Source: an uncultured Chloroflexia bacterium (GTDB taxonomy: Bacteria > Chloroflexota > Dehalococcoidia > Dehalococcoidales > UBA2162). Taken from it: a DNA stretch of 64,000 bases. Below are positions 1-64,000 of the stretch, piece by piece. The DNA lies in contig CAVTJN010000007.1 in NCBI GenBank assembly GCA_963735055.1, positions 14,761-78,760 on the forward strand, written 5' to 3'. The translations under genes and the position numbers were made by a program. The notes below the pieces were generated by a model. That model did no database searches. It had not been told where the DNA came from and was given only the letters and a program-made list of their open reading frames with translations. Positions within the stretch are counted from its first letter, which is position 1, and each line of letters begins with the position of its first letter.

Positions 1-257
1 CGGCTGTGGGTCGCTTCCGCGTGCCTGGGACGGGCACGTCTCCGGCGCGGCGGGTGATGGCTCGCTATTCGGTTGGGTACTATTTGGCATGGATCAGGGA
101 GGCGCGGGCGGCTGAGCGGTCTCATCCGCTTCGACTTCCTCGAATTCGTCTGCGGTCTGCCCAGGCCGGCGCATACAGCGGCGGGACCACCGGCCGGATA
201 CCGCTGGTCTCGCCGCGCGCGCGCTGCAGCAGGCGAGTAGAAATAACCGGCGCTCAT
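1..257 (-). pseudogene. 5' part of a further contractile-tail cluster gene (function unknown; runs off the window; frameshifted as sequenced)
   Basis: ATG at 257 overlaps the TGA of the preceding gene (ATGA coupling). My minus-strand reading gives MSAGYFYSP, then in shifted frames LLQRARGETSGIRPVVPPLYAPAW and ADEFEEVEADETAQPPAPP. Co-oriented with tube and sheath. Confidence 0.3.
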
Positions 258-973
258 CCGACCAACTCCAGGTAAGTCCTGCGTCGCTGGCGCGCTCATC
301 GCCAGGATGTCGGCTTCACCCCAGCCGTACGCGCTCGCCAGGCTGTGCACATCGCGATCAGCACGCGGCGCGCGCGCGCCGTCACCTGCGTCCACAGGAA
401 ACTGGCGATGTCCAGCCGTTCCTCCCAGTGCTGCTGGCAGGCCGCGCAGACCAGTTCCACCAGCCATTCCGCCTGCGGATCGTTTTCGTCGATCGCTTGC
501 TCCAATTTCAGGATCACTCTTCGGGCAAGTCCTCCGGTTGCATCTCCTCCGCTCCTCGCCGCGCGCTGAGAATGCATCCGCAGCAGGATCCGCCCGGTAC
601 CGCGCAAGCATCCGGGTTCGCCGCGGCGCAGCCAGGTCCAGGCTGTTCGGCAGGCGGAATTGGAGGGTGTAGTCCCCATGCCTGAAGGTGAACGGATCAC
701 CGGGGGAGTCAACTTGGCGCGCGTCCAGCGCTCCGGCCTCCAGGCTGAATTCCAACTGCTCGCCGCACGCCGGGCAGGCCGCCAGGCACGCCAGGCGCGG
801 CCCAAAGGCGTCCTGGTAGACCTGCAGCAAGCGTCCATCCAGTTCGCCCACCGGCAGGGCGCCAGGCTGGCTCGCGTCTCGCCTGGTTCGGCCGCCATCA
901 GCAGGCTCAGGGCGCGGTCGACCGGATGCTGGACCAGGCCGCTCTCCCACAGCTCCAGCAGCTGCGCATCCAC
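254..973 (-). pseudogene. conserved tail-cluster protein with two CxxC pairs (zinc-ribbon-like), frameshifted as sequenced
   Basis: ORF 296..973 opens MDAQLLELWESGLVQHPVDRALSLL. Shifted frames read LPVGELDGRLLQVYQDAFGPRLACLAACPACGEQLEFSLE, then EWLVELVCAACQQHWEERLDIASFLW, then DVHSLASAYGWGEADILAMSAP..RRRTYLELVG ending at TGA 254-256. Lies directly after the tube gene. Confidence 0.45.
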
Positions 974-995
974 GCTAGGAGGGCATGCTCAATCC

Positions 996-1520
996 TTAGG
1001 GTTCGGTGAAACTCGGTTCGGTCGGTTCCTGCGACTTCGTAATCGCGTTCCCAACCTTCGTTTTCGAGCTTGATCTGCTGGATCGCGACCGCGTTGGCAT
1101 TGGCGTCCAGGTCCGGCAGCGCCTGGTATTCCGAAACCCAGCAGCGGTAGATCTTGTATGCCAGCACCAGCTGGCCCGGCCTCGTTGTACATCTCGAGGA
1201 TCACGTCTTTGCGGAAATCCTTGAGCGAGACTTCCGCGCCGAGCCCGGAGCCAAAGTTCCACACCTTGTTGGCCCACTGCTCGAACTCCACATCGTGGGT
1301 CACGCCGCGTTCCAGCGTGATCGCCTCGTATTTGCTGCGTCCCGGGCATTTTGCGCGAGCTGCTGGGGTCGCCGCCTTCGCGGTGTTCGATCACCTCGGT
1401 GCAGCGCTTGAGCGCACTCACCTTGCTGACGCCGGCCACGTAGCGGCCGTCCCATTTCACGCGGAATTTGAAGTTCTTATAAGGGTCGAAGCGGTGAGTA
1501 TTGACTGCAAATTGTGCCAT
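996..1520 (-). pseudogene. contractile-tail tube protein (T4 gp19-like / eCIS tube family), frameshifted as sequenced
   Basis: MAQFAVNTHRFDPYKNFKFRVKWDGRYVAGVSKVSALKR..EVIEHREGGDP (996..1520), THDVEFEQWANKVWNFG (989..1303) and LAYKIYRCWVSEYQALPDLDANANAVAIQQIKLENEGWERD (907..1167) lie in three frames. GGAGGG RBS right after the sheath stop. Confidence 0.85.
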
Positions 1521-1529
1521 TCCGCCCTC

Positions 1530-3824
1530 CTATGCCTGTAGTTGTCCAGCCATCTGCTGGATCTGGATGATGACGAATTCAGCCGGTTTGAGCGGGGCAA
1601 AGCCGACCAGAATATTGACCACGCCGCGGTTGACATCGTCCTGGGTGGTGGTTTCGTGGTCGCAGCGCACGAAATACGCCTCGGCCGGGGTTTGCCCGGC
1701 GAATGCCCCCGGCGGAAAAGCCCGTGCAGGAAGGAGCCCACGTTCAGCCGGATCTGCGCCCACAGCGGCTCGTCGTTGGGTTCAAACACCACCCACTGCA
1801 CCCCGCGGAACAGGCTCTCTTCGATAAACAGCGCCGTGCGCCGGACGGCACATACTTGTATTCGTCCGCCATCTGGTCCGCGCCGCGCAGGGTGCGCGCT
1901 CCCCACGCCACTGCCCCAAACACGGGTAGTGTGCGCAGGCAGTTGACCCCTTCGGGGTTGAGCGTGCCGTTTTCCAGGTCGGTCAGCGTGTAGGCCGTGG
2001 CCTGCACTCCGGCCAGGGTGGCTTCGGTCCCAGCTGGGGCTTTCCACACCCCGCGCTGCGTGTCGGTGCGCGCGTAGAGGCCCGCCACCGTGCCGCTGGG
2101 CGCGCTCAGACGCAGTTTTCCGCCCTTGAGCGGGTCGGCGATCTTGACCCACGGGAAATACACCGCCGCGTCCTTGCTCTTGGGGAAATCGGTGCCCTGG
2201 ATTTTGGTCAGCATCTCGGCCGGGGTGTCCGTGTCCGCTGGCGGGTCGACGATTAAAAAGGCGCGCCGCGTGGCCACGTAACTGGCCGCGTCCGCCAGGA
2301 TCCCGGGGTCGGAGATGCCCGGCAGGCACAGCAGGTTGAAAGACTGCAGGCCGTCCAGCGCGAACAGACCTTCGCGCCTGGCCTGGCTGCCAATATACAG
2401 CGGGTAGGCCTCATCCTCGGTGAAGGCGCTTTCGCTGCCGTTCTGTAGGGTCACATTCACCCCCAGCGCGGAGGTGCTCCCCGCCAGCAGGTGAAACTCA
2501 TTGGCAATGCTGTTAGCCAGCCGCGGGCAGTACCGCCACCGCTGATCCATCACCCCGTGTGCCGGAGGCCAGCACCAATTTGTTGCCGCTCGCCGTGCAG
2601 CTGAACTGGGTGAAGGCCGGCACTGCTTTCAGCGCGCGCACCGCCGCCTGGATCGCCGCCGCGGCATTTGCCGATCTTCACCGCCGCGGTCCCGCCGCTG
2701 AATGCTGCCACGCCCACGAAGACTTCCTCCGGCCGCCCGCCGTCCAGCGCGACTCAGGAAACTGGTGTGCGTGGCGTCCGGGAAGGAGTTCATGTCCCCG
2801 GCTGAAAGCGCACCGCTGGTCAGCGTGCCCGGTGCGGGTGTCTCCTTCGGACGGATGGCTCCCACCGCATCGGTCTCCTCAAATCCCAGTTTGAGCCGCG
2901 CGGAGCAGTCGCTAACCGGCCCGGGCAGCACCCGCACCGTGGAAAACTCGCCCGCCTGCCCGGAGGTCATCAGCAGCGCGTTGCCGCTCTTCACGCAGGT
3001 AAAGCCCGAAAGCGCCGGCTTGCCCGCCGCCGCGGCCTGCACCTTGGCCTGGATCGCGGCGCACAGGTTGCTCAGCGCGTCGCCTCCGCCGGATAGGTCA
3101 GCCGGCAGCGCGATGACAACTTTGACCGGCGGCAGCCCGTTGACCGTCACCTGGAAGGTATTGTGTGTGCCGTCCAGGAGGGTCGTCACATCCAGCGGAT
3201 TGCCTCCGCCGTCCACCAGTTCGGCGCTTTTCGAAGTGCCGCTGCCCAATCCGCCGAGCGCAGCCACACGCCTGGCAGATATCAGTTCGGATGACTTTCA
3301 ACCAGGTCTTCTACATAGCGCGCATCCGCGCTGTTCATCGACAGGTTCTGGAAAACCTCGCTGCGCCGGTCGCTGGGCGTATCCGGGTTGGCGTAATTCA
3401 GGCTGAGGTTGAATGTGCTGGTGGGGCGTGCGCTCTGGTAATCTACGCGTACCTCGATGAAGTTACCGCTGGCGCCCTTGTCGACGGCGGTGAGTTCGAG
3501 CACGTCGGCTCCATCCCCGTTCTGCAGGGTGAGGTTCGCCGGGCTGGCATTTTTGGCCACGCGCACCACCCAGGCGTCCGACCCGCCGTTGGCGAAAAAC
3601 TGGCGCACGGCGTAGCTCATCTCTGAGCCGGCGTCCAGGCCGCCAAACCGGCGCTCAAAATCCGAAAAACTGAGGATGTGGGTGGCTTTATCCACCGGGC
3701 CGCGCTTGGCGGCGCCAATGAATGCGGTCACCGAGGTGGAGGCGGCAGTGATCGTCCGCACCCCGCTGGGGACCTCCTCGATGTATACACCCGGAAAAGT
3801 AGGATTCACAGGCATGAGAGCCAT
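1530..3824 (-). pseudogene. contractile-tail sheath protein (about 765 aa with a central insertion), frameshifted as sequenced
   Basis: N-terminus MALMPVNPTFPGVYIEEVPSG (3282..3905), core GLYARTDTQRGVWKAPAG (1744..2553) and C-terminus AYFVRCDHETTTQDDVNRGVVNILVGFAPLKPAEFVIIQI (1530..1763) are on different frames. The middle segment is ORF 2629..3267. Confidence 0.85.
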
Positions 3825-4052
3825 CTCCTTTCTATGTGCAGCGAGTAAAATCTTGCCGGCGGGGAAAAAAAAGAAAGCGCTGTCCCACCGCTGAATGGCA
3901 GGCAACGGCTTATCTTCTTCTCCGGCGCTAAATAATTGATATTATTTATCTATTTTAATGATGTATTCTTAAAAAAGCAAGCAGTCTTGGTAAAATCTTA
4001 TGTTATTCACAGGTTCGCCTGGTAAAGCAGTGGGTCCGCAATCCCTCTTTTA

Positions 4053-4128
4053 TTATTAATGCGAGTAAGTGCCGCTTTTGCGGCACTTACTCGCATTAAT
4101 AAATGATTTCCCCGCCAGTGGAGCGGGG
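4053..4128. terminator. tandem hairpins between alaX and the tail cluster (one 21-23 bp perfect stem, one 6-bp GC stem)
   Basis: attaatgcgagtaagtgccgc-tttt-gcggcacttactcgcattaat (4055-4100) and ccccgc-cagtgga-gcgggg (4110-4128), just downstream of the alaX stop. The flanking U-tracts are weak. Confidence 0.45.
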
Positions 4129-4147
4129 GTAAATGGGTAGGGATTCC

Positions 4148-4867
4148 TTATTCCATCTCGATATAAATGCGTTTGTTGATCTTCCCCTTGCTCTTATAAT
4201 CCACCACGCGGATGCGCCCTACCTCGGAAGTATTTGCCACGTGCGTGCCGCCGTCCGCCTGTAGATCCAGCCCCACCAATTCCACCGTGCGGATCTGGCT
4301 GATCTCGGGCGGGAGCAGGTTGATCTTGGTGCGGATTAAATCCGGGATCTGGAATGCTTCTTCTCGCGGAAGGATCGCCACGCGCACAGGGCGGGCTGCC
4401 AGCACCTCGCGGTTGACAGCCTCCTCGATCACCCCCACCAGGTCTTTGCTCAGTGACTCGAATTCAAAATCCATGCGCCCGTGCAGCTCGTCCATGTCTC
4501 CGCCCGTCACCTGCGCCCCGTAATCCCGGAAGACCACTCCGCACAGGATATGCAGGGCGGTGTGCGTGCGCATCAGCGCGTAGCGGTGCTCCCAATCCAA
4601 CTCCCCTCGCACACGCGTCCCAACCGCCGGCAGCGCTTGCTCGCCCGCCAGCAGGTGCCAGATACCCTCGGGGCCTTTGCGCGCGCGAAGTAACGTCAGG
4701 GCGGCATCCCCCACAAACACCGTGCCCGTATCCGCGGGTTGGCCGCCCCCGCCCGGGTAAAACGCGGTACGGTCCAGCATCACCGCGCGGTTGGCTTCGT
4801 CCACCGCCATCACCTGGGCGTCGAAGGTGCGCAGGTAAGCATCCGTCTGGTACAGCATCTCAGTCAT
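4148..4867 (-). CDS. alaX: alanyl-tRNA editing protein AlaX-M type (Thr/Ala-tRNA synthetase second additional domain)
   Basis: Intact 239-aa ORF with MLYQTDAYLRTFDAQV, FYPGGGGQPAD, HTALHIL and GGTHV motifs, typical of free-standing AlaX. Confidence 0.85.
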   Translation of the reverse strand: MTEMLYQTDAYLRTFDAQVMAVDEANRAVMLDRTAFYPGGGGQPADTGTVFVGDAALTLLRARKGPEGIWHLLAGEQALPAVGTRVRGELDWEHRYALMRTHTALHILCGVVFRDYGAQVTGGDMDELHGRMDFEFESLSKDLVGVIEEAVNREVLAARPVRVAILPREEAFQIPDLIRTKINLLPPEISQIRTVELVGLDLQADGGTHVANTSEVGRIRVVDYKSKGKINKRIYIEME

Positions 4868-4977
4868 TGCGACTTCCTTTCTTCTCCCATTAAACCACCG
4901 GAACGGCTGCGCTCAAAGGGTTCTGAACTTTTCATTCCCATTTTATTGGTTCTTGTCCCAGCATAGGTGGAAAATGA

Positions 4978-5006
4978 TTGACGCTCCTCGGCGGGCATGA
5001 TACAAT
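4978..5006 (+). promoter_or_regulatory. sigma70-like promoter for tRNA-Lys
   Basis: TTGACG (4978-4983), a 17-nt spacer, then TACAAT (5001-5006), ending about 14 nt before the tRNA 5' end. Confidence 0.45.
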
Positions 5007-5020
5007 CGGCATCGTTGTGA

Positions 5021-5092
5021 GGGCGTGTAGCTCAATGGTAGAGCAGTGGCCTTTTAAGCCATTGGTTCAGGGTTCGAGCCCCTGCACGCTCA
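5021..5092 (+). tRNA. tRNA-Lys (anticodon UUU), no encoded CCA
   Basis: Folded by hand. Acceptor GGGCGTG/CACGCTC (G2:U71), D stem GCTC/GAGC, anticodon stem GTGGC/GCCAT with loop CTTTTAA, 5-nt variable loop, T arm CAGGG-TTCGAGC-CCCTG, discriminator A. Confidence 0.92.
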
Positions 5093-5170
5093 CTAAAGAA
5101 GCTTCTTCTTATATTAAGTGTCTCTGTAGACAGGGTTGTTTATAGGGATGCTTTTATTTTTAACATTAAT

Positions 5171-5228
5171 CCATTGGTTATAAAAGGCTTAGGCCACTGC
5201 TCTACCATTGAGCTACATGCCCTCACAA
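5171..5228 (-). repeat. inverted partial copy of the tRNA-Lys 5' half plus 6 nt of leader
   Basis: 5192-5228 is the reverse complement of 5015-5051 (37 nt, 1 mismatch). It is preceded by ccattggtt (5171-5179), which matches tRNA positions 5059-5067 in direct orientation. Confidence 0.85.
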
Positions 5229-5448
5229 TGAAAATAAAAAGGCTAAAGAGAAGCACATTCTAGAGCTAGTCCAGCAGATAGCTTAGAGGCTGTCTTAGAA
5301 TTCGAAATATTTGCCAGAACCTGGAGACAGTCGCTTCTATTAGTTGCTATAAACCTTGAAGTTGAACTGCAAATGAATCCAACTTCACTGATAAAAAGAG
5401 TAGAATCAAGTTAGCCAGCAAGCCATGCCATACAACCAGGAGGTAACT

Positions 5449-5733
5449 ATGAAGAAATTTCATATGTTCGAAATTTATGCCAGTGAGGAAGGCGTTTATT
5501 TTGCCTCAACGGATCAAAAAGCTCAAGAAATGGCGACAAAAATGTTTCTTGAATATCAACACAATGATTCCCCCCTGGTTGTAAAATTTCCCCCTTGGTC
5601 GAAGAGTTCGAAGGTGATATTTTTTCTACAAAAACTAAAACTTGAGCTAGTTATGAATGGCTGGGAGCCGTTTGCCGTCACTCAGAAAGGAACCGAAATA
5701 AACTACTTTTTCCGCAGAGAAGAGACTGACTAG
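5449..5733 (+). CDS. small hypothetical protein (DUF4177-like C-terminal pattern)
   Basis: AGGAGG RBS 6 nt upstream of ATG 5449. MKKFHMFEIY...LVMNGWEPFAVTQKGTEINYFFRRE resembles the GWEL..yFKR signature. AT-rich codon usage. Confidence 0.4.
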   Translation: MKKFHMFEIYASEEGVYFASTDQKAQEMATKMFLEYQHNDSPLVVKFPPWSKSSKVIFFLQKLKLELVMNGWEPFAVTQKGTEINYFFRREETD

Positions 5734-5940
5734 CGCGTCATTTTTATTCTGGCTCCTGGCAAACAAATAAAAAATTTACGAAAGCAATAAAGAATTATGT
5801 GGGCTAATGACCCATGCATTTCTCTTATTCTGTCATCAATTTCGAATATTCAGACAGTCTCTTAGAGTAGACAAAGAAAAGAGAGTAGAAAATAACTACT
5901 CTCTTTTCTTTGGTATAAAATAATAGTAGTGGAGGGGAAA

Positions 5941-6321
5941 ATGAATCCAGCAGATTTTACTTTAAAAAACTTGGCTTTAGACACTTGGTATAAATTATTA
6001 CTTGCTTTAGGGATAGGCATATTTTTCGTTTCTTTACTGTTTGACCTAAAAGGAATCTCTACACAACAAGCACAAATACTTTCAGGTGGACTTTTTCTGT
6101 TTGGAATGGGTGAATGGATTAACCACAAGAAAGGTTTTTACATAGCACATATGGCGGTCTGGTCATTTCGAGTTACTGATACTTTTTGGAGACCTAATAT
6201 ACTTGGCTTATTATTAGACCTAATAGGGTTGGTTCTTTTGTACAGTATTTTTAATTCCTTGTTTGGTTATCCTTTATATCAACCCATTCTAAAACTAACG
6301 CTAAATAATCCAAATCCCTAG
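5941..6321 (+). CDS. small integral membrane protein, unknown function
   Basis: GGAGGGG RBS before ATG 5941. Three or four hydrophobic segments (LLLALGIGIFFVSLLF, GGLFLFGMGEWI, LLLDLIGLVLLYSIF). Confidence 0.4.
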   Translation: MNPADFTLKNLALDTWYKLLLALGIGIFFVSLLFDLKGISTQQAQILSGGLFLFGMGEWINHKKGFYIAHMAVWSFRVTDTFWRPNILGLLLDLIGLVLLYSIFNSLFGYPLYQPILKLTLNNPNP

Positions 6322-6902
6322 AATATAAAATCCTCCTAGAAATTAGGGGGATTACTTTTAAACAGAGCTCGGAGGAAGTCATATTAATTCTTGAGTAAAC
6401 AAATGAATACCATTGAACTGGTTATTAAATAATTTGATGCCTAATTCTAGACAGTTTACCTCATCCGATATTATGGTTTATAAAGAAATGTACTGTTTCT
6501 CCCCACCACACGCCCATGCTATCGGTGATTTAGGTAGTTTATTTTTATCGAGGTAGGGGGGGATTATAGATAAAATTATGGCTTGGCATTTTAATCGACA
6601 ATAGATAGTGGCTTTGTACGCCCCTAGGATGGTCCCGTCAATGACGGAGAAAGCGAGGTTGCCTTTTCTTAAATCGTATCTCCGGGCGCTCATATCGTTG
6701 CGCAAACATTCTCGCGCCTTATCCGGCGACGATTTCACCCCCATTGGAAAATGCCCCCGCCGGTGTACTGGCTTATTTACGGCAAACTCACGGTCCGCCT
6801 ATCTGCTTGAGACAAAGCTTCCTTCAGAACCCTACTCCGATTTCCGTTGATCCGGCGTAAAATAGATGAGATATGTTTGATCCTTCGATGGAGGATAATA
6901 GG

Positions 6903-8090
6903 ATGCGTATCGCAGAATGTACGGATTCCTTTTTGCCGGTGGTGGACGGAGTAGGGCGCGTTGTGTATCAATACGCTTGCTCGCTCTCACTTTCCGGTAA
7001 TGAATGTTATGTAATAACGTCGGTTCAGAATACGGGATATCGCGGAAAGCAACCGTTTGAGATTGTGGATTTTTCAAGCGTGAAGGTGCCTTCGGCTCCG
7101 CAGTACCAGACGGGTATCGCACCCCTCGACTTACATTATGTTGAGCGGATCTCCATGATCGAGCTGGATCTTATCCACGCGCACGCACCAGGTTTTGCCG
7201 GCGCCGAGGCAATACGGCTGGCCGGAAAGCTGAACATTCCACTTGTCGGTACTTTCCACTCAAAATATTATGAGGACTTTCTTCGCGTGACGCACAGCGA
7301 TGTGCTGGCATCTTTGGGTTCACGCTTCGTAGCAGAGTTCTATGGACGCTGCGATGAGGTTTGGACGGTCAGCCAGGATGCGGCGGAGACGCTTCTCTCT
7401 TATGGCTATAAAGGAGATGTCGAGATTGTTCAAAACGGTACGGAAATGCGTACTCCCACTCCTGAATTTGAAAAGGCCGCACGGGAAAGGTTCAATCTTG
7501 GAAGCGAACCGATCCTGCTCTACGTTGGACAGATCGATACTAAAAAGAACCTTCGCAGGATCGTCGAGTCTGCCGCGCTATAGAAGAAGCGAGGGCATTC
7601 TTTTCAACTAGTCTTCGCGGGGCAGGGACAGGATAAAGAGGACCTTGAAAAGATGGCGGTTGAACAAGGTCTCGATAAAGTCATATTCACCGGGCATATT
7701 TCAGATCGCGATCTATTGGACGGTCTCTATATGGCGGCGTCGCTGTTTGTGTTTCCGTCTCTTTACGATACCGCTGGTCTGGTAGTACGCGAAGCAGCCG
7801 TAATGGGCACGCCATCCGTCGTGGTGGCGAATACTGCTCCGGCAGAAGTCATTTCGAATGGTCTGAACGGGTTGGTCTGTAGTGACGATACGGACAGTCT
7901 TTGTGATGTTATGGAGCGTTATCTTTTCGGAATGAGTGAAAATGAGCGTGAAAATATTCGAAAGAATGCTCAAGAAAGTGTTCCGCTGCCGTGGGAGACT
8001 GTGATGACAGAAGTTGAGGAGCGCTACAAAGCTCTCATTCTGAAGGGTAAACCGAAAAGAAAATCATTGCTTTCTCATCTGATCCCATAA
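6903..8090 (+). pseudogene. GT4-family glycosyltransferase, one frameshift near 7580
   Basis: MRIAECTDSFLPVVDGVGRVV and HAHAPGFAG in ORF 6873..7583. C-terminal VIFTGHISDRDLLDGLYMAASLFVFPSLYDTAGLVVREAAVMGTPSVV (E-x7-E region) in ORF 7653..8090. Confidence 0.75.
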
Positions 8091-8272
8091 ATTTTAATTG
8101 GGAAAGGTGATCACAAAAAAATCGGTCGCACATATGTGGACCACACAAAAGGTTTTTCTGACGCGGTTACAATGGCCAGGCCAGGGTCACTCCACCCAAC
8201 CTCCTCCAAAATCGCCGCGATTTTAGGTAGGGCAGGAGGGGTTCGTTATAGCATTTCTAATCAAATAAGGAA

Positions 8273-9793
8273 ATGATGCTCATCAATCTTAACTTCAATC
8301 AAGACGGTCAGGCCTACAGCCCCTATTGGCGGGTTTGCGTCGGCGGCGGACGAGTGGGTGAAGCGCTGCGCGCCGATTTTCAGAAGCATCTGGAAATGGT
8401 GCAGCGCGAAATGCCCTTCCAATACCTGCGCATGCACGGCCTGTTCCACGAGGATATGATGGTCTACCATGAAGAAAACGGCCGGCCCATCCTCAACTGG
8501 CAGTACGTTGACCTGGTGTACGACCACTGGCTTTCGATTGGCATCCGCCCGTTTGTGGAGCTGGGCTTTATGCCCTACGATCTGGCCAGCGGCGATCAGA
8601 CTGTCTTCTGGTGGCGCGGCAATATCACCCCACCCAAAGATTGGGCGCGCTGGGAATGGTTGATTGAGCAGTTCATCCTGCACATCAGAGAGCGCTACGG
8701 GCCGGCCGAAGTACGCCGCTGGTATTTCGAGGTTTGGAATGAGCCGAGTCTGTACTTTTTCTGGAAAGACGCTGACTTTAGCGCCTACATGGAGCTGTAC
8801 GAGCGTACTGCTCGCGTGATCAAGCGCATCGACTCACATCTGCGAGTGGGCGGGCCGGCCAGCCATGGCTTTGGCGATCAAGTGGGCGTGCCGCCATGGG
8901 GCAAGGAGTTCCTGACGGCCTGCGCTGAGCGTAACCTGCCGCTCGATTTCTTCTCTACCCACCCGTACCCCACCCTATACCCGGTTGACCTGGAAGGGCG
9001 CGGTTACATGACCTGGGACGGCCCGGATCGCCTGCTGGTGGATGCGCGCGGCTGTGATAAGCTCTTACGCGCATCAGCTTACCCCAATGTTGAGCGTCAC
9101 TACACCGAGTGGAGCTCCAGCCCCAGCCCACGAGATGCCGTGCACGACACCGCCTTCCTGGCATCCTTCATTGTCGATAACAACTGGCGCGCGCGCGGCT
9201 TGATGGATTCGCTTTCGTTCTGGGTGGTCAGCGATATTTTTGAGGAAAGCCGCCAGGGAGATACCCCCTTCCACGGCGGTTTTGGCCTGGTGAATATCCA
9301 GGGGTTGAAAAAAGCATCCTATCATGGCTATTGGTTCCTCTCGCGACTGGGCGATGAAGTGCTGGCTGAAGGCGATTCGTATGCGGTCACCCGGCGCGGC
9401 GACGGCACCCTGGTGGTCTTGATGTGGAACTACTGCCACTACCGCGATGACGCCAACGACAGCCGCCTGCTGGCCGCTGCTAATCCGCACGAAATTTATG
9501 ACCTGTTTGCCATTCAACCTCCGCGCGAATTTCACCTGAAAGTGGACGGCGTGGGGGAGACCGTTCGATTGCAAATCACCCGCTTCGACCGCCAGCATGG
9601 CAGCGTCTACGATGCCTGGGCGGCCATGGGTGCGCCGCAGCATATCCTCCCCGCCGACCTGGAAGTGCTGCGCCGGCGCATGGAATTGGATGTGGCAGTC
9701 GAACGCATCGCCACGCCGGATGGCAGCCTCGAATGGGCTACCACCGTTCAACCGTTTGGCGTGACTCTCCTGGAGATCCAGCGGGTCGGATGA
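8273..9793 (+). CDS. GH39 glycoside hydrolase (beta-xylosidase-like)
   Basis: Intact 506-aa ORF with FQYLRMHGLFHED, RRWYFEVWNEPSL (acid/base region) and YTEWSSS (nucleophile region). Confidence 0.85.
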   Translation: MMLINLNFNQDGQAYSPYWRVCVGGGRVGEALRADFQKHLEMVQREMPFQYLRMHGLFHEDMMVYHEENGRPILNWQYVDLVYDHWLSIGIRPFVELGFMPYDLASGDQTVFWWRGNITPPKDWARWEWLIEQFILHIRERYGPAEVRRWYFEVWNEPSLYFFWKDADFSAYMELYERTARVIKRIDSHLRVGGPASHGFGDQVGVPPWGKEFLTACAERNLPLDFFSTHPYPTLYPVDLEGRGYMTWDGPDRLLVDARGCDKLLRASAYPNVERHYTEWSSSPSPRDAVHDTAFLASFIVDNNWRARGLMDSLSFWVVSDIFEESRQGDTPFHGGFGLVNIQGLKKASYHGYWFLSRLGDEVLAEGDSYAVTRRGDGTLVVLMWNYCHYRDDANDSRLLAAANPHEIYDLFAIQPPREFHLKVDGVGETVRLQITRFDRQHGSVYDAWAAMGAPQHILPADLEVLRRRMELDVAVERIATPDGSLEWATTVQPFGVTLLEIQRVG

Positions 9794-9970
9794 GAGTAAC
9801 CTGGTGGTGCCGTATTAAGTATGTTCGGCATCGACGAGACCAATTAGGCGCTGTGTTTTGACCTGTTCTGCTAGTAATACTGCGAGTGGCGGAGTTGCCG
9901 TCGCCAACCTGATGGATTGCTTGCAAGCGCTGAGTAATGTGCTTTCTCCATTGTCTGAGACAAGTAAAAA

Positions 9971-10008
9971 GTAGAGGCGATTATTTACGAGTAAATAATC
10001 GCCTCTAC
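9971..10008. terminator. bidirectional terminator hairpin between convergent GH39 and GH29 genes
   Basis: gtagaggcgattattta-cgag-taaataatcgcctctac, a 17-bp perfect stem. Confidence 0.55.
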
Positions 10009-10022
10009 TATACTAGATCCAA

Positions 10023-11524
10023 TTATTTCCGCTCAATTCTCAAGGTATAGGCGTGCTCGCAGGGTTTCTGAGCAGGCATTTGAACATGCAGCCCGAGCTC
10101 GTCTTGATGCCAGGTTAGTTCACCCGGCGTCCCTAACAGGTGAATGGCCTGGATTTGTTTCTGCCGGCACAAACGATCCTGCTTTTAGGGAATGGATAAC
10201 AGCCTGCCCAGTTTCGGGCCAGGCCAGGAGGAAGGTAAACAAATCTTTACCTTTCTGGGTAAAGCGGATATCTTGAGCGGTATATACCACCTGCTCCGTA
10301 TCCCAAATCTTTTCGGTATTTTAAGTCGAAGGCCCTTCCCCATACACAGTCCATGGCCGGGTTCCGAAAATACCTTCTTGGTTGACATCCATCCAACGGG
10401 TGAATCCTTCCAGGAAGCGCTCCTCATCTTCGTCAATCGTGCCGTCGCCGCGCATGGGGATGTTCAACAGCATATTTCCGTTTTTGCTAACGATATCGAT
10501 CAATTCGGTAACCTTTTCTCTAACGCTTTTATATTGTATGTCGCGGCGATAATGCCAGGCTCCAATGCAGGTATCCGTCTGCCACGGGTAAGGTTCAATG
10601 GTTCCAAACCGCCTGTGCTCCATATCCTGAACAACCGGTTTTTGCAGATGGTCCGGCACATCTTTGACGTTCAAGGACCACATCTACTTTCCCATACCAG
10701 TCCAGGCTGGCGTTGTAATAATAAGCCGCGATCTCTGGCGCGATCTCCTGCATGCCGAGGTAGGTATCCAGGTCATGAACGGGCTGCAGAGCATCATCAA
10801 AATACAATAGATCAGGGTGGTATTGATCGATCAAATCCTTGACGCGTAAAACGACGTTCTCAACGAATTCTGGGTCTGGGTCGGATCCATAGGGATGGGG
10901 CCGCGTGTATAACTCCTGTGGATCCAGGCCTTCCCACCAAAGTCCTTTGCCATCCGCTTTGGTCATGTTTCCATCGTAGGGAACGCCCGCCAGAGGGCCT
11001 TCTTTATCCGCGCCAAATGTCAACGGAAAGAACTGCCGCCAGGTGCGGCTGGGAGTGCTGTGGATGGTGACGCCGAAGCGCAGTCCTTGAGCGCGGGCGG
11101 CTTTTGCCCATCCACCCACGATATCTTTCTTCGGCCCGACGTTGACCGAATTCCAGGCATGGTAGGAGGAATTCCACATGTCAAAGTTGCAGTGATGGTT
11201 TCCCAGGGCAGTAAAGTATTTTGCCCCGGCGCGTTTGTAGCGTGCAATTAACGCTTCAGGATCCCAACTCTCGGCTTTCCAAAGATTGCAGATATCCTTA
11301 TAGCCGAACTTTGAGGGATGCCCATAATGCTCCAGGTGATATTGGTAATGCGGATGGCCCTGACTATACATGTTCCGCGCGTACCAATCCCCCATCTCGG
11401 GTACGCACTGCGGGCTCCAGTGTGCCCAGATCCCTAGCTTGGCATCGCGAAACCATTCGGGAACCTGATAATTAAAAAGCGAATTCCAATTTGAGTCAAA
11501 ATGGGTTGTAAAGTTCTCGAACAT
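10023..11524 (-). pseudogene. GH29 alpha-L-fucosidase paralog 1, several frameshifts
   Basis: ORFs 10595..11524 (WFRDAKLGIWAHW, GNHHCNFDMWNS) and 10321..10683. My reading of two further frames gives DIRFTQKGKDLFTFLLAWPETGQAVI and LLGTPGELTWHQDELGLHVQMP..LRIERK, with the stop at 10023-10025. Confidence 0.85.
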
Positions 11525-11678
11525 CGTTATTCCCTCTTCTCATGAATTTTTTAAACAGTGGTTTACAAATCAATTCTATGTTGTTGATCGTAGTGCTGAG
11601 AACGCCCATTTGGATGGCCAGGTCCGGTGTGATGACAAGTGGTAGCAGTGGAATGGAGTTTATCGTCAACCCCTAAGT

Positions 11679-13140
11679 TTAGGAAAGGGATTCATCTGTT
11701 ATTTTATACAGTCCCACAGCCTTAATCGTGGGACTGTATCTTGCTTTCAGGATGCGAAGTCGCAACCGCTGCGCCGAGACCAGCGGAAAACGCAGCAGCC
11801 GTTGATAACCGACCGTGGTGGCGCGGGCGATTTCCTCCCAGCCGGAGTCCGTCTGCACATCAATGGCGCACTGTTCGATGCGCTGCCCCTCCTCAATCTG
11901 TTCCTGCAGCCGGATGACATCAAACGTTTTCACCTCACCCAGGTCGATCACCAGCTCAGCCTGCTCGACCCCCGCCTCAGACGCCCAATAGGTTTCATCC
12001 TTGCCGTCCACAATGTGCTCCGCGGCGATCAGCGGTTTGCCTGCCTGCGTGGAGCTTGCGCTCACCTGCGCTCCCAGCGCCAGGTTCGTCTGAAACGTGC
12101 GCCTTGAAGAAACCGCCCAGTTCTTCCAGCCGCGCGACATCGGTTTCATGTATCAGCCCGCGCTGGTCTGGGGGCAGGTTGAGCAGCAGGGTCGAATTGC
12201 CTCCAACCGCACTGAAATACAGGTCCACCAGGTTTTCCAGGCTGCGTACTTGTTCATCCTCGCCGTGGTGATAGAACCAGCCTGGCCGGATGGAAGTATT
12301 CGTTTCTGCCGGGTACCAGATTAACCCGTTTGCCTGCCGGATTCGCTCGCGGCTGCCCAGGTCGGGCGTCCACATCTCCAACCGTTCCGCAAACCGGCCC
12401 TCGTCTGTTTGTTGCGAATCCCCCGCGATGCGCTCCTGGTCGAACATCTCCGCCGGGACGACGCTCCACTCGCTCTCGCGCACTTTCCCAGCCTCATTAC
12501 CGCACCAGCGCACATCCGGGCCCATCACCGATATCACCGCATTGGGCTGCAGCTCCCGGATCCGCCGGTAGTAGGCCTCCCAGTCATACACCTGGCGGTT
12601 TCCGTTCGGTCCTTCGCCGCAGGCGCCGTCAAACCACAAGCAGAACAACTCACAGTACTGTGTCAGCAGCTCGGTGAGTTGGTTGAGAAAATAGGTGTTG
12701 TAACGAGGCGAGTCGCCATACGTCGGCTCGTGCCGGTCCCAGGGCGAAAGGTATAACCCCAGCTTGAGCCCAGCCTCCCGGCACGCCGTTGCCAGCTCGC
12801 CCACCACATCGCCCTGACCGTTCTTCCACGGGCTGTGCTTCACCGAGTGGTCGGTATACTGGCTGGGCCATAGGCAGAAGCCATCGTGATGCTTGGCGGT
12901 CAAAATCACCCCGCGCATTCCCGCCGCCTTAAATGCCGATACCCACTGGCGCGCATCCAGTTGGGTTGGATTGAAAATCGCCGGGTCTTCCGTTCCCAGC
13001 CCCCACTCACGGCCGGTGAAGGTGTTCATCCCAAAATGGATGAAACTATAAAATTCCATCCGCTGCCAGGCCAACTGCCGCGGTGAAGGCCTGACCAGTG
13101 CAGCCTGTTTAATCCAATCTGTTGATTCCCCTATAACCAT
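11679..13140 (-). pseudogene. GH29 alpha-L-fucosidase paralog 2 with C-terminal F5/8 type C (discoidin/CBM32-like) domain, one frameshift near 12100
   Basis: ORF 11995..13140 carries TAKHHDGFCLWPS and FCLWFDGACGEG. ORF 11679..12149 carries IVDGKDETYWASE...LRLRILKA. Confidence 0.85.
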
Positions 13141-13158
13141 CGATTTCCTCCTTCGCGC

Positions 13159-14205
13159 TTAAGTCTGACTCACGACCTTCTTCACCTCTTGTTCGCGGCT
13201 TTTCGCGCAAACCAGCAAGGCATCCTGTGAATCGATAATTATCAAATCCCCGATACCGATGGTGGCGATTAATTTCTGGCTAATCCCCATCGCGATGGTG
13301 TTATGTGTGTCAATCGCTATATGCGGCACAGTCCAGACGTTCCCTTTTGCGTCGGGCGTGTGCAACTGATCCAGGCTGGTCCAACTGCCAACATCTACCC
13401 AGCCCATGCTGATCGGGATCACCGCTATCCGGCTGGCCTTCTCCATGATTCCATAATCGATGGTTTCCTTCTTCACCTGCTGCCAGATTTGAGCGATATT
13501 CTGCTGGTAGTCAGCCGTATGAGTACATTGGGCGATTCTGGATAAAGCTTGGGACAGGTCCGGCATGTGCGTTTGGAACTCCTGCATAATGCGGCTTACC
13601 TGCCAGACGAACATGCCGCTGTTCCAGGAGTAACCACCCCGAGTTACCATTTGCAACGCGGTTTCTTGATCGGGCTTTTCGATAAACCGGCGCACCTGGT
13701 ATGCTGCCAGCCCGTTTATTTGCTCGAGTAATTGATCTTGTTCGATATATCCGTAAGCGGTGGAAGGTGAGGTCGGTTTAATACCCAGGGTAACCATGCA
13801 GCCTTTACCGGCGATCATCTCGGCGGCTTTGAGCGCTTCTAAAAAGGTGCTGGTATCCGCGATGAAATGGTCAGCCGTCAATATCGCCATGGTCGCATCC
13901 GGGTCGTGTTTTTGTAAATAGACCGCTGCCAAACCGATGGCAGGAGCTGTCCCGCGCCCTTCTGGTTCGAGTAAAAAATTCGCCGCCGGTATCTGTGGTG
14001 CTTGCTCGTGCAGCAGCGTCTTGTATTCGGCCCGCGTCACCACCAAAATTCGATCTTCCCTGAACATGGAGGTCAGCCGGTGAACGGAGTGCTGGAACAT
14101 GGTCTTATCACCAACCAGTTTGAGGGATTGCTTGGGGTGATTTTCCCGACTGAGCGGCCAAAGCCTCGTTCCTGTTCCACCTGCCATAATGACAGCCCAA
14201 TACAT
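13159..14205 (-). CDS. manC: mannose-1-phosphate guanylyltransferase-like sugar-1-phosphate nucleotidyltransferase
   Basis: Intact 348-aa ORF with MAGGTGTRLWPLSR at the N-terminus and ILTADHFI, TLGIKPTSPSTAYGYIE further in. Confidence 0.8.
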   Translation of the reverse strand: MYWAVIMAGGTGTRLWPLSRENHPKQSLKLVGDKTMFQHSVHRLTSMFREDRILVVTRAEYKTLLHEQAPQIPAANFLLEPEGRGTAPAIGLAAVYLQKHDPDATMAILTADHFIADTSTFLEALKAAEMIAGKGCMVTLGIKPTSPSTAYGYIEQDQLLEQINGLAAYQVRRFIEKPDQETALQMVTRGGYSWNSGMFVWQVSRIMQEFQTHMPDLSQALSRIAQCTHTADYQQNIAQIWQQVKKETIDYGIMEKASRIAVIPISMGWVDVGSWTSLDQLHTPDAKGNVWTVPHIAIDTHNTIAMGISQKLIATIGIGDLIIIDSQDALLVCAKSREQEVKKVVSQT

Positions 14206-14238
14206 GGTTTAATTCCTTTCTAGTCCAACCCGTCCAAA

Positions 14239-15060
14239 CTAAAACCCGCGCAGCTGCGTGCTCTCACGACGGGGTAAGCCCTCTTTCGGCAAGCGTTTCA
14301 ACACCACATACTCCAACCCATGCGTCTGGCAAAACGCTCGCTTTTCAGGTTTATCGCCGTCCTCATTGACCACGTAGCAATCTGGTTGAATTCGCTCAAT
14401 CTCCGGTTCCGCATCCATCCAACCCGTTCCTGTGGATACCCAGGCTTCGGTCACATGGCGGATCGATTGAACCATATATCGCCGCTCGGCTTCTCCGAAA
14501 AGCGGATGCCCCTCTCCTTTAAGAAGACGAACATTTGCATCACTACCGATTACTACATACAAATCACCCGATTGAGAGGCTTCTTCAAAGAAACGGACGT
14601 GCCCGGTATGCAGCCAGTCATAACAGCCGGTGACCACCGCCTTTCTCTGCACGTTCTCAGGCTGCCGCATTCTCAACGGCTGGTCCGAGAATTGGTCCAT
14701 CAGAGCATCCGGAATGATCTGGTACTCAAGCCCGTTTCCCCGGCAAAAATCTAATTTCGCCTGACTACCCATTTTGGAAGATACAACCCAGGCAGCGGGT
14801 GACTCGATCAAACTGAGAGGTAAACAATCTGGGCTGGCGAGTTCATCCACAGGAATCACACGGTCGACATACCGGATAGCCTCTAAAAAATACTGCCGCT
14901 CAGCCTGCGAGAACTTTGGCAGTTTTCCATCGATTGTCTGGACAACGACATCTGACCAGAGCAGCACCTGCACCGGCCCCAACCGCGCCGCCTCTTCGAG
15001 CAAGCGGACATGCCTTGAACGCAGATCATCATAACTACCTGAGACAAAAACCTCTGTCAT
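14239..15060 (-). CDS. protein with two tandem cytidylyltransferase-like (CTP_transf_like / RfaE domain II-type) domains
   Basis: Intact 273 aa. The C-terminal domain has TGCYDWLHTGHVRFFEEA. The N-terminal domain is degenerate (SGSYDDLRSRHVRLLEEA). Confidence 0.65.
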   Translation of the reverse strand: MTEVFVSGSYDDLRSRHVRLLEEAARLGPVQVLLWSDVVVQTIDGKLPKFSQAERQYFLEAIRYVDRVIPVDELASPDCLPLSLIESPAAWVVSSKMGSQAKLDFCRGNGLEYQIIPDALMDQFSDQPLRMRQPENVQRKAVVTGCYDWLHTGHVRFFEEASQSGDLYVVIGSDANVRLLKGEGHPLFGEAERRYMVQSIRHVTEAWVSTGTGWMDAEPEIERIQPDCYVVNEDGDKPEKRAFCQTHGLEYVVLKRLPKEGLPRRESTQLRGF

Positions 15061-15129
15061 TAAACCTCGACCCCTTTTTTATAGGAGAAGGCAGCAGCCG
15101 AATTGAAGCTGCTGCCTCCCTATTCGCCA

Positions 15130-15924
15130 TTAATACCGGACTTTAATCTGAAAACCACCCGGCACCGGCTTCTCTGAAACAACAAAAAGGTACCCGCCCC
15201 CGCAGCCCGAGTACATCGCTCCGGGATAGCGGGATTGATAACATCGCATCAGCGCTACCAGGTCGATGTGGATTGTGGGATGGCGCACCGTACCGGGCAG
15301 GATGGCCTCCCAACAGGCCATGCACTCATTCATGGAAGCACCCAACCGGTCGATATCTCGGGCGACAATTGCGTCAAAACAGTCTTTCCCGCTCTGGCCT
15401 AATTTCCTGATCCAATGCGGATCCAGGTTTTTCGTTTCCAACGGGTTGTAATCGGGCGGGCGCTGGATCACCGGGATCATATACACTACCCTCTCCAGCC
15501 AGGCTGCCACATGTGGATCGCGGTTGCTCTCGATATGGACCGGGTAAGTGCCGCCTTCAAAGCTTGCGTCAAAATCCAGGCGGTTGACGCCGGGAAAGAT
15601 GAGCCCGGCCATATCCTGCGAGCCACTGGGTTCGCTCTTCCCCTGGTTCTCCGCCTGGTATAGAGCTCTCATCAATTCTTTAGGGTCGCCTTCCGGCAGC
15701 CGATCGCCCCATAACTGGGCGGCCACGCGCCGGGTGGAAGTGCCCATTCCGCAGCGATCCATAAAGCGCACGGTGGGCTCCAAACCAACCACCACCATCG
15801 CGCCGGGCGGTGTCGGGTTGCGCTGCGAGACAAAAGGTTGGTCGATCCATCCGCCAGCCAGCGCCATTCGATACGGAATTTTTCCGATCATCTGGGTGGT
15901 TGTGAAATCAGGGGAGTTTTCCAT
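15130..15924 (-). CDS. GHMP-family sugar kinase, fucokinase/HddA-like
   Basis: Intact 264 aa with MALAGGWIDQPF (compare RIDLAGGWTD), CGMGTSTRR (motif II-like) and SGCGGGYLFVV (motif III-like). Confidence 0.65.
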   Translation of the reverse strand: MENSPDFTTTQMIGKIPYRMALAGGWIDQPFVSQRNPTPPGAMVVVGLEPTVRFMDRCGMGTSTRRVAAQLWGDRLPEGDPKELMRALYQAENQGKSEPSGSQDMAGLIFPGVNRLDFDASFEGGTYPVHIESNRDPHVAAWLERVVYMIPVIQRPPDYNPLETKNLDPHWIRKLGQSGKDCFDAIVARDIDRLGASMNECMACWEAILPGTVRHPTIHIDLVALMRCYQSRYPGAMYSGCGGGYLFVVSEKPVPGGFQIKVRY

Positions 15925-15933
15925 TTCCTGATC

Positions 15934-17388
15934 CTATGCGAAGCGGACCCGGTAGCATGGGGCGAAATCGACCGGCTTTTCCTCCGGCAGGTCAATCGCC
16001 AGCCCCCGCCGGGTCTGCTCAAACCGAACCAGGCCGTTATACCCCAGCACCGCCACCGACCCTACCTCCGGCGCACGCTCGAGCGCCAGGTTGCGGATGA
16101 CCGTTTTTCCGCCTTCCGGCCATTTCATCTGGAAGGCATACACGTCTCCATTTTTTCGCGTAAAGCGGAAATCTTCAATCGTCCAGGGAACAGCGTCTTC
16201 CTTAAAGTGCTCGATCTCGACTTGAGAAGGACCTTCACCAAAGACCTTCCAGGGACGGGTGCCATAAATGCCCTCACCATTGACGCGCATCCACGCCCCC
16301 ACCGCTGGAGCAGATAGTGACATTCATCGTCCAGCGTACCGTCCGGCCGCTGGGGGATATTCAACAGCAGGTTGCCGTTCTTGCTGACGATATCCACCAG
16401 CATTTCGGCCACTTGCTTGGGAGTTTTATAAACATCGCTGACGTTGTAGAACCAGTCGCCCACGCTGGTATCCGTCTGCCAGACGTAGCGGTAGAATTCC
16501 TGGGAGTTGGCTGCGCTCGATGTCTAACACACCGACAGTACAAATACTCTCCTGGCGTCTTTCTGGTTGTAGACTGCCTGGTTCACGCCGCCATGCAGCC
16601 TGGCGCTGGTGTTGTACAGGTGGGCGATGATATTCAGCCCATACTCACCAAACGGCACGCCGCCATCGGAATAGAGCAAGTCCGGTTGGAAGAGGTCGAT
16701 CAGCTCTTTGACATAGGCAAACCATTTCGCGTGCCACCATGGATTGCTGGTGTACCATTCCTGCTCGAGATTGGCCGTGTTTTGGTTGGGGAGGTAGAGA
16801 TCTTCATAGGCAGGGTCATTACCGTCATAGGGCACCCCGGCAAACGGCCCGCTCTTGTCGGCGCCTTTGGTCAGTTTGTACCAGCTGAAGGTGGCGCCCA
16901 TGTGCTCGGAGAAGCCGAAGGGCAGCCCGTACTTTCGGGCCGCCTGCTGCCACATCGCCATGATATCCTTGCCGGGACCCATCTTGACCGAGTTCCAGCG
17001 GTGATGGGTGGAGTTCCAGTTGTGAAAATTATCGTGGTGGGCGGCCTGTGCGACGAAATATTTCGCCCCGGCGTCCACGTACAAGTCCATCAGCCCTTCC
17101 GGGTCAAACTTTTCGGCCTTCCACAGCTATGCACCACATCCTTGTAGCCAAACCTGGAGGGGTGCCCGTACTGGCGCATGTGGTAGCGGTACTGGTCCGA
17201 TGCCCTCGACGTACATATGGCGCGCATACCAGTCGCCGTACATCGGCACGAGACTGCGGTCCCCAATGCGACCAGATGCCGAACTTGGCATCCTGGAACC
17301 AGTGCGGGCATTCGAACGTTCGCAGTGATTCCCAGGTGGGCTCAAACGGTCCTTTTTCAATCGTAAATTCCGCCTGCTTGTCGCTCAT
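15934..17388 (-). pseudogene. GH29 alpha-L-fucosidase paralog 3, at least three frameshifts
   Basis: Fragments 17104..17388 ([16 protein letters not shown]), 16524..17090 (AAHHDNFHNWNS), 16125..16463 and 15934..16323 (FRFTRKNGDVYAF) lie in different frames. Confidence 0.8.
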
Positions 17389-17464
17389 ATTTTCTTCTTC
17401 CGCTTATATAGCCTGATTGGTTCGTTTGGGCCGCGCTGATATTTAAACGCATCCACCCTCTGCA

Positions 17465-18497
17465 TTAATCCTGCACGACACGCTTGCCCGCTTTGCGGTC
17501 CATGTACTGCTGCTCGATCCAGGCGTAAGTGTGCTTCAGCCCTTCCTTGAGCGGCAGGTTTGGCTCCCACCCCAAGCACCGCCTTGATCATGGTGTTGTC
17601 GCTGTTGCGCCCGGCAACGCCTCGTGGGGCATCCAAATCATAGTTCCGCTCCATCTTGATCCCGGCGATCTCTTCGATGTAGTCGACCAGTTGGTTGATG
17701 GATACCAGCTCGCTGGTGCCCAGGTTGATCGGCGTGGCGATCAGTTTGTCGCAGTGCATGATCTGATCGATACCGTAGACACAGTCATCGATATACATAA
17801 AACTGCGCGTCTGGGTGCCATCGCCCCAGATATCGATTTCGTATTTTCCCGCGTCCTTGGCTTCGATCACCTTGCGGCAGAGAGCCGCCGGGGCTTTTTC
17901 GCGCCCGCCGAACCAGGTGCCATGCGGGCCATAAACGTTGTGGAAGCGAGCGATGTGGGTTTCCAGTCCACGCTCTGCCCAGTATTCCTGGCAGAACATT
18001 TCGCTCATCAGCTTTTCCCAGCCGTAGCCGCGCTCCGCCATAGCCGGGTAGGCATCAGTCTCTTTGAGCGCACGCACGTTCGGGTCCTGCTGCAGAGTGG
18101 TGTTATACGCGCAGGCCGACGACGAGAAGAAGTAGCGGCTGACTCCCGCCTGGTAGGCTGCCTCGATCAGGTGGGTGTTGATCAGGATCGAGCGCAGGCA
18201 TTCCACCCGGTAGCGCTCGATGAAGCCCATCCCGCCCATGTCGGCAGCCAGGTTATAGACTTCGACCGCGCCTTCCACCGCCTTGATTGCATTCTCTTTT
18301 TCACTCAGGTCCATGGAGATGCATTCAACCCCTGGCACGCGCTGGTACCATTCGGGGAGGGGTTTACGGTCAATGGCGCGAATCCGGCGAAAGCCCTTAT
18401 CTTGAAAATAGCGCGTTAGCGCCCCGGCAATGAAGCCGCCTGCACCCGTGATGACGATTAAGTCATCCTGGTTCATCACATCCACTGCTGTAATCAT
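17465..18497 (-). pseudogene. gme: GDP-mannose 3,5-epimerase, single frameshift in a homopolymer near the 3' end
   Basis: GAGGFIAG, NLAADMGGMGF, SSACAY, YGWEKL, RFHNVYGPHGTW.GGREKAPAA.CRK, GDGTQTRSF and GVAGRNSDN closely track plant and bacterial GME. After the C-run 17570-17573 the true frame reads GWEPNLPLKEGLKHTYAWIEQQYMDRKAGKRVVQD, with the stop at 17465-17467. Confidence 0.85.
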
Positions 18498-18518
18498 GAT
18501 TTCCTCACTCTCTGTCAT

Positions 18519-18547
18519 ATAATATGGTATCGATACCATATCTTGAA
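18519..18547 (-). promoter_or_regulatory. promoter of the GME-GH29 operon with an embedded LacI-type operator
   Basis: On the minus strand: TTCAAG, 17 nt, TATTAT. The spacer is filled by the perfect 20-bp palindrome atatggtatcgataccatat (18522-18541). A GAGGA RBS precedes ATG 18497. Confidence 0.55.
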
Positions 18548-18567
18548 AAAAATAAGCTCGATTTTAG

Positions 18568-19575
18568 CTATTTGATCGATGGGCCGCTTGAACGGCGAAT
18601 AATCAACTGAGTTGGTAAGATAATCTCCTGAAACGAATGCATCTCCTTGCCCTTCAATCGTTCCAATAGCAATTTCATCGCCCGCATGCCCATTTCATAA
18701 GCTGGCTGAGAAGCGACCGTGAAAAATGGGAAAGTAACCATGGAGGGTGGGAGATCATCAAAACCAACCAGAGCAATATCGTCTGGTACAGCCAGATCCA
18801 TCTCCTGCAGCGCTTTCATCGCCCCGATCGTAATAAAATTATTGGCAGCGATGAGCGCAGTCGGGCGCAGGGGTAGCTTGATTGCTTGTTTGGTCATGAG
18901 ATAGCCGCTGTCCTGAGTGAAATCTCCACGAAAGATAAACCCATCATCAATGGCTAACCCGGCTTCTTCTAAAGCCATTCGATACCCAACAACACGATCG
19001 TCTGCCGTAGAAACGCCAACCGCACCGCTCATCACGGCAATCCGGGAATGGCCAAGAGATACCAGATACCGGGTGAGTTGGTAAGCGCCATCCACCGAGT
19101 CGCAACGGACGGTATCGACATCCACATCTGGAACACGGCGGTCTAGCACCACCACCGGAGTGCCGTGCTTTTGAACTTGCAGGAGCGCCTTCGCATGACT
19201 GTGCGACGGAACGAATAGAAGTCCATCAACCTGTTTTTGGAGTAAAACATTCAGGTATTTCTCTTCTTTAGCCGCCGACTCATCCGTGTTACAAAAAATG
19301 ACCGTATAGCCCGCCTCATTCGCCGCATCTTCTACCCCTCGGGCCAGGGTTGTAAAAAAAGGATTGGTGATGTCAGTAACCATCAAACCGACCGTGTCCG
19401 TACGCCGGGAGCGCAGGCTGCGCGCCAGGGTATTGGGAACATAACCCAGCTCCTTTATCGCTTTCTCAACGCGCTCACGAGTCTCGAGGCTTACATAACC
19501 AGAAGAATTGATCACCCGTGAAACAGTGATCGATCCTACCCCTGCGCGTTTGGCAACTTCATGCATCGTTGGCAT
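18568..19575 (-). CDS. LacI-family transcriptional regulator
   Basis: Intact 335 aa with N-terminal HTH MPTMHEVAKRAGVGSITVSRVINS and a periplasmic-binding-protein-like sugar-binding core. Confidence 0.9.
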   Translation of the reverse strand: MPTMHEVAKRAGVGSITVSRVINSSGYVSLETRERVEKAIKELGYVPNTLARSLRSRRTDTVGLMVTDITNPFFTTLARGVEDAANEAGYTVIFCNTDESAAKEEKYLNVLLQKQVDGLLFVPSHSHAKALLQVQKHGTPVVVLDRRVPDVDVDTVRCDSVDGAYQLTRYLVSLGHSRIAVMSGAVGVSTADDRVVGYRMALEEAGLAIDDGFIFRGDFTQDSGYLMTKQAIKLPLRPTALIAANNFITIGAMKALQEMDLAVPDDIALVGFDDLPPSMVTFPFFTVASQPAYEMGMRAMKLLLERLKGKEMHSFQEIILPTQLIIRRSSGPSIK

Positions 19576-19587
19576 TCATTTCCTTAT

Positions 19588-19618
19588 ATGGTATCCATAC
19601 CATGTGGTATCGATACCA
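19588..19618. promoter_or_regulatory. two adjacent LacI-type operators (same motif as at 18522-18541)
   Basis: atggtatccataccat (19588-19603) and tggtatcgatacca (19605-19618), 13-43 nt upstream of the lacI-family start codon. Confidence 0.55.
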
Positions 19619-19685
19619 TAATATATGGTTTTTTCGCTCTCGTCAATAGGTAAAAACGGGTAAATTTCAATCCCAAACCTGCCTA

Positions 19686-19741
19686 TTGACTCGACCCTAA
19701 AAAAGATGTATTGTAATGTAAATGTTACCGGAAACTTTTAC
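19686..19741 (+). promoter_or_regulatory. candidate promoter of the ABC-transporter operon plus a second-type palindromic operator
   Basis: TTGACT (19686-19691), 17 nt, TATTGT (19709-19714). Immediately downstream is gtaaatgttaccggaaactttac (19718-19741), a CG-centred 24-bp palindrome with 10 of 12 positions paired. Confidence 0.4.
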
Positions 19742-19908
19742 GGAGTTCTATTCATCGAAATAGCATCGAACGAATGGTTAAAACAGCCGCAAGGTTGCCT
19801 GGTTTGACTTCATCAGGAGGTGTATATCGCGATATACATGCTGAGTCGTCCTTTCTTGACTTCTGTTTCCCAAGGATTGAACGTCTGGAATATAAGGATC
19901 AAACCAAA

Positions 19909-21252
19909 ATGAAGAAGAAGATTTCCACCATTTTCGCGTTTTTGATGATTGTCGTTCTCGTTGCCGGCTGCGCGGCGCCCTCCACCACCCCTCAGGCTGT
20001 TGAACCGACCCAGGCTCCTGCGGCAACCACGGCCCCAGCAAAAACTGACGTGACCCTCACCTATCTGGTTAGCCAGGGCTGGGCCCCCGATGCCGAAATG
20101 GCGCTCGCACAACAGTTTACAGAGAAAACCGGCATTAAAATTGACTACCAGGTTATCCCATCCGATCAATACTTCAACGTCTTGAAGACAAAACTCAATT
20201 CCGGCGAAGGGCCGGACCTCTTCGGCGGGCAAAGTGGCAAGACTGACCTGGTGGTGAACTACGACGTTGAAAAGAACGCTGTGGATTTGTCCGCTGAACC
20301 ATGGGTCAAGACGGAAGACCCACAAGTTCTCGATCAATCCACGGTCAACGGCAAAGTGTATGGCCAGACGGTCTGGAATACTCTCGGCACGACCTGGGTG
20401 ATCAACTACAATAAGGATATCTTTGCCAAGTTAAACCTGAGCGTACCAACCACCTTCGCAGAACTCAAATCTGCCTGCGAGAAAATTAAAGCGGACGGTA
20501 TCATCCCCATCTACGAGCCAATGGCCGACGGATGGCACCAGGTCTTATGGTTCGCGGAATTAGGCGTCCAGATCGAGAATGTTGCTCCCGGAACAGCCGA
20601 AAAGTTGAACACCAACAAGACCACCTTTGCCGAAGACCCAACCGCACTGCTGATCCTAACTCAATACAAGGATCTGTATGACTCCGGTTGCTACGGGGAT
20701 AACGCACTATCTGATGCGGTAGCCGACCAGACCAAAACGATCTCCTCGGGCGCAGCAGCCATGACCGTCGCCAATCTGACCTTCGCTCAGCAGGTGAAGC
20801 ACGATTATCCAGAATTCAATCAAGATAGCCTGGGTGTCTTCATCATTCCACTGGCCGATAATCAGGTCTTGAACGCCAATCCCGCTGGACCCACCAAGTT
20901 CATCTGGAAAGGGTCAAAGCATATTCCGGAGGCGGTTCAGTTTTTAGACTTCCTCGCGCAACCCGACAGTCTGCAATACCGGGTCGATAACGATCCCAAC
21001 AGCCCGACCCTGCCATTCCCTGGAATCAAGAGCAAACTGCTTCCTTCTCAGCAAGCCTTCCTGGATGCCAGCATAAAGCGGGGTGTGGTTTACCAGACCG
21101 CAGTGAAATATGTAAATCCACAATGGATGGATATGGGGAAGGATATCGTGGCCATGTTCACCGGCACTGGAACTCCGCAACAATTCCTGGCCAACATCGA
21201 TAAGCGCCGCGCCGAAGAGGCCAAAGCTGCCAAGGATCCTAACTGGCAGTAG
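19909..21252 (+). CDS. ABC sugar transporter, extracellular solute-binding lipoprotein
   Basis: MKKKISTIFAFLMIVVLVAGC lipobox, followed by a T/P/A-rich linker and a family-1 SBP-like body. The ORF call 19774 has an implausible N-terminal extension. Confidence 0.85.
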   Translation: MKKKISTIFAFLMIVVLVAGCAAPSTTPQAVEPTQAPAATTAPAKTDVTLTYLVSQGWAPDAEMALAQQFTEKTGIKIDYQVIPSDQYFNVLKTKLNSGEGPDLFGGQSGKTDLVVNYDVEKNAVDLSAEPWVKTEDPQVLDQSTVNGKVYGQTVWNTLGTTWVINYNKDIFAKLNLSVPTTFAELKSACEKIKADGIIPIYEPMADGWHQVLWFAELGVQIENVAPGTAEKLNTNKTTFAEDPTALLILTQYKDLYDSGCYGDNALSDAVADQTKTISSGAAAMTVANLTFAQQVKHDYPEFNQDSLGVFIIPLADNQVLNANPAGPTKFIWKGSKHIPEAVQFLDFLAQPDSLQYRVDNDPNSPTLPFPGIKSKLLPSQQAFLDASIKRGVVYQTAVKYVNPQWMDMGKDIVAMFTGTGTPQQFLANIDKRRAEEAKAAKDPNWQ

Positions 21253-21364
21253 CAAGACTGGTTTTCGTTGTGACCGAATAACCTACTGAGATATCTTAGT
21301 ACGGCTCCCAACCCAGGATGTCCGAGCATCCTGGGTTGGGATCTCAGAAAAAGGGATTTATCCC

Positions 21365-22243
21365 GTGAATCATCGAAATCGTTATCCCTTCTATTTTGTT
21401 CTTGGCGCCCTCAGTTTATACCTGGTGTTTTCGATCATCCCAGGTATATCCGGGATCCTCTACTCATTTACGGACTGGAGCGGATATACCACCCAAATTA
21501 AATTTATCGGATTGGAAAACTTCAAGACAATTTTCTCGGCAAGTGAAAATTATCTGCTTTTCATAAAAAACACCTTCATATTTACGATCATCACCATCGT
21601 TCTAAAGACAGTCTTTGGTCTGGCTCTGGCGTTGATCTTAACTGAAGGGGTCAAACGCTTCGCATATTTTTATCGGATGATGATTTACCTGCCTGTTGTT
21701 TTACCGTCCCTGGCAGTTGCGCTTATTTTCCGGTCGATTTTAAACCCGGCCACAGGCCTGCTCAACACAACCTTGCGCGCGATCGGATTGGGGATGCTGG
21801 CCCAGAAATGGCTGGTTGACCCGCATATTGCGCTATATTCGGTGGTCGGGGTCGACACCTGGCAAGGGGTGGGATATATCATGGTCATCCTGATCGCCGG
21901 CCTTCAATCCATCCCTCGAGAATATTATGAGGCCGCCGATGTGGATGGAGCCGGTTTTTGGTCAAAGCTTTTCTGGATTACCCTGCCATTGATGATGCCT
22001 GCCATCATCATCGTCACCATTTTGAATTTGCTGTACGCATTAAGGGTGTTTGATATTGTATACGCCCTGACGAATGGCGGTCCGGGTTATGCCACGGATG
22101 TAATCTTCACTGCCGTATTTAAGGCTTTTAGCCAGGGGCAATGGGGCCTCGGCACAGCCTTTTCCAGCCTTTTGTTCGTGTTCATGTCTGTGCTGGGTTA
22201 TTTTGTGATTCGATTACTGGATCGCGGACAAGCCATAGAATGA
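21365..22243 (+). CDS. ABC sugar transporter permease (MalF/UgpA-like)
   Basis: Intact 292 aa, six TM segments, EAA-type loop YYEAADVDGAGFWSKLFWITLP. Confidence 0.9.
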   Translation: MNHRNRYPFYFVLGALSLYLVFSIIPGISGILYSFTDWSGYTTQIKFIGLENFKTIFSASENYLLFIKNTFIFTIITIVLKTVFGLALALILTEGVKRFAYFYRMMIYLPVVLPSLAVALIFRSILNPATGLLNTTLRAIGLGMLAQKWLVDPHIALYSVVGVDTWQGVGYIMVILIAGLQSIPREYYEAADVDGAGFWSKLFWITLPLMMPAIIIVTILNLLYALRVFDIVYALTNGGPGYATDVIFTAVFKAFSQGQWGLGTAFSSLLFVFMSVLGYFVIRLLDRGQAIE

Positions 22244-22257
22244 GGAGATCTTGACCT

Positions 22258-23079
22258 ATGCTAACGAAAAGGTTCAAAAACTTAGGAGCCCATGCATTGG
22301 CCATTATTGCTTGTCTGATCATGGTTATTCCATTCTATTTGATAGTGACCAATTCCTTCAAAACAAGGGCTGATGCGAGTTCGATGAGTGCTGCATTACC
22401 TGCTGCGCTGCATCCTGAAAACTTTTCTACCGTGATTTCAGCGGGCAAACTGGTGGTAAGTTTTATTAACAGCATGTTATACGCTTCTTGCTCAACAATC
22501 ATCGGGACACTTTTTGCGGCTATGGCCGCCTTCGTCCTTTCGCGCGATCGATCTCGCTTCAATCGCTTTCTGTATTTTTTTATCATTTTGGGAATTGCTC
22601 TGCCAGCCAACTATTTTACTTTGACCAAGGTTATGCAAATCACCGATCTCATTAACACAAAGGTAGGCATCATCCTTCTTTATGCCGCCGGGCAAATTCC
22701 CTTCGGGGTTTTCCTCATCTATGGGTTTCTCGATACGGTACCAAGAGAACTTGACGAGGCCGCCATTATGGATGGATGTGCGCCGCTCCAGCTCTTTTTC
22801 CAGATCATCATCCCCATGCTAACGCCGGTGCTGGTCACCGCTGCCGTCTTGTCTTTTTTAGGCGCCTGGAGCAACTTCATCATGCCGCTCTATTATCTAA
22901 ACAATTCTGCCAATTGGCCAATGACCCTGTCTGTGTACAACTTCTTCGGACAGTATCAAGCGAATTGGAACCTGGTATCGGCGGATATTTTATTGACTGT
23001 ACTACCGGTAATTGTGGTTTATTTATTTGCCCAGCGCTACATTCTCTCAGGAATCACTGCAGGAGCTGTCAAGGGGTAA
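22258..23079 (+). CDS. ABC sugar transporter permease (MalG/UgpE-like)
   Basis: Intact 273 aa with EAA loop LDEAAIMDGCAPLQLFFQIIIP. Confidence 0.9.
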   Translation: MLTKRFKNLGAHALAIIACLIMVIPFYLIVTNSFKTRADASSMSAALPAALHPENFSTVISAGKLVVSFINSMLYASCSTIIGTLFAAMAAFVLSRDRSRFNRFLYFFIILGIALPANYFTLTKVMQITDLINTKVGIILLYAAGQIPFGVFLIYGFLDTVPRELDEAAIMDGCAPLQLFFQIIIPMLTPVLVTAAVLSFLGAWSNFIMPLYYLNNSANWPMTLSVYNFFGQYQANWNLVSADILLTVLPVIVVYLFAQRYILSGITAGAVKG

Positions 23080-23096
23080 CCCTTGGATCAAGTTAT

Positions 23097-25538
23097 ATGA
23101 AACTATTAACTTACACTGCCCAACCAAACGGCCTCCGGCTTGAGACCTCGCAAGGTCTTTTCGACCTGACTGCCTATTCTCCGAACATCATTCGGATCCG
23201 GTACACACTTCAACCGATATTCTCGCCCGTTAAAAGCCTGACGGTTATCGCCGAAGCGCAAAACCCGGTGGATGTTTCCATTCAAGAAACTACCGAGGCG
23301 CTCTTTTTTTCGACCACGCAACTATCCATTCAGATTAACCGCAATACGCTGGCATTCACGTACCGGGATTCACATGGCCAAATTCTTACCCGCGAGCCCG
23401 ACCGGGGCGGCAAGACACTCATGCCAGTGGATGTGATTAAATTCATTCCGGGCGAGGAAAATGGCATTGATAACGAAGTGGGAGCGGATGGATTAAGAAC
23501 CTCCGCCAGCGCCTTTAAGGAGGTGGTCGACCGCAAGGCCTACCACACCAAACTGGAATTCGAATGGGCAGACGGCGAGGCGCTCTATGGTCTCGGCTCC
23601 CACGAAGAAGGGATGTTCAACCTGCGCGGGCAGCACCAGTATCTGTACCAGCAAAACATGAAGGCCGTGGTGCCGGTGCTGGTTTCCACGCGCGGTTATG
23701 GGATCATCCTGGATAGCTGTTCGTTGATGACATTCCACGACGATGCCTTTGGCTCCTACCTGTGGAGCGACGTGGACGACGAACTGGATTATTATTTCAT
23801 CTACGGCCCGGAATTCGATCAGATCGTCCACGAAATCCGCGCGCTGACCGGCCATTCGCCGATGCTGCCCAAATGGGCCTTTGGGTATATCCAGTCCAAA
23901 GAGCGCTACGTGACCCAGGATGAACTGCTCAGCATTGTACGCGAGTACCGCCGGCGCGAGCTGCCGCTGGACTGCATCGTGCTGGACTGGAAGTCGTGGA
24001 CCGGCGATTTGTGGGGCCAAAAGACACTTGACCCGGAGCGGTTCCCCAACCCCAGCCAGATGACCGCCGACCTGCACGCGCTTAACGCCCGCCTGATGAT
24101 CTCCATCTGGCCGATTATGCGCCCGGGCGGCTCAAACTGGCAGGAGATGAAAGATCATGGTCACCTGCTCGGCAATCAGGCCACCTACAATGCTTTCAGC
24201 GCAGCGGCGCGCGCCTGTTATTGGGAGCAGGCCAACCAGGGTTTGTTCTCTCACGGCATCGATGCCTGGTGGTGCGACTGCACGGAACCTTTCGAGGCCG
24301 ATTGGAAAGGGGCCGTCAAGCCCGAGCCGGAAGAACGCCTGCGGATCAATACCGAGGAAGCCAAACGCTACCTCGATCCTGAATTCATCAACGCTTATTC
24401 ACTGCTGCATTCACAAGGCATCTACGAAGGGCAGCGCCGGGTCACCCGTGAAAAGCGGGTGATCAACCTGACCCGCTCGGCTTACCTGGGCCAGCAGCGC
24501 TACGCCACCATCACCTGGTCCGGGGATACTGCCGCCCGCTGGGAAACGCTCCGCCGCCAGATTGCCGATGGGCTCAACTTCTGCGCGACGGGCATGCCCT
24601 ACTGGACGATGGATATTGGCGCATTCTTCGTCAAGCGCAAGCCGGAGCTGTGGTTCTGGAGCGGCGATTATGACGAGGGGGTAGACGACCTGGGCTACCG
24701 CGAGCTGTTTGTGCGCTGGTTCCAGTACGGGGCCTTCCTGCCCATGTTCCGCTCCCACGGCACCGATACGCCGCGCGAGATCTGGCGATTTGGCGAGCCG
24801 GGCGAACCGTTCTATGAGGCACTGGTCAGCGCTCTGCGCCTGCGCTACCGGCTGCTGCCCTACATCTATTCCCTGGCGGGCTGGACCACCCAACACGATT
24901 ACACCATGCTGCGCGCCTTGCCGTTTGATTTCCGCTCCGACCCGGCCACCTATGATATCCGTGACCAGTTTATGTTCGGACCGGCGCTGATGGTCAACCC
25001 GGTCACCCGGCCCATGCTGTATGACGTGGGATCGCAGCCCCTCGATGGCATTCCACAAACGCGCCCGGTCTACCTGCCCGCCGGCGTCGATTGGTATGAC
25101 TTCTGGACCGGGCAAAAATATTCTGGCGGTCAAACGATCCAGGCAGATGCGCCCATCAGCCGGTTGCCGCTCTATGTGCGCTGCCGGATCCATCCTGCCG
25201 ATGGGCCCGGTCCGCCAGCATGTGAATGATCTGCCCGAAGCGCCTGTCGAACTGCATATCTTCCCCGGTCAGGATGGATCATTCGAGCTTTACGAGGATG
25301 AAGGCGACCAATATAATTACGAAGACGGCGCGTTTTCGACGATCGATATCCACTGGCAAGATGCCGAGAGACAGCTGACATTGGGGGCGCGTAAAGGGAA
25401 GTACGCCGGAATGCCTGAACGACGAGACATTTGAGATTATTCTCCATGATGCGGAAACCCTCCAGCATGGCACATCCCAGGTCGGATCGAATCGAAACGG
25501 TTCACTACTACGGCCAACCGGTTGTGATAAAGTTATAA
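23097..25538 (+). pseudogene. GH31 alpha-glycosidase (alpha-xylosidase-like), frameshifts in the last ~350 nt
   Basis: Starts MKLLTYTAQPNG at ATG 23097. Carries GIDAWWCDCTEPFE (nucleophile region) and WSGDTAARWETLR, MFRSHG. The C-terminus continues in other frames (AGSILPMGPVRQHV..ELHIFPGQDGSFELYEDEGD, then VHYYGQPVVIKL with stop 25536-25538). Confidence 0.85.
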
Positions 25539-25574
25539 AGCAACTCATCCTTCGCTTGAAAGGGTATCACATCA

Positions 25575-26631
25575 GTGGAAAAGCGATCGAAACTCAAAAA
25601 GATGACCATTGTTGATATTGCGAAGGCCAGCGGTGTTTCGATCGCCACGGTTTCCCGCATTCTTAACAATAAACCGGATGTGGCTGACGAGACGCGCCAG
25701 CGTGTTTTACAGTTAATGGATGAACAGAGATTTACTCCCCAGACTGGCCTGGCAGCAGCTCCGTTCAGGTAAAAGCCATTTCATCGCCTTGCATTATCCG
25801 CAAGATTTTAACCCACCTGAACAGAACATCATCACCAGCGCGGCGATGAGTTGCGAGGATGCCGGCTATTCCCTCAACCTGATCGTGAACGCATTGAGTG
25901 ATAACGAACTGCTCTCGATCTTCCGCAGTGGACAGGCGGACGGCATCATCTTAATGGAAATCCTGACCCACGACCGCCGGGTACAACTCTTACAGGAGCA
26001 CGACCTGCCATTTGTCATGATCGGTCGCTGTGCCGATAATACAGGCTTAAGCTACGTTGACATCGATATTGGAAAAGGGGTCGCTGACGCTATTCAGTAC
26101 CTGCATGCGCTTGGTCACCGGGAAATTGGTTTCATCACGCTGGCCCCTGTGCGTCAAGAGAAGGAATATGGTTATGCCACCTGGGCGCTGCAAGGCTATG
26201 AAAAAGCCTGCCAGCAGTATGGGCTGCCCATTTTGTGGCGAACGGTTGACCTGAAGAACGATAGCACCGAATCCGTGGTGCTCAGCTTGTTTACCGATCA
26301 TCCGGGCATGACCGCCATCGTCGCCCCTCAGGAAATTGGCGTCCCGGGGCTGCTCAAAGCAATCCAGGCAAGGGGTCTGCGCATTCCAGAGGATTTATCC
26401 GTCGTTGCGATGTTCAACGACTCGATGAGTGAACTCATCACGCCACCCCTGTCCACCATCTCCTTCCCGGCCCACGATATGGGCTACCAGGCTGCCCGCA
26501 TCCTGATCGGTCACATGACCGGCGAGCTGACTGGTCCTCAGCAGGTGCTGCTGCGCCCCGAGTTGATTATCCGCCGCAGCACCGGGCCGGCGAGGATGGC
26601 TGATCCCGCCCGGGTGAAGGGTATAGAATAG
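25575..26631 (+). pseudogene. second LacI-family regulator, frameshift in C-run 25737-25740
   Basis: HTH MTIVDIAKASGVSIATVSRILNNKP in ORF 25575..25772. The sugar-binding core is in ORF 25720..26631. Removing one C from cccc joins ..RFTP to RLAWQQLRSGKS. Confidence 0.8.
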
Positions 26632-26980
26632 CCGAGTTTCAACTTATTCCTTAGCCACGTGATGATCCTCTGGCTGTCATCCAGACAAATGCATTCGCTG
26701 TTTTACTGGGGCGACCATTCTTGGGAAATACCTCGCCGCCGTGTAACCAAGTGTTGTACATGCTGGCAAAGGCTTGGGCGTTTGCCCGATCGGATTGGTT
26801 GGGGTCAGACCTCTCGTGTTTTCAAACACTCACGTTTAACCTTCACAGAACGAAACCTTAAGCTACAATCTGGGTAACAAACTAACCAACCTCTTGCTTT
26901 CGGGCCAGCTTGAACCGCTGCTCGTTGGGCTGGTACAAAATGACGAGTTTTATGGTGAAAGGTTGCGGAGACGGGTTTCC

Positions 26981-27023
26981 GCTCATTACCCGGAGGTCAG
27001 TGGTTCGAATCCAACCCCCGCTA
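26981..27023 (+). other. 3' fragment of an initiator-type tRNA-Met (anticodon loop to acceptor 3' strand), no 5' half
   Basis: gctcattacccggaggtcagtggttcgaatccaacccccgcta parallels the bacterial tRNA-fMet 3' half (gctcataacccgaaggtcgtcggttcaaatccggcccccgca). The upstream sequence cannot form the acceptor, D or anticodon stems. Confidence 0.5.
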
Positions 27024-27416
27024 CTATGATCTGGGAAACCAGGTCTATTGTTTTAAGGTCGTTGGGTGGAGGTAGATTCTTCAGCCGGCAGATTTTACCT
27101 TCTCGATTTAATTCATTAGCCTGCCATTTTACCAGATTGGCTTGTGATTTGAGTTATCCCACATGAACTGTGAATGGATCGAAACCAAAGTCCAGAAAGA
27201 ACCACCCACTGAAGAAGTCGACAAATAGGGCCACGCGTTTTAAACGGAGTTCTCATCTCCTGTCAAAGTGGCAGTAATTTCTACGTTTGCTGGTGGCCGA
27301 CGGGAAGAAACATTCGATTACCTACAAATACCCGTCGGCCACCTATTTGAAACCACAAGGCACTCACCTCCTACACCTAAGATTGATAGGAGTGAGGCAC
27401 TGAGGGTCAATGCGAC

Positions 27417-28415
27417 CTAGTCGTGCGCACCAGAGATATGAGAAATCTTCCAGATCTCACCACCCAAGGTGATCACGTATGCGGTGTTCCCAATGAACTC
27501 GAGCGAGGTCGGTTGGTTCAGACCGTCGACGATCACGTTGAAGGTACCATCGTCGTTGACTTTAACAAGCGAGCCGGTGTTTGGCTCTGCCGGTGTACCC
27601 TCATAGGGACCATTCCAAAAGCCCTGTGCCAGGCCATATAGGCCGCGACCCTGCCCAAATTCCACATCGACCAATAGAGGAGCACCCGCCGCTACTTGAG
27701 TTGTAGCCGTTGATCCCTCCCTGAATGAGACGATTTTGCCATTCTCCGGCAAGTGCGGGATGGGACCGGCTTCAGCTATGTAAATCGTATTGCCCTTTAA
27801 TGCCAGCCCGGTATTGACGAGGTCGCCGAATTGAAACAACTGAGTGATCTTGCCATCCAAACCGACTTTCAATAAGCGGTTATGGTGCGCGTCGTTGACT
27901 AGAAACCCGCCTCGATAAGGCTGCATTGCGTACTGAACGCCGGTCGGAGTATCGTAGCTGGTAGTGGGCGGAGGTGGGTTATCGATAGACCATTGGCCGA
28001 TATCTGCAATTACTGTGAAACTGTGAGGGCTATCTACCCGGTAGATGCCGACCACGCTATTACCTCCCCAATCTGAGCCAACCAGGGTGACCAACACATA
28101 AGCGGTCTGGCCAATAAAGGCAACATCCATCGCGCCACCCATGCCCAGGATAGGGAGCCACTTCGGCAGGCCGCTGGCGAACGTCGAGACCCGTCCGGTC
28201 TCCGGATTGACCCGTAGCACCCGGCCGGCCGCACCTTCGGTGACATAAAGAGCACCATCGGGGCCGATCGTGCTGCCAGAACCGCTCTGCATGCCCGTGA
28301 CTAACAGGGTCGCGCTAGGCCCCCGGGATTGAATTGGCGCTGCATATACACTCCCATTGCCAAGGGCGAGAATGCAGCTCAAGACAAGAACTAACATCAA
28401 ATATTTCCTGATCAT
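27417..28415 (-). CDS. secreted beta-propeller protein (ScyD/ScyE- or NHL-repeat-like)
   Basis: Intact 332 aa with signal peptide MIRKYLMLVLVLSCILALGNGSVYA and repeated GPDGALYVT / G.IYRV / GNTIYIAE blades. Confidence 0.6.
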   Translation of the reverse strand: MIRKYLMLVLVLSCILALGNGSVYAAPIQSRGPSATLLVTGMQSGSGSTIGPDGALYVTEGAAGRVLRVNPETGRVSTFASGLPKWLPILGMGGAMDVAFIGQTAYVLVTLVGSDWGGNSVVGIYRVDSPHSFTVIADIGQWSIDNPPPPTTSYDTPTGVQYAMQPYRGGFLVNDAHHNRLLKVGLDGKITQLFQFGDLVNTGLALKGNTIYIAEAGPIPHLPENGKIVSFREGSTATTQVAAGAPLLVDVEFGQGRGLYGLAQGFWNGPYEGTPAEPNTGSLVKVNDDGTFNVIVDGLNQPTSLEFIGNTAYVITLGGEIWKISHISGAHD

Positions 28416-28640
28416 ATCATTTCTCCTTACGAGTGAGTATTCATCTCAGACTGAGATGGTGAACTTATTCCAAAGTATAGGATGGAGATAATGCGAATTG
28501 CAATTGCGATTTTTGCGAATCACTCTCGCAGTTTGATTTTCCAATCCGGATAAAGTTTGAACTGTTGATATATAATCAATATCAAGTGTGGCTATGATCT
28601 TTATTGTTAGAAAACGTTATGGAAATAGTTCTTTTCGTAT

Positions 28641-31634
28641 ATGAGCCATCCGTTCGGTGATCTCCTGGGACAATATCTTCACCGCAAGCATGGCTTGAGT
28701 CAGTTTAAATTAGCCGATGGGATTGACCAACCACCATCGGTGATCTCCGAGATGTGCCAGGGAAAGCGCCTGACCGGCCCACAAGCTCGCGACAGGGTTG
28801 TATCCATCCTTTTATGGCTGTACAAACAAGGAGCGTTGATTACCAAAGAGGAAGCTGATGCTCTCCTCGAATCGGCAGGGTTGGCGCCCCTTCAGGAACG
28901 AATAACAACCGAAGCCGAGTTCCTTCGGCAGCTAAGCCCATTATCGCTGTCGAATCGTCTGCAACACAAGGAAAAAACAACGACTGAACACCCCAAATCT
29001 CGTTTAAATTGGGAACGTTCAGCCACCGCACCGCGTGATAACTTGCCCCTACCTCCGACCCCGTTGATCGGCCGCGAATCGGAAATCAACGAAATTATAA
29101 AAATCCTTAACCAGTCGGATTGTCATTTACTCACACTTACCGGACAGGGCGGTATCGGTAAAACGCGCCTTGCCATTGAGGCGGCTTCCCGGGTCACACA
29201 TAACTTTCCCGATGGCATCATCTTTACCACGCTGCAGCCCGCAACAGAACCGGCGTTCTTAGCCCTGGCCATTATCGATGCCATCGGGGTGCCTTTTTAT
29301 GTTACAGATAATCCCAGAATTGGACTGATCAATTTCTTACGGGAGCGAAAAATGCTCCTGCTGCTGGATAATTTCGAGGAGCTTCTGCAAAGTTCTGCCG
29401 AAAACACTTCATCCACCATTGATTTACTGGCAGAAATCATTCAGCAAGCCCCCGGAGTGAAACTGCTGGTCACTTCGAGGGTCGTTCTCAACCTCAGTGG
29501 AGAATGGGTTTATCCGGTTCAGAGCTTAACCTATCCACTCTCGTCCCTGAGTGAACCTGTAATAGTCATCCCAGCCATGGAAGACCCTACCCGATTTACA
29601 GCGATAAGCCTCTTCATCGAACGAGCCAGGCGGGTTCGGCATAATTTTTCGGCGGTAGACGAGATGGCTGGGATCATCCAGATTTGCCAGGTCGTGGAGG
29701 GTTTACCCCTGGCGCTTGAGATGGCGGCTGCCTGGACTAAATCGATGAATTGTGCAACGATTGCATCCGAAATACGGGGCAATCTGAATTTTTTAGAAAC
29801 CAGTTTACGAGATGTGCCAGTGCGACACCGCAGCATCCTGGCAGTTATAAACCAATCCTGGCAAACCCTCAGCCCGGAAGAACGGCAGGTATATGCAAAG
29901 CTGTCGGTGTTCAAAGGGGGCTTCCAACGCCAGGCCGCTGAACAGGTCGCCGGTGCTACCTTATCGATTCTGTCGGCATTGGTGGATCAATCTTTGCTGC
30001 GTTGGGAACCGGATGGCCGCTACCAAATTCATGAGCTTTTGCGCCAGTTTGCAGCGGACCATCTGGAAGCCGATCCAGAAACCGCCAGGATCACCAATGA
30101 TTTGCACTGTATGTTTTACGCAGACTTCCTGGACCAATGCAGCGCAAGGATTACCGGGAGACAACAGCAAGAAGTTCTCCATAACCTCACAGCCGAACTC
30201 CAGAATGTCCGGGCAGCCTGGCGCCGGGCTGTTGACGAATACAACCTCCCAGCCCTCTACAAAGCAACTTATACCTATTATGAATTCTGCGATTTCACTA
30301 GCCGTTACCTGGAAGGCGCAGAAGCTATTGAGCTGGCTATTTCCAGGCTGTTGGAAAGAAAAGCACCGGATCGGCAGGCTGCCGAGGTATTGGCATTACT
30401 CTACCCATTGCTAGGATATCATTACATCCGCCTCGGGAAATTTGAACCTTCTCAAAAGGCCTTTGAAACCGGTCAGGACATTTTGAAAACGGACCAGCTA
30501 GAACTCAAACCGGGATTTGGAACCGATCCGATGGCGGGTTTAGGTCTTCTTGCACTCGTCAAAGGCGATTATTCTACTTCAATCCAATTTGCCGAAACCG
30601 GGAGGGAAGCAAGCCTTCTGCGAGATGATCCCCTTAATCTACAAATCGCCTGTTATGTTCTGGCAAATGCCACCTTTTCTCTGGGCGATTATATCCCTGC
30701 TCTTAGCTATGTCGACCAGGGCTTAATATCTACTGAGGTTACCGGGAACCAGTGGATGAAAGCGCAACTACTCACCGTACAAGGGCATATTGCTCAGGCG
30801 CAAAACCAGTATTCTCTGGCTCAACAGAAATACAGGGAAAGCTATCTCATTAAACAGGAACTCAATGATCCGGAAGGCGAGGCCACTGCATTCAATAGCC
30901 TGGCCCAGATCGCCCTGCTGCAAAGAAATCCAAAAGAGGCGTATGAACTCTATCTGAAGGGTCTGGAGATTTTCCACAATATCAACGACCCGGGTGGATT
31001 GGGCAACTCGTACTCTGGTTTGGGTGATTCTGCCCTGGCGCAAGGTGATCTGCCAACCGCTTGCCACTACTACCGCCAGGGGCTGCAAATCGCCATTAAC
31101 ATCAAGTGGCTACCCCTTACCATTACACTCTTAACGGGCATCAGTGAGTTGTTCTTACAAACCGGCCAGGCACACCTGAGCGCCGTTTTGCTCAATAAAA
31201 TCCTGGTTCATCCCGCCATCACGGAAGATGCCCGGATCCGCGCCCTCCAAGACCTTGAACGGACATTAGCCCAACTGCCATCCCAGGTCAACCGGTCTAG
31301 CATTTCTGGACAAACGGAGGAGGATCTATTTCTCACTTCCCAGACAGTACTGGCCGAGTTAATCGACCTGGCAGGCCATTATCCAAGAACCGGCTCCTAT
31401 CTAGAGAATAAACCGGCATCCAACCGCCAGGACATGCTCGATCCGCTGACCGCCCGAGAGATGGAAGTATTGCAAATGATTGCCCTCGGAAAGACAAACC
31501 AGCAGATTGCCGCCGCTTTCGTTCTATCGGTCGGCACCATCAAATGGTACAGCCGGCAAATCTACCAGAAATTAGGGGTCGGCAACCGCACGGAGGCCGT
31601 CGCCCGCGCTCGGAAAATCCATCTCCTGGACTGA
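28641..31634 (+). CDS. STAND (NB-ARC-type) ATPase with N-terminal HTH, TPR array and C-terminal LuxR-type HTH
   Basis: Intact 997 aa. N-terminal HGLSQFKLADGIDQPPSVISEMCQG, P-loop LTGQGGIGKTRLA, Walker B LLLLDNFEE, TPR-like repeats, and C-terminal LTAREMEVLQMIALGKTNQQIAAAFVLSVGTIKWYSRQIYQKLGV. Confidence 0.85.
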   Translation: MSHPFGDLLGQYLHRKHGLSQFKLADGIDQPPSVISEMCQGKRLTGPQARDRVVSILLWLYKQGALITKEEADALLESAGLAPLQERITTEAEFLRQLSPLSLSNRLQHKEKTTTEHPKSRLNWERSATAPRDNLPLPPTPLIGRESEINEIIKILNQSDCHLLTLTGQGGIGKTRLAIEAASRVTHNFPDGIIFTTLQPATEPAFLALAIIDAIGVPFYVTDNPRIGLINFLRERKMLLLLDNFEELLQSSAENTSSTIDLLAEIIQQAPGVKLLVTSRVVLNLSGEWVYPVQSLTYPLSSLSEPVIVIPAMEDPTRFTAISLFIERARRVRHNFSAVDEMAGIIQICQVVEGLPLALEMAAAWTKSMNCATIASEIRGNLNFLETSLRDVPVRHRSILAVINQSWQTLSPEERQVYAKLSVFKGGFQRQAAEQVAGATLSILSALVDQSLLRWEPDGRYQIHELLRQFAADHLEADPETARITNDLHCMFYADFLDQCSARITGRQQQEVLHNLTAELQNVRAAWRRAVDEYNLPALYKATYTYYEFCDFTSRYLEGAEAIELAISRLLERKAPDRQAAEVLALLYPLLGYHYIRLGKFEPSQKAFETGQDILKTDQLELKPGFGTDPMAGLGLLALVKGDYSTSIQFAETGREASLLRDDPLNLQIACYVLANATFSLGDYIPALSYVDQGLISTEVTGNQWMKAQLLTVQGHIAQAQNQYSLAQQKYRESYLIKQELNDPEGEATAFNSLAQIALLQRNPKEAYELYLKGLEIFHNINDPGGLGNSYSGLGDSALAQGDLPTACHYYRQGLQIAINIKWLPLTITLLTGISELFLQTGQAHLSAVLLNKILVHPAITEDARIRALQDLERTLAQLPSQVNRSSISGQTEEDLFLTSQTVLAELIDLAGHYPRTGSYLENKPASNRQDMLDPLTAREMEVLQMIALGKTNQQIAAAFVLSVGTIKWYSRQIYQKLGVGNRTEAVARARKIHLLD

Positions 31635-31841
31635 GCGAGAAGATCAACCCAACCCTTGAACAGAGAACCAACCACAAAACCTGTCTTTTGGCAGGTATCC
31701 TCCAGCGATAATTTGGATAAACTCTAATTGTCGCACGACGGTTCAGTGGATGGTCAACCTGATTCCATCCTCATCCATTTCCCAGTGCAGGTGATTTATA
31801 GGCTCAATAGAAGTAAGATCAGTTCATTGGAGGTTATTGAA

Positions 31842-33286
31842 ATGGGAAACACAGTTTCTGAAGAACAAACGACATTACGACCAGCAGGTAGCCTGACTGA
31901 AGAATCCATCCGGGCATTCAGAAAAAAGTTGGCAGGTATTGTTTTATGTCCAGGAGATGAGGGGTACGAGAAAACCAGGCATGTATGGAATGGAATAATC
32001 GACCGCCATCCAGCTGTGATTGCGCGTTGCGCCAGTGAATCTGATGTCATCGCTGCAGTTAACTTTGCCAGAGAAAACCAGCTCCTGGTGGCGGTGCGCG
32101 GGGGCGGGCACAATGTTGCTGGACACGGCACCTGTGATCACGGCCTGGTGATCGATTTATCCTTGATGAAAGGCATTGAAGTCGACCCGCACCAGCGCCT
32201 GGCATGGGCCGATGGGGGGGTTTTGTGGAAAGAGCTGGATAAGGCCACACAGGTTTATGGGCTGGCGACCCCGGGTGGTTTATTCTCAGAAACGGGAATA
32301 GCCGGCCTGACCCTGGGAGGTGGTTTCGGATGGCTGCGCAATAAGTTCGGACTGAGCTGCGATAATCTGGTATCCGCCAGAGTCGTCACGGCGGATGGGC
32401 GCCTGGTCATCGCTAGCGCCAACGAAAACAGCGATCTGCTCTGGGGGTTACGCGGCGGTGGCGGCAACTTCGGCATCGTCACTCGTTTCGAATACCGGCT
32501 GCACCCCGTTGGCCCGGAGGTCATGTTCTGTTTCGTCTTCCACCCTGGGGAAAAAATGGAGGAAGGATTTCGCTTTTATCGAGATTTTTCGACCTCGTCC
32601 CCCGATGAGGTGAGTTCGGTTGCCTTTTCCGGCATCATACCACCGGGGTCGGAAGCTTTTCCATCAGAGAACTTCATGGAAAGCCCTATCTGGCATTTGG
32701 CGCCTGCTATGTTGGATCTATTGAGGAAGGGAAACGCGTGCTTCAACCGCTGCGCGACTTTACCCAACCGCTGATCGATTTCAGCGGGGTCATGCCTTAC
32801 GTGGACGTGCAAGCTGCATTTGACGCGGATTACCCGGCTGGCGTGATGCGGTATTATTGGAAATCTCTTAACCTGACCAGCCTCAGTAATGAAGCCATTA
32901 CTCGCCTGGCCAGGCATGCCCGGCAGCAACCTTCTGCCCACAGCACAACCGATCTATGGCATATCGGCGGCGCAGTCAGGCGGGTGAACCCGGATGAAAG
33001 TGCCTTTTTTGGGCGTGAAGCCGTCTTCCTGCTGAATCCTGAAGCGAATTGGGAAGACCCAGCCGAGGATGACGAAAATATCGCCTGGGCCCGGGAGTTT
33101 ATTGAAGATATGCGGGGTTTTTCTGATGGCAGCCGTTATTTGAATTTTGCCGGTTTCCAGGAGGAAGGCTCAGAATTGATCCGCAAGGGATTCGGCAGTC
33201 AGTTTGAGCGTTTGGCCTTCCTGAAAAAGAAATATGACCCCACCAACTTTTTCAGCCTGAACCAGAACATTCTGCCAGGTACATAA
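31842..33286 (+). pseudogene. FAD-linked oxidase of the BBE/VAO family (AA7-like), one frameshift near 32700
   Basis: GGAGG RBS before ATG 31842. Carries VAVRGGGHNVAGHG and GLTLGGGFGWL, with the C-terminal BBE motif YDPTNFFSLNQNI. ORFs 31728..32774 and 32738..33286 overlap in different frames. Confidence 0.85.
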
Positions 33287-33329
33287 TTGAATAAAAAAAA
33301 GAGTAACATCTCAATAAATCGGGGGAATT

Positions 33330-33380
33330 GTTGGTTCAAAATGCGCCGTAGGCGCATTTTGAACCAACAACCCCTATTTT
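33330..33380 (+). terminator. rho-independent terminator after the FAD oxidase gene
   Basis: gttggttcaaaatgcgcc-gta-ggcgcattttgaaccaac (18-bp perfect stem, extendable by gggg/cccc), followed by tattttct. Confidence 0.6.
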
Positions 33381-33649
33381 CTGAGATGATACTAAAAAGA
33401 AGGTGTTTTGAGCGCCGGGAGCTCTTTTTTGGTCAGCAACACAAGGCGAATCACTAAGCAAGTTACTATTCTAGACGATATTGCAAGGGGTGTTTGCGAT
33501 GAAATGGGAATTTCCCTGATAAGATTTCCCTTACGCAATTTTGTGCTATCCCATCAAGCATACCCCGCCGGGCTCGTAACAATCAAAAATCGCCGGGTCT
33601 GGCTAAACAGGGTAGTTCGAAGGTCTTAAGTCTGCGAACCTGGATTGCA

Positions 33650-33676
33650 GCTCATAGCCCGGAGGTCGTTGGTTTG
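33650..33676 (+). other. second, more decayed initiator-tRNA-like fragment
   Basis: gctcatagcccggaggtcgttggttt aligns with 26981-27006 (gctcattacccggaggtcagtggttc). It retains the CAT anticodon context and a GTTGG T-stem strand but loses the T-loop. Confidence 0.35.
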
Positions 33677-33862
33677 TTAGTTTCATTCTTGGTAATTCTT
33701 ATTCATTGTGCTAAAATTATCCCGTCAGCATTAAGAAATTCACAGAATCACTGTTGACACACTTTAAAAATTGCATCCAAGAGACTTTCCTGCCATCCGT
33801 CTAATGGACAATGGCAAAATCGGCAGTCTCCTGGATGGGAATGAGCGTAATCGGGGTCTCGT

Positions 33863-33906
33863 CCTTTTAAACCATTGGTTCAGGGTTCGAGCCCCTGCAC
33901 GCTCAC
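33863..33906 (+). repeat. direct repeat of the tRNA-Lys anticodon-loop-to-3'-end segment (attR-like)
   Basis: ccttttaaAccattggttcagggttcgagcccctgcacgctcac equals 5050-5093 except for one base (33871 a versus 5058 g). The flanks differ on both sides. Confidence 0.85.
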
Positions 33907-33921
33907 ATTTTTATTTAAGAG

Positions 33922-33970
33922 TTGGTTCAGGGTCCCCGAAAGGGGATAATTCGAGCCCCTGCACGCTCAC
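33922..33970 (+). repeat. third tRNA-Lys 3' copy, interrupted in the T-loop by a 17-nt insert
   Basis: ttggttcagggt (matches 5062-5073), then the insert ccccgaaaggggataat (33934-33950), then tcgagcccctgcacgctcac (matches 5074-5093). Confidence 0.75.
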
Positions 33971-34013
33971 AAGGATACTCTGGCAGTTTGTAGGCCAGAT
34001 TTCCCTTTATTTG

Positions 34014-34048
34014 GCGGTTGTACCTCCCCTGGTACAACCGCTTTTTTT
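34014..34048 (+). terminator. rho-independent terminator, probably the original tRNA-Lys terminator
   Basis: gcggttgtacc-tcccct-ggtacaaccgc followed by ttttttt, 44 nt after the distal tRNA 3' copy. Confidence 0.65.
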
Positions 34049-34181
34049 CCAAGGCAAATCAACCATATGCATTGGTGTAAATGCGTCTTGGATTTGCTCG
34101 GATGAATGATTACAATAAAATATAATTGTGACCTGAATTATAAGCATATGCCCTTGATTGGACGAGCAGAAAGTGTTTAAG

Positions 34182-35870
34182 ATGAAAAGGTCCGTTTACC
34201 TGGTGGGTGTAGGTTTTGGTGCATTAACCAGTCTTATTGTGATGGCATTCGCCTACCTGGGGAATGCTTTTTTTTCACTTCCTTTTTTTCCCTTTAACAT
34301 TTTTGATTGGCTGACTCGCCATCTGCCTGGGGTTGTCATCCATACGGTCATACAACTCATGGTTTCGGCCATCACCGCCCTGGGCCTGGGGCCAATCGAT
34401 ACGGTTGCCAAGTTAGCCGAACAAATCCAGGCATTGATCCTGGTATTCATCATAGGGATTGGTTTCGGCCTGGCCCTTGTCGTCGTAAGACAGCAGCGCC
34501 GGGGTTGGTTTACTTGGGATGGCATATTAGGTGGATTGATCTTGTGGCTTGGGCTGATTGTTGTTGAGGTTTCCCTCCCGGTGACATCCCCCGCATTATC
34601 GCTGAGTCTGGTTTGGTTGCTGGGATTAATGGTGGGTTGGGGGTGGGTATTGTCCCGCCTTTTGGCATCCATGGACAGGGGGAGAGTTTCTCCCGATTCT
34701 CAAGATATTCCGGTTGGGCCACACCAGGACCGCATCATCGGCCGCAGAGAATTTCTTGCGCTGATAGGATCAGGACTGGCCAGTCTGGCTGTGCTGGCCC
34801 TTGGATTACGGAATTTCTATAATCAGGCCCGCAAGGTGTCGTCCTCTGCAACCGGGATCCAGCCCACGTCTCAGGGGGCAATGCCCGGTGCCTCCCCGAT
34901 ATTTGGTCCTGAGTACACATCCGGATCGGCTGCTTCGCCGGCGCCGGGAGATTTGGCAAAGAGGATTGAACCTGCACCGGGCACTCGCCCGGAAGTTACC
35001 CCGGTGGATAAATTTTACCGGATTGACATTAACCAGCTTCCATCTGTCGTCAATTCTCAGTCCTGGAGCCTGCAATTGACGGGATTGGTCCAAAAGCCGT
35101 TGACATTCACCCTGGATGAGCTTCGCGCCCGACCTTCTATCACCCAGGCGGTTACCCAGTCTTGCGTCTCCAATCCACTTGGCGGCGAACTGATTGGAAC
35201 CAATTTTTGGACCGGTGTGCCATTCAAAGATGTGTTGGCTCAGGCAGGAGTGCTGCCTGAGACGAAGGGCATCAAGATCACTTCAGCGGACGGCTTTTAT
35301 GAATTCGTTCCGCTGGCGGAGGCCATGGATGATCGAACTTTACTGGTGTATGCGATGAATGCTGAACCGCTAACCACAGAACATGGCTTTCCCCTCCGGA
35401 TTTACATCCCAAATCATTATGGAATGAAACAACCTAAATGGATCCTCCGGATGGAGGCAACTGATACCGAAAATCCTGGTTTTTGGGGGGAGCGGGGTTG
35501 GGAGCCACATGCCATTCCCAAGACGACCTCTGTCATCGACACATACGGGGTAGATAAACAAGTTCTTCAAGGCGCCGGGATCGTTCCATTAGGAGGGATT
35601 GCCTGGGCTGGGTCGCGGGGCATCAAAAAAGTGGAGATCCAAATTGATACCGCCCCCTGGGTTGAGGCGGTTCTTCGCGACCCACCCCTCAGCCCACTCA
35701 CCTGGGTTCAGTGGCGCTATGATTGGGAACCTGGCCCTGGGGTGCGTCCGGGCGTGCATACTGTCCAGGTGCGCGCCACGGATGGCGATGGCAATCTTCA
35801 GGATCCCACTCCCCATGGTCCGGGTCCTGAAGGTGCCACCGGGATCAATTCGATCGTAGTATTTCTATAG
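34182..35870 (+). CDS. membrane-anchored molybdopterin-dependent oxidoreductase (sulfite-oxidase / MsrP-like catalytic domain)
   Basis: An N-terminal polytopic hydrophobic region is followed by FYRIDIN, WSLQLTGLVQKPLTFTLDEL, HGFPLRIYIPNHYGMKQPKWILRME and an Ig-like C-terminal domain. An alternative TTG start lies at 34158. Confidence 0.8.
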   Translation: MKRSVYLVGVGFGALTSLIVMAFAYLGNAFFSLPFFPFNIFDWLTRHLPGVVIHTVIQLMVSAITALGLGPIDTVAKLAEQIQALILVFIIGIGFGLALVVVRQQRRGWFTWDGILGGLILWLGLIVVEVSLPVTSPALSLSLVWLLGLMVGWGWVLSRLLASMDRGRVSPDSQDIPVGPHQDRIIGRREFLALIGSGLASLAVLALGLRNFYNQARKVSSSATGIQPTSQGAMPGASPIFGPEYTSGSAASPAPGDLAKRIEPAPGTRPEVTPVDKFYRIDINQLPSVVNSQSWSLQLTGLVQKPLTFTLDELRARPSITQAVTQSCVSNPLGGELIGTNFWTGVPFKDVLAQAGVLPETKGIKITSADGFYEFVPLAEAMDDRTLLVYAMNAEPLTTEHGFPLRIYIPNHYGMKQPKWILRMEATDTENPGFWGERGWEPHAIPKTTSVIDTYGVDKQVLQGAGIVPLGGIAWAGSRGIKKVEIQIDTAPWVEAVLRDPPLSPLTWVQWRYDWEPGPGVRPGVHTVQVRATDGDGNLQDPTPHGPGPEGATGINSIVVFL

Positions 35871-36148
35871 CCTAAAGGCTGATTGCGGTGCTGACGTCCT
35901 CAACAAATTGGAGATGAAACGACGGTATCTTGATGAAAGTCGCATAGAAAATTACGAAATGCACGTGTTTTTATCGAGTTCCTGGGATTGGCAATATTCA
36001 TAACGTACAGGGGTAATCCTGCGCATTCATCGGGATGAATCCGGTGGGGCCATCCACCTGGCGAGTTGACACGCTCCATTGAATCCAAAAACACTTCGCA
36101 ATTGTTATTGGCGGAGTGTCAACCCAAATAGTCGTCTATCTGCTTATA

Positions 36149-36460
36149 TCAAGGCAAATTAAACAATTCGTACAGTTCGAAAGTGCTGTCAGCAAGGATT
36201 TTCCCAGCCTCTTGAAAGGCTTCGGCCCAACCTGGGTCGTCAAACGTAGTCTTTGCCCGATAACTTTCGAGCGCTGAAAGACTTTCCCATTCTCTTTCCC
36301 AGATAAATGTGTTTGCCGGGTATCCGCCGTAAACAATCGTGTAACGCCGTTTGGGAGGCACATTGCCTATTTTGGCTTCCAGCACATCAAACTTCTTCTC
36401 AAGGGCAACGGCTTCTTCGTATGTGCCAATAACTTTCTGGGTGCATCTTTCAACAAACAT
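36149..36460 (-). CDS. small hypothetical protein (103 aa)
   Basis: Strong GGAGG RBS 7 nt before ATG 36460 (MFVERCTQKVIGTYEEAV...). No family recognised. Confidence 0.4.
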   Translation of the reverse strand: MFVERCTQKVIGTYEEAVALEKKFDVLEAKIGNVPPKRRYTIVYGGYPANTFIWEREWESLSALESYRAKTTFDDPGWAEAFQEAGKILADSTFELYELFNLP

Positions 36461-36839
36461 GATTAGCCTCCTGGATCGTTCGCTATCCTTTTGGGCAATT
36501 TCTGCGGGCAAAGCAACGCAGGCTTTGATGTGAACCGCGATGGTTTGTTCTTGTTATGCTTGCCCACAAAAATACAACAAAAACAATCATTATTGTATGG
36601 ATTTTCCATCGGGAACGCAAGCGCCTATTTTCGTGATACCGATAACAAAACCCAGTCACTCACGGGCTTTCAGGCTCGTGCTTCATTTCGGGCGGACTCT
36701 GGCACGTTTACGTCAAATGATGATAAGTGCCTGGGGAAACCTGAACTCCTGTTGTGGTTTCAGGTTCAACGGATGCTTAGTATAATCATGGCGTAAGTCA
36801 ACCTTAATGGTTTGTTGAAGGGAGGAGGTCTCTCCATCC

Positions 36840-37311
36840 ATGCGTCACAACCGAGAGGAAGTCATTGAGCGTACCGTCCGGGAGTTTGAGCTCCTGGAGC
36901 ATCTGGTCGCAAACCTGACAGATGAGGAGTGGCAGCGGCCGGTGCCCCGGTCCGAGGCCAAAGATCCCTGGACGGTGAAGGATGCCCTGGCTCATATCAC
37001 CCACTGGAAGGCCGACGTGATCCGCGCCAGCGGGGACAGCATAGGCCGCCCGAAGAGCGCGGCTGTCTGAGATGAACGACGGCAACCATCTCATCTACGT
37101 GCGCTGGCGCGATCGCTCGCCCCAGGAGGTTCTGGCCTGGCACCGGCAGGTTCAGGAGGATGTGCTGGCGGCCGCTGCGAGAGCGGCGCCCGAAGGTGGT
37201 TCAGCGGCCAGGGAGCGCCGGCCGGAATGGCCTTTCGACCTTGACGCGCACTCCGCTTACCACCGGGTCAAAGACATCCAGCAAGCGCTGGCTGCCCGCT
37301 CAATGCGCTGA
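36840..37311 (+). pseudogene. DinB/ClbS-like four-helix-bundle protein, interrupted near 37068
   Basis: TTTCAG-17-TATAAT promoter and GGGAGGAGG RBS upstream. ELLEHLVANLTDEEWQRP..WTVKDALAHITHWK in ORF 36840..37070 continues as ORF 37072..37311. Confidence 0.55.
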
Positions 37312-37395
37312 CCGTTGTTCGGTAAGTGAACGATATCGTCATGCCAGGAAAATTGGCGATAGTATAGGCAGTCAATCGTTGTGAGGGCCTGGAAT

Positions 37396-38604
37396 ATGAA
37401 ATCAGTAAACCGGATATCTGCCGTCCTGTTGTGTGGGCTCCTGGCCGCATGCTCAGTCTCCGCGCTGCCCACGCAAACCGCTCTGGTCAATCCCACCCCA
37501 TCTGGCACGCCTTCCCCGCAGCCGACCTTTACCTTCACGCCCTCCCCATCCGCGACCGCTACGCCGTCCCCGTCCCCTACCCCGACCCCCATTCCTTCTC
37601 CAACCCCGCTGGGCGGTTCCGGAAAAATCATCCTGACCACCACGCTCTGCACCTCCCATACCATCGGATACCCGGATTGCGATCCCCAGGCGGTGATCCT
37701 GGTGGATCTAGACACCGGCGCGAAACAGGAACTGGCAGGCACGGGCTACCGCTTCCGCGCTCTATCGCCGGATGGGAAAAGCATTTTGATTTCCAGGGAT
37801 TCGCTTCTATACATTCAGGATCTGTCCGGCGGCGAACCGGTGCTATTGAGCAGTATCTTTATCGAAAATCGGGCGGGGATTTATGGTCTGGCGACCTGGC
37901 TGCCGGACAATCGGCATATCGCTTTTATCGGCAGGCAAGAGTCCTGGTTCGACGTTTACATGATGAACCTGGATGGCACGGATGTGAAGCGCATCACCGA
38001 ACCGGGTTCAAAGGCTTACCAAATATACCCGTCCAACGATCTGGCCGCTGTCTATTGGGAAAAAGCCATAGATACCGGCTCAGCCATTACCACCTGGGGG
38101 AGTTGGATCACGAATCTGGACGGTTCGAACCAGCACCGCCTGGAGATCTACAAACCGGTTTTCCCAAAAACCGGCAACCGCATGGCCTATCAAAAATATC
38201 CGGAAGGCCTATTTGTATCCGGCCTGGATGGTTCAAATCCGTTGAATGTTTTCCCGCTGTCTGGAGATGGCTTTTTCTGGGAACTATCCATGTCCCCATC
38301 TGGAAACCGGCTGTTTTTCAATGTTTGTGCGGATAAATCCTGTGATCCCATGCCGTATTACCTTGCTTCCAGCGATGGAAAATCGGTCCGCGAACTGAGT
38401 ATTGACTTTACTACCTACCATGCCTGGTGGTCACCGGATGAACAGAAAATCTTGCTGGTGGACTCGAATGGGAGTGACCGGCGCGGTTACACCCGCCTGG
38501 ATCTGCTGGACGTGAATTCTGGCCAGGTCCAATCTTTGGAGGGGGTTCTGGGACTGTCGCAGGATGAATTCATTCTGCGCAGCGAGATTGCCTGGCTGCC
38601 TTGA
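37396..38604 (+). CDS. lipoprotein with P/T/S-rich linker and TolB-like (PD40/WD40-like) beta-propeller
   Basis: MKSVNRISAVLLCGLLAAC lipobox, a TPSPQPTFTFTPSPSATATPSPSPTPTPIPSPTP linker, and repeated SPDGK / SPSGNR / WSPDEQ blade motifs. Confidence 0.7.
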   Translation: MKSVNRISAVLLCGLLAACSVSALPTQTALVNPTPSGTPSPQPTFTFTPSPSATATPSPSPTPTPIPSPTPLGGSGKIILTTTLCTSHTIGYPDCDPQAVILVDLDTGAKQELAGTGYRFRALSPDGKSILISRDSLLYIQDLSGGEPVLLSSIFIENRAGIYGLATWLPDNRHIAFIGRQESWFDVYMMNLDGTDVKRITEPGSKAYQIYPSNDLAAVYWEKAIDTGSAITTWGSWITNLDGSNQHRLEIYKPVFPKTGNRMAYQKYPEGLFVSGLDGSNPLNVFPLSGDGFFWELSMSPSGNRLFFNVCADKSCDPMPYYLASSDGKSVRELSIDFTTYHAWWSPDEQKILLVDSNGSDRRGYTRLDLLDVNSGQVQSLEGVLGLSQDEFILRSEIAWLP

Positions 38605-38794
38605 GTGGCCGGCGGTTGTCCGCCGCTCCATTATTCGTTCATTGGATCAGCCTGCCGAAAATCGCCGCGATCAGCCCAAAGGTTGCGCGCATTTGCATTT
38701 CGATTTTACCTATCTTCCTCATCATTCATCACTCTGCACTCCTCAATCCCCAATTGCCCCGTACAACCCTGTCAGTCTATAGTAAACTTCATCT

Positions 38795-40336
38795 ATGAAC
38801 GAAAATGATGAAACAATGCTGAATGCCGACCCCGCCCAGCAGGGTCGTTTTCCCGCCGCCCAGGCCCCCGAAGGCGTGGAACTGCAGGATATCCTCCCCG
38901 AAATTACCCTCGCCGATCTGCCCGAAAACTTGCGCCAGGGCGCCGCCGACGCCGGTTGGCCCGAGCTGATGCCCGTCCAGGCCAAAGCCATCCCCTACCT
39001 CTTCTCCCAGCGCGATATGATGATCCAATCCCGCACCGGCAGCGGTAAAACCGGCGCGTACCTGCTGCCCATGCTCGAGATGATCAACCCGCTCGAGGCC
39101 ACCACCCAGGCCCTCATCCTGGTGCCCACCCGCGAACTGGCCCACCAGGTGGCCACCGAAGCCGAGATCCTTGGCCGGGCCGCCGGGGTGCGCTGCATCG
39201 CCGTCTACGGCGGGGTCGGCTACCGCGAGCAGTTGGATGCCTTCCGGGCCGGCGCGCACATCGTCATCGGCACCCCCGGGCGCGTCCTCGATCATCTCCT
39301 GCGCCGCTCGATGACGCTCGAAAACCTCAAGTTCCTCGTCTTTGACGAGGCCGACCGCATGCTCTCGATGGGTTTTTACCCCGATATGCGCCGCGTGCAG
39401 GGTTATCTGCCCAGGCGCCACATCAGCACCTATATGTTCTCGGCCACCTTCCCGGTCCAGGTGATCAGCCTGGCCCACCAGTTCCTCGAAAAGCCCGGTT
39501 TCCTCAACCTCAGCAGCGACCACATCCACGTCACCGAGACCGAGCACGTCTTCTACACCGTCCCCGGCATGGACAAAGACCGCAGCCTGGTGCGCATCAT
39601 CGAGGTCGAGAACCCGGCTTCCGCCCTGATCTTCTGCAATACCAAGGTGCGCGTCGATTACGTCACCGTCGTCCTGCAGCGTTTTGGCTACGACGCCGAC
39701 CAGCTGACCTCCGACCTGGCCCAGGCCGCCCGCGAAAAGGTGCTCGACCGCGTCCGCCGCGGCACGCTGCGCTTCCTGGTCGCCACCGATGTGGCCGCGC
39801 GCGGCATCGACCTGCCCGAGCTGTCGCACGTCATCCAATACGAACCGCCTGAGGATCCCGAGGCCTATATCCACCGCGCCGGGCGCACCGGCCGCGCGGG
39901 CGCCAGCGGCACCGCCATCTCGCTGGTCAACCTGCTGGAACGCACCAACCTGCAGCGCATCGGCAAGCGCTTTGAAATCAGCTTCGAGGAACGCCCCCTG
40001 CCCACCGATGAAGATGTCGAGCAGATTGTCTCCGAGCGCATTATCACCCTGCTGGAGGCTCGCCTGCGCAACCGCGACAAGCTGCACACCGAGCGCATGC
40101 AGCGCTTCATCCCGCTGGTGCGCAGCCTGGGCGAAGGTGAGGAGAACCCCGACCTGCTCGCCATGCTGCTCGACGATTTTTACCAGGAGACTTTCCACGC
40201 CCCCTTCATCCCCGTGGAGCCCGAGGACCGTCCTCGTTCCCGCCCCTCCGGCGCGTCCAGCCATACCGGCACATCCGGCCTGGGCGGTGGGCGCTCCGGC
40301 GGTGGACGCTCGCGCCGTCCCCGCGGCCGCCGCTGA
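38795..40336 (+). CDS. DEAD-box ATP-dependent RNA helicase with C-terminal RGG/R-rich tail
   Basis: Intact 513 aa with SRTGSGKTGAY, PTRELA, VFDEADRML, SAT, HRAGRTGRAG and a GGGRSGGGRSRRPRGRR tail. Confidence 0.92.
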   Translation: MNENDETMLNADPAQQGRFPAAQAPEGVELQDILPEITLADLPENLRQGAADAGWPELMPVQAKAIPYLFSQRDMMIQSRTGSGKTGAYLLPMLEMINPLEATTQALILVPTRELAHQVATEAEILGRAAGVRCIAVYGGVGYREQLDAFRAGAHIVIGTPGRVLDHLLRRSMTLENLKFLVFDEADRMLSMGFYPDMRRVQGYLPRRHISTYMFSATFPVQVISLAHQFLEKPGFLNLSSDHIHVTETEHVFYTVPGMDKDRSLVRIIEVENPASALIFCNTKVRVDYVTVVLQRFGYDADQLTSDLAQAAREKVLDRVRRGTLRFLVATDVAARGIDLPELSHVIQYEPPEDPEAYIHRAGRTGRAGASGTAISLVNLLERTNLQRIGKRFEISFEERPLPTDEDVEQIVSERIITLLEARLRNRDKLHTERMQRFIPLVRSLGEGEENPDLLAMLLDDFYQETFHAPFIPVEPEDRPRSRPSGASSHTGTSGLGGGRSGGGRSRRPRGRR

Positions 40337-40424
40337 CTTATTGCCTTATCATCCACCTGGAGCCGAACATTTTAGTGCGATTGTGGCGAAATGGATTATG
40401 TGCAGTGTTTCGCTAACTTGGGGT

Positions 40425-40507
40425 GAAGGGGATTACAGGAAGCGCTTTACGCGCTTCATGTAATCCCCTTCGATAATTCCCCGCCTCGATTTTACGGGGC
40501 GGGGATT
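40425..40507 (+). terminator. two consecutive long hairpins downstream of the helicase
   Basis: gaaggggattaca..(gaagcgc-tttac-gcgcttc)..tgtaatccccttc (13 + 7 bp), then tccccgcc..ggcgggga. There is no clear U-tract, so the termination role is tentative. Confidence 0.4.
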
Positions 40508-40585
40508 AAAAGGGGGTGGGGTGTTAAGCCAGCATACATTTGTTATATGCTCAACCCAGCGGGGATGGTCTAAAGAGGAGAGATC

Positions 40586-43500
40586 ATGGACGACCTTCGC
40601 AAAGACTTCCAATCCCCGTCCACCGCCTTCCGCGGCGCGCCATTCTGGTCTTGGAATGACCATCTGCAGGTTGAAGAACTTAACCGTCAGGTCAGGGATA
40701 TGCAGGCGCACGGCATGGGCGGCTTCTTTATGCATTCGCGTGAAGGTCTGGAGACGCCCTACATGGGTGAAAAATGGCTGGAATGCATCCGCGAGACGGT
40801 GAAAACCGCCAGCGAGACCGGCATGCACGCCTGGCTCTACGACGAAGACCGCTGGCCGTCCGGCTTTGCCGGCGGGCTGGTGCCGGCGCGCGGCGGGGAT
40901 GCTTTCCGCGCCAAGGCTCTTTCCATGCGAGGTCAGCGACGCAGTCTCCCGCGGATCGGCGAGCACACCCTGGCTGTCTTCGCCGCGCGCGTTGGAAGAC
41001 GGCGGCGCTCCTCTCCCTGCGCCGCCTGCGGGCCGGCGGATGCAGCCTTGGCGCCCGGTGAAACCTGCCTGGTTTTCCGGCGCGAGGTGTCCGCGCCGAG
41101 CGAGTGGTTTAACGACGACGCCTATGCCGACAACCTCAACCCCGATTCGGTCGCCGCGTTCATCGATATCACCTATGAAGCCTACCGCCGCCAGGTAGGC
41201 GACTGAGTTTGGCAAAGCCATCCCCGGCATATTCACCGACGAGCCCAACATCCAGAGCCACCGCTCGCAGGTGGGCGAACGCGCCCTGCCCTGGACCGAC
41301 GGCCTGCCGGATTTCTTCCGCGAGCGCCGCGGCTACGATTTGCTGGATGTCCTCCCCTGGTTGTTTTTCGACGGGCTCCGGCGCCGCCCGCGCCCGCCAC
41401 GATTACTGGTACACCATCAGCCAGCGTTTCACCGAGGCCTATTCGAAACAGCTTGGCGCGTGGTGCGCGGAAAACGGCCTGGCCTTCACCGGTCATTTTC
41501 TCAATGAGGGTCGAGATGGGCCAGGCCATCCTGCGCGGCGGGGCGATCATGCCCCATTACCGCTACCAGCAGGTGCCGGGCATCGATATGCTCACCGAGC
41601 AAAACCACGAGTTCATCACCATCAAGCAGTGCAGCAGCGTCGCCAATCAGTTCGGCCGTAAACGCGTGCTCTCGGAAACCTACGGCTGCTCGGGCTGGGA
41701 ATTTACCTTTGAGGGCCAAAAGTGGAACGGCGATTGGCAGTATGTGCTGGGCGTCAACCTGCGCTGCCAGCACCTTGCCCTCTATTCGCTGCGTGGTTGC
41801 CGCAAACGCGACTACCCGCCTGCTTTCAACTACAACACCACCTGGTGGAAGTACAACGCGGTGGTGGAAGATTATTTCGCCCGGGTGGGCCGCGTGCTGA
41901 CCGAAGGCGATGCCGTCCGCGACGTGCTTATGATCCACCCGGTCGCCACCGGCTGGGCCATGCTGGGCGAAGGGGACCAGAGCACCGCCGAGGTGGATGG
42001 CTTTGGCGAACGCCTCAACGATTTCTGCCAGGCGCTGCTCGCCACCCATTATGATTTCGATTTTGGCGATGAGCAAATTCTGGCCATGGATGCCGGGCTG
42101 GAGGGCAGCCAGGTCGTGGTTGGCCGTGCGCCTTACTCTGTAGTGATCATCCCGCCGAAGACCCGCACTCTGCTGGCTTCCACCGTCACTTTGCTGGAGC
42201 GCTTCCTGGATGCAGGTGGTAAGGTCCTCGTATTCTCGCCGGTCCCCGAATGGATCGCGGCGCTCCCGGATGATCGCCTCGCGGCTCTGTGGTCCAGACC
42301 AGGCATGGTCATGCTCGAAAACCCCTCCGCGCTCAATGCCGCCCTCGAGCAGATCCTCCCCAGGCGGGTTTCTATGCTCACCCCGCAGGGACAGCAGGCC
42401 GCCCGCTTGCTCTATATGCAGCGCAGCCTCCCGGACGGCAGTCAGGCCTATTTCATCGTCAATAATGATCGCCACGCCGGTTGCCAGGTCTCCGTTTCGC
42501 TGAAATGCGCCGCCGCAAGTGCCTGCCAGGTGGAGGAATGGGATCCACTCACCGGCGCGATGCAGGTTCTAACCGCCGAACAGCGCGAAGGGAAGCTGTC
42601 CTTCTATGCCTATTTTGGTCCCGCCGGTTCGCGCCTGTATATCGTCGTTCAACACGACGCAATCCCGGCTGAGGTCGGTCCTGGCTTTGACCAGCACGAG
42701 GCATGGCAGACCATGCCCGGCGAACGCGTCCAGTATATCGGTCCGCTGTGTTCTTTCACCCGCACCGATCCCAACATCCTCACCCTGGATGTCTGCGAGT
42801 TCAGATTGCAGGGCAGTGGGTGGTCTGAACCTATGGAGGTCTGGCGTGCCCAAAACGCGGTGCGGCAGTCCCTGGGGATGCGCCCGAACTATTACAACGG
42901 TCTGCCGCAGCGCTACCGCTGGGCATTGAAAACTCATCCTGCGGATGGCGCCCAGGTGCAGCTGCGCTTTACTTTTGAGGTCAAACAGGTTCCCACCACC
43001 CCATTGTTCCTGCTGGTGGAGAGCGCTGACCGCTTTAAGATCAGCCTTAACGGCCAGGACATCCACAACACGATTGCCGGATGGTACCTGGACCGCGCCT
43101 TCGACCGTGTCGCTCTGCCTGCCCTGCGGCTGGGCCAGAACGAGTGCATTCTCACCTGCGCCTACACCAACTATGTTGAGCTGGAGGATATCTACCTCCT
43201 GGGTGATTTTGGCGTGTCCGTCAGCCGTGAGATCATCGCCGAGCCTGCCGACCTCCATTTTGGCGAATGGGCCGGCCAGGGCTATCCCCACTACGCCGGG
43301 AGCATGCTCTATCACGCCAGCTTTGAGCATACTGAGGGCATGGGTGCCCGCGTCTTCCTCGGCGAACACCGCGCCGTGGATGTGGCCGTGCACGTCAATG
43401 GCCGGCTTGCCGGGCACATCCCCTGGCGCTCTGCCAACGGACTGGATATCAGCGCTTTCGCCGTTCCCGGGTCAAACCGGTTGGATATCGAGGTGGTCAG

Positions 43501-43657
43501 CAGCCCGCGCAACATGCTCGGCCCGCTGCACCGCGCCCCCGAACACGAGCCCTGGACCGATTGGCACTCATTCCGCCGCACCGATGAAACCTTCACGCCG
43601 AATTACGTCTTCTGGCCGTGGGGTTTCACTGGCCAGGTGCGCGTGGTCGAAGGCTAA
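40586..43657 (+). pseudogene. large glycoside hydrolase of uncertain family (GH2-type sugar-binding jelly-roll at the C-terminus), frameshifts between about 41000 and 41530
   Basis: GAGGAG RBS. N-terminus FRGAPFWSWNDHL..MGGFFMHSREGL, then fragments FTDEPNIQ, LPWTDGLPDFFRERRGYDLL, GHFLNE in other frames, then the 734-aa ORF 41453..43657 (QQVPGIDMLTE, YSLRGCRKRDYPP, VHVNGRLAGHIPW). Confidence 0.65.
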
Positions 43658-43747
43658 TCCTGGCGTTTCGGGACCTGTAAAGATGACGGGCGCGGCATGC
43701 CGAACGCCCGTATTTCGGGTTTGTCCGCTGTGTCTTTTGGCCAGCAC

Positions 43748-45756
<2,009 letters not shown>

Positions 45757-45840
45757 GATACTCTCCAAACAAGACTCAATGATAAACGATAAACAGGCTT
45801 CTGATCACAACAGGTGCCCGGGCGTTTGGATTGCGGGGTA

Positions 45841-46037
45841 AAGAAAAGGCCGCGGGCTGATGGTGCGCCGCGGCCAAATGCTATTCGTGTAGTATAGCGG
45901 TCAGCAGACGCACTCCGACAAGGAATCACCAACGCCGCCACTTTTGGCGGTCAGATTGAGGGGTGCAACTGGACTGACAAAGTAAATCATCTTTCTATCC
46001 TGTACTGAGTTTATCACAATATTTTTCCGGATGTCAA
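45841..46037 (-). promoter_or_regulatory. ABC-F leader: promoter, 29-codon uORF and terminator-type hairpin (candidate attenuator)
   Basis: On the minus strand: TTGACA (46032-46037), 18 nt, TAAACT (46008-46013). uORF 45990..45901 (MIYFVSPVAPLNLTAKSGGVGDSLSECVC). Hairpin ggccgcgg..ccgcggcc (45848-45875) followed by ttttctt, about 85 nt before ATG 45756. Confidence 0.5.
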
Positions 46038-46106
46038 GGGGTGGGCGTTAATTGCCATTGCTTCTCTCGTATAATAAGGTCAGACAGGACACGCGTGGAG
46101 GAACCC

Positions 46107-46991
46107 ATGGATCAGGAACATTTCGAGCGGGCAAAAGATTTTCTCTGGAAAAATGCCCGTCTGCTTGACCGGCAGTTGTTCGCCTTTTTATTTCTAGGCG
46201 GTTCGCGAGATGCGGCGGTGCGGGCGCTGCAGGCTTACCAGAACCCGGACGGTGGATTTGGCAATGCGCTCGAACCGGACAAGCGCTGCCCTGATAGCCA
46301 GCCGGTGGATATCCAGGTGGCCCTCGAGATCCTCGATATGCTCGGCGCGCTGGCCGACCCGCGCATCCAGCGTGAGATGGTTATCCAGGCCTGTGATTTC
46401 CTCACTCAAATTGCTCCCGTACCGGGCGGCGTGCCGTTTGCGCTGCCCGCGGTCAACAATTACCCGCACGCGCCCTGGTGGCAAACCTCTGAGAACCCAC
46501 CCGCGGCGATCAACCCCACGGCAGCCATTGTGGGCATGCTGTTGAAGAACAAGGTCGCTCATCCATTTGTGGAACAAGGCACGCGTTATTGCTGGGCTGA
46601 AATTGAAGCCAGCGAAAGCAAACAGTACCACGATATGATGCCGATGCTGGCATTTTTAGAGAATGCGCCGGACCGGGAGCGTGCCGACCGCCAGTTAAAG
46701 CGTATTGTGGAGCACGTCAGCCGGCCAGGTGTGATTGCATACGACCCGGCGGCGAGCGGTTATGTGCAGTTTCCGCTGGATTGGGCGCCAACCCCGCAGT
46801 ACTATCTGCGGCGCATTTTTTCAGATCAGGTGATTGCGGAGCAATTGGCATTCCTGGCAGCCAGGCAGCAGCCTGACGGTGGTTGGCCGATCACATGGGA
46901 GCCGGTCAGTCCGTTTGTGGCATTGGAATGGCGCGGCTGGGTCACGCTGATGGCGCTGCGCACCTTGCAGGCTTACGGAGCGCTGGCCTGA
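46107..46991 (+). CDS. hypothetical protein with prenyltransferase / squalene-cyclase-like alpha-alpha toroid repeats
   Basis: GGAGG RBS before ATG 46107. The motifs QNPDGGFGNALEP and QQPDGGWPITWEP resemble terpenoid-cyclase/prenyltransferase repeats. Confidence 0.45.
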   Translation: MDQEHFERAKDFLWKNARLLDRQLFAFLFLGGSRDAAVRALQAYQNPDGGFGNALEPDKRCPDSQPVDIQVALEILDMLGALADPRIQREMVIQACDFLTQIAPVPGGVPFALPAVNNYPHAPWWQTSENPPAAINPTAAIVGMLLKNKVAHPFVEQGTRYCWAEIEASESKQYHDMMPMLAFLENAPDRERADRQLKRIVEHVSRPGVIAYDPAASGYVQFPLDWAPTPQYYLRRIFSDQVIAEQLAFLAARQQPDGGWPITWEPVSPFVALEWRGWVTLMALRTLQAYGALA

Positions 46992-47013
46992 TTCCTCGTA
47001 TTGGCGGAGGGGG

Positions 47014-47526
47014 TTACTTCTTGCGGCCGACCAACAAAATCAAACCGAGCATCACGGCCACCAATCCCGCTTCTACCAGCGCGCCTTTTCGCTCGTAGCG
47101 CAGGTCGGGCAGCCGGTTGAGCTGGTTGACGATCGGGATCTCGTCCAAAGCGCTGTGCAGGCTTTCGTTGAGAATGGAGTCTTCCCAGCCCTGGATATGC
47201 CAGCCAAAACGCCTGGATAGGCCGCGCACCACCCAATCCAGATCAGGCAGGGCGGAAAACAGCATGGCAAACCAGTGTCTGGGGCCAAACCAGAGCGCGA
47301 CAAACCATGTGAAGACGGGCAGCACGCGCTGGTGGTAGGTTTTCCAGAAATAGTCATCCAGGGGGTCGGGCGGATGGTAGGTGGCGCGCGCCATCTTATC
47401 CAGCACGCCGTGAGAAATGTAGCAGCCGATGGCGGTGGCTGCCAGGTTGGCAGGCACCGGCAGGTGGGCGCGCCGCACCAATTGATCGATCAACACGCCG
47501 GCGACAAAGTGGGTGGGTAGTTGCAT
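47014..47526 (-). CDS. membrane protein, possibly a YdjM/DUF457-like metal-dependent hydrolase
   Basis: Intact 170 aa. N-terminus MQLPTHFVAGVLI, conserved His residues, C-terminal TM segment LVAVMLGLILLVG. Confidence 0.35.
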   Translation of the reverse strand: MQLPTHFVAGVLIDQLVRRAHLPVPANLAATAIGCYISHGVLDKMARATYHPPDPLDDYFWKTYHQRVLPVFTWFVALWFGPRHWFAMLFSALPDLDWVVRGLSRRFGWHIQGWEDSILNESLHSALDEIPIVNQLNRLPDLRYERKGALVEAGLVAVMLGLILLVGRKK

Positions 47527-47570
47527 AGGCTTATTAATGGTTTTCCCGGTTTTGTTCCGGGGAATTTACC

Positions 47571-48384
47571 TCAGGAAGTCGCTTTCTCTTCCCGACGGTT
47601 GAACACCGATCTCTTCAAGAAAAAGTGGGAAGCCACCAGCAGCAGGCTTAACTCCAGCACATTCCACCAAAAATGCACGTCCAGCCGGTTGGCAGTGGTT
47701 AGCCCTGGCAGCGTGCCCAGGAGTGGTCCCGCTGCGTCAGGGGGCTGCGCGCCAGCCAACCGTCCCGACCAAAAAAGCCTGGCAGCCCCTGGGCTGTGAC
47801 GTTGGTCACGCATAAAATACCCAACTGGTTGAGAACAATCTGGTAACGAATGAACATATATGTGTGTTCGGCGGTGTGGCCAATGGCGACGCCCAACAAT
47901 AAAAAGGCCCAGAAGTTGCGCACGCCGCCTTTGATCAGGAAGATCACGGTGATTAAAACCAGCCAGTTCCAGATAAAATGCACCCACTCCGAATTAGCGG
48001 GCGAAAGCAAGCCGTTAGACTGCCGGGCGGGCAAGAGCAAGATGTAGTATTCGACCCACTGGGCCAGATGTTCAATAGAGTGCGTCCCCTGGGCCACCAG
48101 CAAGATGCTGATGATCATCACGGTCTTGCCGTAGCTGCGCAGGTCGGAGCGCCATTTGAACATGCCCACGGGCAGCATGCTGACCAAAAAGATGGCCGTA
48201 GCCACCCACAGAGGCAGACGGAAATAACCGGTGATGCCCCAGGCCAGGCCAACACCAGCAGGATGGAAACAACCACCGCAGGGGTGAGTTTGGTGGGATT
48301 GAGCAGGTCCAGGATCGGCAGGGCTTTGCCCAGGTTGAAGCGCGCCGGTGAGAATTTCACGGAGGACACGGTAGTCTGGTTCAT
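47571..48384 (-). pseudogene. polytopic His-rich membrane protein, unknown function, frameshifted
   Basis: Fragments 48118..48384 (MNQTTVSSVKF...), 47699..48205 (THSIEHLAQWVEYY, GHTAEHTYMF) and 47571..47987 (C-terminal end) lie in three frames. Confidence 0.4.
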
Positions 48385-48448
48385 TTGATCTCCTCCTTTT
48401 TCAAGGCAGAACGGTTAATCGGGCGGTCAAGAAATTGGATAAGCATAT

Positions 48449-50139
48449 TTATCTACTGACCGTAACCAAAGTTTGCGGGCTGAGGTCCGTTATCTCGGCC
48501 TGAGCGCCGTCCGGATAAGTAATTACCAGTTTTTGGATCTGGGCGCCATCCGCGAATGCCAAAGTGAATACGCTGGGGATCGCCGGACAGGTATCCGCCG
48601 GATGCGCGCACATCTCGGCGCAGAATCCCCTGGCTGGTGTGCAGTGCGAGCTGCGCGCCAATTGCGCGGGTGTTGCCTGACCCAGGCCAGTTCAGGTCCA
48701 CTTCCAGGGCTTGCCCGGTGCACAGGCTGTTTTCAAAAAGCACGGCACTGCCGCGCAGGTTGTTGACCACGACATCCAGCCGGCCGTCCCCGTTCATATC
48801 GGCCATCAACATGCCGCGCCCGCTGGCCGTGGATCCCAGGTTCCATTCCGGGGCGGAGATGAAACCGCCGTTTCCGTCATTGCGGATAAGCCCGGTTGGG
48901 TTCAACCAGTTCGTAATTGCTTAAGGAAGCTGAACAGGTTAGAGGCAATCATTCCAGTAGTAACATACAGGTCGAGAAATCCATCATTATTCAGAGTCGC
49001 CAAAACGCGAACTCCAGGTCCAACCGGTGGCGTCAATCCCACGGCGGGGAGCCTGGTTCTGCCAGCGCACCATTGGCGTCCTGCACTTCCAGCACGTTGG
49101 CCATGATCTGGGGGTCACTGGGGCCGTGTTTTTCTTCCAGTTTGCTGATCACCGGCAGCCATTCGGCCAGCACGGCGGGATCGGTGGTGCCGGGGTTCAT
49201 GTCGGTGGAAAAGACTGCCATCTGGCCTTTGTTGTCCAGGTCGCCCCACTCAATGCTCATCGCGCTGAGGGAGGTGTTCATGGAAGGGTTGGGCACTCTT
49301 CCAGCCGGTGCCCTGGTTAATCCAGATTCCATCCGGAACCGCGAAATCATTGGCCGCCCAAATGTCCGGCCGGTTATCGCCATTCAGACGAATAATGCAA
49401 CGGAAAGAGTCTCGGCTTTTGGGTCGAGGACACTGGGGATAAATTTGTTACCCCGGTGGCTGTAATAGACCAGCCCGGCCGATTGGGCCAGGTCATTTGC
49501 ATTCAATCCGGATTGGCGCAGGTCGGTGTTATACGAGCCCGTGACCAGGTCCAGGCTGCCGTCCTGATTGAGGTCGGCCCACCCCATCGCATAGGCGTGA
49601 TAGGTTACACCAGGCAAGTCGGCCTGCTCAAAAATCGCGCCGTTTCCACCTGGGCCGGTGTTGCGCCAGAAGGAGACGCTCTCCAGGCCCCGGTGCGTGA
49701 AAGTGATATCCGGCCGTCCGTCCCCATCCACGTCCACAATATTCACCCCGCGGGTGAATGAGTCTTTCAACGATTCCTCTTTGAATTTCAGATCGCCCTG
49801 GTTCCATAAGATGGTGCTCTCACCGTCCACATTGGCAAAAACCAGGTCCATGTCGCCATCTCCATCCAGGTCATTGATCGCCAATCCGGCGCCGTTACTG
49901 GCATAGGTGGCAATATCGCGCATGCGGTAACCGGTGGCGAAACTTAATGTGTGTGGGATAAATGTGTTCTGACAGGTACCCGATTCTGCCAGCGGAGCGC
50001 GCGTAACCGTGACAGGCGCCGTTGGGATGGGCGCGTTTTGCGTTCCGGCGGGGACTGCGAGAGTTTGCGGCCCGCCCGCACAGCCAGCCGTCAGCATGAC
50101 CATAAGGATGAAAACGGCATACCAGCGAAATATACTCAT
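48449..50139 (-). pseudogene. FG-GAP/VCBS-repeat lipoprotein with ASPIC/UnbV-type C-terminus (CRTAC1-like), frameshifted
   Basis: MSIFRWYAVFILMVMLTAGC lipobox. Repeated DLDGDGDMDLV / DVDGDGRPDI / DMNGDGRLDVV. C-terminus SGGYLSGDPQRIHFGI.. continues in the frame of ORF 48449..48661. Confidence 0.75.
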
Positions 50140-50432
50140 GTAGATATATTACATCTTACTTGGTATTTTTTACTACATCTATTAGGTGATTTTGGGATGA
50201 ATAGGGAGAAGCGGCCGAAGGGGGAGGGTTGGAGCATGCGCTGGATGATTTTCTCAGGCCGGTGGCGCCGTGATCAAAATGGATTTGCACTATAATTTGA
50301 TTACCCCCTGTTATCTATTGCAAATATTGCGACCATTAATTTCTAAAAATATTTCACAACCTCCTCCAAATCCGGGTGGATGGCAGATCATTTTCTTGTA
50401 AGTACAGGATGGACAATCCAAGGAGTTTTTCA

Positions 50433-54981
<4,549 letters not shown>

Positions 54982-55141
54982 TTTGCCCCGTTTAGGTTAG
55001 TAATAAGTTCGTGTTTTGCCAACAAGTTCCTCTCTTTATGAGCCATTCGTCAGGAGAAATCACATCCGTCCCGCGGTTGAGATCTCCGGGACCAGGGAGC
55101 GACTATTTTTTTCGAAACAGGCAGTTCAGGGAGGAAGCCGC

Positions 55142-58317
<3,176 letters not shown>

Positions 58318-58378
58318 CTCGATCTAAAAAGGCGCCTGCGATTACCCCGCAGGCAGCCTTTCTGTGATTACACAGTTT

Positions 58379-60288
58379 CTAGAAAGATTGGTGTTCGGTG
58401 CGGGCGATGATCTCATCCTGCAGCGCATCGCTGAGGTCGACAAAATAGTCCGAATAGCCTGCCACGCGCACGATCAAGTCGCGGTACAGGTCGGGAGCTC
58501 TGCTTGGCTTTGCGCAGGGTGGCGGCATCGACGACGTTGAATTGGATATGATGGCCATCCAACTTGAAGTAGGTGCGCACCAATTGCACCAGGTGGTCAA
58601 TGCCGTCGTCATCTTTGAGCAATTGCGGGGTGAGTTTCTGGTTGAGCAGCGTGCCGCCGGTGCGCACGTGATCCATTTTGGATAGCGATTTGATCACCGC
58701 GGTTGGACCGCAGCGGTCAGCCCCCTGCACGGGTGAAACTCCCTCGCTGACCGGCGTGCCCGCCCGGCGGCCGTCAGGTGTCGCGCCGGTGACCGACCCA
58801 AAATAGACGTGGCAGGTGGTGGGCAGCAAGTTGATGTGATACTCACCTCCGCGCGTGTTTGGCCGGCCGTCGACGGCGTTGAAATAGGCTTCAAAGACGC
58901 GCTGCATCAGTTGGTCGGCGGCATCATCATCATTGCCGAAACGCGGGGTGCGGTTGAGCAGCGCTTTCTGCAGGCGTTCATGGCCTATGAAGTCATCCCG
59001 CAGTGCCGCGAGCATTTCGGCCATCGGGATGTCCTGCTTCTCATACACGTGGCATTGGATCGCGGAAAAACAATCGGTGATCGTGCCCACCCCTACGCCC
59101 TGGATATAACTGGTGTTGTAGCGCGCGCCGCCATCGTGGTAATCTTTCCCGCGCGTGATGCAGTCGTCGATGAGCAGAGACAGGAAAGGCGCGGGCATGT
59201 AGGTGGCGTATAAGCGCTCGATGACGTTGTTCCCACGGATTTTGATATCGACAAAGTGGTTGAGCTGGCGTGTGAAAGCCGAAAACAACGCCTCAAAACT
59301 GCTGTAGGCGCCTGGCTCGCCCGTCTCCAGCCCGATGCGCTTGCCTGTGCGCGGGTCAACACCGTTATTCAGGGTGATTTCGAGCACCTTGGGGATGTTA
59401 AAGTAGCCGGTCAGGTTGTAGTTTTCGTGGCCGAAGACTCCCACTTCGACGCAGCCCGAAGACCCGCCCAAACGCGCGTCTGCCATCGTTTTCCCCTGCC
59501 GCACCAGTTCCTGGACGATCAGGTCGGCATTGAAAAGGGAGGGCTGTCCGTAACCGGTGCGGATGATCCTGGCGGCGCGCTGGATCAGGCGGACGGGGTT
59601 CTTTTTGCTCACCTGGACGGATGCGCTTGGCTGCAGCAAGCGCAGCTCTTCGACCACATCCAGCAGCAGGTAGGTGACTTCGTTGACCGCGTCCGAGCCA
59701 TCCGGCAGGATTCCACCCAGGTTGATCTGGGCGAAATCGGTGTAAGTGCCGGATTCGGCCGCGGTTACTCCCACCTTGGGTGGGGCAGGCTGGTTGTTGA
59801 ATTTGATCCAGAAACACTGCAGAAGTTCCCGGGCAAACTCTTGGGTGAGCGTCCCGTTTTCCAATCCGGTTTTGTAAAAGGGATAGAGATGATGGTCGAG
59901 ATGCCCTGGACAGAACGAATCCCAGGTGTTGAGTTCGGTGGTTACTCCCAGGTGGACAAACCAGTAATACTGCAAGGCTTCCCACAGGTCGCGGGGGGCA
60001 TGCGCGGGCACATGCTCGCAGACCGCGGCGATGCGCTCCAACTCCAACTTGCGCCGGGCGTCGCTTTCCTGGCCGGCCAATTCTCGGGCCAGTGCGGCAT
60101 GGCGGCTCGCAAACCGGATGATGGCCCCCGCGCTGACGCGCATGGCTTTCAGTTCTTCTTGCCGGCTGTAGGCGGATGGATCGTTGAGAAAATCCAGGCC
60201 GGCCAGCGCCCAGCCGCCACCATCCCCACAGGCTCGACCAGCACGCTATGGGTTCCCCTGGTCGGCCTGAATGAGACGATAAAGTGCT
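58379..60288 (-). pseudogene. glycyl-radical enzyme (PFL2 / dehydratase-lyase branch), 5'-truncated and frameshifted near the 3' end
   Basis: GGSSGCVEVG (Cys-Glu active-site loop) in ORF 58413..60143. Glycyl radical motif [15 protein letters not shown] in ORF 58379..58612. Similarity to the family stops near 60288, at about residue 200-230 of typical ~800-aa members. Confidence 0.8.
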
Positions 60289-60462
60289 AAGATTCGTGTA
60301 CCGAAAAGGACTTAGTATTGATCAGGTTGCTCCCGCGAAGATCGAGAGCGAGGACTGAACAGGGTAACTCGAGGTGTACCGCGAAGCAGCCCGCAATGCC
60401 GGCGAATGGCTGGAACGGGAATGCCCTGTCACACAGGGGAGAGAACGATGAGCAGTCCCGGA

Positions 60463-61356
60463 TCAGGATTTTTGTCGCCGCAACACAAGGGCATTGACGT
60501 CCGCCCGCTTGAACCTGCGGTCTCCTCTGGACCCGATTCGTGACATCCGCAAAATACCGACTTCGCCCCAGCGTGCTATTGTGGTGTCAGTAACGCCCAG
60601 AAGCAAAGCTGCATCACCGGTGCTCAGCAGGTCATTTGGCAGCATGGCACGTCGCTTCTGGCCCGCGGGCTGCTTTGCAGTAACGAGTTGCCTTGCTCGC
60701 TCACGCGTGATACCCATCAGTCGCCCGATGGAAGCGTATCCAGCACCACGTATCGAAAGACGCGTGCGACAATGGGAAGAGTTCGGGATAAGCTCCCACT
60801 TGCTCCGACGCTGGCAGAGCGTATGGGAGTGGCTGTCGACGACGTCCACCAGTTCGGCCGTCTCCAATCGCCCCAGGTCGAAGCAGGACATCGTGGTTAT
60901 GCTCAGCCGGCGAACAAGACGTTTCACAACCAGTTCGTAGGTAATGAAATTGGCCCATTCGGTGGCTGTCATTGAGGACACGTTCTGACCGAACCGCATG
61001 CGGGCGAACCCATTCTGGCCAGACGAGTAACTCTTCTCACACAGAACTCTTAACCATTCGAACAAATCGAACGGTGCCCCTTTGCTGTGCCAGTATTCAG
61101 GGCCAGCTATTATCAGTTGCCCTCTGTCGACATAGCTGCCCAGGTCGCCGACCGCCTGTTCCAAGCCTCGGGTTGCCATCTCCACGGTCATGGGCTCCGT
61201 TGCGACCCACAAGCAGAACTCATTCAGCTCCAGCCCCCTATGGAAATACTGGACCAGAGTGTCGACAGCATCATTTGCGTCGTGAAAGAGTTGTGCGACG
61301 TGGTATCCTGGACCAATGCTGCCGACAGCCTCTATACTGAATGGCACCGTACACAC
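60463..61356 (-). CDS. MEDS-domain regulator with two C-terminal HTH modules
   Basis: Intact 297 aa. N-terminus HVAQLFHDANDAVDTLVQYFHRGLELNEFCLWV (MEDS-like). Then GYASIGRLMGITRERARQLV (sigma-70 region-4-like) and LLSTGDAALLLGVTDTTIARWGEVGIL (excisionase/MerR-type HTH). Confidence 0.6.
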   Translation of the reverse strand: MCTVPFSIEAVGSIGPGYHVAQLFHDANDAVDTLVQYFHRGLELNEFCLWVATEPMTVEMATRGLEQAVGDLGSYVDRGQLIIAGPEYWHSKGAPFDLFEWLRVLCEKSYSSGQNGFARMRFGQNVSSMTATEWANFITYELVVKRLVRRLSITTMSCFDLGRLETAELVDVVDSHSHTLCQRRSKWELIPNSSHCRTRLSIRGAGYASIGRLMGITRERARQLVTAKQPAGQKRRAMLPNDLLSTGDAALLLGVTDTTIARWGEVGILRMSRIGSRGDRRFKRADVNALVLRRQKS

Positions 61357-61584
61357 CTCCCCTCACATTGCGAGTTGCGATTCGAGAACTCCACCCGAGA
61401 ATATAGCGTCATCCTGTTTCGTTGTCAACGGCTACGCGCACAATAGCCCGTCTTACAGAATTGGGGTTACATTAGTAGTGGGAGTAAGGTACGGCCGGAG
61501 GTCTTCGCCGCCAATAGAACACAGTACCTTCCTGCCGGCGTTCGCCATCGGTTACAATGGAATTATCCTGCAGGTGGAAGTAAG

Positions 61585-61980
61585 GTGGGGGAGGGACATG
61601 CCTTGTTGCCGCATGACGGTCGCCGCTCCAATATTCAGCTCATCAGTGAGATACTGAGCCTCCTCCGGCTGGGGGAGGTGGGGAAGACCGAGGTAATGTA
61701 CGCGGTCAGGCTGAGTCACTATCAGACCCAGAAGTATGTGGCCCGGCTGGTGCAGATCGGCCTGGTCGATCAGACGGCGGCCGAAGGCCGCTCGCCTTCG
61801 TATCGTATCACCGCCAAGGGGTTGGACCTGCTGGGACGTATCGAACAGATGCAGGAGATGCTGCAAGCCCAGGAGATTCCGGCGATCATTGATGCCCCGG
61901 AGTTGAAGGTTGACGAGGCTCCGTACAGCCGGATGCTGAAACGCATCCGAGACGCCATCAAGCACCGACAGGACGACTGA
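61585..61980 (+). CDS. small winged-helix DNA-binding protein
   Basis: 131-aa ORF divergent from the MEDS gene. IQLISEILSLLRLGEVGKTEVMYAVRLSHYQTQKYVARLVQIGLVD..YRITAKGLDLL is a wHTH pattern. The start codon is uncertain (GTG 61585 or a downstream TTG). Confidence 0.5.
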   Translation: MGEGHALLPHDGRRSNIQLISEILSLLRLGEVGKTEVMYAVRLSHYQTQKYVARLVQIGLVDQTAAEGRSPSYRITAKGLDLLGRIEQMQEMLQAQEIPAIIDAPELKVDEAPYSRMLKRIRDAIKHRQDD

Positions 61981-62136
61981 GAGCCTTGACCGGCGGGTAC
62001 CTGGTCATACGAGTGGTCCGTACACTCCCCCAATGGCCAGACGCCAATCCCTCCCAACGCATGGCGCAGGCCGACTAAGCCTGCGGTATAGTCGAACTAT
62101 ACCGGGCACGGGAGCCCGCCGCCAGGGAGGTAACCG

Positions 62137-62328
62137 ATGGACGCGACCAACACTATTGTCTGCATGGTAAGGGGACACGCCTTCCGCAAGATCACTCACC
62201 AGGGGTCAGCCTACCGGTACTGTCTGAATTGCGGGCGGCTTGTATGGCGGCACAGTCACCTGAACCGGGCTCGCCGCGGCGCCCCGGCCGCCGTCCTTGG
62301 GGATGCCGTGGCCGAGCCGGCCCTATGA
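62137..62328 (+). CDS. small protein with a C-terminal CxxC knuckle (DUF1660-like pattern)
   Basis: GGGAGG RBS 6 nt before ATG 62137. MDATNTIVCMVRGHAFRKITHQGSAYRYCLNCGRLVW. Confidence 0.35.
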   Translation: MDATNTIVCMVRGHAFRKITHQGSAYRYCLNCGRLVWRHSHLNRARRGAPAAVLGDAVAEPAL

Positions 62329-62366
62329 CGTTAGAATAGGTAAGTGAAGCATCCTGAAAGGAGAAA

Positions 62367-62684
62367 TTGATGAGATTCAGACTACGCCTGCTAGCACTCG
62401 CCGCGGCACTGACCGTGCCGGCGGTGGCGCTTGGCTCGTGCATGCCTGCCCCGTGGGATTTCCCCCAATGGTCCAGTCCGGGCTTCACTAGCTTTGGATT
62501 CTTCGGCTTTCCCTTCGCCATACTGGGGATCGCCGTGTACTTCCTGCCGACGATTATCGGCGCGGTGAGACACGCCAAGAGCATCGTGGGGATCATCCTG
62601 GTGAACATCTTTGCCGGCTGGACCGGTGTCGGCTGGATAATCGCCCTGATCTGGTCACTGGTGGGGGTGGCCGAGAAGAAGTAA
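62367..62684 (+). CDS. superinfection-immunity (Imm_superinfect, T4 Imm-like) family membrane protein with signal/lipoprotein-like N-terminus
   Basis: AAGGAG RBS 6 nt before ATG 62367. YFLPTIIGAVRHAKSIVGIILVNIFAGWTGVGWIIALIWSL matches the family signature. Confidence 0.65.
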   Translation: MMRFRLRLLALAAALTVPAVALGSCMPAPWDFPQWSSPGFTSFGFFGFPFAILGIAVYFLPTIIGAVRHAKSIVGIILVNIFAGWTGVGWIIALIWSLVGVAEKK

Positions 62685-63041
62685 TCGAGGAGCATCCCCC
62701 TTTTTCCCCCTTCGTGCCAGGAAGGGGGAATTCCATAGGGGGTCTCTGCGGAAGGGGGGGACGCGGGACGCTGGATTCCCTCAAGGACTACGTGCGTGTC
62801 AGACTCTGGATTCCCACTTTCGTGAGAATGACGAGGGAACTGCGAATGACGAAGAACGTTGGGGTGACAGTGCAATTCGCGCCCCTTCGTCGTTCCGGAC
62901 TTGATCCGCCTTGTCCTCGCGGCTCAACCTCCAGGGAATCCACAAAGGGGCGGGACGTGGATGGCCTGGTCTCCGTAAGGTCTCCGGAGCGAGGAAGACG
63001 ACCACCTGCGGGAAGAAGGACAACCACAGGGGGTCCCCCGA

Positions 63042-64000
63042 TCAGGTCGAGGGCAGGCAAGCCCGACCATGACGATGGGAGCGGGCGGGGCCACCCCGGT
63101 CCCCGCTGGTGAACCTGACCAACTCGGCGAATTCGTTTATCTTGGTGGAGTTGTTGGTCTCCAGGAATCCGTCATAGGTCAGGCTGATCCACGGCTTATG
63201 GTGCAACTCGCTGAACTTCTCCGACATGGCGGCCACGATGCCCCCGGGCATGCAGCCGTGGGGCATGACCGATATCACGCCGGCAAATTCCCGGTTTTCC
63301 AGCCAGTCGATGCCGCTGCCGATACTCAGGACCGCTTCACTGCCGCAGCGCGACGAGAGAAACTCGGCGGACTTGCCCAGGATGGCGACCGTTGAAGGCT
63401 CCTTTTCGGGAACCACATCACGGTAGTTGCGGGCGATCGAGTGCTCATCCAGTTCCTGGACCTGCTTCCGGAGGTAGCTCTTTATGATCCGGGTCATGTT
63501 CCGGTCCTTGACAGCATCTTCGAGATTCCGGTGGGAAGTGTACTTCAGCCACTCCCCGACGGGTGAGACCACTACCTCGAGGCCGGCCTTCTCACAGTTC
63601 TTCACCAGGTCGCTATTGCTGAACCGGTTGGAGCGCAGGTAGATCTCGCCGTTGATACCGACCAGAGGCCGGCGCGGCCACCGGGATCGATCAGTGCCTT
63701 GAATGCGGCAGCAGCCTCTTTCAGGACGGGCTTGAATTCCTTCTTCCGGCGCATCCGACCGGCGATCTCTTTCAGATAGTGGTCAAAAAGCCGGTCCGCC
63801 GAACCCGTTTCCCGTTCGTAGGGCCGGATCCGCCACAGCAGTTTCTGCAGGTAGTCCACGGCCACGATGGCCTTCCAGGCCAGCCGCTCAAATCCGGCCC
63901 CGAGGCCGATGTCGCGGTAGGCGTTGTTGGAGACGGTAGTGCGGATGGGAAGGTCGAAGCCCAGGTCTTTGAGGACACGGGTCTGCTCGATGGCGTACTT
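63042..64000 (-). pseudogene. 3' part of an acyl-CoA dehydratase activase-related protein (DUF2229 / BadF-BcrA-HgdC-associated domain); runs off the window; frameshifted
   Basis: ORF 63042..63605 has VISVMPHGCMPGGIVAAM and WISLTYDG. The upstream pieces 63602..63865 (AVDYLQKLLWRIRPYERETG) and 63772..63978 are in other frames. Confidence 0.65.

Follow-up and report, generated by a model that had tools for sequence, protein, structure and literature searches.

A probable composite, integrase-less genomic island with carbohydrate cargo in a chromosomal tRNA-Lys(UUU) gene of a member of the Anaerolineaceae

In the stretch of DNA analysed here (64,000 nt, hereafter the window), the region from 5094 to 33862 is very probably a horizontally acquired, composite genomic island without an integrase gene, lodged in a tRNA-Lys(UUU) gene of an Anaerolineaceae chromosome (Table 1). 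The first-pass annotation had read it as an island with a regenerated tRNA-Lys at one end and a displaced 3' fragment at the other, a reading now supported by a conserved trailer behind the distal copy, by base composition, and by an integrase gene beside the same tRNA in a relative (L012). The DNA would have entered by site-specific recombination into the tRNA gene, at the anticodon-loop sublocation, bringing its own copy of the segment from the anticodon loop to the 3' end. A crossover inside the 44-bp identity block would have restored an intact tRNA at the left end, which may now use an island-borne terminator, and would have displaced the original 3' half 28.8 kb downstream together with its trailer and terminator. 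A tyrosine integrase like that of L012 is the most likely recombinase. Its gene may have been deleted from the AT-rich arm near attL or may never have been carried in cis, so that nearly intact attL and attR sites and accessory carbohydrate cargo would remain, with no integration or transfer genes. Such a remnant would be a fossil resembling a cis-mobilizable element (CIME), presumably movable only with an integrase from another element.

Table 1. Features of the island and its borders (positions in the window)
Feature	Positions	Strand	Evidence or remark
Promoter-like site in host DNA, 15 nt 5' of the tRNA: TTGACG-17-TACAAT with TG	4978..5006	+	
tRNA-Lys(UUU), intact; putative regenerated target (attL side)	5021..5093	+	ARAGORN; Rfam, 73.5 bits
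Putative attL core, proximal copy of the 44-nt identity block	5050..5093	+	Repeat search
AT-rich left arm; orphan ORFs only (5425-5733, 5929-6321)	5094..6870		No recombinase signal in any frame
Terminator-like 17-bp hairpin and T-run, probably island-supplied for the regenerated tRNA	5116..5163	+	z = -3.9
Inverted copy of tRNA positions 1-32 and the 9 nt preceding the tRNA	5191..5231	-	39/41; repeat search
GT4 glycosyltransferase, split into two ORFs	6873..8090	+	Pfam
GH39 glycoside hydrolase (xylosidase-like)	8273..9793	+	Pfam, 7e-95
Two GH29 alpha-L-fucosidase genes or fragments	10019..13140	-	Pfam
Conserved operon	13159..19575	-	Order as in L162 and L163; 72-81% nt identity
ABC sugar-binding protein, two permeases, GH31 hydrolase	19774..25229	+	Pfam
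LacI-family sugar-binding domain without HTH	25720..26631	+	Pfam
Initiator-type tRNA-Met(CAT) 3'-half remnant with terminator-like hairpin and T-run (27028-27054)	26981..27054	+	Internal junction
Segment B cargo	27417..33286		Pfam, PHROGs
Second tRNA-Met(CAT) 3'-half remnant, truncated, in direct orientation with the first	33650..33674	+	22/25; null maximum 19
AT-rich right arm	33675..33862		40.4% GC
Putative attR core, displaced original tRNA-Lys 3' half	33863..33906	+	43/44; repeat search
Native tRNA-Lys trailer: T-rich spacer and tRNA 3'-end mimic	33907..33970	+	Conserved in relatives
Strong intrinsic terminator of the original tRNA locus	34013..34049	+	12-bp stem 34013-34042, then TTTTTTT

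The tRNA-Lys(UUU) gene was the sole tRNA called by ARAGORN and Rfam, and its sequence was 100% identical to the tRNA-Lys of two relatives (L002 and L099). A repeat search of the window returned the 44-nt direct repeat with one mismatch at the same coordinates that the first-pass annotation had given. As that annotation also stated, the tRNA call and the limits of the repeat agree in placing the repeated segment between the anticodon loop and the 3' end: its first base closes the 5' strand of the anticodon stem, just before the loop, and its final base is that of the tRNA. With a tolerance of 3 mismatches, the window contained three occurrences of the 20-mer TTCGAGCCCCTGCACGCTCA, against an expectation of 0.00 in 100 shuffles. 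In the distal copy, the sole mismatch disrupts a base pair of the anticodon stem, which fits a copy freed from selection. An anticodon-centred attP class of tRNA-gene integration was reportedly recognized by Williams in 2002. In the window, an intact tRNA gene and a cognate fragment on the same strand of one replicon, the latter extending from a canonical sublocation (anticodon loop or T-loop) to the 3' end, match the Islander principle of a regenerated target and a displaced fragment (PMC4383910). In Pyrococcus yayanosii, PYG1 is flanked by a repeat that equals this one in both length (44 bp) and number of mismatches (1) (PMC9897764).

Next to the distal copy lies the element that tells which of the two 3' ends is the original. 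In four Anaerolineaceae (L006, L033, L093 and L099), an intact tRNA-Lys is followed without interruption by a T-rich spacer and a hairpin that mimics the tRNA 3' end, whereas in the window this trailer adjoins the partial copy and not the intact gene, indicating that 33863-33970 is the original, displaced tRNA 3' end. The mimic (33922-33970) exactly reproduces the last ~32 nt of the tRNA and the base that follows, apart from 16 nt inserted in its T-loop, which carry a GAAA-loop hairpin. A covariance model of the mimic matched solely the position after tRNA-Lys in ~2 Mb of Anaerolineae DNA, the best match being that of the window with 75.5 bits. The first-pass annotation had taken 33922-33970 for one more remnant, which under-reads a conserved trailer element shared with relatives. 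It had rightly pointed to a strong terminator past the distal copies (34014-34048), where the stem and T-run were seen. The conserved tRNA-Lys trailer can be used to separate an original tRNA 3' end from an element-supplied one without an empty site.

Across the relatives, the mimic comprises a copy of the variable loop, T-arm and acceptor 3' strand, its T-loop hairpin is mostly GNRA-capped, and it is kept directly 3' of tRNA-Lys in several Anaerolineaceae genera. Its sequence follows the T-stem of the resident tRNA, and it is tandemly amplified in some genomes. The spacer and mimic could conceivably be functional, either as a structured tRNA-trailer RNA or as an att site, auxiliary or decoy, through which integration at this hot spot is shaped, an idea we consider doubtful. 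If true, they would not be an inert integration scar.

Base composition sets the enclosed DNA apart, as the first-pass annotation had judged by eye. The GC content falls sharply at 5094, where the island opens with its AT-rich arm (38.3% GC), and the cargo has 51 to 54% GC, compared with 58 to 63% in the host flanks. If the island were circular, the two AT-rich arms would make one contiguous attP-like region; they are compatible with a former attP/int region, and prove nothing. The lowered GC extends to ~37300, ~3.3 kb beyond the distal repeat. The abrupt fall at 5094 would also be produced by an assembly chimera joined through the conserved tRNA-Lys, placing the left flank in one genome and the DNA beyond 5093 in another. 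A tRNA that is identical in at least two other Anaerolineae, and a metagenome-type contig (277,905 nt) whose many frameshift-split genes indicate imperfect assembly, would fit such a join. However, GC returns to the left-flank level after ~37300, and the tetranucleotide correlation with the combined core reference was 0.90 for the left flank and 0.97 for 37301-64000, a segment which that reference itself contains. Moreover, an inverted tRNA fragment inside the island carries the upstream 9 nt of the left flank, tying both sides to one genome. Even with a chimera at 5093, the second genome would still have the tRNA, 28.8 kb of DNA and a displaced 3' half with its trailer, and the island would stand. 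We therefore regard a chimera as highly improbable.

The comparison with relatives bears on the same locus. The core left flank was 74% identical to that of the nearest relative. In L002, the whole left flank was shared, including the tail sheath and tube genes (996-2553), which lie outside the island and are syntenic there, and the sequence after the identical tRNA was unrelated to the island. The L002 contig stops 348 nt past the tRNA, without the mimic, and is not a clean empty site. In a Longilinea MAG (L012, DATMYV010000019), the tRNA-Lys(UUU) gene is adjacent to AlaX, as in the window, and is followed by genes for a tyrosine integrase (PF00589, 1.6e-35), an AEP primase and a TraG-like protein, and the presence of an integrase-bearing element at the same tRNA supports the island reading. 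The relatives carry a single tRNA-Lys copy at the locus, and the island was found at this tRNA in none of those examined. In the collections searched, where the nearest relatives are 78 to 80% identical in AlaX, no genome of the same species had an uninterrupted tRNA-Lys leading into the right flank of the window. Among the relatives compared, none shared the right flank; homology of the gene after the terminator starts only at 34072-34099, and this first gene past attR occurs in three different contexts elsewhere.

The history of the island is more complex than a single integration, as indicated by two internal remnants of an initiator tRNA-Met gene. The first (26981-27023) matched at 34 of 43 positions, with a null maximum of 28, and the remnants make the island a composite of segments of ~22 kb and ~6.6 kb. 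The first-pass annotation had described a whole glycan-utilisation regulon; the carbohydrate nature of the cargo held up, but one whole regulon did not, since these remnants divide the island. Beside attL, the 5' half of the tRNA recurs in inverted orientation (5191-5231), which would not be expected from simple integration. At the inner edge of this inverted fragment, 3 nt are shared with the start of the identity block (5191-5193, AGG; 33863-33865, CCT), and together with the distal copy the fragment makes up exactly one tRNA copy. Since its upstream 9 nt match (8/9) a sequence specific to this genome, the fragment is of local origin. These two properties suit a local rearrangement, in which the tRNA-Lys and at least 9 nt upstream were duplicated in this lineage and an inversion with its breakpoint in the anticodon loop split the second copy, so that the enclosed DNA would not be a discrete mobile unit. 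Such a rearrangement leaves unaccounted for the differing GC, the AT-rich ends and the genes nearer to those of other genomes, and the relatives carry only one tRNA-Lys copy at the locus. The breakpoint is also the classic integrase crossover, more easily seen as a secondary, integrase-mediated inversion of an integrated island. Overall, a purely local rearrangement appears improbable. For an integrated island, the inverted 5' half could possibly record an integrase-mediated inversion that scrambled an att site and locked the island in place.

A recombinase was also sought. By Pfam, none was found in any island ORF, nor at E<=1 in six-frame translations of 5094-6900, 26600-27450, 33250-34170 and 35850-37400; hidden Markov model searches of the translated gaps had been proposed in the first-pass annotation. 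PHROGs returned none in the orphan ORFs, and the L012 integrase, used as a tblastn query, gave a best E value of only 0.11. These negative results bear out the earlier statement that no integrase could be seen, even as a fragment. Neither integration nor conjugation genes were found in 5094-33862, and no oriT, relaxase or remnant of an ICE/IME module was detected. An ICE or IME was rejected, since neither an integrase of its own nor a relaxase, coupling protein or T4SS was found in 5094-33862. An SSV-type element, whose integrase ORF is split by integration, was ruled out as well: over the reconstructed attP the longest stop-to-stop frame was 102 aa, with no recombinase signal. A prophage was likewise rejected, since phage structural, replication or lysis genes were absent between the att sites, where the cargo consists of carbohydrate metabolism genes and regulators, and the tail genes lie outside the island. 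It counts against the integration reading that the island has no integrase remnant that would link the event to one recombinase family.

The island might alternatively still be mobile, having never encoded an integrase or no longer needing its own, if a related element supplied the integrase and the conjugation machinery for CIME-type cis-mobilization following accretion or for satellite-like trans-mobilization. CIMEs keep attL and attR, have lost their integration and transfer genes and can be mobilized in cis (PMC6323972, PMC5704250). Here attL and attR, 43/44 identical, could remain substrates, an integrase-, primase- and TraG-bearing element sits at the same tRNA-Lys in L012, and the tRNA-Met remnants show past accretion of att-bounded segments. 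However, the 64-kb window contains no helper element, no oriT or relaxase was found, the site seems to be decaying, judging from the inverted tRNA fragment and the mutated distal core, and we found neither a second copy of the island nor a viral or provirus contig with this att sequence. Present mobility is thus unlikely.

The island can be compared with CIMEs such as CIME_L3catR3 of Streptococcus thermophilus. Like these, the island retains attL and attR in direct orientation and lacks integration and conjugation genes; its site is used by integrase-bearing elements in relatives, and its composite structure is consistent with accretion (PMC6323972, PMC5704250). It differs in its carbohydrate-cluster cargo, in its host, a member of the Chloroflexota, the cited cases being from Streptococcus, and in having no detectable ICE/IME module remnants that would mark descent from such an element. 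The L012 element uses the same AlaX-adjacent target, its foreign DNA beginning right at the tRNA 3' end, but the island has none of its integrase, primase and TraG-like genes, and no sequence common to both was detectable. Islander-type islands share with it the intact tRNA at one end and the direct 3' fragment at the other, the deviant composition (GC 38 to 54% versus 58 to 63%) and the accessory-metabolism cargo; the internal tRNA-Met remnants, the inverted 5' half beside attL and the lack of an integrase gene set it apart, and Islander's filter would reject it (PMC4383910). Integrase-requiring finders of this kind would miss such islands. The window island is a CIME-like, integrase-less tRNA island, real but ordinary and of a known kind, and it leaves the current understanding of how genomic islands work unchanged. 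It documents tRNA-targeted integration and accretion in Anaerolineae (Chloroflexota), for which we know of no described tRNA-targeted island.

Polysaccharide-utilisation loci borne on ICEs or IMEs are known, as exemplified by the porphyran locus on an ICE of Bacteroides plebeius. As there, glycan enzymes, a transporter and regulators travel as a block in the window island, which differs in lacking conjugation and integration genes, in being of the ABC-transporter/LacI type instead of the SusC/D type, and in a host that already has many glycoside hydrolases in the flank. Of the two fucosidase genes, one (10019-11555) is full length and frameshifted and the other (11995-13140) is partial. The operon encodes a ManC-like NTP transferase, a cytidylyltransferase-like protein, a conserved 264-aa protein of unknown function, a GH29 fucosidase (split), an NAD epimerase and a LacI regulator. 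Segment B contains an unknown 332-aa protein (-), a STAND NTPase-TPR-LuxR regulator (28641-31634, +) and an FAD/BBE oxidase in two pieces (31728-33286, +). At the nucleotide level, the cargo was 80 to 91% identical to clusters located elsewhere in other Chloroflexi (80 to 82% for L162 and 88 to 91% for L161), whereas core genes reached 70 to 75%; that the cargo has closer matches in other genomes than the core flank has in its nearest relative argues for the island reading. The loci L162 and L072 lie 350 kb apart on one 2.1-Mb contig, and the AlaX gene of L072 is only ~70% identical in nucleotides. Homologues of the GH39 protein were 80 to 91% identical in amino acids, some of them in Spirochaetales MAGs. 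The island illustrates one route by which fucoside- and xyloside-utilisation blocks move between these bacteria, which are abundant in sediments and digesters. Frameshifts split many of the cargo genes, and since genes outside the island are split likewise, the splits are probably assembly indels and are not readable as decay. The host flank is rich in glycoside hydrolases, suggesting that the cargo adds to an existing capacity of the host.

Our analysis supported the first-pass reading of positions 5094 to 33862 as an island inserted at a tRNA-Lys gene; the finding is real, and the island is a further member of a kind already known. A single tRNA was detected in the window by ARAGORN and Rfam, tRNA-Lys(UUU) at 5021-5093. 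A repeat search recovered the reported 44-bp direct repeat, with 5050-5093 occurring again at 33863-33906 with one mismatch, and this core block indeed covers the described part of the gene, running from one base before the anticodon loop to the last base. A 20-mer of the block was found at three sites in the window and at none in shuffled sequences, the third site (33950-33969) being part of an interrupted copy at 33922-33970. The sole mismatch, a G-to-A change at 33871 in the distal repeat, disrupts an anticodon-stem pair, as expected for a copy that is not under selection. The strong terminator reported past the distal copies corresponds to a 12-bp stem followed by a T-run at 34013-34049. 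The enclosed DNA starts AT rich, as claimed (38% GC across the left arm), and its remainder has 51-54% GC versus 58-63% in the flanks; the reduced GC content extends past the distal copy (attR) to about 37300 (52.5% in 33971-37300). The sequence facts of the first-pass annotation are correct. In a circular form, the two AT-rich arms would adjoin across one core, resembling a typical attP region; the core block falls into the anticodon-centred attP class. No arm-type repeats common to both island ends were found above chance.

Coordinates and content of features of the tRNA-Lys island and of related loci
Feature	Sequence	Coordinates	Content or remark
Promoter-like site	Window	4978-5006	Upstream of tRNA
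Terminator-like 17-bp hairpin and T-run	Window	5116-5163	Island supplied
Left arm	Window	5094-6870	38% GC
Right arm	Window	33675-33862	40% GC
Trailer	Window	33907-33970	
Trailer	L093	8364-8700	
Trailer	L006	5036-5171	
Trailer	L033	8362-8620	
Trailer	L099	1655-1728	
Integrative element	L012	8585-9610 and downstream to ~5096	Far end beyond the locus examined
Segment A, part 1	Window		GT4, GH39, three GH29 fucosidase genes/fragments, ManC-like transferase, cytidylyltransferase-like protein
Segment A, part 2	Window		Conserved unknown, epimerase, LacI, ABC sugar transporter, GH31, HTH-less LacI-family protein
Segment B	Window		Unknown protein, STAND-TPR-LuxR regulator, FAD/BBE oxidase

An empty site was sought through the genes on either side. 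The gene adjoining the tRNA (4148-4867, minus strand) encodes an editing protein of the AlaX type, whose relatives in genome and metagenome contig collections all belonged to Anaerolineaceae or Chloroflexota and none exceeded 80% amino acid identity. The search returned 160 loci, only 8 of which carry tRNA-Lys beside AlaX, and the right flank of the window was present in 0 of these 8. A groundwater Anaerolineae MAG (L002) has the entire left flank in common at 74% nucleotide identity, with an identical tRNA-Lys; the DNA 3' of its tRNA is unrelated to the island or to the right flank, and its contig stops 348 nt further on. In three other loci (L010, L026, and L096), the AlaX-adjacent tRNA was called tRNA-Met(CAT), yet is approximately 82 to 84% identical to tRNA-Lys over about 51 nt, and may represent either a paralogue of the tRNA-Ile2/Met type or a change of anticodon at this locus. 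On the other side, the first gene past attR (34072-35893) encodes a YedY-like membrane-anchored molybdopterin oxidoreductase. Its homologues, which match at 81 to 83% nucleotide identity over the gene and some 60 to 90 nt upstream, lie in three unrelated contexts (L165, L166, and L167) with no tRNA, giving no empty site. The flanks of this gene all differ among the three loci, and in these comparisons it behaves like a single-gene cassette.

The DNA that follows the repeat can serve as a substitute for an empty site. In the related Anaerolineaceae loci L006, L033 (Longilinea arvoryzae), L093, and L099, a T-rich spacer comes immediately after the intact tRNA-Lys and leads into a mimic of approximately 50 nt, which reproduces the tRNA variable loop, T-arm, and acceptor 3' strand, with a hairpin, mostly GNRA capped (GAAA, GGAA, GGGA, or GCGA), inserted in the T-loop. 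The trailer is present in several units (three or four) in L033, and L093 carries four full 68-nt units in tandem plus a truncated fifth. A covariance model built on seven distinct units was searched against ~2 Mb of Anaerolineae DNA, where full-length matches occurred only directly 3' of tRNA-Lys, plain tRNA-Lys 3' ends scored lower (~41 to 43 bits), and the top match overall was 33922-33970 of the window (75.5 bits). Here, the native trailer adjoins the partial copy at 33863-33906 instead of the intact tRNA gene, indicating that 33863-33970 together with the terminator at 34013 represents the 3' end that the tRNA locus originally had, that the DNA after 5093 is foreign, and that the 3' half at 5050-5093 came in with it.

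The mimic had no significant match in Rfam. In its tRNA-like parts, the mimic agrees with the tRNA of the respective genome, and the stem of the hairpin shows covariation; overall, the covariation is modest (four pairs change on both sides; score of 0.281 versus 0.134 in shuffles), and part of it simply tracks the T-stem of the resident tRNA. Candidate roles include a structured trailer RNA, a decoy att site, or an old scar, and among the elements described here, this trailer mimic alone might merit more study. A different arrangement was observed in another relative, L009, where two copies of a ~270-nt repeat with GC-rich hairpins, distinct from the mimic, directly follow tRNA-Lys (~8900-9590).

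That the tRNA-Lys site is a genuine integration target is seen in a Longilinea MAG (L012, DATMYV010000019), in which a tyrosine integrase (PF00589, E = 1.6e-35) begins less than 300 nt after the AlaX-adjacent tRNA-Lys and is followed by an AEP primase with a CHC2 zinc ribbon and a TraG/VirD4-like coupling protein; a LuxR-type regulator is also present. As for the island itself, the absence of an integrase noted in the first pass held: Pfam searches identified no recombinase among all island ORFs, nor in six-frame translations of 5094-6900, 26600-27450, 33250-34170, and 35850-37400 at E<=1. Likewise, none of the orphan ORFs had a recombinase match among PHROGs profiles, and a tblastn search with the integrase of L012 revealed no integrase remnant. 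An SSV-type split integrase was rejected, as no ORF of more than 102 amino acids spans the reconstructed attP. The large right-flank ORFs include no recombinase and encode GH106, GH2, a DEAD-box helicase, and a pyruvate formate-lyase-like enzyme, and no viral or provirus contigs carrying this att sequence were found. A prophage was also considered, and a contractile tail-like cluster does lie on the minus strand at 296-3905 (T4 gp19-type tube, PF06841; sheath, PF04984; a weak DUF2586 match), with 59 to 68% GC and several split ORFs. These genes are outside the island and are conserved in synteny in L002, so that they are part of either the host core or an old common element, and the prophage reading was rejected.

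The island further contains an inverted copy of the other half of the tRNA. On the minus strand, 5191-5231 matches tRNA positions 1 to 32 together with the 9 nt preceding the gene (39/41), and since these 9 nt are genome specific, the copy arose locally. There is a 3-nt overlap (CCT) between its inner end and the start of the core block, so that this fragment and the 3' half at 33863-33906 add up to exactly one tRNA copy. The split falls at the anticodon loop, which is the cutting site of integrases of this class. Possibly, an integrase-mediated inversion of the island split a full-length right-hand tRNA copy, and the inverted fragment may be the trace that an inversion at the att core left behind. 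A functional minus-strand tRNA at this position was rejected: the Rfam score was below threshold (23 bits), the fold did not improve on shuffles (z = 0.1), and what looks like an acceptor 3' strand belongs to the island's terminator hairpin. In a read-through transcript, 5191-5231 would pair with 5012-5052 in a 41-bp stem (-123 kcal/mol), but the island's own terminator (5116-5163) is located between the two.

Remnants of a second tRNA were also observed within the island. The window was scanned with the E. coli initiator tRNA 3' half as a probe, using 200 composition-preserving shuffles as the null. An initiator-type tRNA-Met(CAT) 3'-half remnant was found at 26981-27023 (34/43, versus a shuffle maximum of 28), and the hairpin and T-run that follow it (27028-27054) resemble a tRNA gene end. 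A 25-nt probe matched 22/25 at 33650-33674 and 20/25 at 26981, with a null maximum of 19. The two remnants have the same orientation and can be aligned with one another; neither gave a significant Rfam match or an ARAGORN call. They cut the island into segments of approximately 22 kb and 6.6 kb, and we infer that they are att scars left by elements that formerly targeted tRNA-fMet. On this view, two or more att-bounded segments would have come together by accretion, either earlier than the island's history or in the course of it.

The arrangement of a regenerated target and a displaced fragment matches the principle by which Islander marks island ends (PMC4383910), and PYG1 of Pyrococcus yayanosii likewise has a 44-bp repeat with one mismatch (PMC9897764). 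With att sites present and integration and transfer genes absent, the island, as judged from its gene content, fits the operational definition of a cis-mobilisable element (PMC6323972, PMC5704250).

Several island genes are split by frameshifts, namely, GT4, two fucosidases, and the FAD/BBE oxidase, which might be read as decay of the island. However, splits also occur outside it (ABC-F at 43748-45768, the GH106 region, 40586-43657, and 1457-2553) and in other long-read MAG contigs (L161, L162, L165, and L167). In the short-read locus L163, the conserved cargo operon described below is unbroken. Decay was therefore rejected; the splits are more likely assembly indels than pseudogenisation, and pseudogene calls in the window are unreliable.

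Integrative elements of Bacteroides are known to carry carbohydrate-utilisation clusters. In the present island, the LacI, epimerase, fucosidase, 263-aa, cytidylyltransferase, ManC, and GH39 genes correspond to an operon conserved in other Chloroflexi (L162 and L163), where it occupies ordinary chromosomal contexts with no tRNA nearby; L162 shares a 2.1-Mb contig with another relative locus, L072, and lies 350 kb from that genome's AlaX. The cargo is 80 to 82% identical to L162 over ~6.7 kb at the nucleotide level, whereas AlaX reaches only ~70%; for the core left flank, identity to the nearest known relative is no higher than 74%. GH39 and one fucosidase match the homologous locus L161 at 88 to 91% nucleotide identity, and GH39 homologues in Spirochaetales MAGs reach 80 to 84% at the amino acid level. 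The GC content of the cargo (0.51 to 0.54) is like that of L161 and L162 (0.51 to 0.53) and unlike that of the host core. Identity and composition both suggest that the cargo is of foreign origin. Palindromic ATATGGTATCGATACCATAT motifs were also seen on either side of the LacI gene (18568-19575), at 18516-18541 on its 3' side and at 19580-19627 in the LacI/SBP divergent promoter region; these are probably LacI-family operators for the cargo operon.

Follow-up and report, generated by a model that had tools for sequence, protein, structure and literature searches.

Which sugar is handled, and in which direction, by an operon that places three GH29 enzymes beside a sugar kinase, two nucleotidyltransferase-type proteins and a GDP-mannose 3,5-epimerase (GME)? 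The operon lies in the window, the 64,000-nucleotide stretch of DNA analysed here, which comes from an uncultured bacterium of Anaerolineae type. We lean towards the view that a module within it would turn L-galactose into GDP-mannose via nucleotide-sugar intermediates, as part of a LacI-repressed catabolic operon.

Operon organization and frame disruptions

Seven genes occupy positions 10023-18547, all on the minus strand and separated by gaps of 9-154 nt. A sequence-only reading of this DNA had given their order and coordinates exactly, and its gene-family calls also hold. From the 5' end, the genes encode GME (17465..18497; 343 aa after repair of one frameshift, with an Epimerase domain and PDB GME matches), GH29a (15934..17388), a GHMP-fold anomeric sugar kinase assigned by motifs and fold (15130..15924; 264 aa), a tandem cytidylyltransferase-like (CT) protein (14239..15060; 273 aa, CTP_transf_like in two stretches), a ManC lacking a PMI domain (13159..14205; 348 aa, NTP_transferase plus ManC beta-helix), GH29b (11679..13140) and GH29c (10023..11524). 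The GH29c stop codon ends at position 10023, and an intrinsic terminator on the same strand follows at 9970..10009 (18-bp stem, 4-nt loop, T-run). At the other end, a weak -35-like hexamer begins at position 18547, just 5' of an operator. The start of GME, earlier placed at 18539, is most likely at 18497 instead. Directly upstream of GME is an eighth co-oriented gene, an intact lacI (18568..19575, minus strand; 335 aa, Pfam LacI plus Peripla_BP_1/3/4), and beyond it a divergent plus-strand operon (19774..25229) encodes a CUT1-type ABC solute-binding protein, two permeases and a GH31 enzyme. The gene content of this divergent operon beside lacI is kept in three related loci (L001, L002 and L004).

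Of the seven genes, only three (kinase, CT and ManC) are uninterrupted open reading frames as written. The other four carry eight frame disruptions: one in GME (near 17573, at a GGGG run), four in GH29a (at about 17250, 16545, 16495 and 16305), one in GH29b (within about 11995-12149) and two in GH29c (at about 10673 and 10200). These are probably long-read errors. Several fall at G runs, a pattern associated with long-read homopolymer errors; split genes of the same kind occur in sister long-read contigs of the same project, and the same locus is intact on a second contig from the same sample (L001 versus L002). A Logan assembly of a public sequencing run contains an identical kinase, with the upstream ORF open for at least 153 codons compared to 129 in the window. 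Frameshifts apart, the broken genes are 71-92% identical to intact orthologues at the protein level. We consider it very unlikely that the disruptions are real and that the locus is a decaying relic whose GH29 and GME genes are pseudogenes, even though all eight lie within the 5.45 kb of these genes and none in the 6.7 kb encoding LacI, the kinase, the CT protein, ManC, GH39 and the solute-binding protein, where G/C homopolymer density is similar. ManC in one relative (L004) has also shrunk to an 80-aa remnant, and the frameshifts in four genes may mean that the operon is partly decayed in this genome.

Operators and promoters

The operon had been described as standing behind one promoter with a LacI-type operator. 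The operator is there: ATGGTATCGATACCAT, a perfect 16-bp palindrome, lies past the lacI stop codon and ahead of the GME start (18524..18539), inside the 17-nt spacer of two weakly promoter-like hexamers (TTCAAG and TATTAT). These hexamers score 8/12 by manual reading, however, and were left uncalled by our promoter scan. The sole strong sigma-70-like promoter (TTGACG, 17 nt, TATTAT, 10/12; 19618..19646, minus strand) precedes lacI, in the divergent intergenic region common with the ABC-transporter operon. Two further operators are found there, the adjacent LacI-type palindromes GTGGTATCGATACCAT and ATGGTATCCATACCAT (19588..19619), which lie directly 3' of the -10 hexamer and are one-mismatch copies of the GME-side operator. 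Three operator matches were observed versus 0.12 expected, a number reached in 0 of 100 shuffles.

The paired arrangement before lacI is also seen in related loci (L004, L031 and L037). Similarly, TGGTAnCGnTACCA lies 25-58 nt upstream of GME in L001, L002, L004, L006, L070, L081 and L082; in L062 it overlaps the beginning of the GME match. Across the Anaerolineae loci, the operator is kept before lacI and before GME or transporter genes. In 27/81 loci, a relative of this LacI with more than 50% identity lies no more than 8 kb from the kinase; its matches to the NCBIfam RbsR, CytR and PurR models fall below their cut-offs. The locus is best read as a catabolic operon, repressed by LacI, that serves imported alpha-L-galactosyl/alpha-L-fucosyl oligosaccharides.

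GH29 enzymes

GH29a and GH29c are GH29-A enzymes (Alpha_L_fucos plus Fucosidase_C) that resemble alpha-L-galactosidases. Their best structural-database relative, and that of module GH29 genes in other Anaerolineae (38-50% identity), is BpGH29, the exo-alpha-L-galactosidase of the Bacteroides plebeius porphyran PUL (PDB 7ljj/7lk7; PMC12316285). An intact orthologue of GH29a (in L002) and the orthologue of GH29c (in L004) match BpGH29 at 2.8e-82 and 4.5e-89, and E-values for the GH29-A orthologues span 1e-82 to 1e-89 with BpGH29 versus 1e-49 to 1e-59 with fucosidases.

In BpGH29, Asp327 binds O6 of L-galactose (PMC9774334). This residue is kept in all 14 GH29-A genes compared, and two GH29-B genes have Pro or Asn in its place, in a comparison confined to genes from the loci. 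Nine of the 14 retain the full set of five active-site residues compared. In the window, GH29a and GH29c differ at two of the five (E80 to D, V141 to Q or L) and conserve Asp327, His68 and Trp335; the local motif reads WQTDTSVG in GH29a and WQTDTCIG in GH29c. GH29b is instead an alpha-1,3/4-fucosidase-like GH29-B enzyme (Alpha_L_fucos plus C-terminal F5/8 type C) that matches AfcB in the PDB (3mo4/3ues; 1.1e-135).

Manual reading of the translations revealed no N-terminal signal peptide in any of the three GH29 enzymes, which fits action on imported oligosaccharides, with the ABC/GH31 operon alongside. We propose that GH29a and GH29c release alpha-L-galactose, and GH29b alpha-L-fucose, in the cytoplasm. 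The apparent cytoplasmic location sets the window's enzymes apart from BpGH29, as do a probably terrestrial source and a locus with no sulfatase or GH16 partners.

The epimerase and the choice of sugar

The epimerase matches GDP-mannose 3,5-epimerases in the PDB at 2e-70, with the next family at 5e-20, and is 45% identical to a plant GME over 288 aligned residues. The SSACxY, YGxEKL and GGREKAPAA motifs are conserved in the alignment, and with them the catalytic Cys, YxxxK and Lys-containing motifs. Because the GME equilibrium disfavours GDP-L-galactose, the direction from L-galactose to mannose would be downhill.

An L-galactose/L-fucose route had been suggested for this operon. The likeness of its GH29-A enzymes to an exo-alpha-L-galactosidase, including the O6-binding Asp, supports L-galactose, and L-fucose is the less likely module substrate. 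A different sugar or nucleotide is nonetheless conceivable: L-fucose could pass through NDP-L-fucose to NDP-6-deoxy-D-mannose, making fucose the link to GH29, or a heptose, L-gulose or another hexose could be handled as an ADP- or CDP-sugar. GH29b is AfcB-like, FucU and FucI/K among the neighbours of the module elsewhere suggest fucose, and the window has no FucI, FucK or FucU, so that released fucose has no visible route. We nevertheless regard this alternative as unlikely. True GME matches the epimerase 50 orders of magnitude better than any other SDR does, the catalytic motifs of the epimerase are kept, and the module GH29-A genes carry the O6-binding Asp of the L-galactosidase. The product from fucose would be GDP-D-rhamnose or D-rhamnose-1-phosphate, for which we know of no catabolic outlet. 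Moreover, the classical pathway already serves fucose in loci with adjacent FucI/K, so that the 6-hydroxy analogue explains the module better there.

Kinase, CT protein and ManC

The kinase had been called a fucokinase-like GHMP kinase, a description that its motifs and fold support. Profile searches returned no Pfam or NCBIfam match, however, and its sole PDB match by sequence, a fucokinase, has E = 1.4. The best fold matches of its AF2 model (pLDDT 81.5) are the heptokinase WcbL, the fucokinase part of FKP, which is among the top two, and HddA (E about 2e-7, TM 0.62-0.64). The motifs GGWxD, GMGTST, SGSQD and GCGGGY vary little or not at all among 31 homologues, and more than 7,000 homologues exist, all unnamed. 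We propose that the protein is an L-galactose 1-kinase.

The CT protein, previously left without a step, combines a degenerate N-terminal domain with a canonical C-terminal domain (HxGH) in a tandem pseudo-dimer like human ECT (4xsv, TM 0.73). It is 28-30% identical to HldC (5xf2) and matches the NCBIfam model of RfaE domain II at 2e-22. In more distant paralogues, the kinase is fused to CT domains, in CT-kinase, CT-CT-kinase and RhaM-mutarotase-CT-kinase arrangements. These fusions link the kinase and CT steps and indicate an anomer-specific sugar substrate, and they make the CT protein the best candidate for the sugar-1-phosphate nucleotidyltransferase, here proposed to be an L-galactose-1-phosphate guanylyltransferase. 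Structure comparisons of the CT protein brought up no cytidylyltransferase-fold enzyme that makes a GDP-sugar; the characterised enzymes of this fold that came up use CTP or ATP, which favours another nucleotide, and the nearest sugar-1-phosphate enzyme, HldC, is an adenylyltransferase by the NCBIfam description of the RfaE domain II family.

Nucleotide-heptose activation (HddA/WcbL plus HddC; HldE/HldC) thus supplies the closest folds for both the kinase (4usk, 3k85) and the CT protein, which counts towards a heptose as substrate. Those pathways are biosynthetic, however, serving LPS or capsule heptoses, whereas the partner of this module is GME and its neighbours are GH29 and sugar transporters. 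GmhA and GmhB are not among its recurrent neighbour families.

ManC matches the Thermotoga maritima enzyme (2x5s) at 3e-56. Against TIGR01479 it scores 338.7 bits, under the 372.95 cut-off, and covers profile positions 3-344 of 467.

A conserved three-gene module

The seven genes had been taken as the unit. They are together here, but the conserved unit is the three-gene module GME-kinase-tandem CT, with ManC and GH29 as frequent yet optional partners. GME immediately precedes the kinase in 58/68 loci, the CT protein immediately follows it in 61/74, and both are present in 45/63. The loci come from at least six phyla (Chloroflexota, Acidobacteriota, Planctomycetota, Verrucomicrobiota, Latescibacterota and Victivallales), across which the module is 65-85% identical; Anaerolinea thermolimosa IMO-1 is one cultured carrier. 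The module is widespread and apparently uncharacterised.

Within 3 kb in 73 loci, we found 21 LacI, 17 ManC and 9 GH29 genes, as well as FucI and transporters of the ABC and MFS types. Ten loci have a FucU mutarotase, and 8-9 have a CUT2 monosaccharide ABC transporter. In one locus a PMI gene directly follows ManC, its only occurrence close to the module, and PMM was not seen in these neighbourhoods.

The distribution bears on whether the triad instead provides the cell with GDP-L-galactose (or GDP-L-fucose) for glycans of its own, with GME making GDP-L-galactose from GDP-mannose and the kinase and CT protein recycling free L-galactose or L-fucose, as Fkp recycles fucose in Bacteroides. The fucokinase part of FKP is among the nearest folds of the kinase, and one paralogue of the kinase carries a fused GT2 domain. 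Unrelated housekeeping-type genes surround the triad in many non-Chloroflexota genomes, without GH, transporter or ManC genes nearby; Acidobacteriota, Latescibacterota and some Planctomycetota have such lone triads. For bacterial GME, the published roles are also biosynthetic, in LPS and antibiotics (PMC6678494, PMC8787198). On the other hand, glycosyltransferase families are matched by only 2/246 other ORFs near the module, and the surroundings are catabolic or transport-related, so that the glycosyltransferase or exopolysaccharide context expected of a purely biosynthetic role is not what we see. Where partners cluster, they are LacI with conserved operators, sugar ABC transporters, GH29, FucU, FucI/K and ManC. 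A GT4 gene does lie ~2 kb past the operon terminator in the window, but on the opposite strand and behind a GH39 gene and a strong terminator, and the GME equilibrium disfavours GDP-L-galactose. Taken together, these observations leave the supply of glycan precursors doubtful, if a more serious contender than another sugar or nucleotide.

A proposed L-galactose route compared with known pathways

The analysis shows gene content and order, folds, module conservation, operators and GH29 resemblance; for the catabolic reading, we infer each substrate, the nucleotide that the CT protein uses and the way flux runs, as follows. Cytoplasmic GH29 enzymes would free alpha-L-galactose (GH29a, GH29c) and alpha-L-fucose (GH29b). 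The compact kinase would phosphorylate L-galactose at C1, and the CT protein would convert the resulting beta-L-galactose-1-phosphate to GDP-beta-L-galactose with GTP. GME would then form GDP-alpha-D-mannose in the thermodynamically favoured direction, ManC would use PPi to yield mannose-1-phosphate and regenerate GTP, and housekeeping PMM and PMI would lead to fructose-6-phosphate. L-galactose is a minor sugar in nature, and the module, being widespread and conserved, might serve something commoner.

As had been supposed, we found no description of GDP-linked L-galactose assimilation in the literature that could be searched; the L-galactose catabolism described up to 2025 is oxidative (PMC12632266). 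In Bacteroides vulgatus (BVU_0219/0222) and in the Lgu pathway of Luteolibacter LG18 (PMC12632266), L-galactose dehydrogenase acts first, followed by L-galactonate, D-tagaturonate and KDG. These routes share with the module the presumed substrate and a setting in polysaccharide-degrading bacteria, but they involve neither C1 phosphorylation nor a nucleotide sugar and have no homologous enzymes in common with the locus.

The plant Smirnoff-Wheeler ascorbate pathway has the same intermediates (GDP-mannose, GDP-L-galactose, L-galactose-1-phosphate and L-galactose) and an orthologous GME. The flux proposed here is reversed, with kinase and pyrophosphorylase in place of GDP-L-galactose phosphorylase (VTC2, HIT family) and L-galactose-1-phosphate phosphatase, and L-galactose dehydrogenase is not involved.

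The nucleotidyltransferase of Fkp has the NTP_transferase fold, whereas that of the module has the cytidylyltransferase fold and is a separate protein. The module is also obligatorily paired with GME and sits in catabolic operons, and the similarity of its kinase to Fkp is not significant by sequence. Like Fkp/FKGP (PDB 9iip, 9iit; PMC11982464), it would combine guanylyl transfer with an anomeric kinase of the GHMP fold whose sugar has the L-galacto configuration, and the kinases resemble each other in the motifs GGWxD, GxGxS(S/T), (G/S)xQD and GGGGY.

The logic of the proposed route is that of the Leloir pathway (GalK, GalT, GalE), with its anomeric GHMP kinase, nucleotide-sugar activation, epimerisation to a mainstream nucleotide sugar, entry of a hexose-1-phosphate into glycolysis and LacI/GalR-type repressor control. 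In the proposed route, an L-hexose would be carried on GDP rather than UDP and undergo a double (3,5) rather than a 4-epimerisation, and the module kinase, at about 264 aa, is missed by GHMP Pfam models. The module has no HIT-family GalT-like transferase; instead, the CT-fold enzyme and ManC would act as a pair of pyrophosphorylases for the exchange, resembling the pyrophosphorylase variant of galactose metabolism.

A probable autoregulated operon with genes interrupted in the assembly

Eight co-oriented genes occupy the minus strand between 19575 and 10023. The first is lacI (19575-18568), followed by GME, the gene of a predicted GDP-mannose 3,5-epimerase (18497-17465), GH29a (17388-15934), a 264-aa protein and putative kinase that we call KIN (15924-15130), the tandem cytidylyltransferase-like (CT) protein CTP2 (15060-14239), ManC (14205-13159), GH29b with its F5/8 type C domain (13140-11679) and GH29c (11524-10023). 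An intrinsic terminator with an 18-bp stem stands behind GH29c (10009-9970). The sequence-only reading had placed a seven-gene operon at 10023-18547, and these limits are exact: 10023 is the final base of the GH29c stop codon, and 18547 is where a weak -35-like hexamer begins, a short way upstream of the operator. Its domain assignments were all recovered by Pfam, except for the kinase, which has no Pfam match. The seven-gene operon is likewise real, with the caveat of the frameshifts described below, but the better unit has eight genes and includes lacI.

The operator proposed in that reading is a perfect palindrome, ATGGTATCGATACCAT, which occupies 18524-18539 in the gap that separates the lacI stop codon from the start of GME. 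The only strong sigma-70-like promoter of the unit (19646-19618) is directly followed by two further copies with one mismatch each, at 19588-19619. These three matches compare with 0.12 expected, and three were reached in no shuffle. Many Anaerolineae loci have the core TGGTAnCGnTACCA upstream of their lacI orthologue, and also upstream of GME or transporter genes. Given these statistics and this recurrence, the LacI-type operator is real and conserved. The palindrome has the central CG, the proximity to promoters and the conserved position in related loci that mark LacI/GalR-type operators, and the LacI protein combines an HTH LacI domain with a periplasmic-binding-protein fold (Pfam), as in LacI/GalR repressors. 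The unit thus better fits the picture of an eight-gene operon that is autoregulated, carries an internal operator and diverges from an ABC-transporter/GH31 operon.

Compared by alignment with intact orthologues on related contigs, GME has one frameshift (near 17573), GH29a four disruptions (near 17250, 16545, 16495 and 16305), GH29b one (within about 11995-12149) and GH29c two (near 10673 and 10200), several of the eight being located at G runs. We regard them as probable assembly errors because contigs of the same assembly series carry similarly split genes, because one sample gave both a broken and an intact copy of an orthologous locus (L001 and L002), and because the ORF upstream of KIN is open for at least 153 codons in Logan, where the window permits only 129. 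Logan is a separate assembly of a public sequencing run, and it encodes an identical KIN protein. Real decay of these genes may nevertheless contribute: the disruptions are significantly clustered, with all eight in the 5.45 kb of GME and GH29 genes (within 10023-18497) and none in the 6.7 kb of six neighboring intact genes (8273-9793, 13159-15924 and 18568-21252). G/C homopolymer density was considered as the cause of this clustering and rejected, since the intact neighbors have a similar density. The uneven spread may come from artefacts of assembly or polishing, from heterogeneity among strains or from real decay.

A three-gene module shared across phyla

Scanning one genome per species identified at least 591 loci that encode KIN. 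The counts given here come from the best 80, which are those most similar to the query kinase and therefore a sample biased towards close relatives. They belong to Chloroflexota, Acidobacteriota, Planctomycetota, Verrucomicrobiota, Latescibacterota and Victivallales, and the isolate Anaerolinea thermolimosa IMO-1 is also represented, its KIN orthologue lying at 10001-10789 in L037. The nearest relatives, 78-82% identical, are found on contigs labelled as uncultured Chloroflexia MAGs with isolate names starting MFD, which we take to denote the Microflora Danica survey. Neighbors were scored by tblastn with the window's proteins, in loci with enough flanking sequence only. Greedy ORF calling was discarded for this purpose, as in high-GC loci it chose antisense ORFs and placed GME, kinase and CT together in a single cluster.

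GME lies directly upstream of KIN in 58/68 loci and CTP2 directly downstream in 61/74, and both arrangements occur together in 45 of 63. ManC follows less often (23/67), and a GH29 gene within 4 kb (14/81) and a lacI relative of more than 50% identity within 8 kb (27/81) are likewise less frequent. These neighbor counts identify the triad GME-KIN-CTP2 as the conserved unit, and the core is a widespread three-gene module. Where no CT gene adjoins KIN, we considered a non-orthologous CT replacement, but the downstream genes bear no relation to it, encoding an esterase or a GyrI-like protein or giving no match at all. In a single case, L058, an NTP_transferase-type gene 35% identical to ManC directly follows KIN. 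Another variant, in the related MAG MFD02979.bin.2.57 (L004/L006, 11724-11966), retains GME, GH29, kinase and CT with ManC shrunk to an 80-aa beta-helix remnant, which argues that ManC is dispensable in the cluster.

Identity to the window's proteins between phyla (L005-L084) is 65-82% for the kinase and mostly 73-84% for GME, and is alike in Chloroflexota, Acidobacteriota, Planctomycetota and Verrucomicrobiota. This unusual interphylum conservation suggests that the module has spread horizontally or is under very strong constraint.

A predicted GHMP-fold kinase and its nucleotidyltransferase-like partner

KIN matches no Pfam or NCBIfam profile at E ≤ 0.01, including GHMP_kinases_N and GHMP_kinases_C, and a phmmer search of PDB sequences returned only a fucokinase at E = 1.4. 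Profile and PDB sequence searches thus provided nothing usable for identification, and a fold search was needed. An AF2 model built from 31 homologues (pLDDT 81.5, pTM 0.84) has as its best Foldseek matches the heptokinase WcbL (4usk), the fucokinase part of FKP (9iip) and HddA (3k85), with probability 1.00 and TM 0.62-0.64 for the top matches and mevalonate-family kinases next. The model therefore gives KIN a predicted GHMP fold, closest to the anomeric sugar-kinase branch (fucokinase/HddA/WcbL). Among the 31 homologues, invariant positions are found in the phosphate-binding motif II, GMGTST (G59, S63, T64), in the catalytic-Asp motif SGSQD (S100, G101, Q103, D104) and in the glycine-rich motif III, GCGGGY (G240-Y245); the alignment to the FKP motifs is weak.

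The salvage enzyme Fkp is a single chain with an NTP_transferase-fold pyrophosphorylase and a C-terminal fucokinase, whereas KIN is a stand-alone protein of 264 aa, and its fused paralogues carry a CTP_transf_like partner domain instead. Over 7,000 proteins of about 264 aa are related to KIN in the databases, all of them unnamed or 'hypothetical', and most appear to fall in one 50%-identity cluster, judging from a single full-length representative (67% identity). The CTP2 family is similar in size, each of the two having more than 7,000 matches in public metagenomes.

CTP2 matches PF01467 (CTP_transf_like) in two stretches at 2.8e-16. Its C-terminal domain has an invariant HxGH motif (H151, G153, H154) and a C-terminal R..ST-type motif, with R265, S267 and LRG(F) conserved. 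HxGH is lost from the N-terminal domain, so a single catalytic site is likely. The whole chain in the AF2 model (pLDDT 89.3) best overlays human ECT (4xsv/3elb; E = 3e-15, TM 0.73), and single-domain matches include HldC, TagD and RfaE domain II. CTP2 is accordingly modeled as a tandem-domain pseudo-dimer of the ECT/Pcyt2 kind.

Distant KIN paralogues (32-47% identity) occur as CT-KIN, CT-CT-KIN, RhaM-mutarotase-CT-KIN and PNP_UDP-CT-KIN fusions. Against GHMP_kinases_C, the fused protein P0212 scores 1.3e-6, while P0191 (0.0065) and P0180 (0.0092) are marginal. The CT-KIN fusions tie the kinase and the CT-fold transferase together as consecutive steps, and the mutarotase fusion fits an anomer-specific sugar kinase. 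Whereas the sequence-only reading found no obvious step for the double cytidylyltransferase-fold protein, these fusions and the adjacency to KIN (61/74) make nucleotidyl transfer its most likely function. That it would use GTP we infer from the GME partner alone.

The paralogues P0180, P0212, P0191 and P0144 are fused to L-rhamnose mutarotase plus CT, PNP_UDP phosphorylase plus CT, a GT2 glycosyltransferase and tandem CT, a variety that suggests a wider, undescribed family of sugar-activation enzymes. A second paralogous module adjoins the main one in some Anaerolineae as a single-chain CT-kinase fusion of about 385-393 aa, with a kinase part 33-37% identical (L048, 6412-8512; L067, 13844-14974; L021, 5578-6711, minus strand). 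In L048 a GME paralogue (42% identity) stands behind the fusion. The second module may be a sister pathway for another L-sugar.

GME, ManC and the probable sugar

GME is clearly separated from its nearest neighbors in sequence space, with matches of 2e-70 to 6e-69 to plant GMEs in the PDB (residues 28-324), 45% identity to a plant enzyme, and 5e-20 for the next family (MoeE5, GDP-fucose synthase). The motifs ITGAGGFIA, SSSACAY (Cys), YGWEKL (YxxxK) and GGREKAPAA (Lys) align to the plant residues. Together they supply the Rossmann GxxGxxG, the catalytic Ser/YxxxK and the Cys plus Lys acid/base pair, which are the features listed for C5/C3 epimerization (PMC6678494). The window's GME is predicted to interconvert GDP-D-Man and GDP-L-Gal. 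The GME equilibrium is 80:15:5 with GDP-Man favored (PMC6678494), and the assimilatory direction would therefore be downhill. Bacterial GMEs have so far been given biosynthetic roles, in LPS and antibiotics (PMC6678494, PMC8787198), and only 18 bacterial sequences were annotated as GME in UniProt in 2019 (PMC6678494).

ManC has the domains of a mannose-1-phosphate guanylyltransferase (PF00483 at 7.7e-50; beta-helix PF22640 at 2.1e-17) and matches T. maritima ManC (2x5s) at 3e-56. Its 338.7 bits against NCBIfam TIGR01479 (bifunctional GMP/PMI) fall under the cut-off of 372.95. This shortfall is due only to the missing PMI half, the match covering just profile positions 3-344 of 467. The window's ManC is, on its predicted domains, of the monofunctional type.

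GH29a, GH29b and GH29c all match the Alpha_L_fucos catalytic domain, each gene being split by frameshifts. The best PDB relative of intact orthologues of GH29a and GH29c is BpGH29 (2.8e-82 and 4.5e-89, versus 1e-49 to 1e-59 for fucosidases), the exo-alpha-L-galactosidase of the Bacteroides plebeius porphyran system (PMC12316285). In BpGH29, Asp327 fixes O6 of L-galactose and is replaced by Thr in the T. maritima fucosidase; the roles of the other active-site residues compared are taken from the same study (PMC9774334). D327, H68 and W335 are kept in GH29a, GH29c and 14/14 GH29-A genes compared in the loci. Nine of the 14, which are 46-50% identical to BpGH29 and include the A. thermolimosa gene, keep all five residues; E80 and V141 are not kept in the window's two types, which retain three of five. 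Two GH29-B genes have Pro or Asn at the Asp327 position, and GH29b resembles the alpha-1,3/4-fucosidase AfcB. GH29a and GH29c fall into the BpGH29-like exo-alpha-L-galactosidase subgroup, with a specificity that is predicted only, from a comparison with no broad GH29 control.

GME is known to act only on GDP-Man, GDP-L-Gal and their epimers, and this range together with the BpGH29-like genes points to L-galactose. L-galactose is the best-supported substrate of the module, all biochemical assignments being predictions from sequence. A module acting on another sugar or nucleotide, one of the two main rival readings, seems improbable.

Assimilation versus glycan synthesis

Within 3 kb of the triad, 73 loci contain 21 LacI, 17 ManC and 9 GH29 genes. 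Among the other 246 ORFs, components of ABC and MFS transporters, L-fucose isomerase, FGGY kinase and AraC recur, and only two ORFs matched glycosyltransferase families. Consistent adjacency to glycosyltransferase or exopolysaccharide genes, which the sequence-only reading had named as the sign of a biosynthetic role, is thus not seen. Further partners recur as well: an RbsD/FucU mutarotase in 10 loci, a CUT2 monosaccharide ABC transporter in 8-9 and FucI/FucK in 4. In the window, homologues of FucI, FucK, FucU and the CUT2 transporter were not found, save an unrelated fragment of an ABC ATPase. Being retaining glycosidases, GH29 enzymes release the alpha anomer, and fucokinase-type kinases take the beta anomer, so a mutarotase is mechanistically sensible.

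A type I mannose-6-phosphate isomerase (PMI) gene lies convergent and right after ManC in L086 (11131-11973). As support for a mannose exit this adjacency was set aside as not conserved, being close only there, while the second case, in L023, is weak and distant. In L088 the triad lies between an oligogalacturonate-lyase-like gene (Pectate_lyase22; 4357-5580) and a CUT2 ABC transporter plus FGGY kinase (9759-15127).

The predicted ORFs of the window's three GH29 proteins show no signal peptide, which fits oligosaccharide import via the divergent ABC system. Oligosaccharides would be imported through this system, cytoplasmic GH29 enzymes would then release L-Gal and L-Fuc, and L-Gal would be assimilated via GDP-L-Gal and then GDP-Man. 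We somewhat favor this assimilatory reading. Salvage for glycan synthesis is an unlikely but serious alternative: in many Acidobacteriota, Latescibacterota and Planctomycetota the triad stands alone among unrelated genes, an arrangement equally compatible with salvage. Overall, the GDP-linked L-galactose interpretation of the sequence-only reading emerges strengthened and sharper, through the widespread triad, the CT step and the BpGH29-like enzymes, with its enzymology still predicted.

The bacterial routes of L-galactose catabolism described by late 2025, in B. vulgatus and Luteolibacter LG18, are oxidative (PMC12632266). Our literature searches, incomplete in coverage, brought up no kinase-based or GDP-linked route for L-galactose. 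Together with searches on 'Leloir-like' metabolism of this sugar and on GME from Anaerolineae or Acidobacteria, they returned only papers on plant ascorbate, GME enzymology and oxidative pathways. We give roughly even chances to an unrecognized Leloir-like but GDP-based pathway in at least six phyla, leading from L-galactose through GDP-mannose to central metabolism. It would combine a miniature L-galactose-1-kinase of GHMP type that lacks a Pfam model, a sugar-1-phosphate guanylyltransferase that would be the first with a cytidylyltransferase fold, and GME running 'backwards'.

If so, this would be a second, non-oxidative bacterial route for L-galactose use. Most bacterial GME genes of the module's clade would be catabolic or assimilatory, shifting the accepted role from glycan and antibiotic biosynthesis to sugar assimilation. 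Two large unnamed families, KIN (which has no Pfam or NCBIfam model) and CTP2, would gain a function, and the related CT-kinase fusions would mark out a broader family of modules for L-sugar activation. The enzymes would also be useful for making GDP-L-galactose and L-sugars, named as an industrial goal in the GME literature (PMC8787198). Soil and sediment Anaerolineae, Acidobacteriota, Planctomycetota and Verrucomicrobiota would then regularly draw carbon from alpha-L-galactosides. Examples of where such galactosides occur are RG-II of plant pectin, xyloglucan and the galactans of algae.

Other features of the window

The GH39 gene at 8273-9793 is intact and runs convergently towards the operon terminator. 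Upstream of it, two ORFs at 6873-8090 (+) encode the halves of a split GT4 glycosyltransferase, Glyco_transf_4 at the N-terminal and Glycos_transf_1 at the C-terminal side. GC content drops from 0.63-0.65 (1-4000) to 0.46-0.49 (4001-8000) and varies between 0.50 and 0.63 across the window; an AlaX-like (tRNA_SAD) ORF is located at 4148-4867. A second LacI-family gene (25720-26631) has its HTH part missing as called, possibly through another frameshift. Further along are a 997-aa STAND-type AAA/TPR/LuxR regulator (28641-31634) and a split FAD/BBE-type oxidase whose two ORFs overlap (31728-33286).
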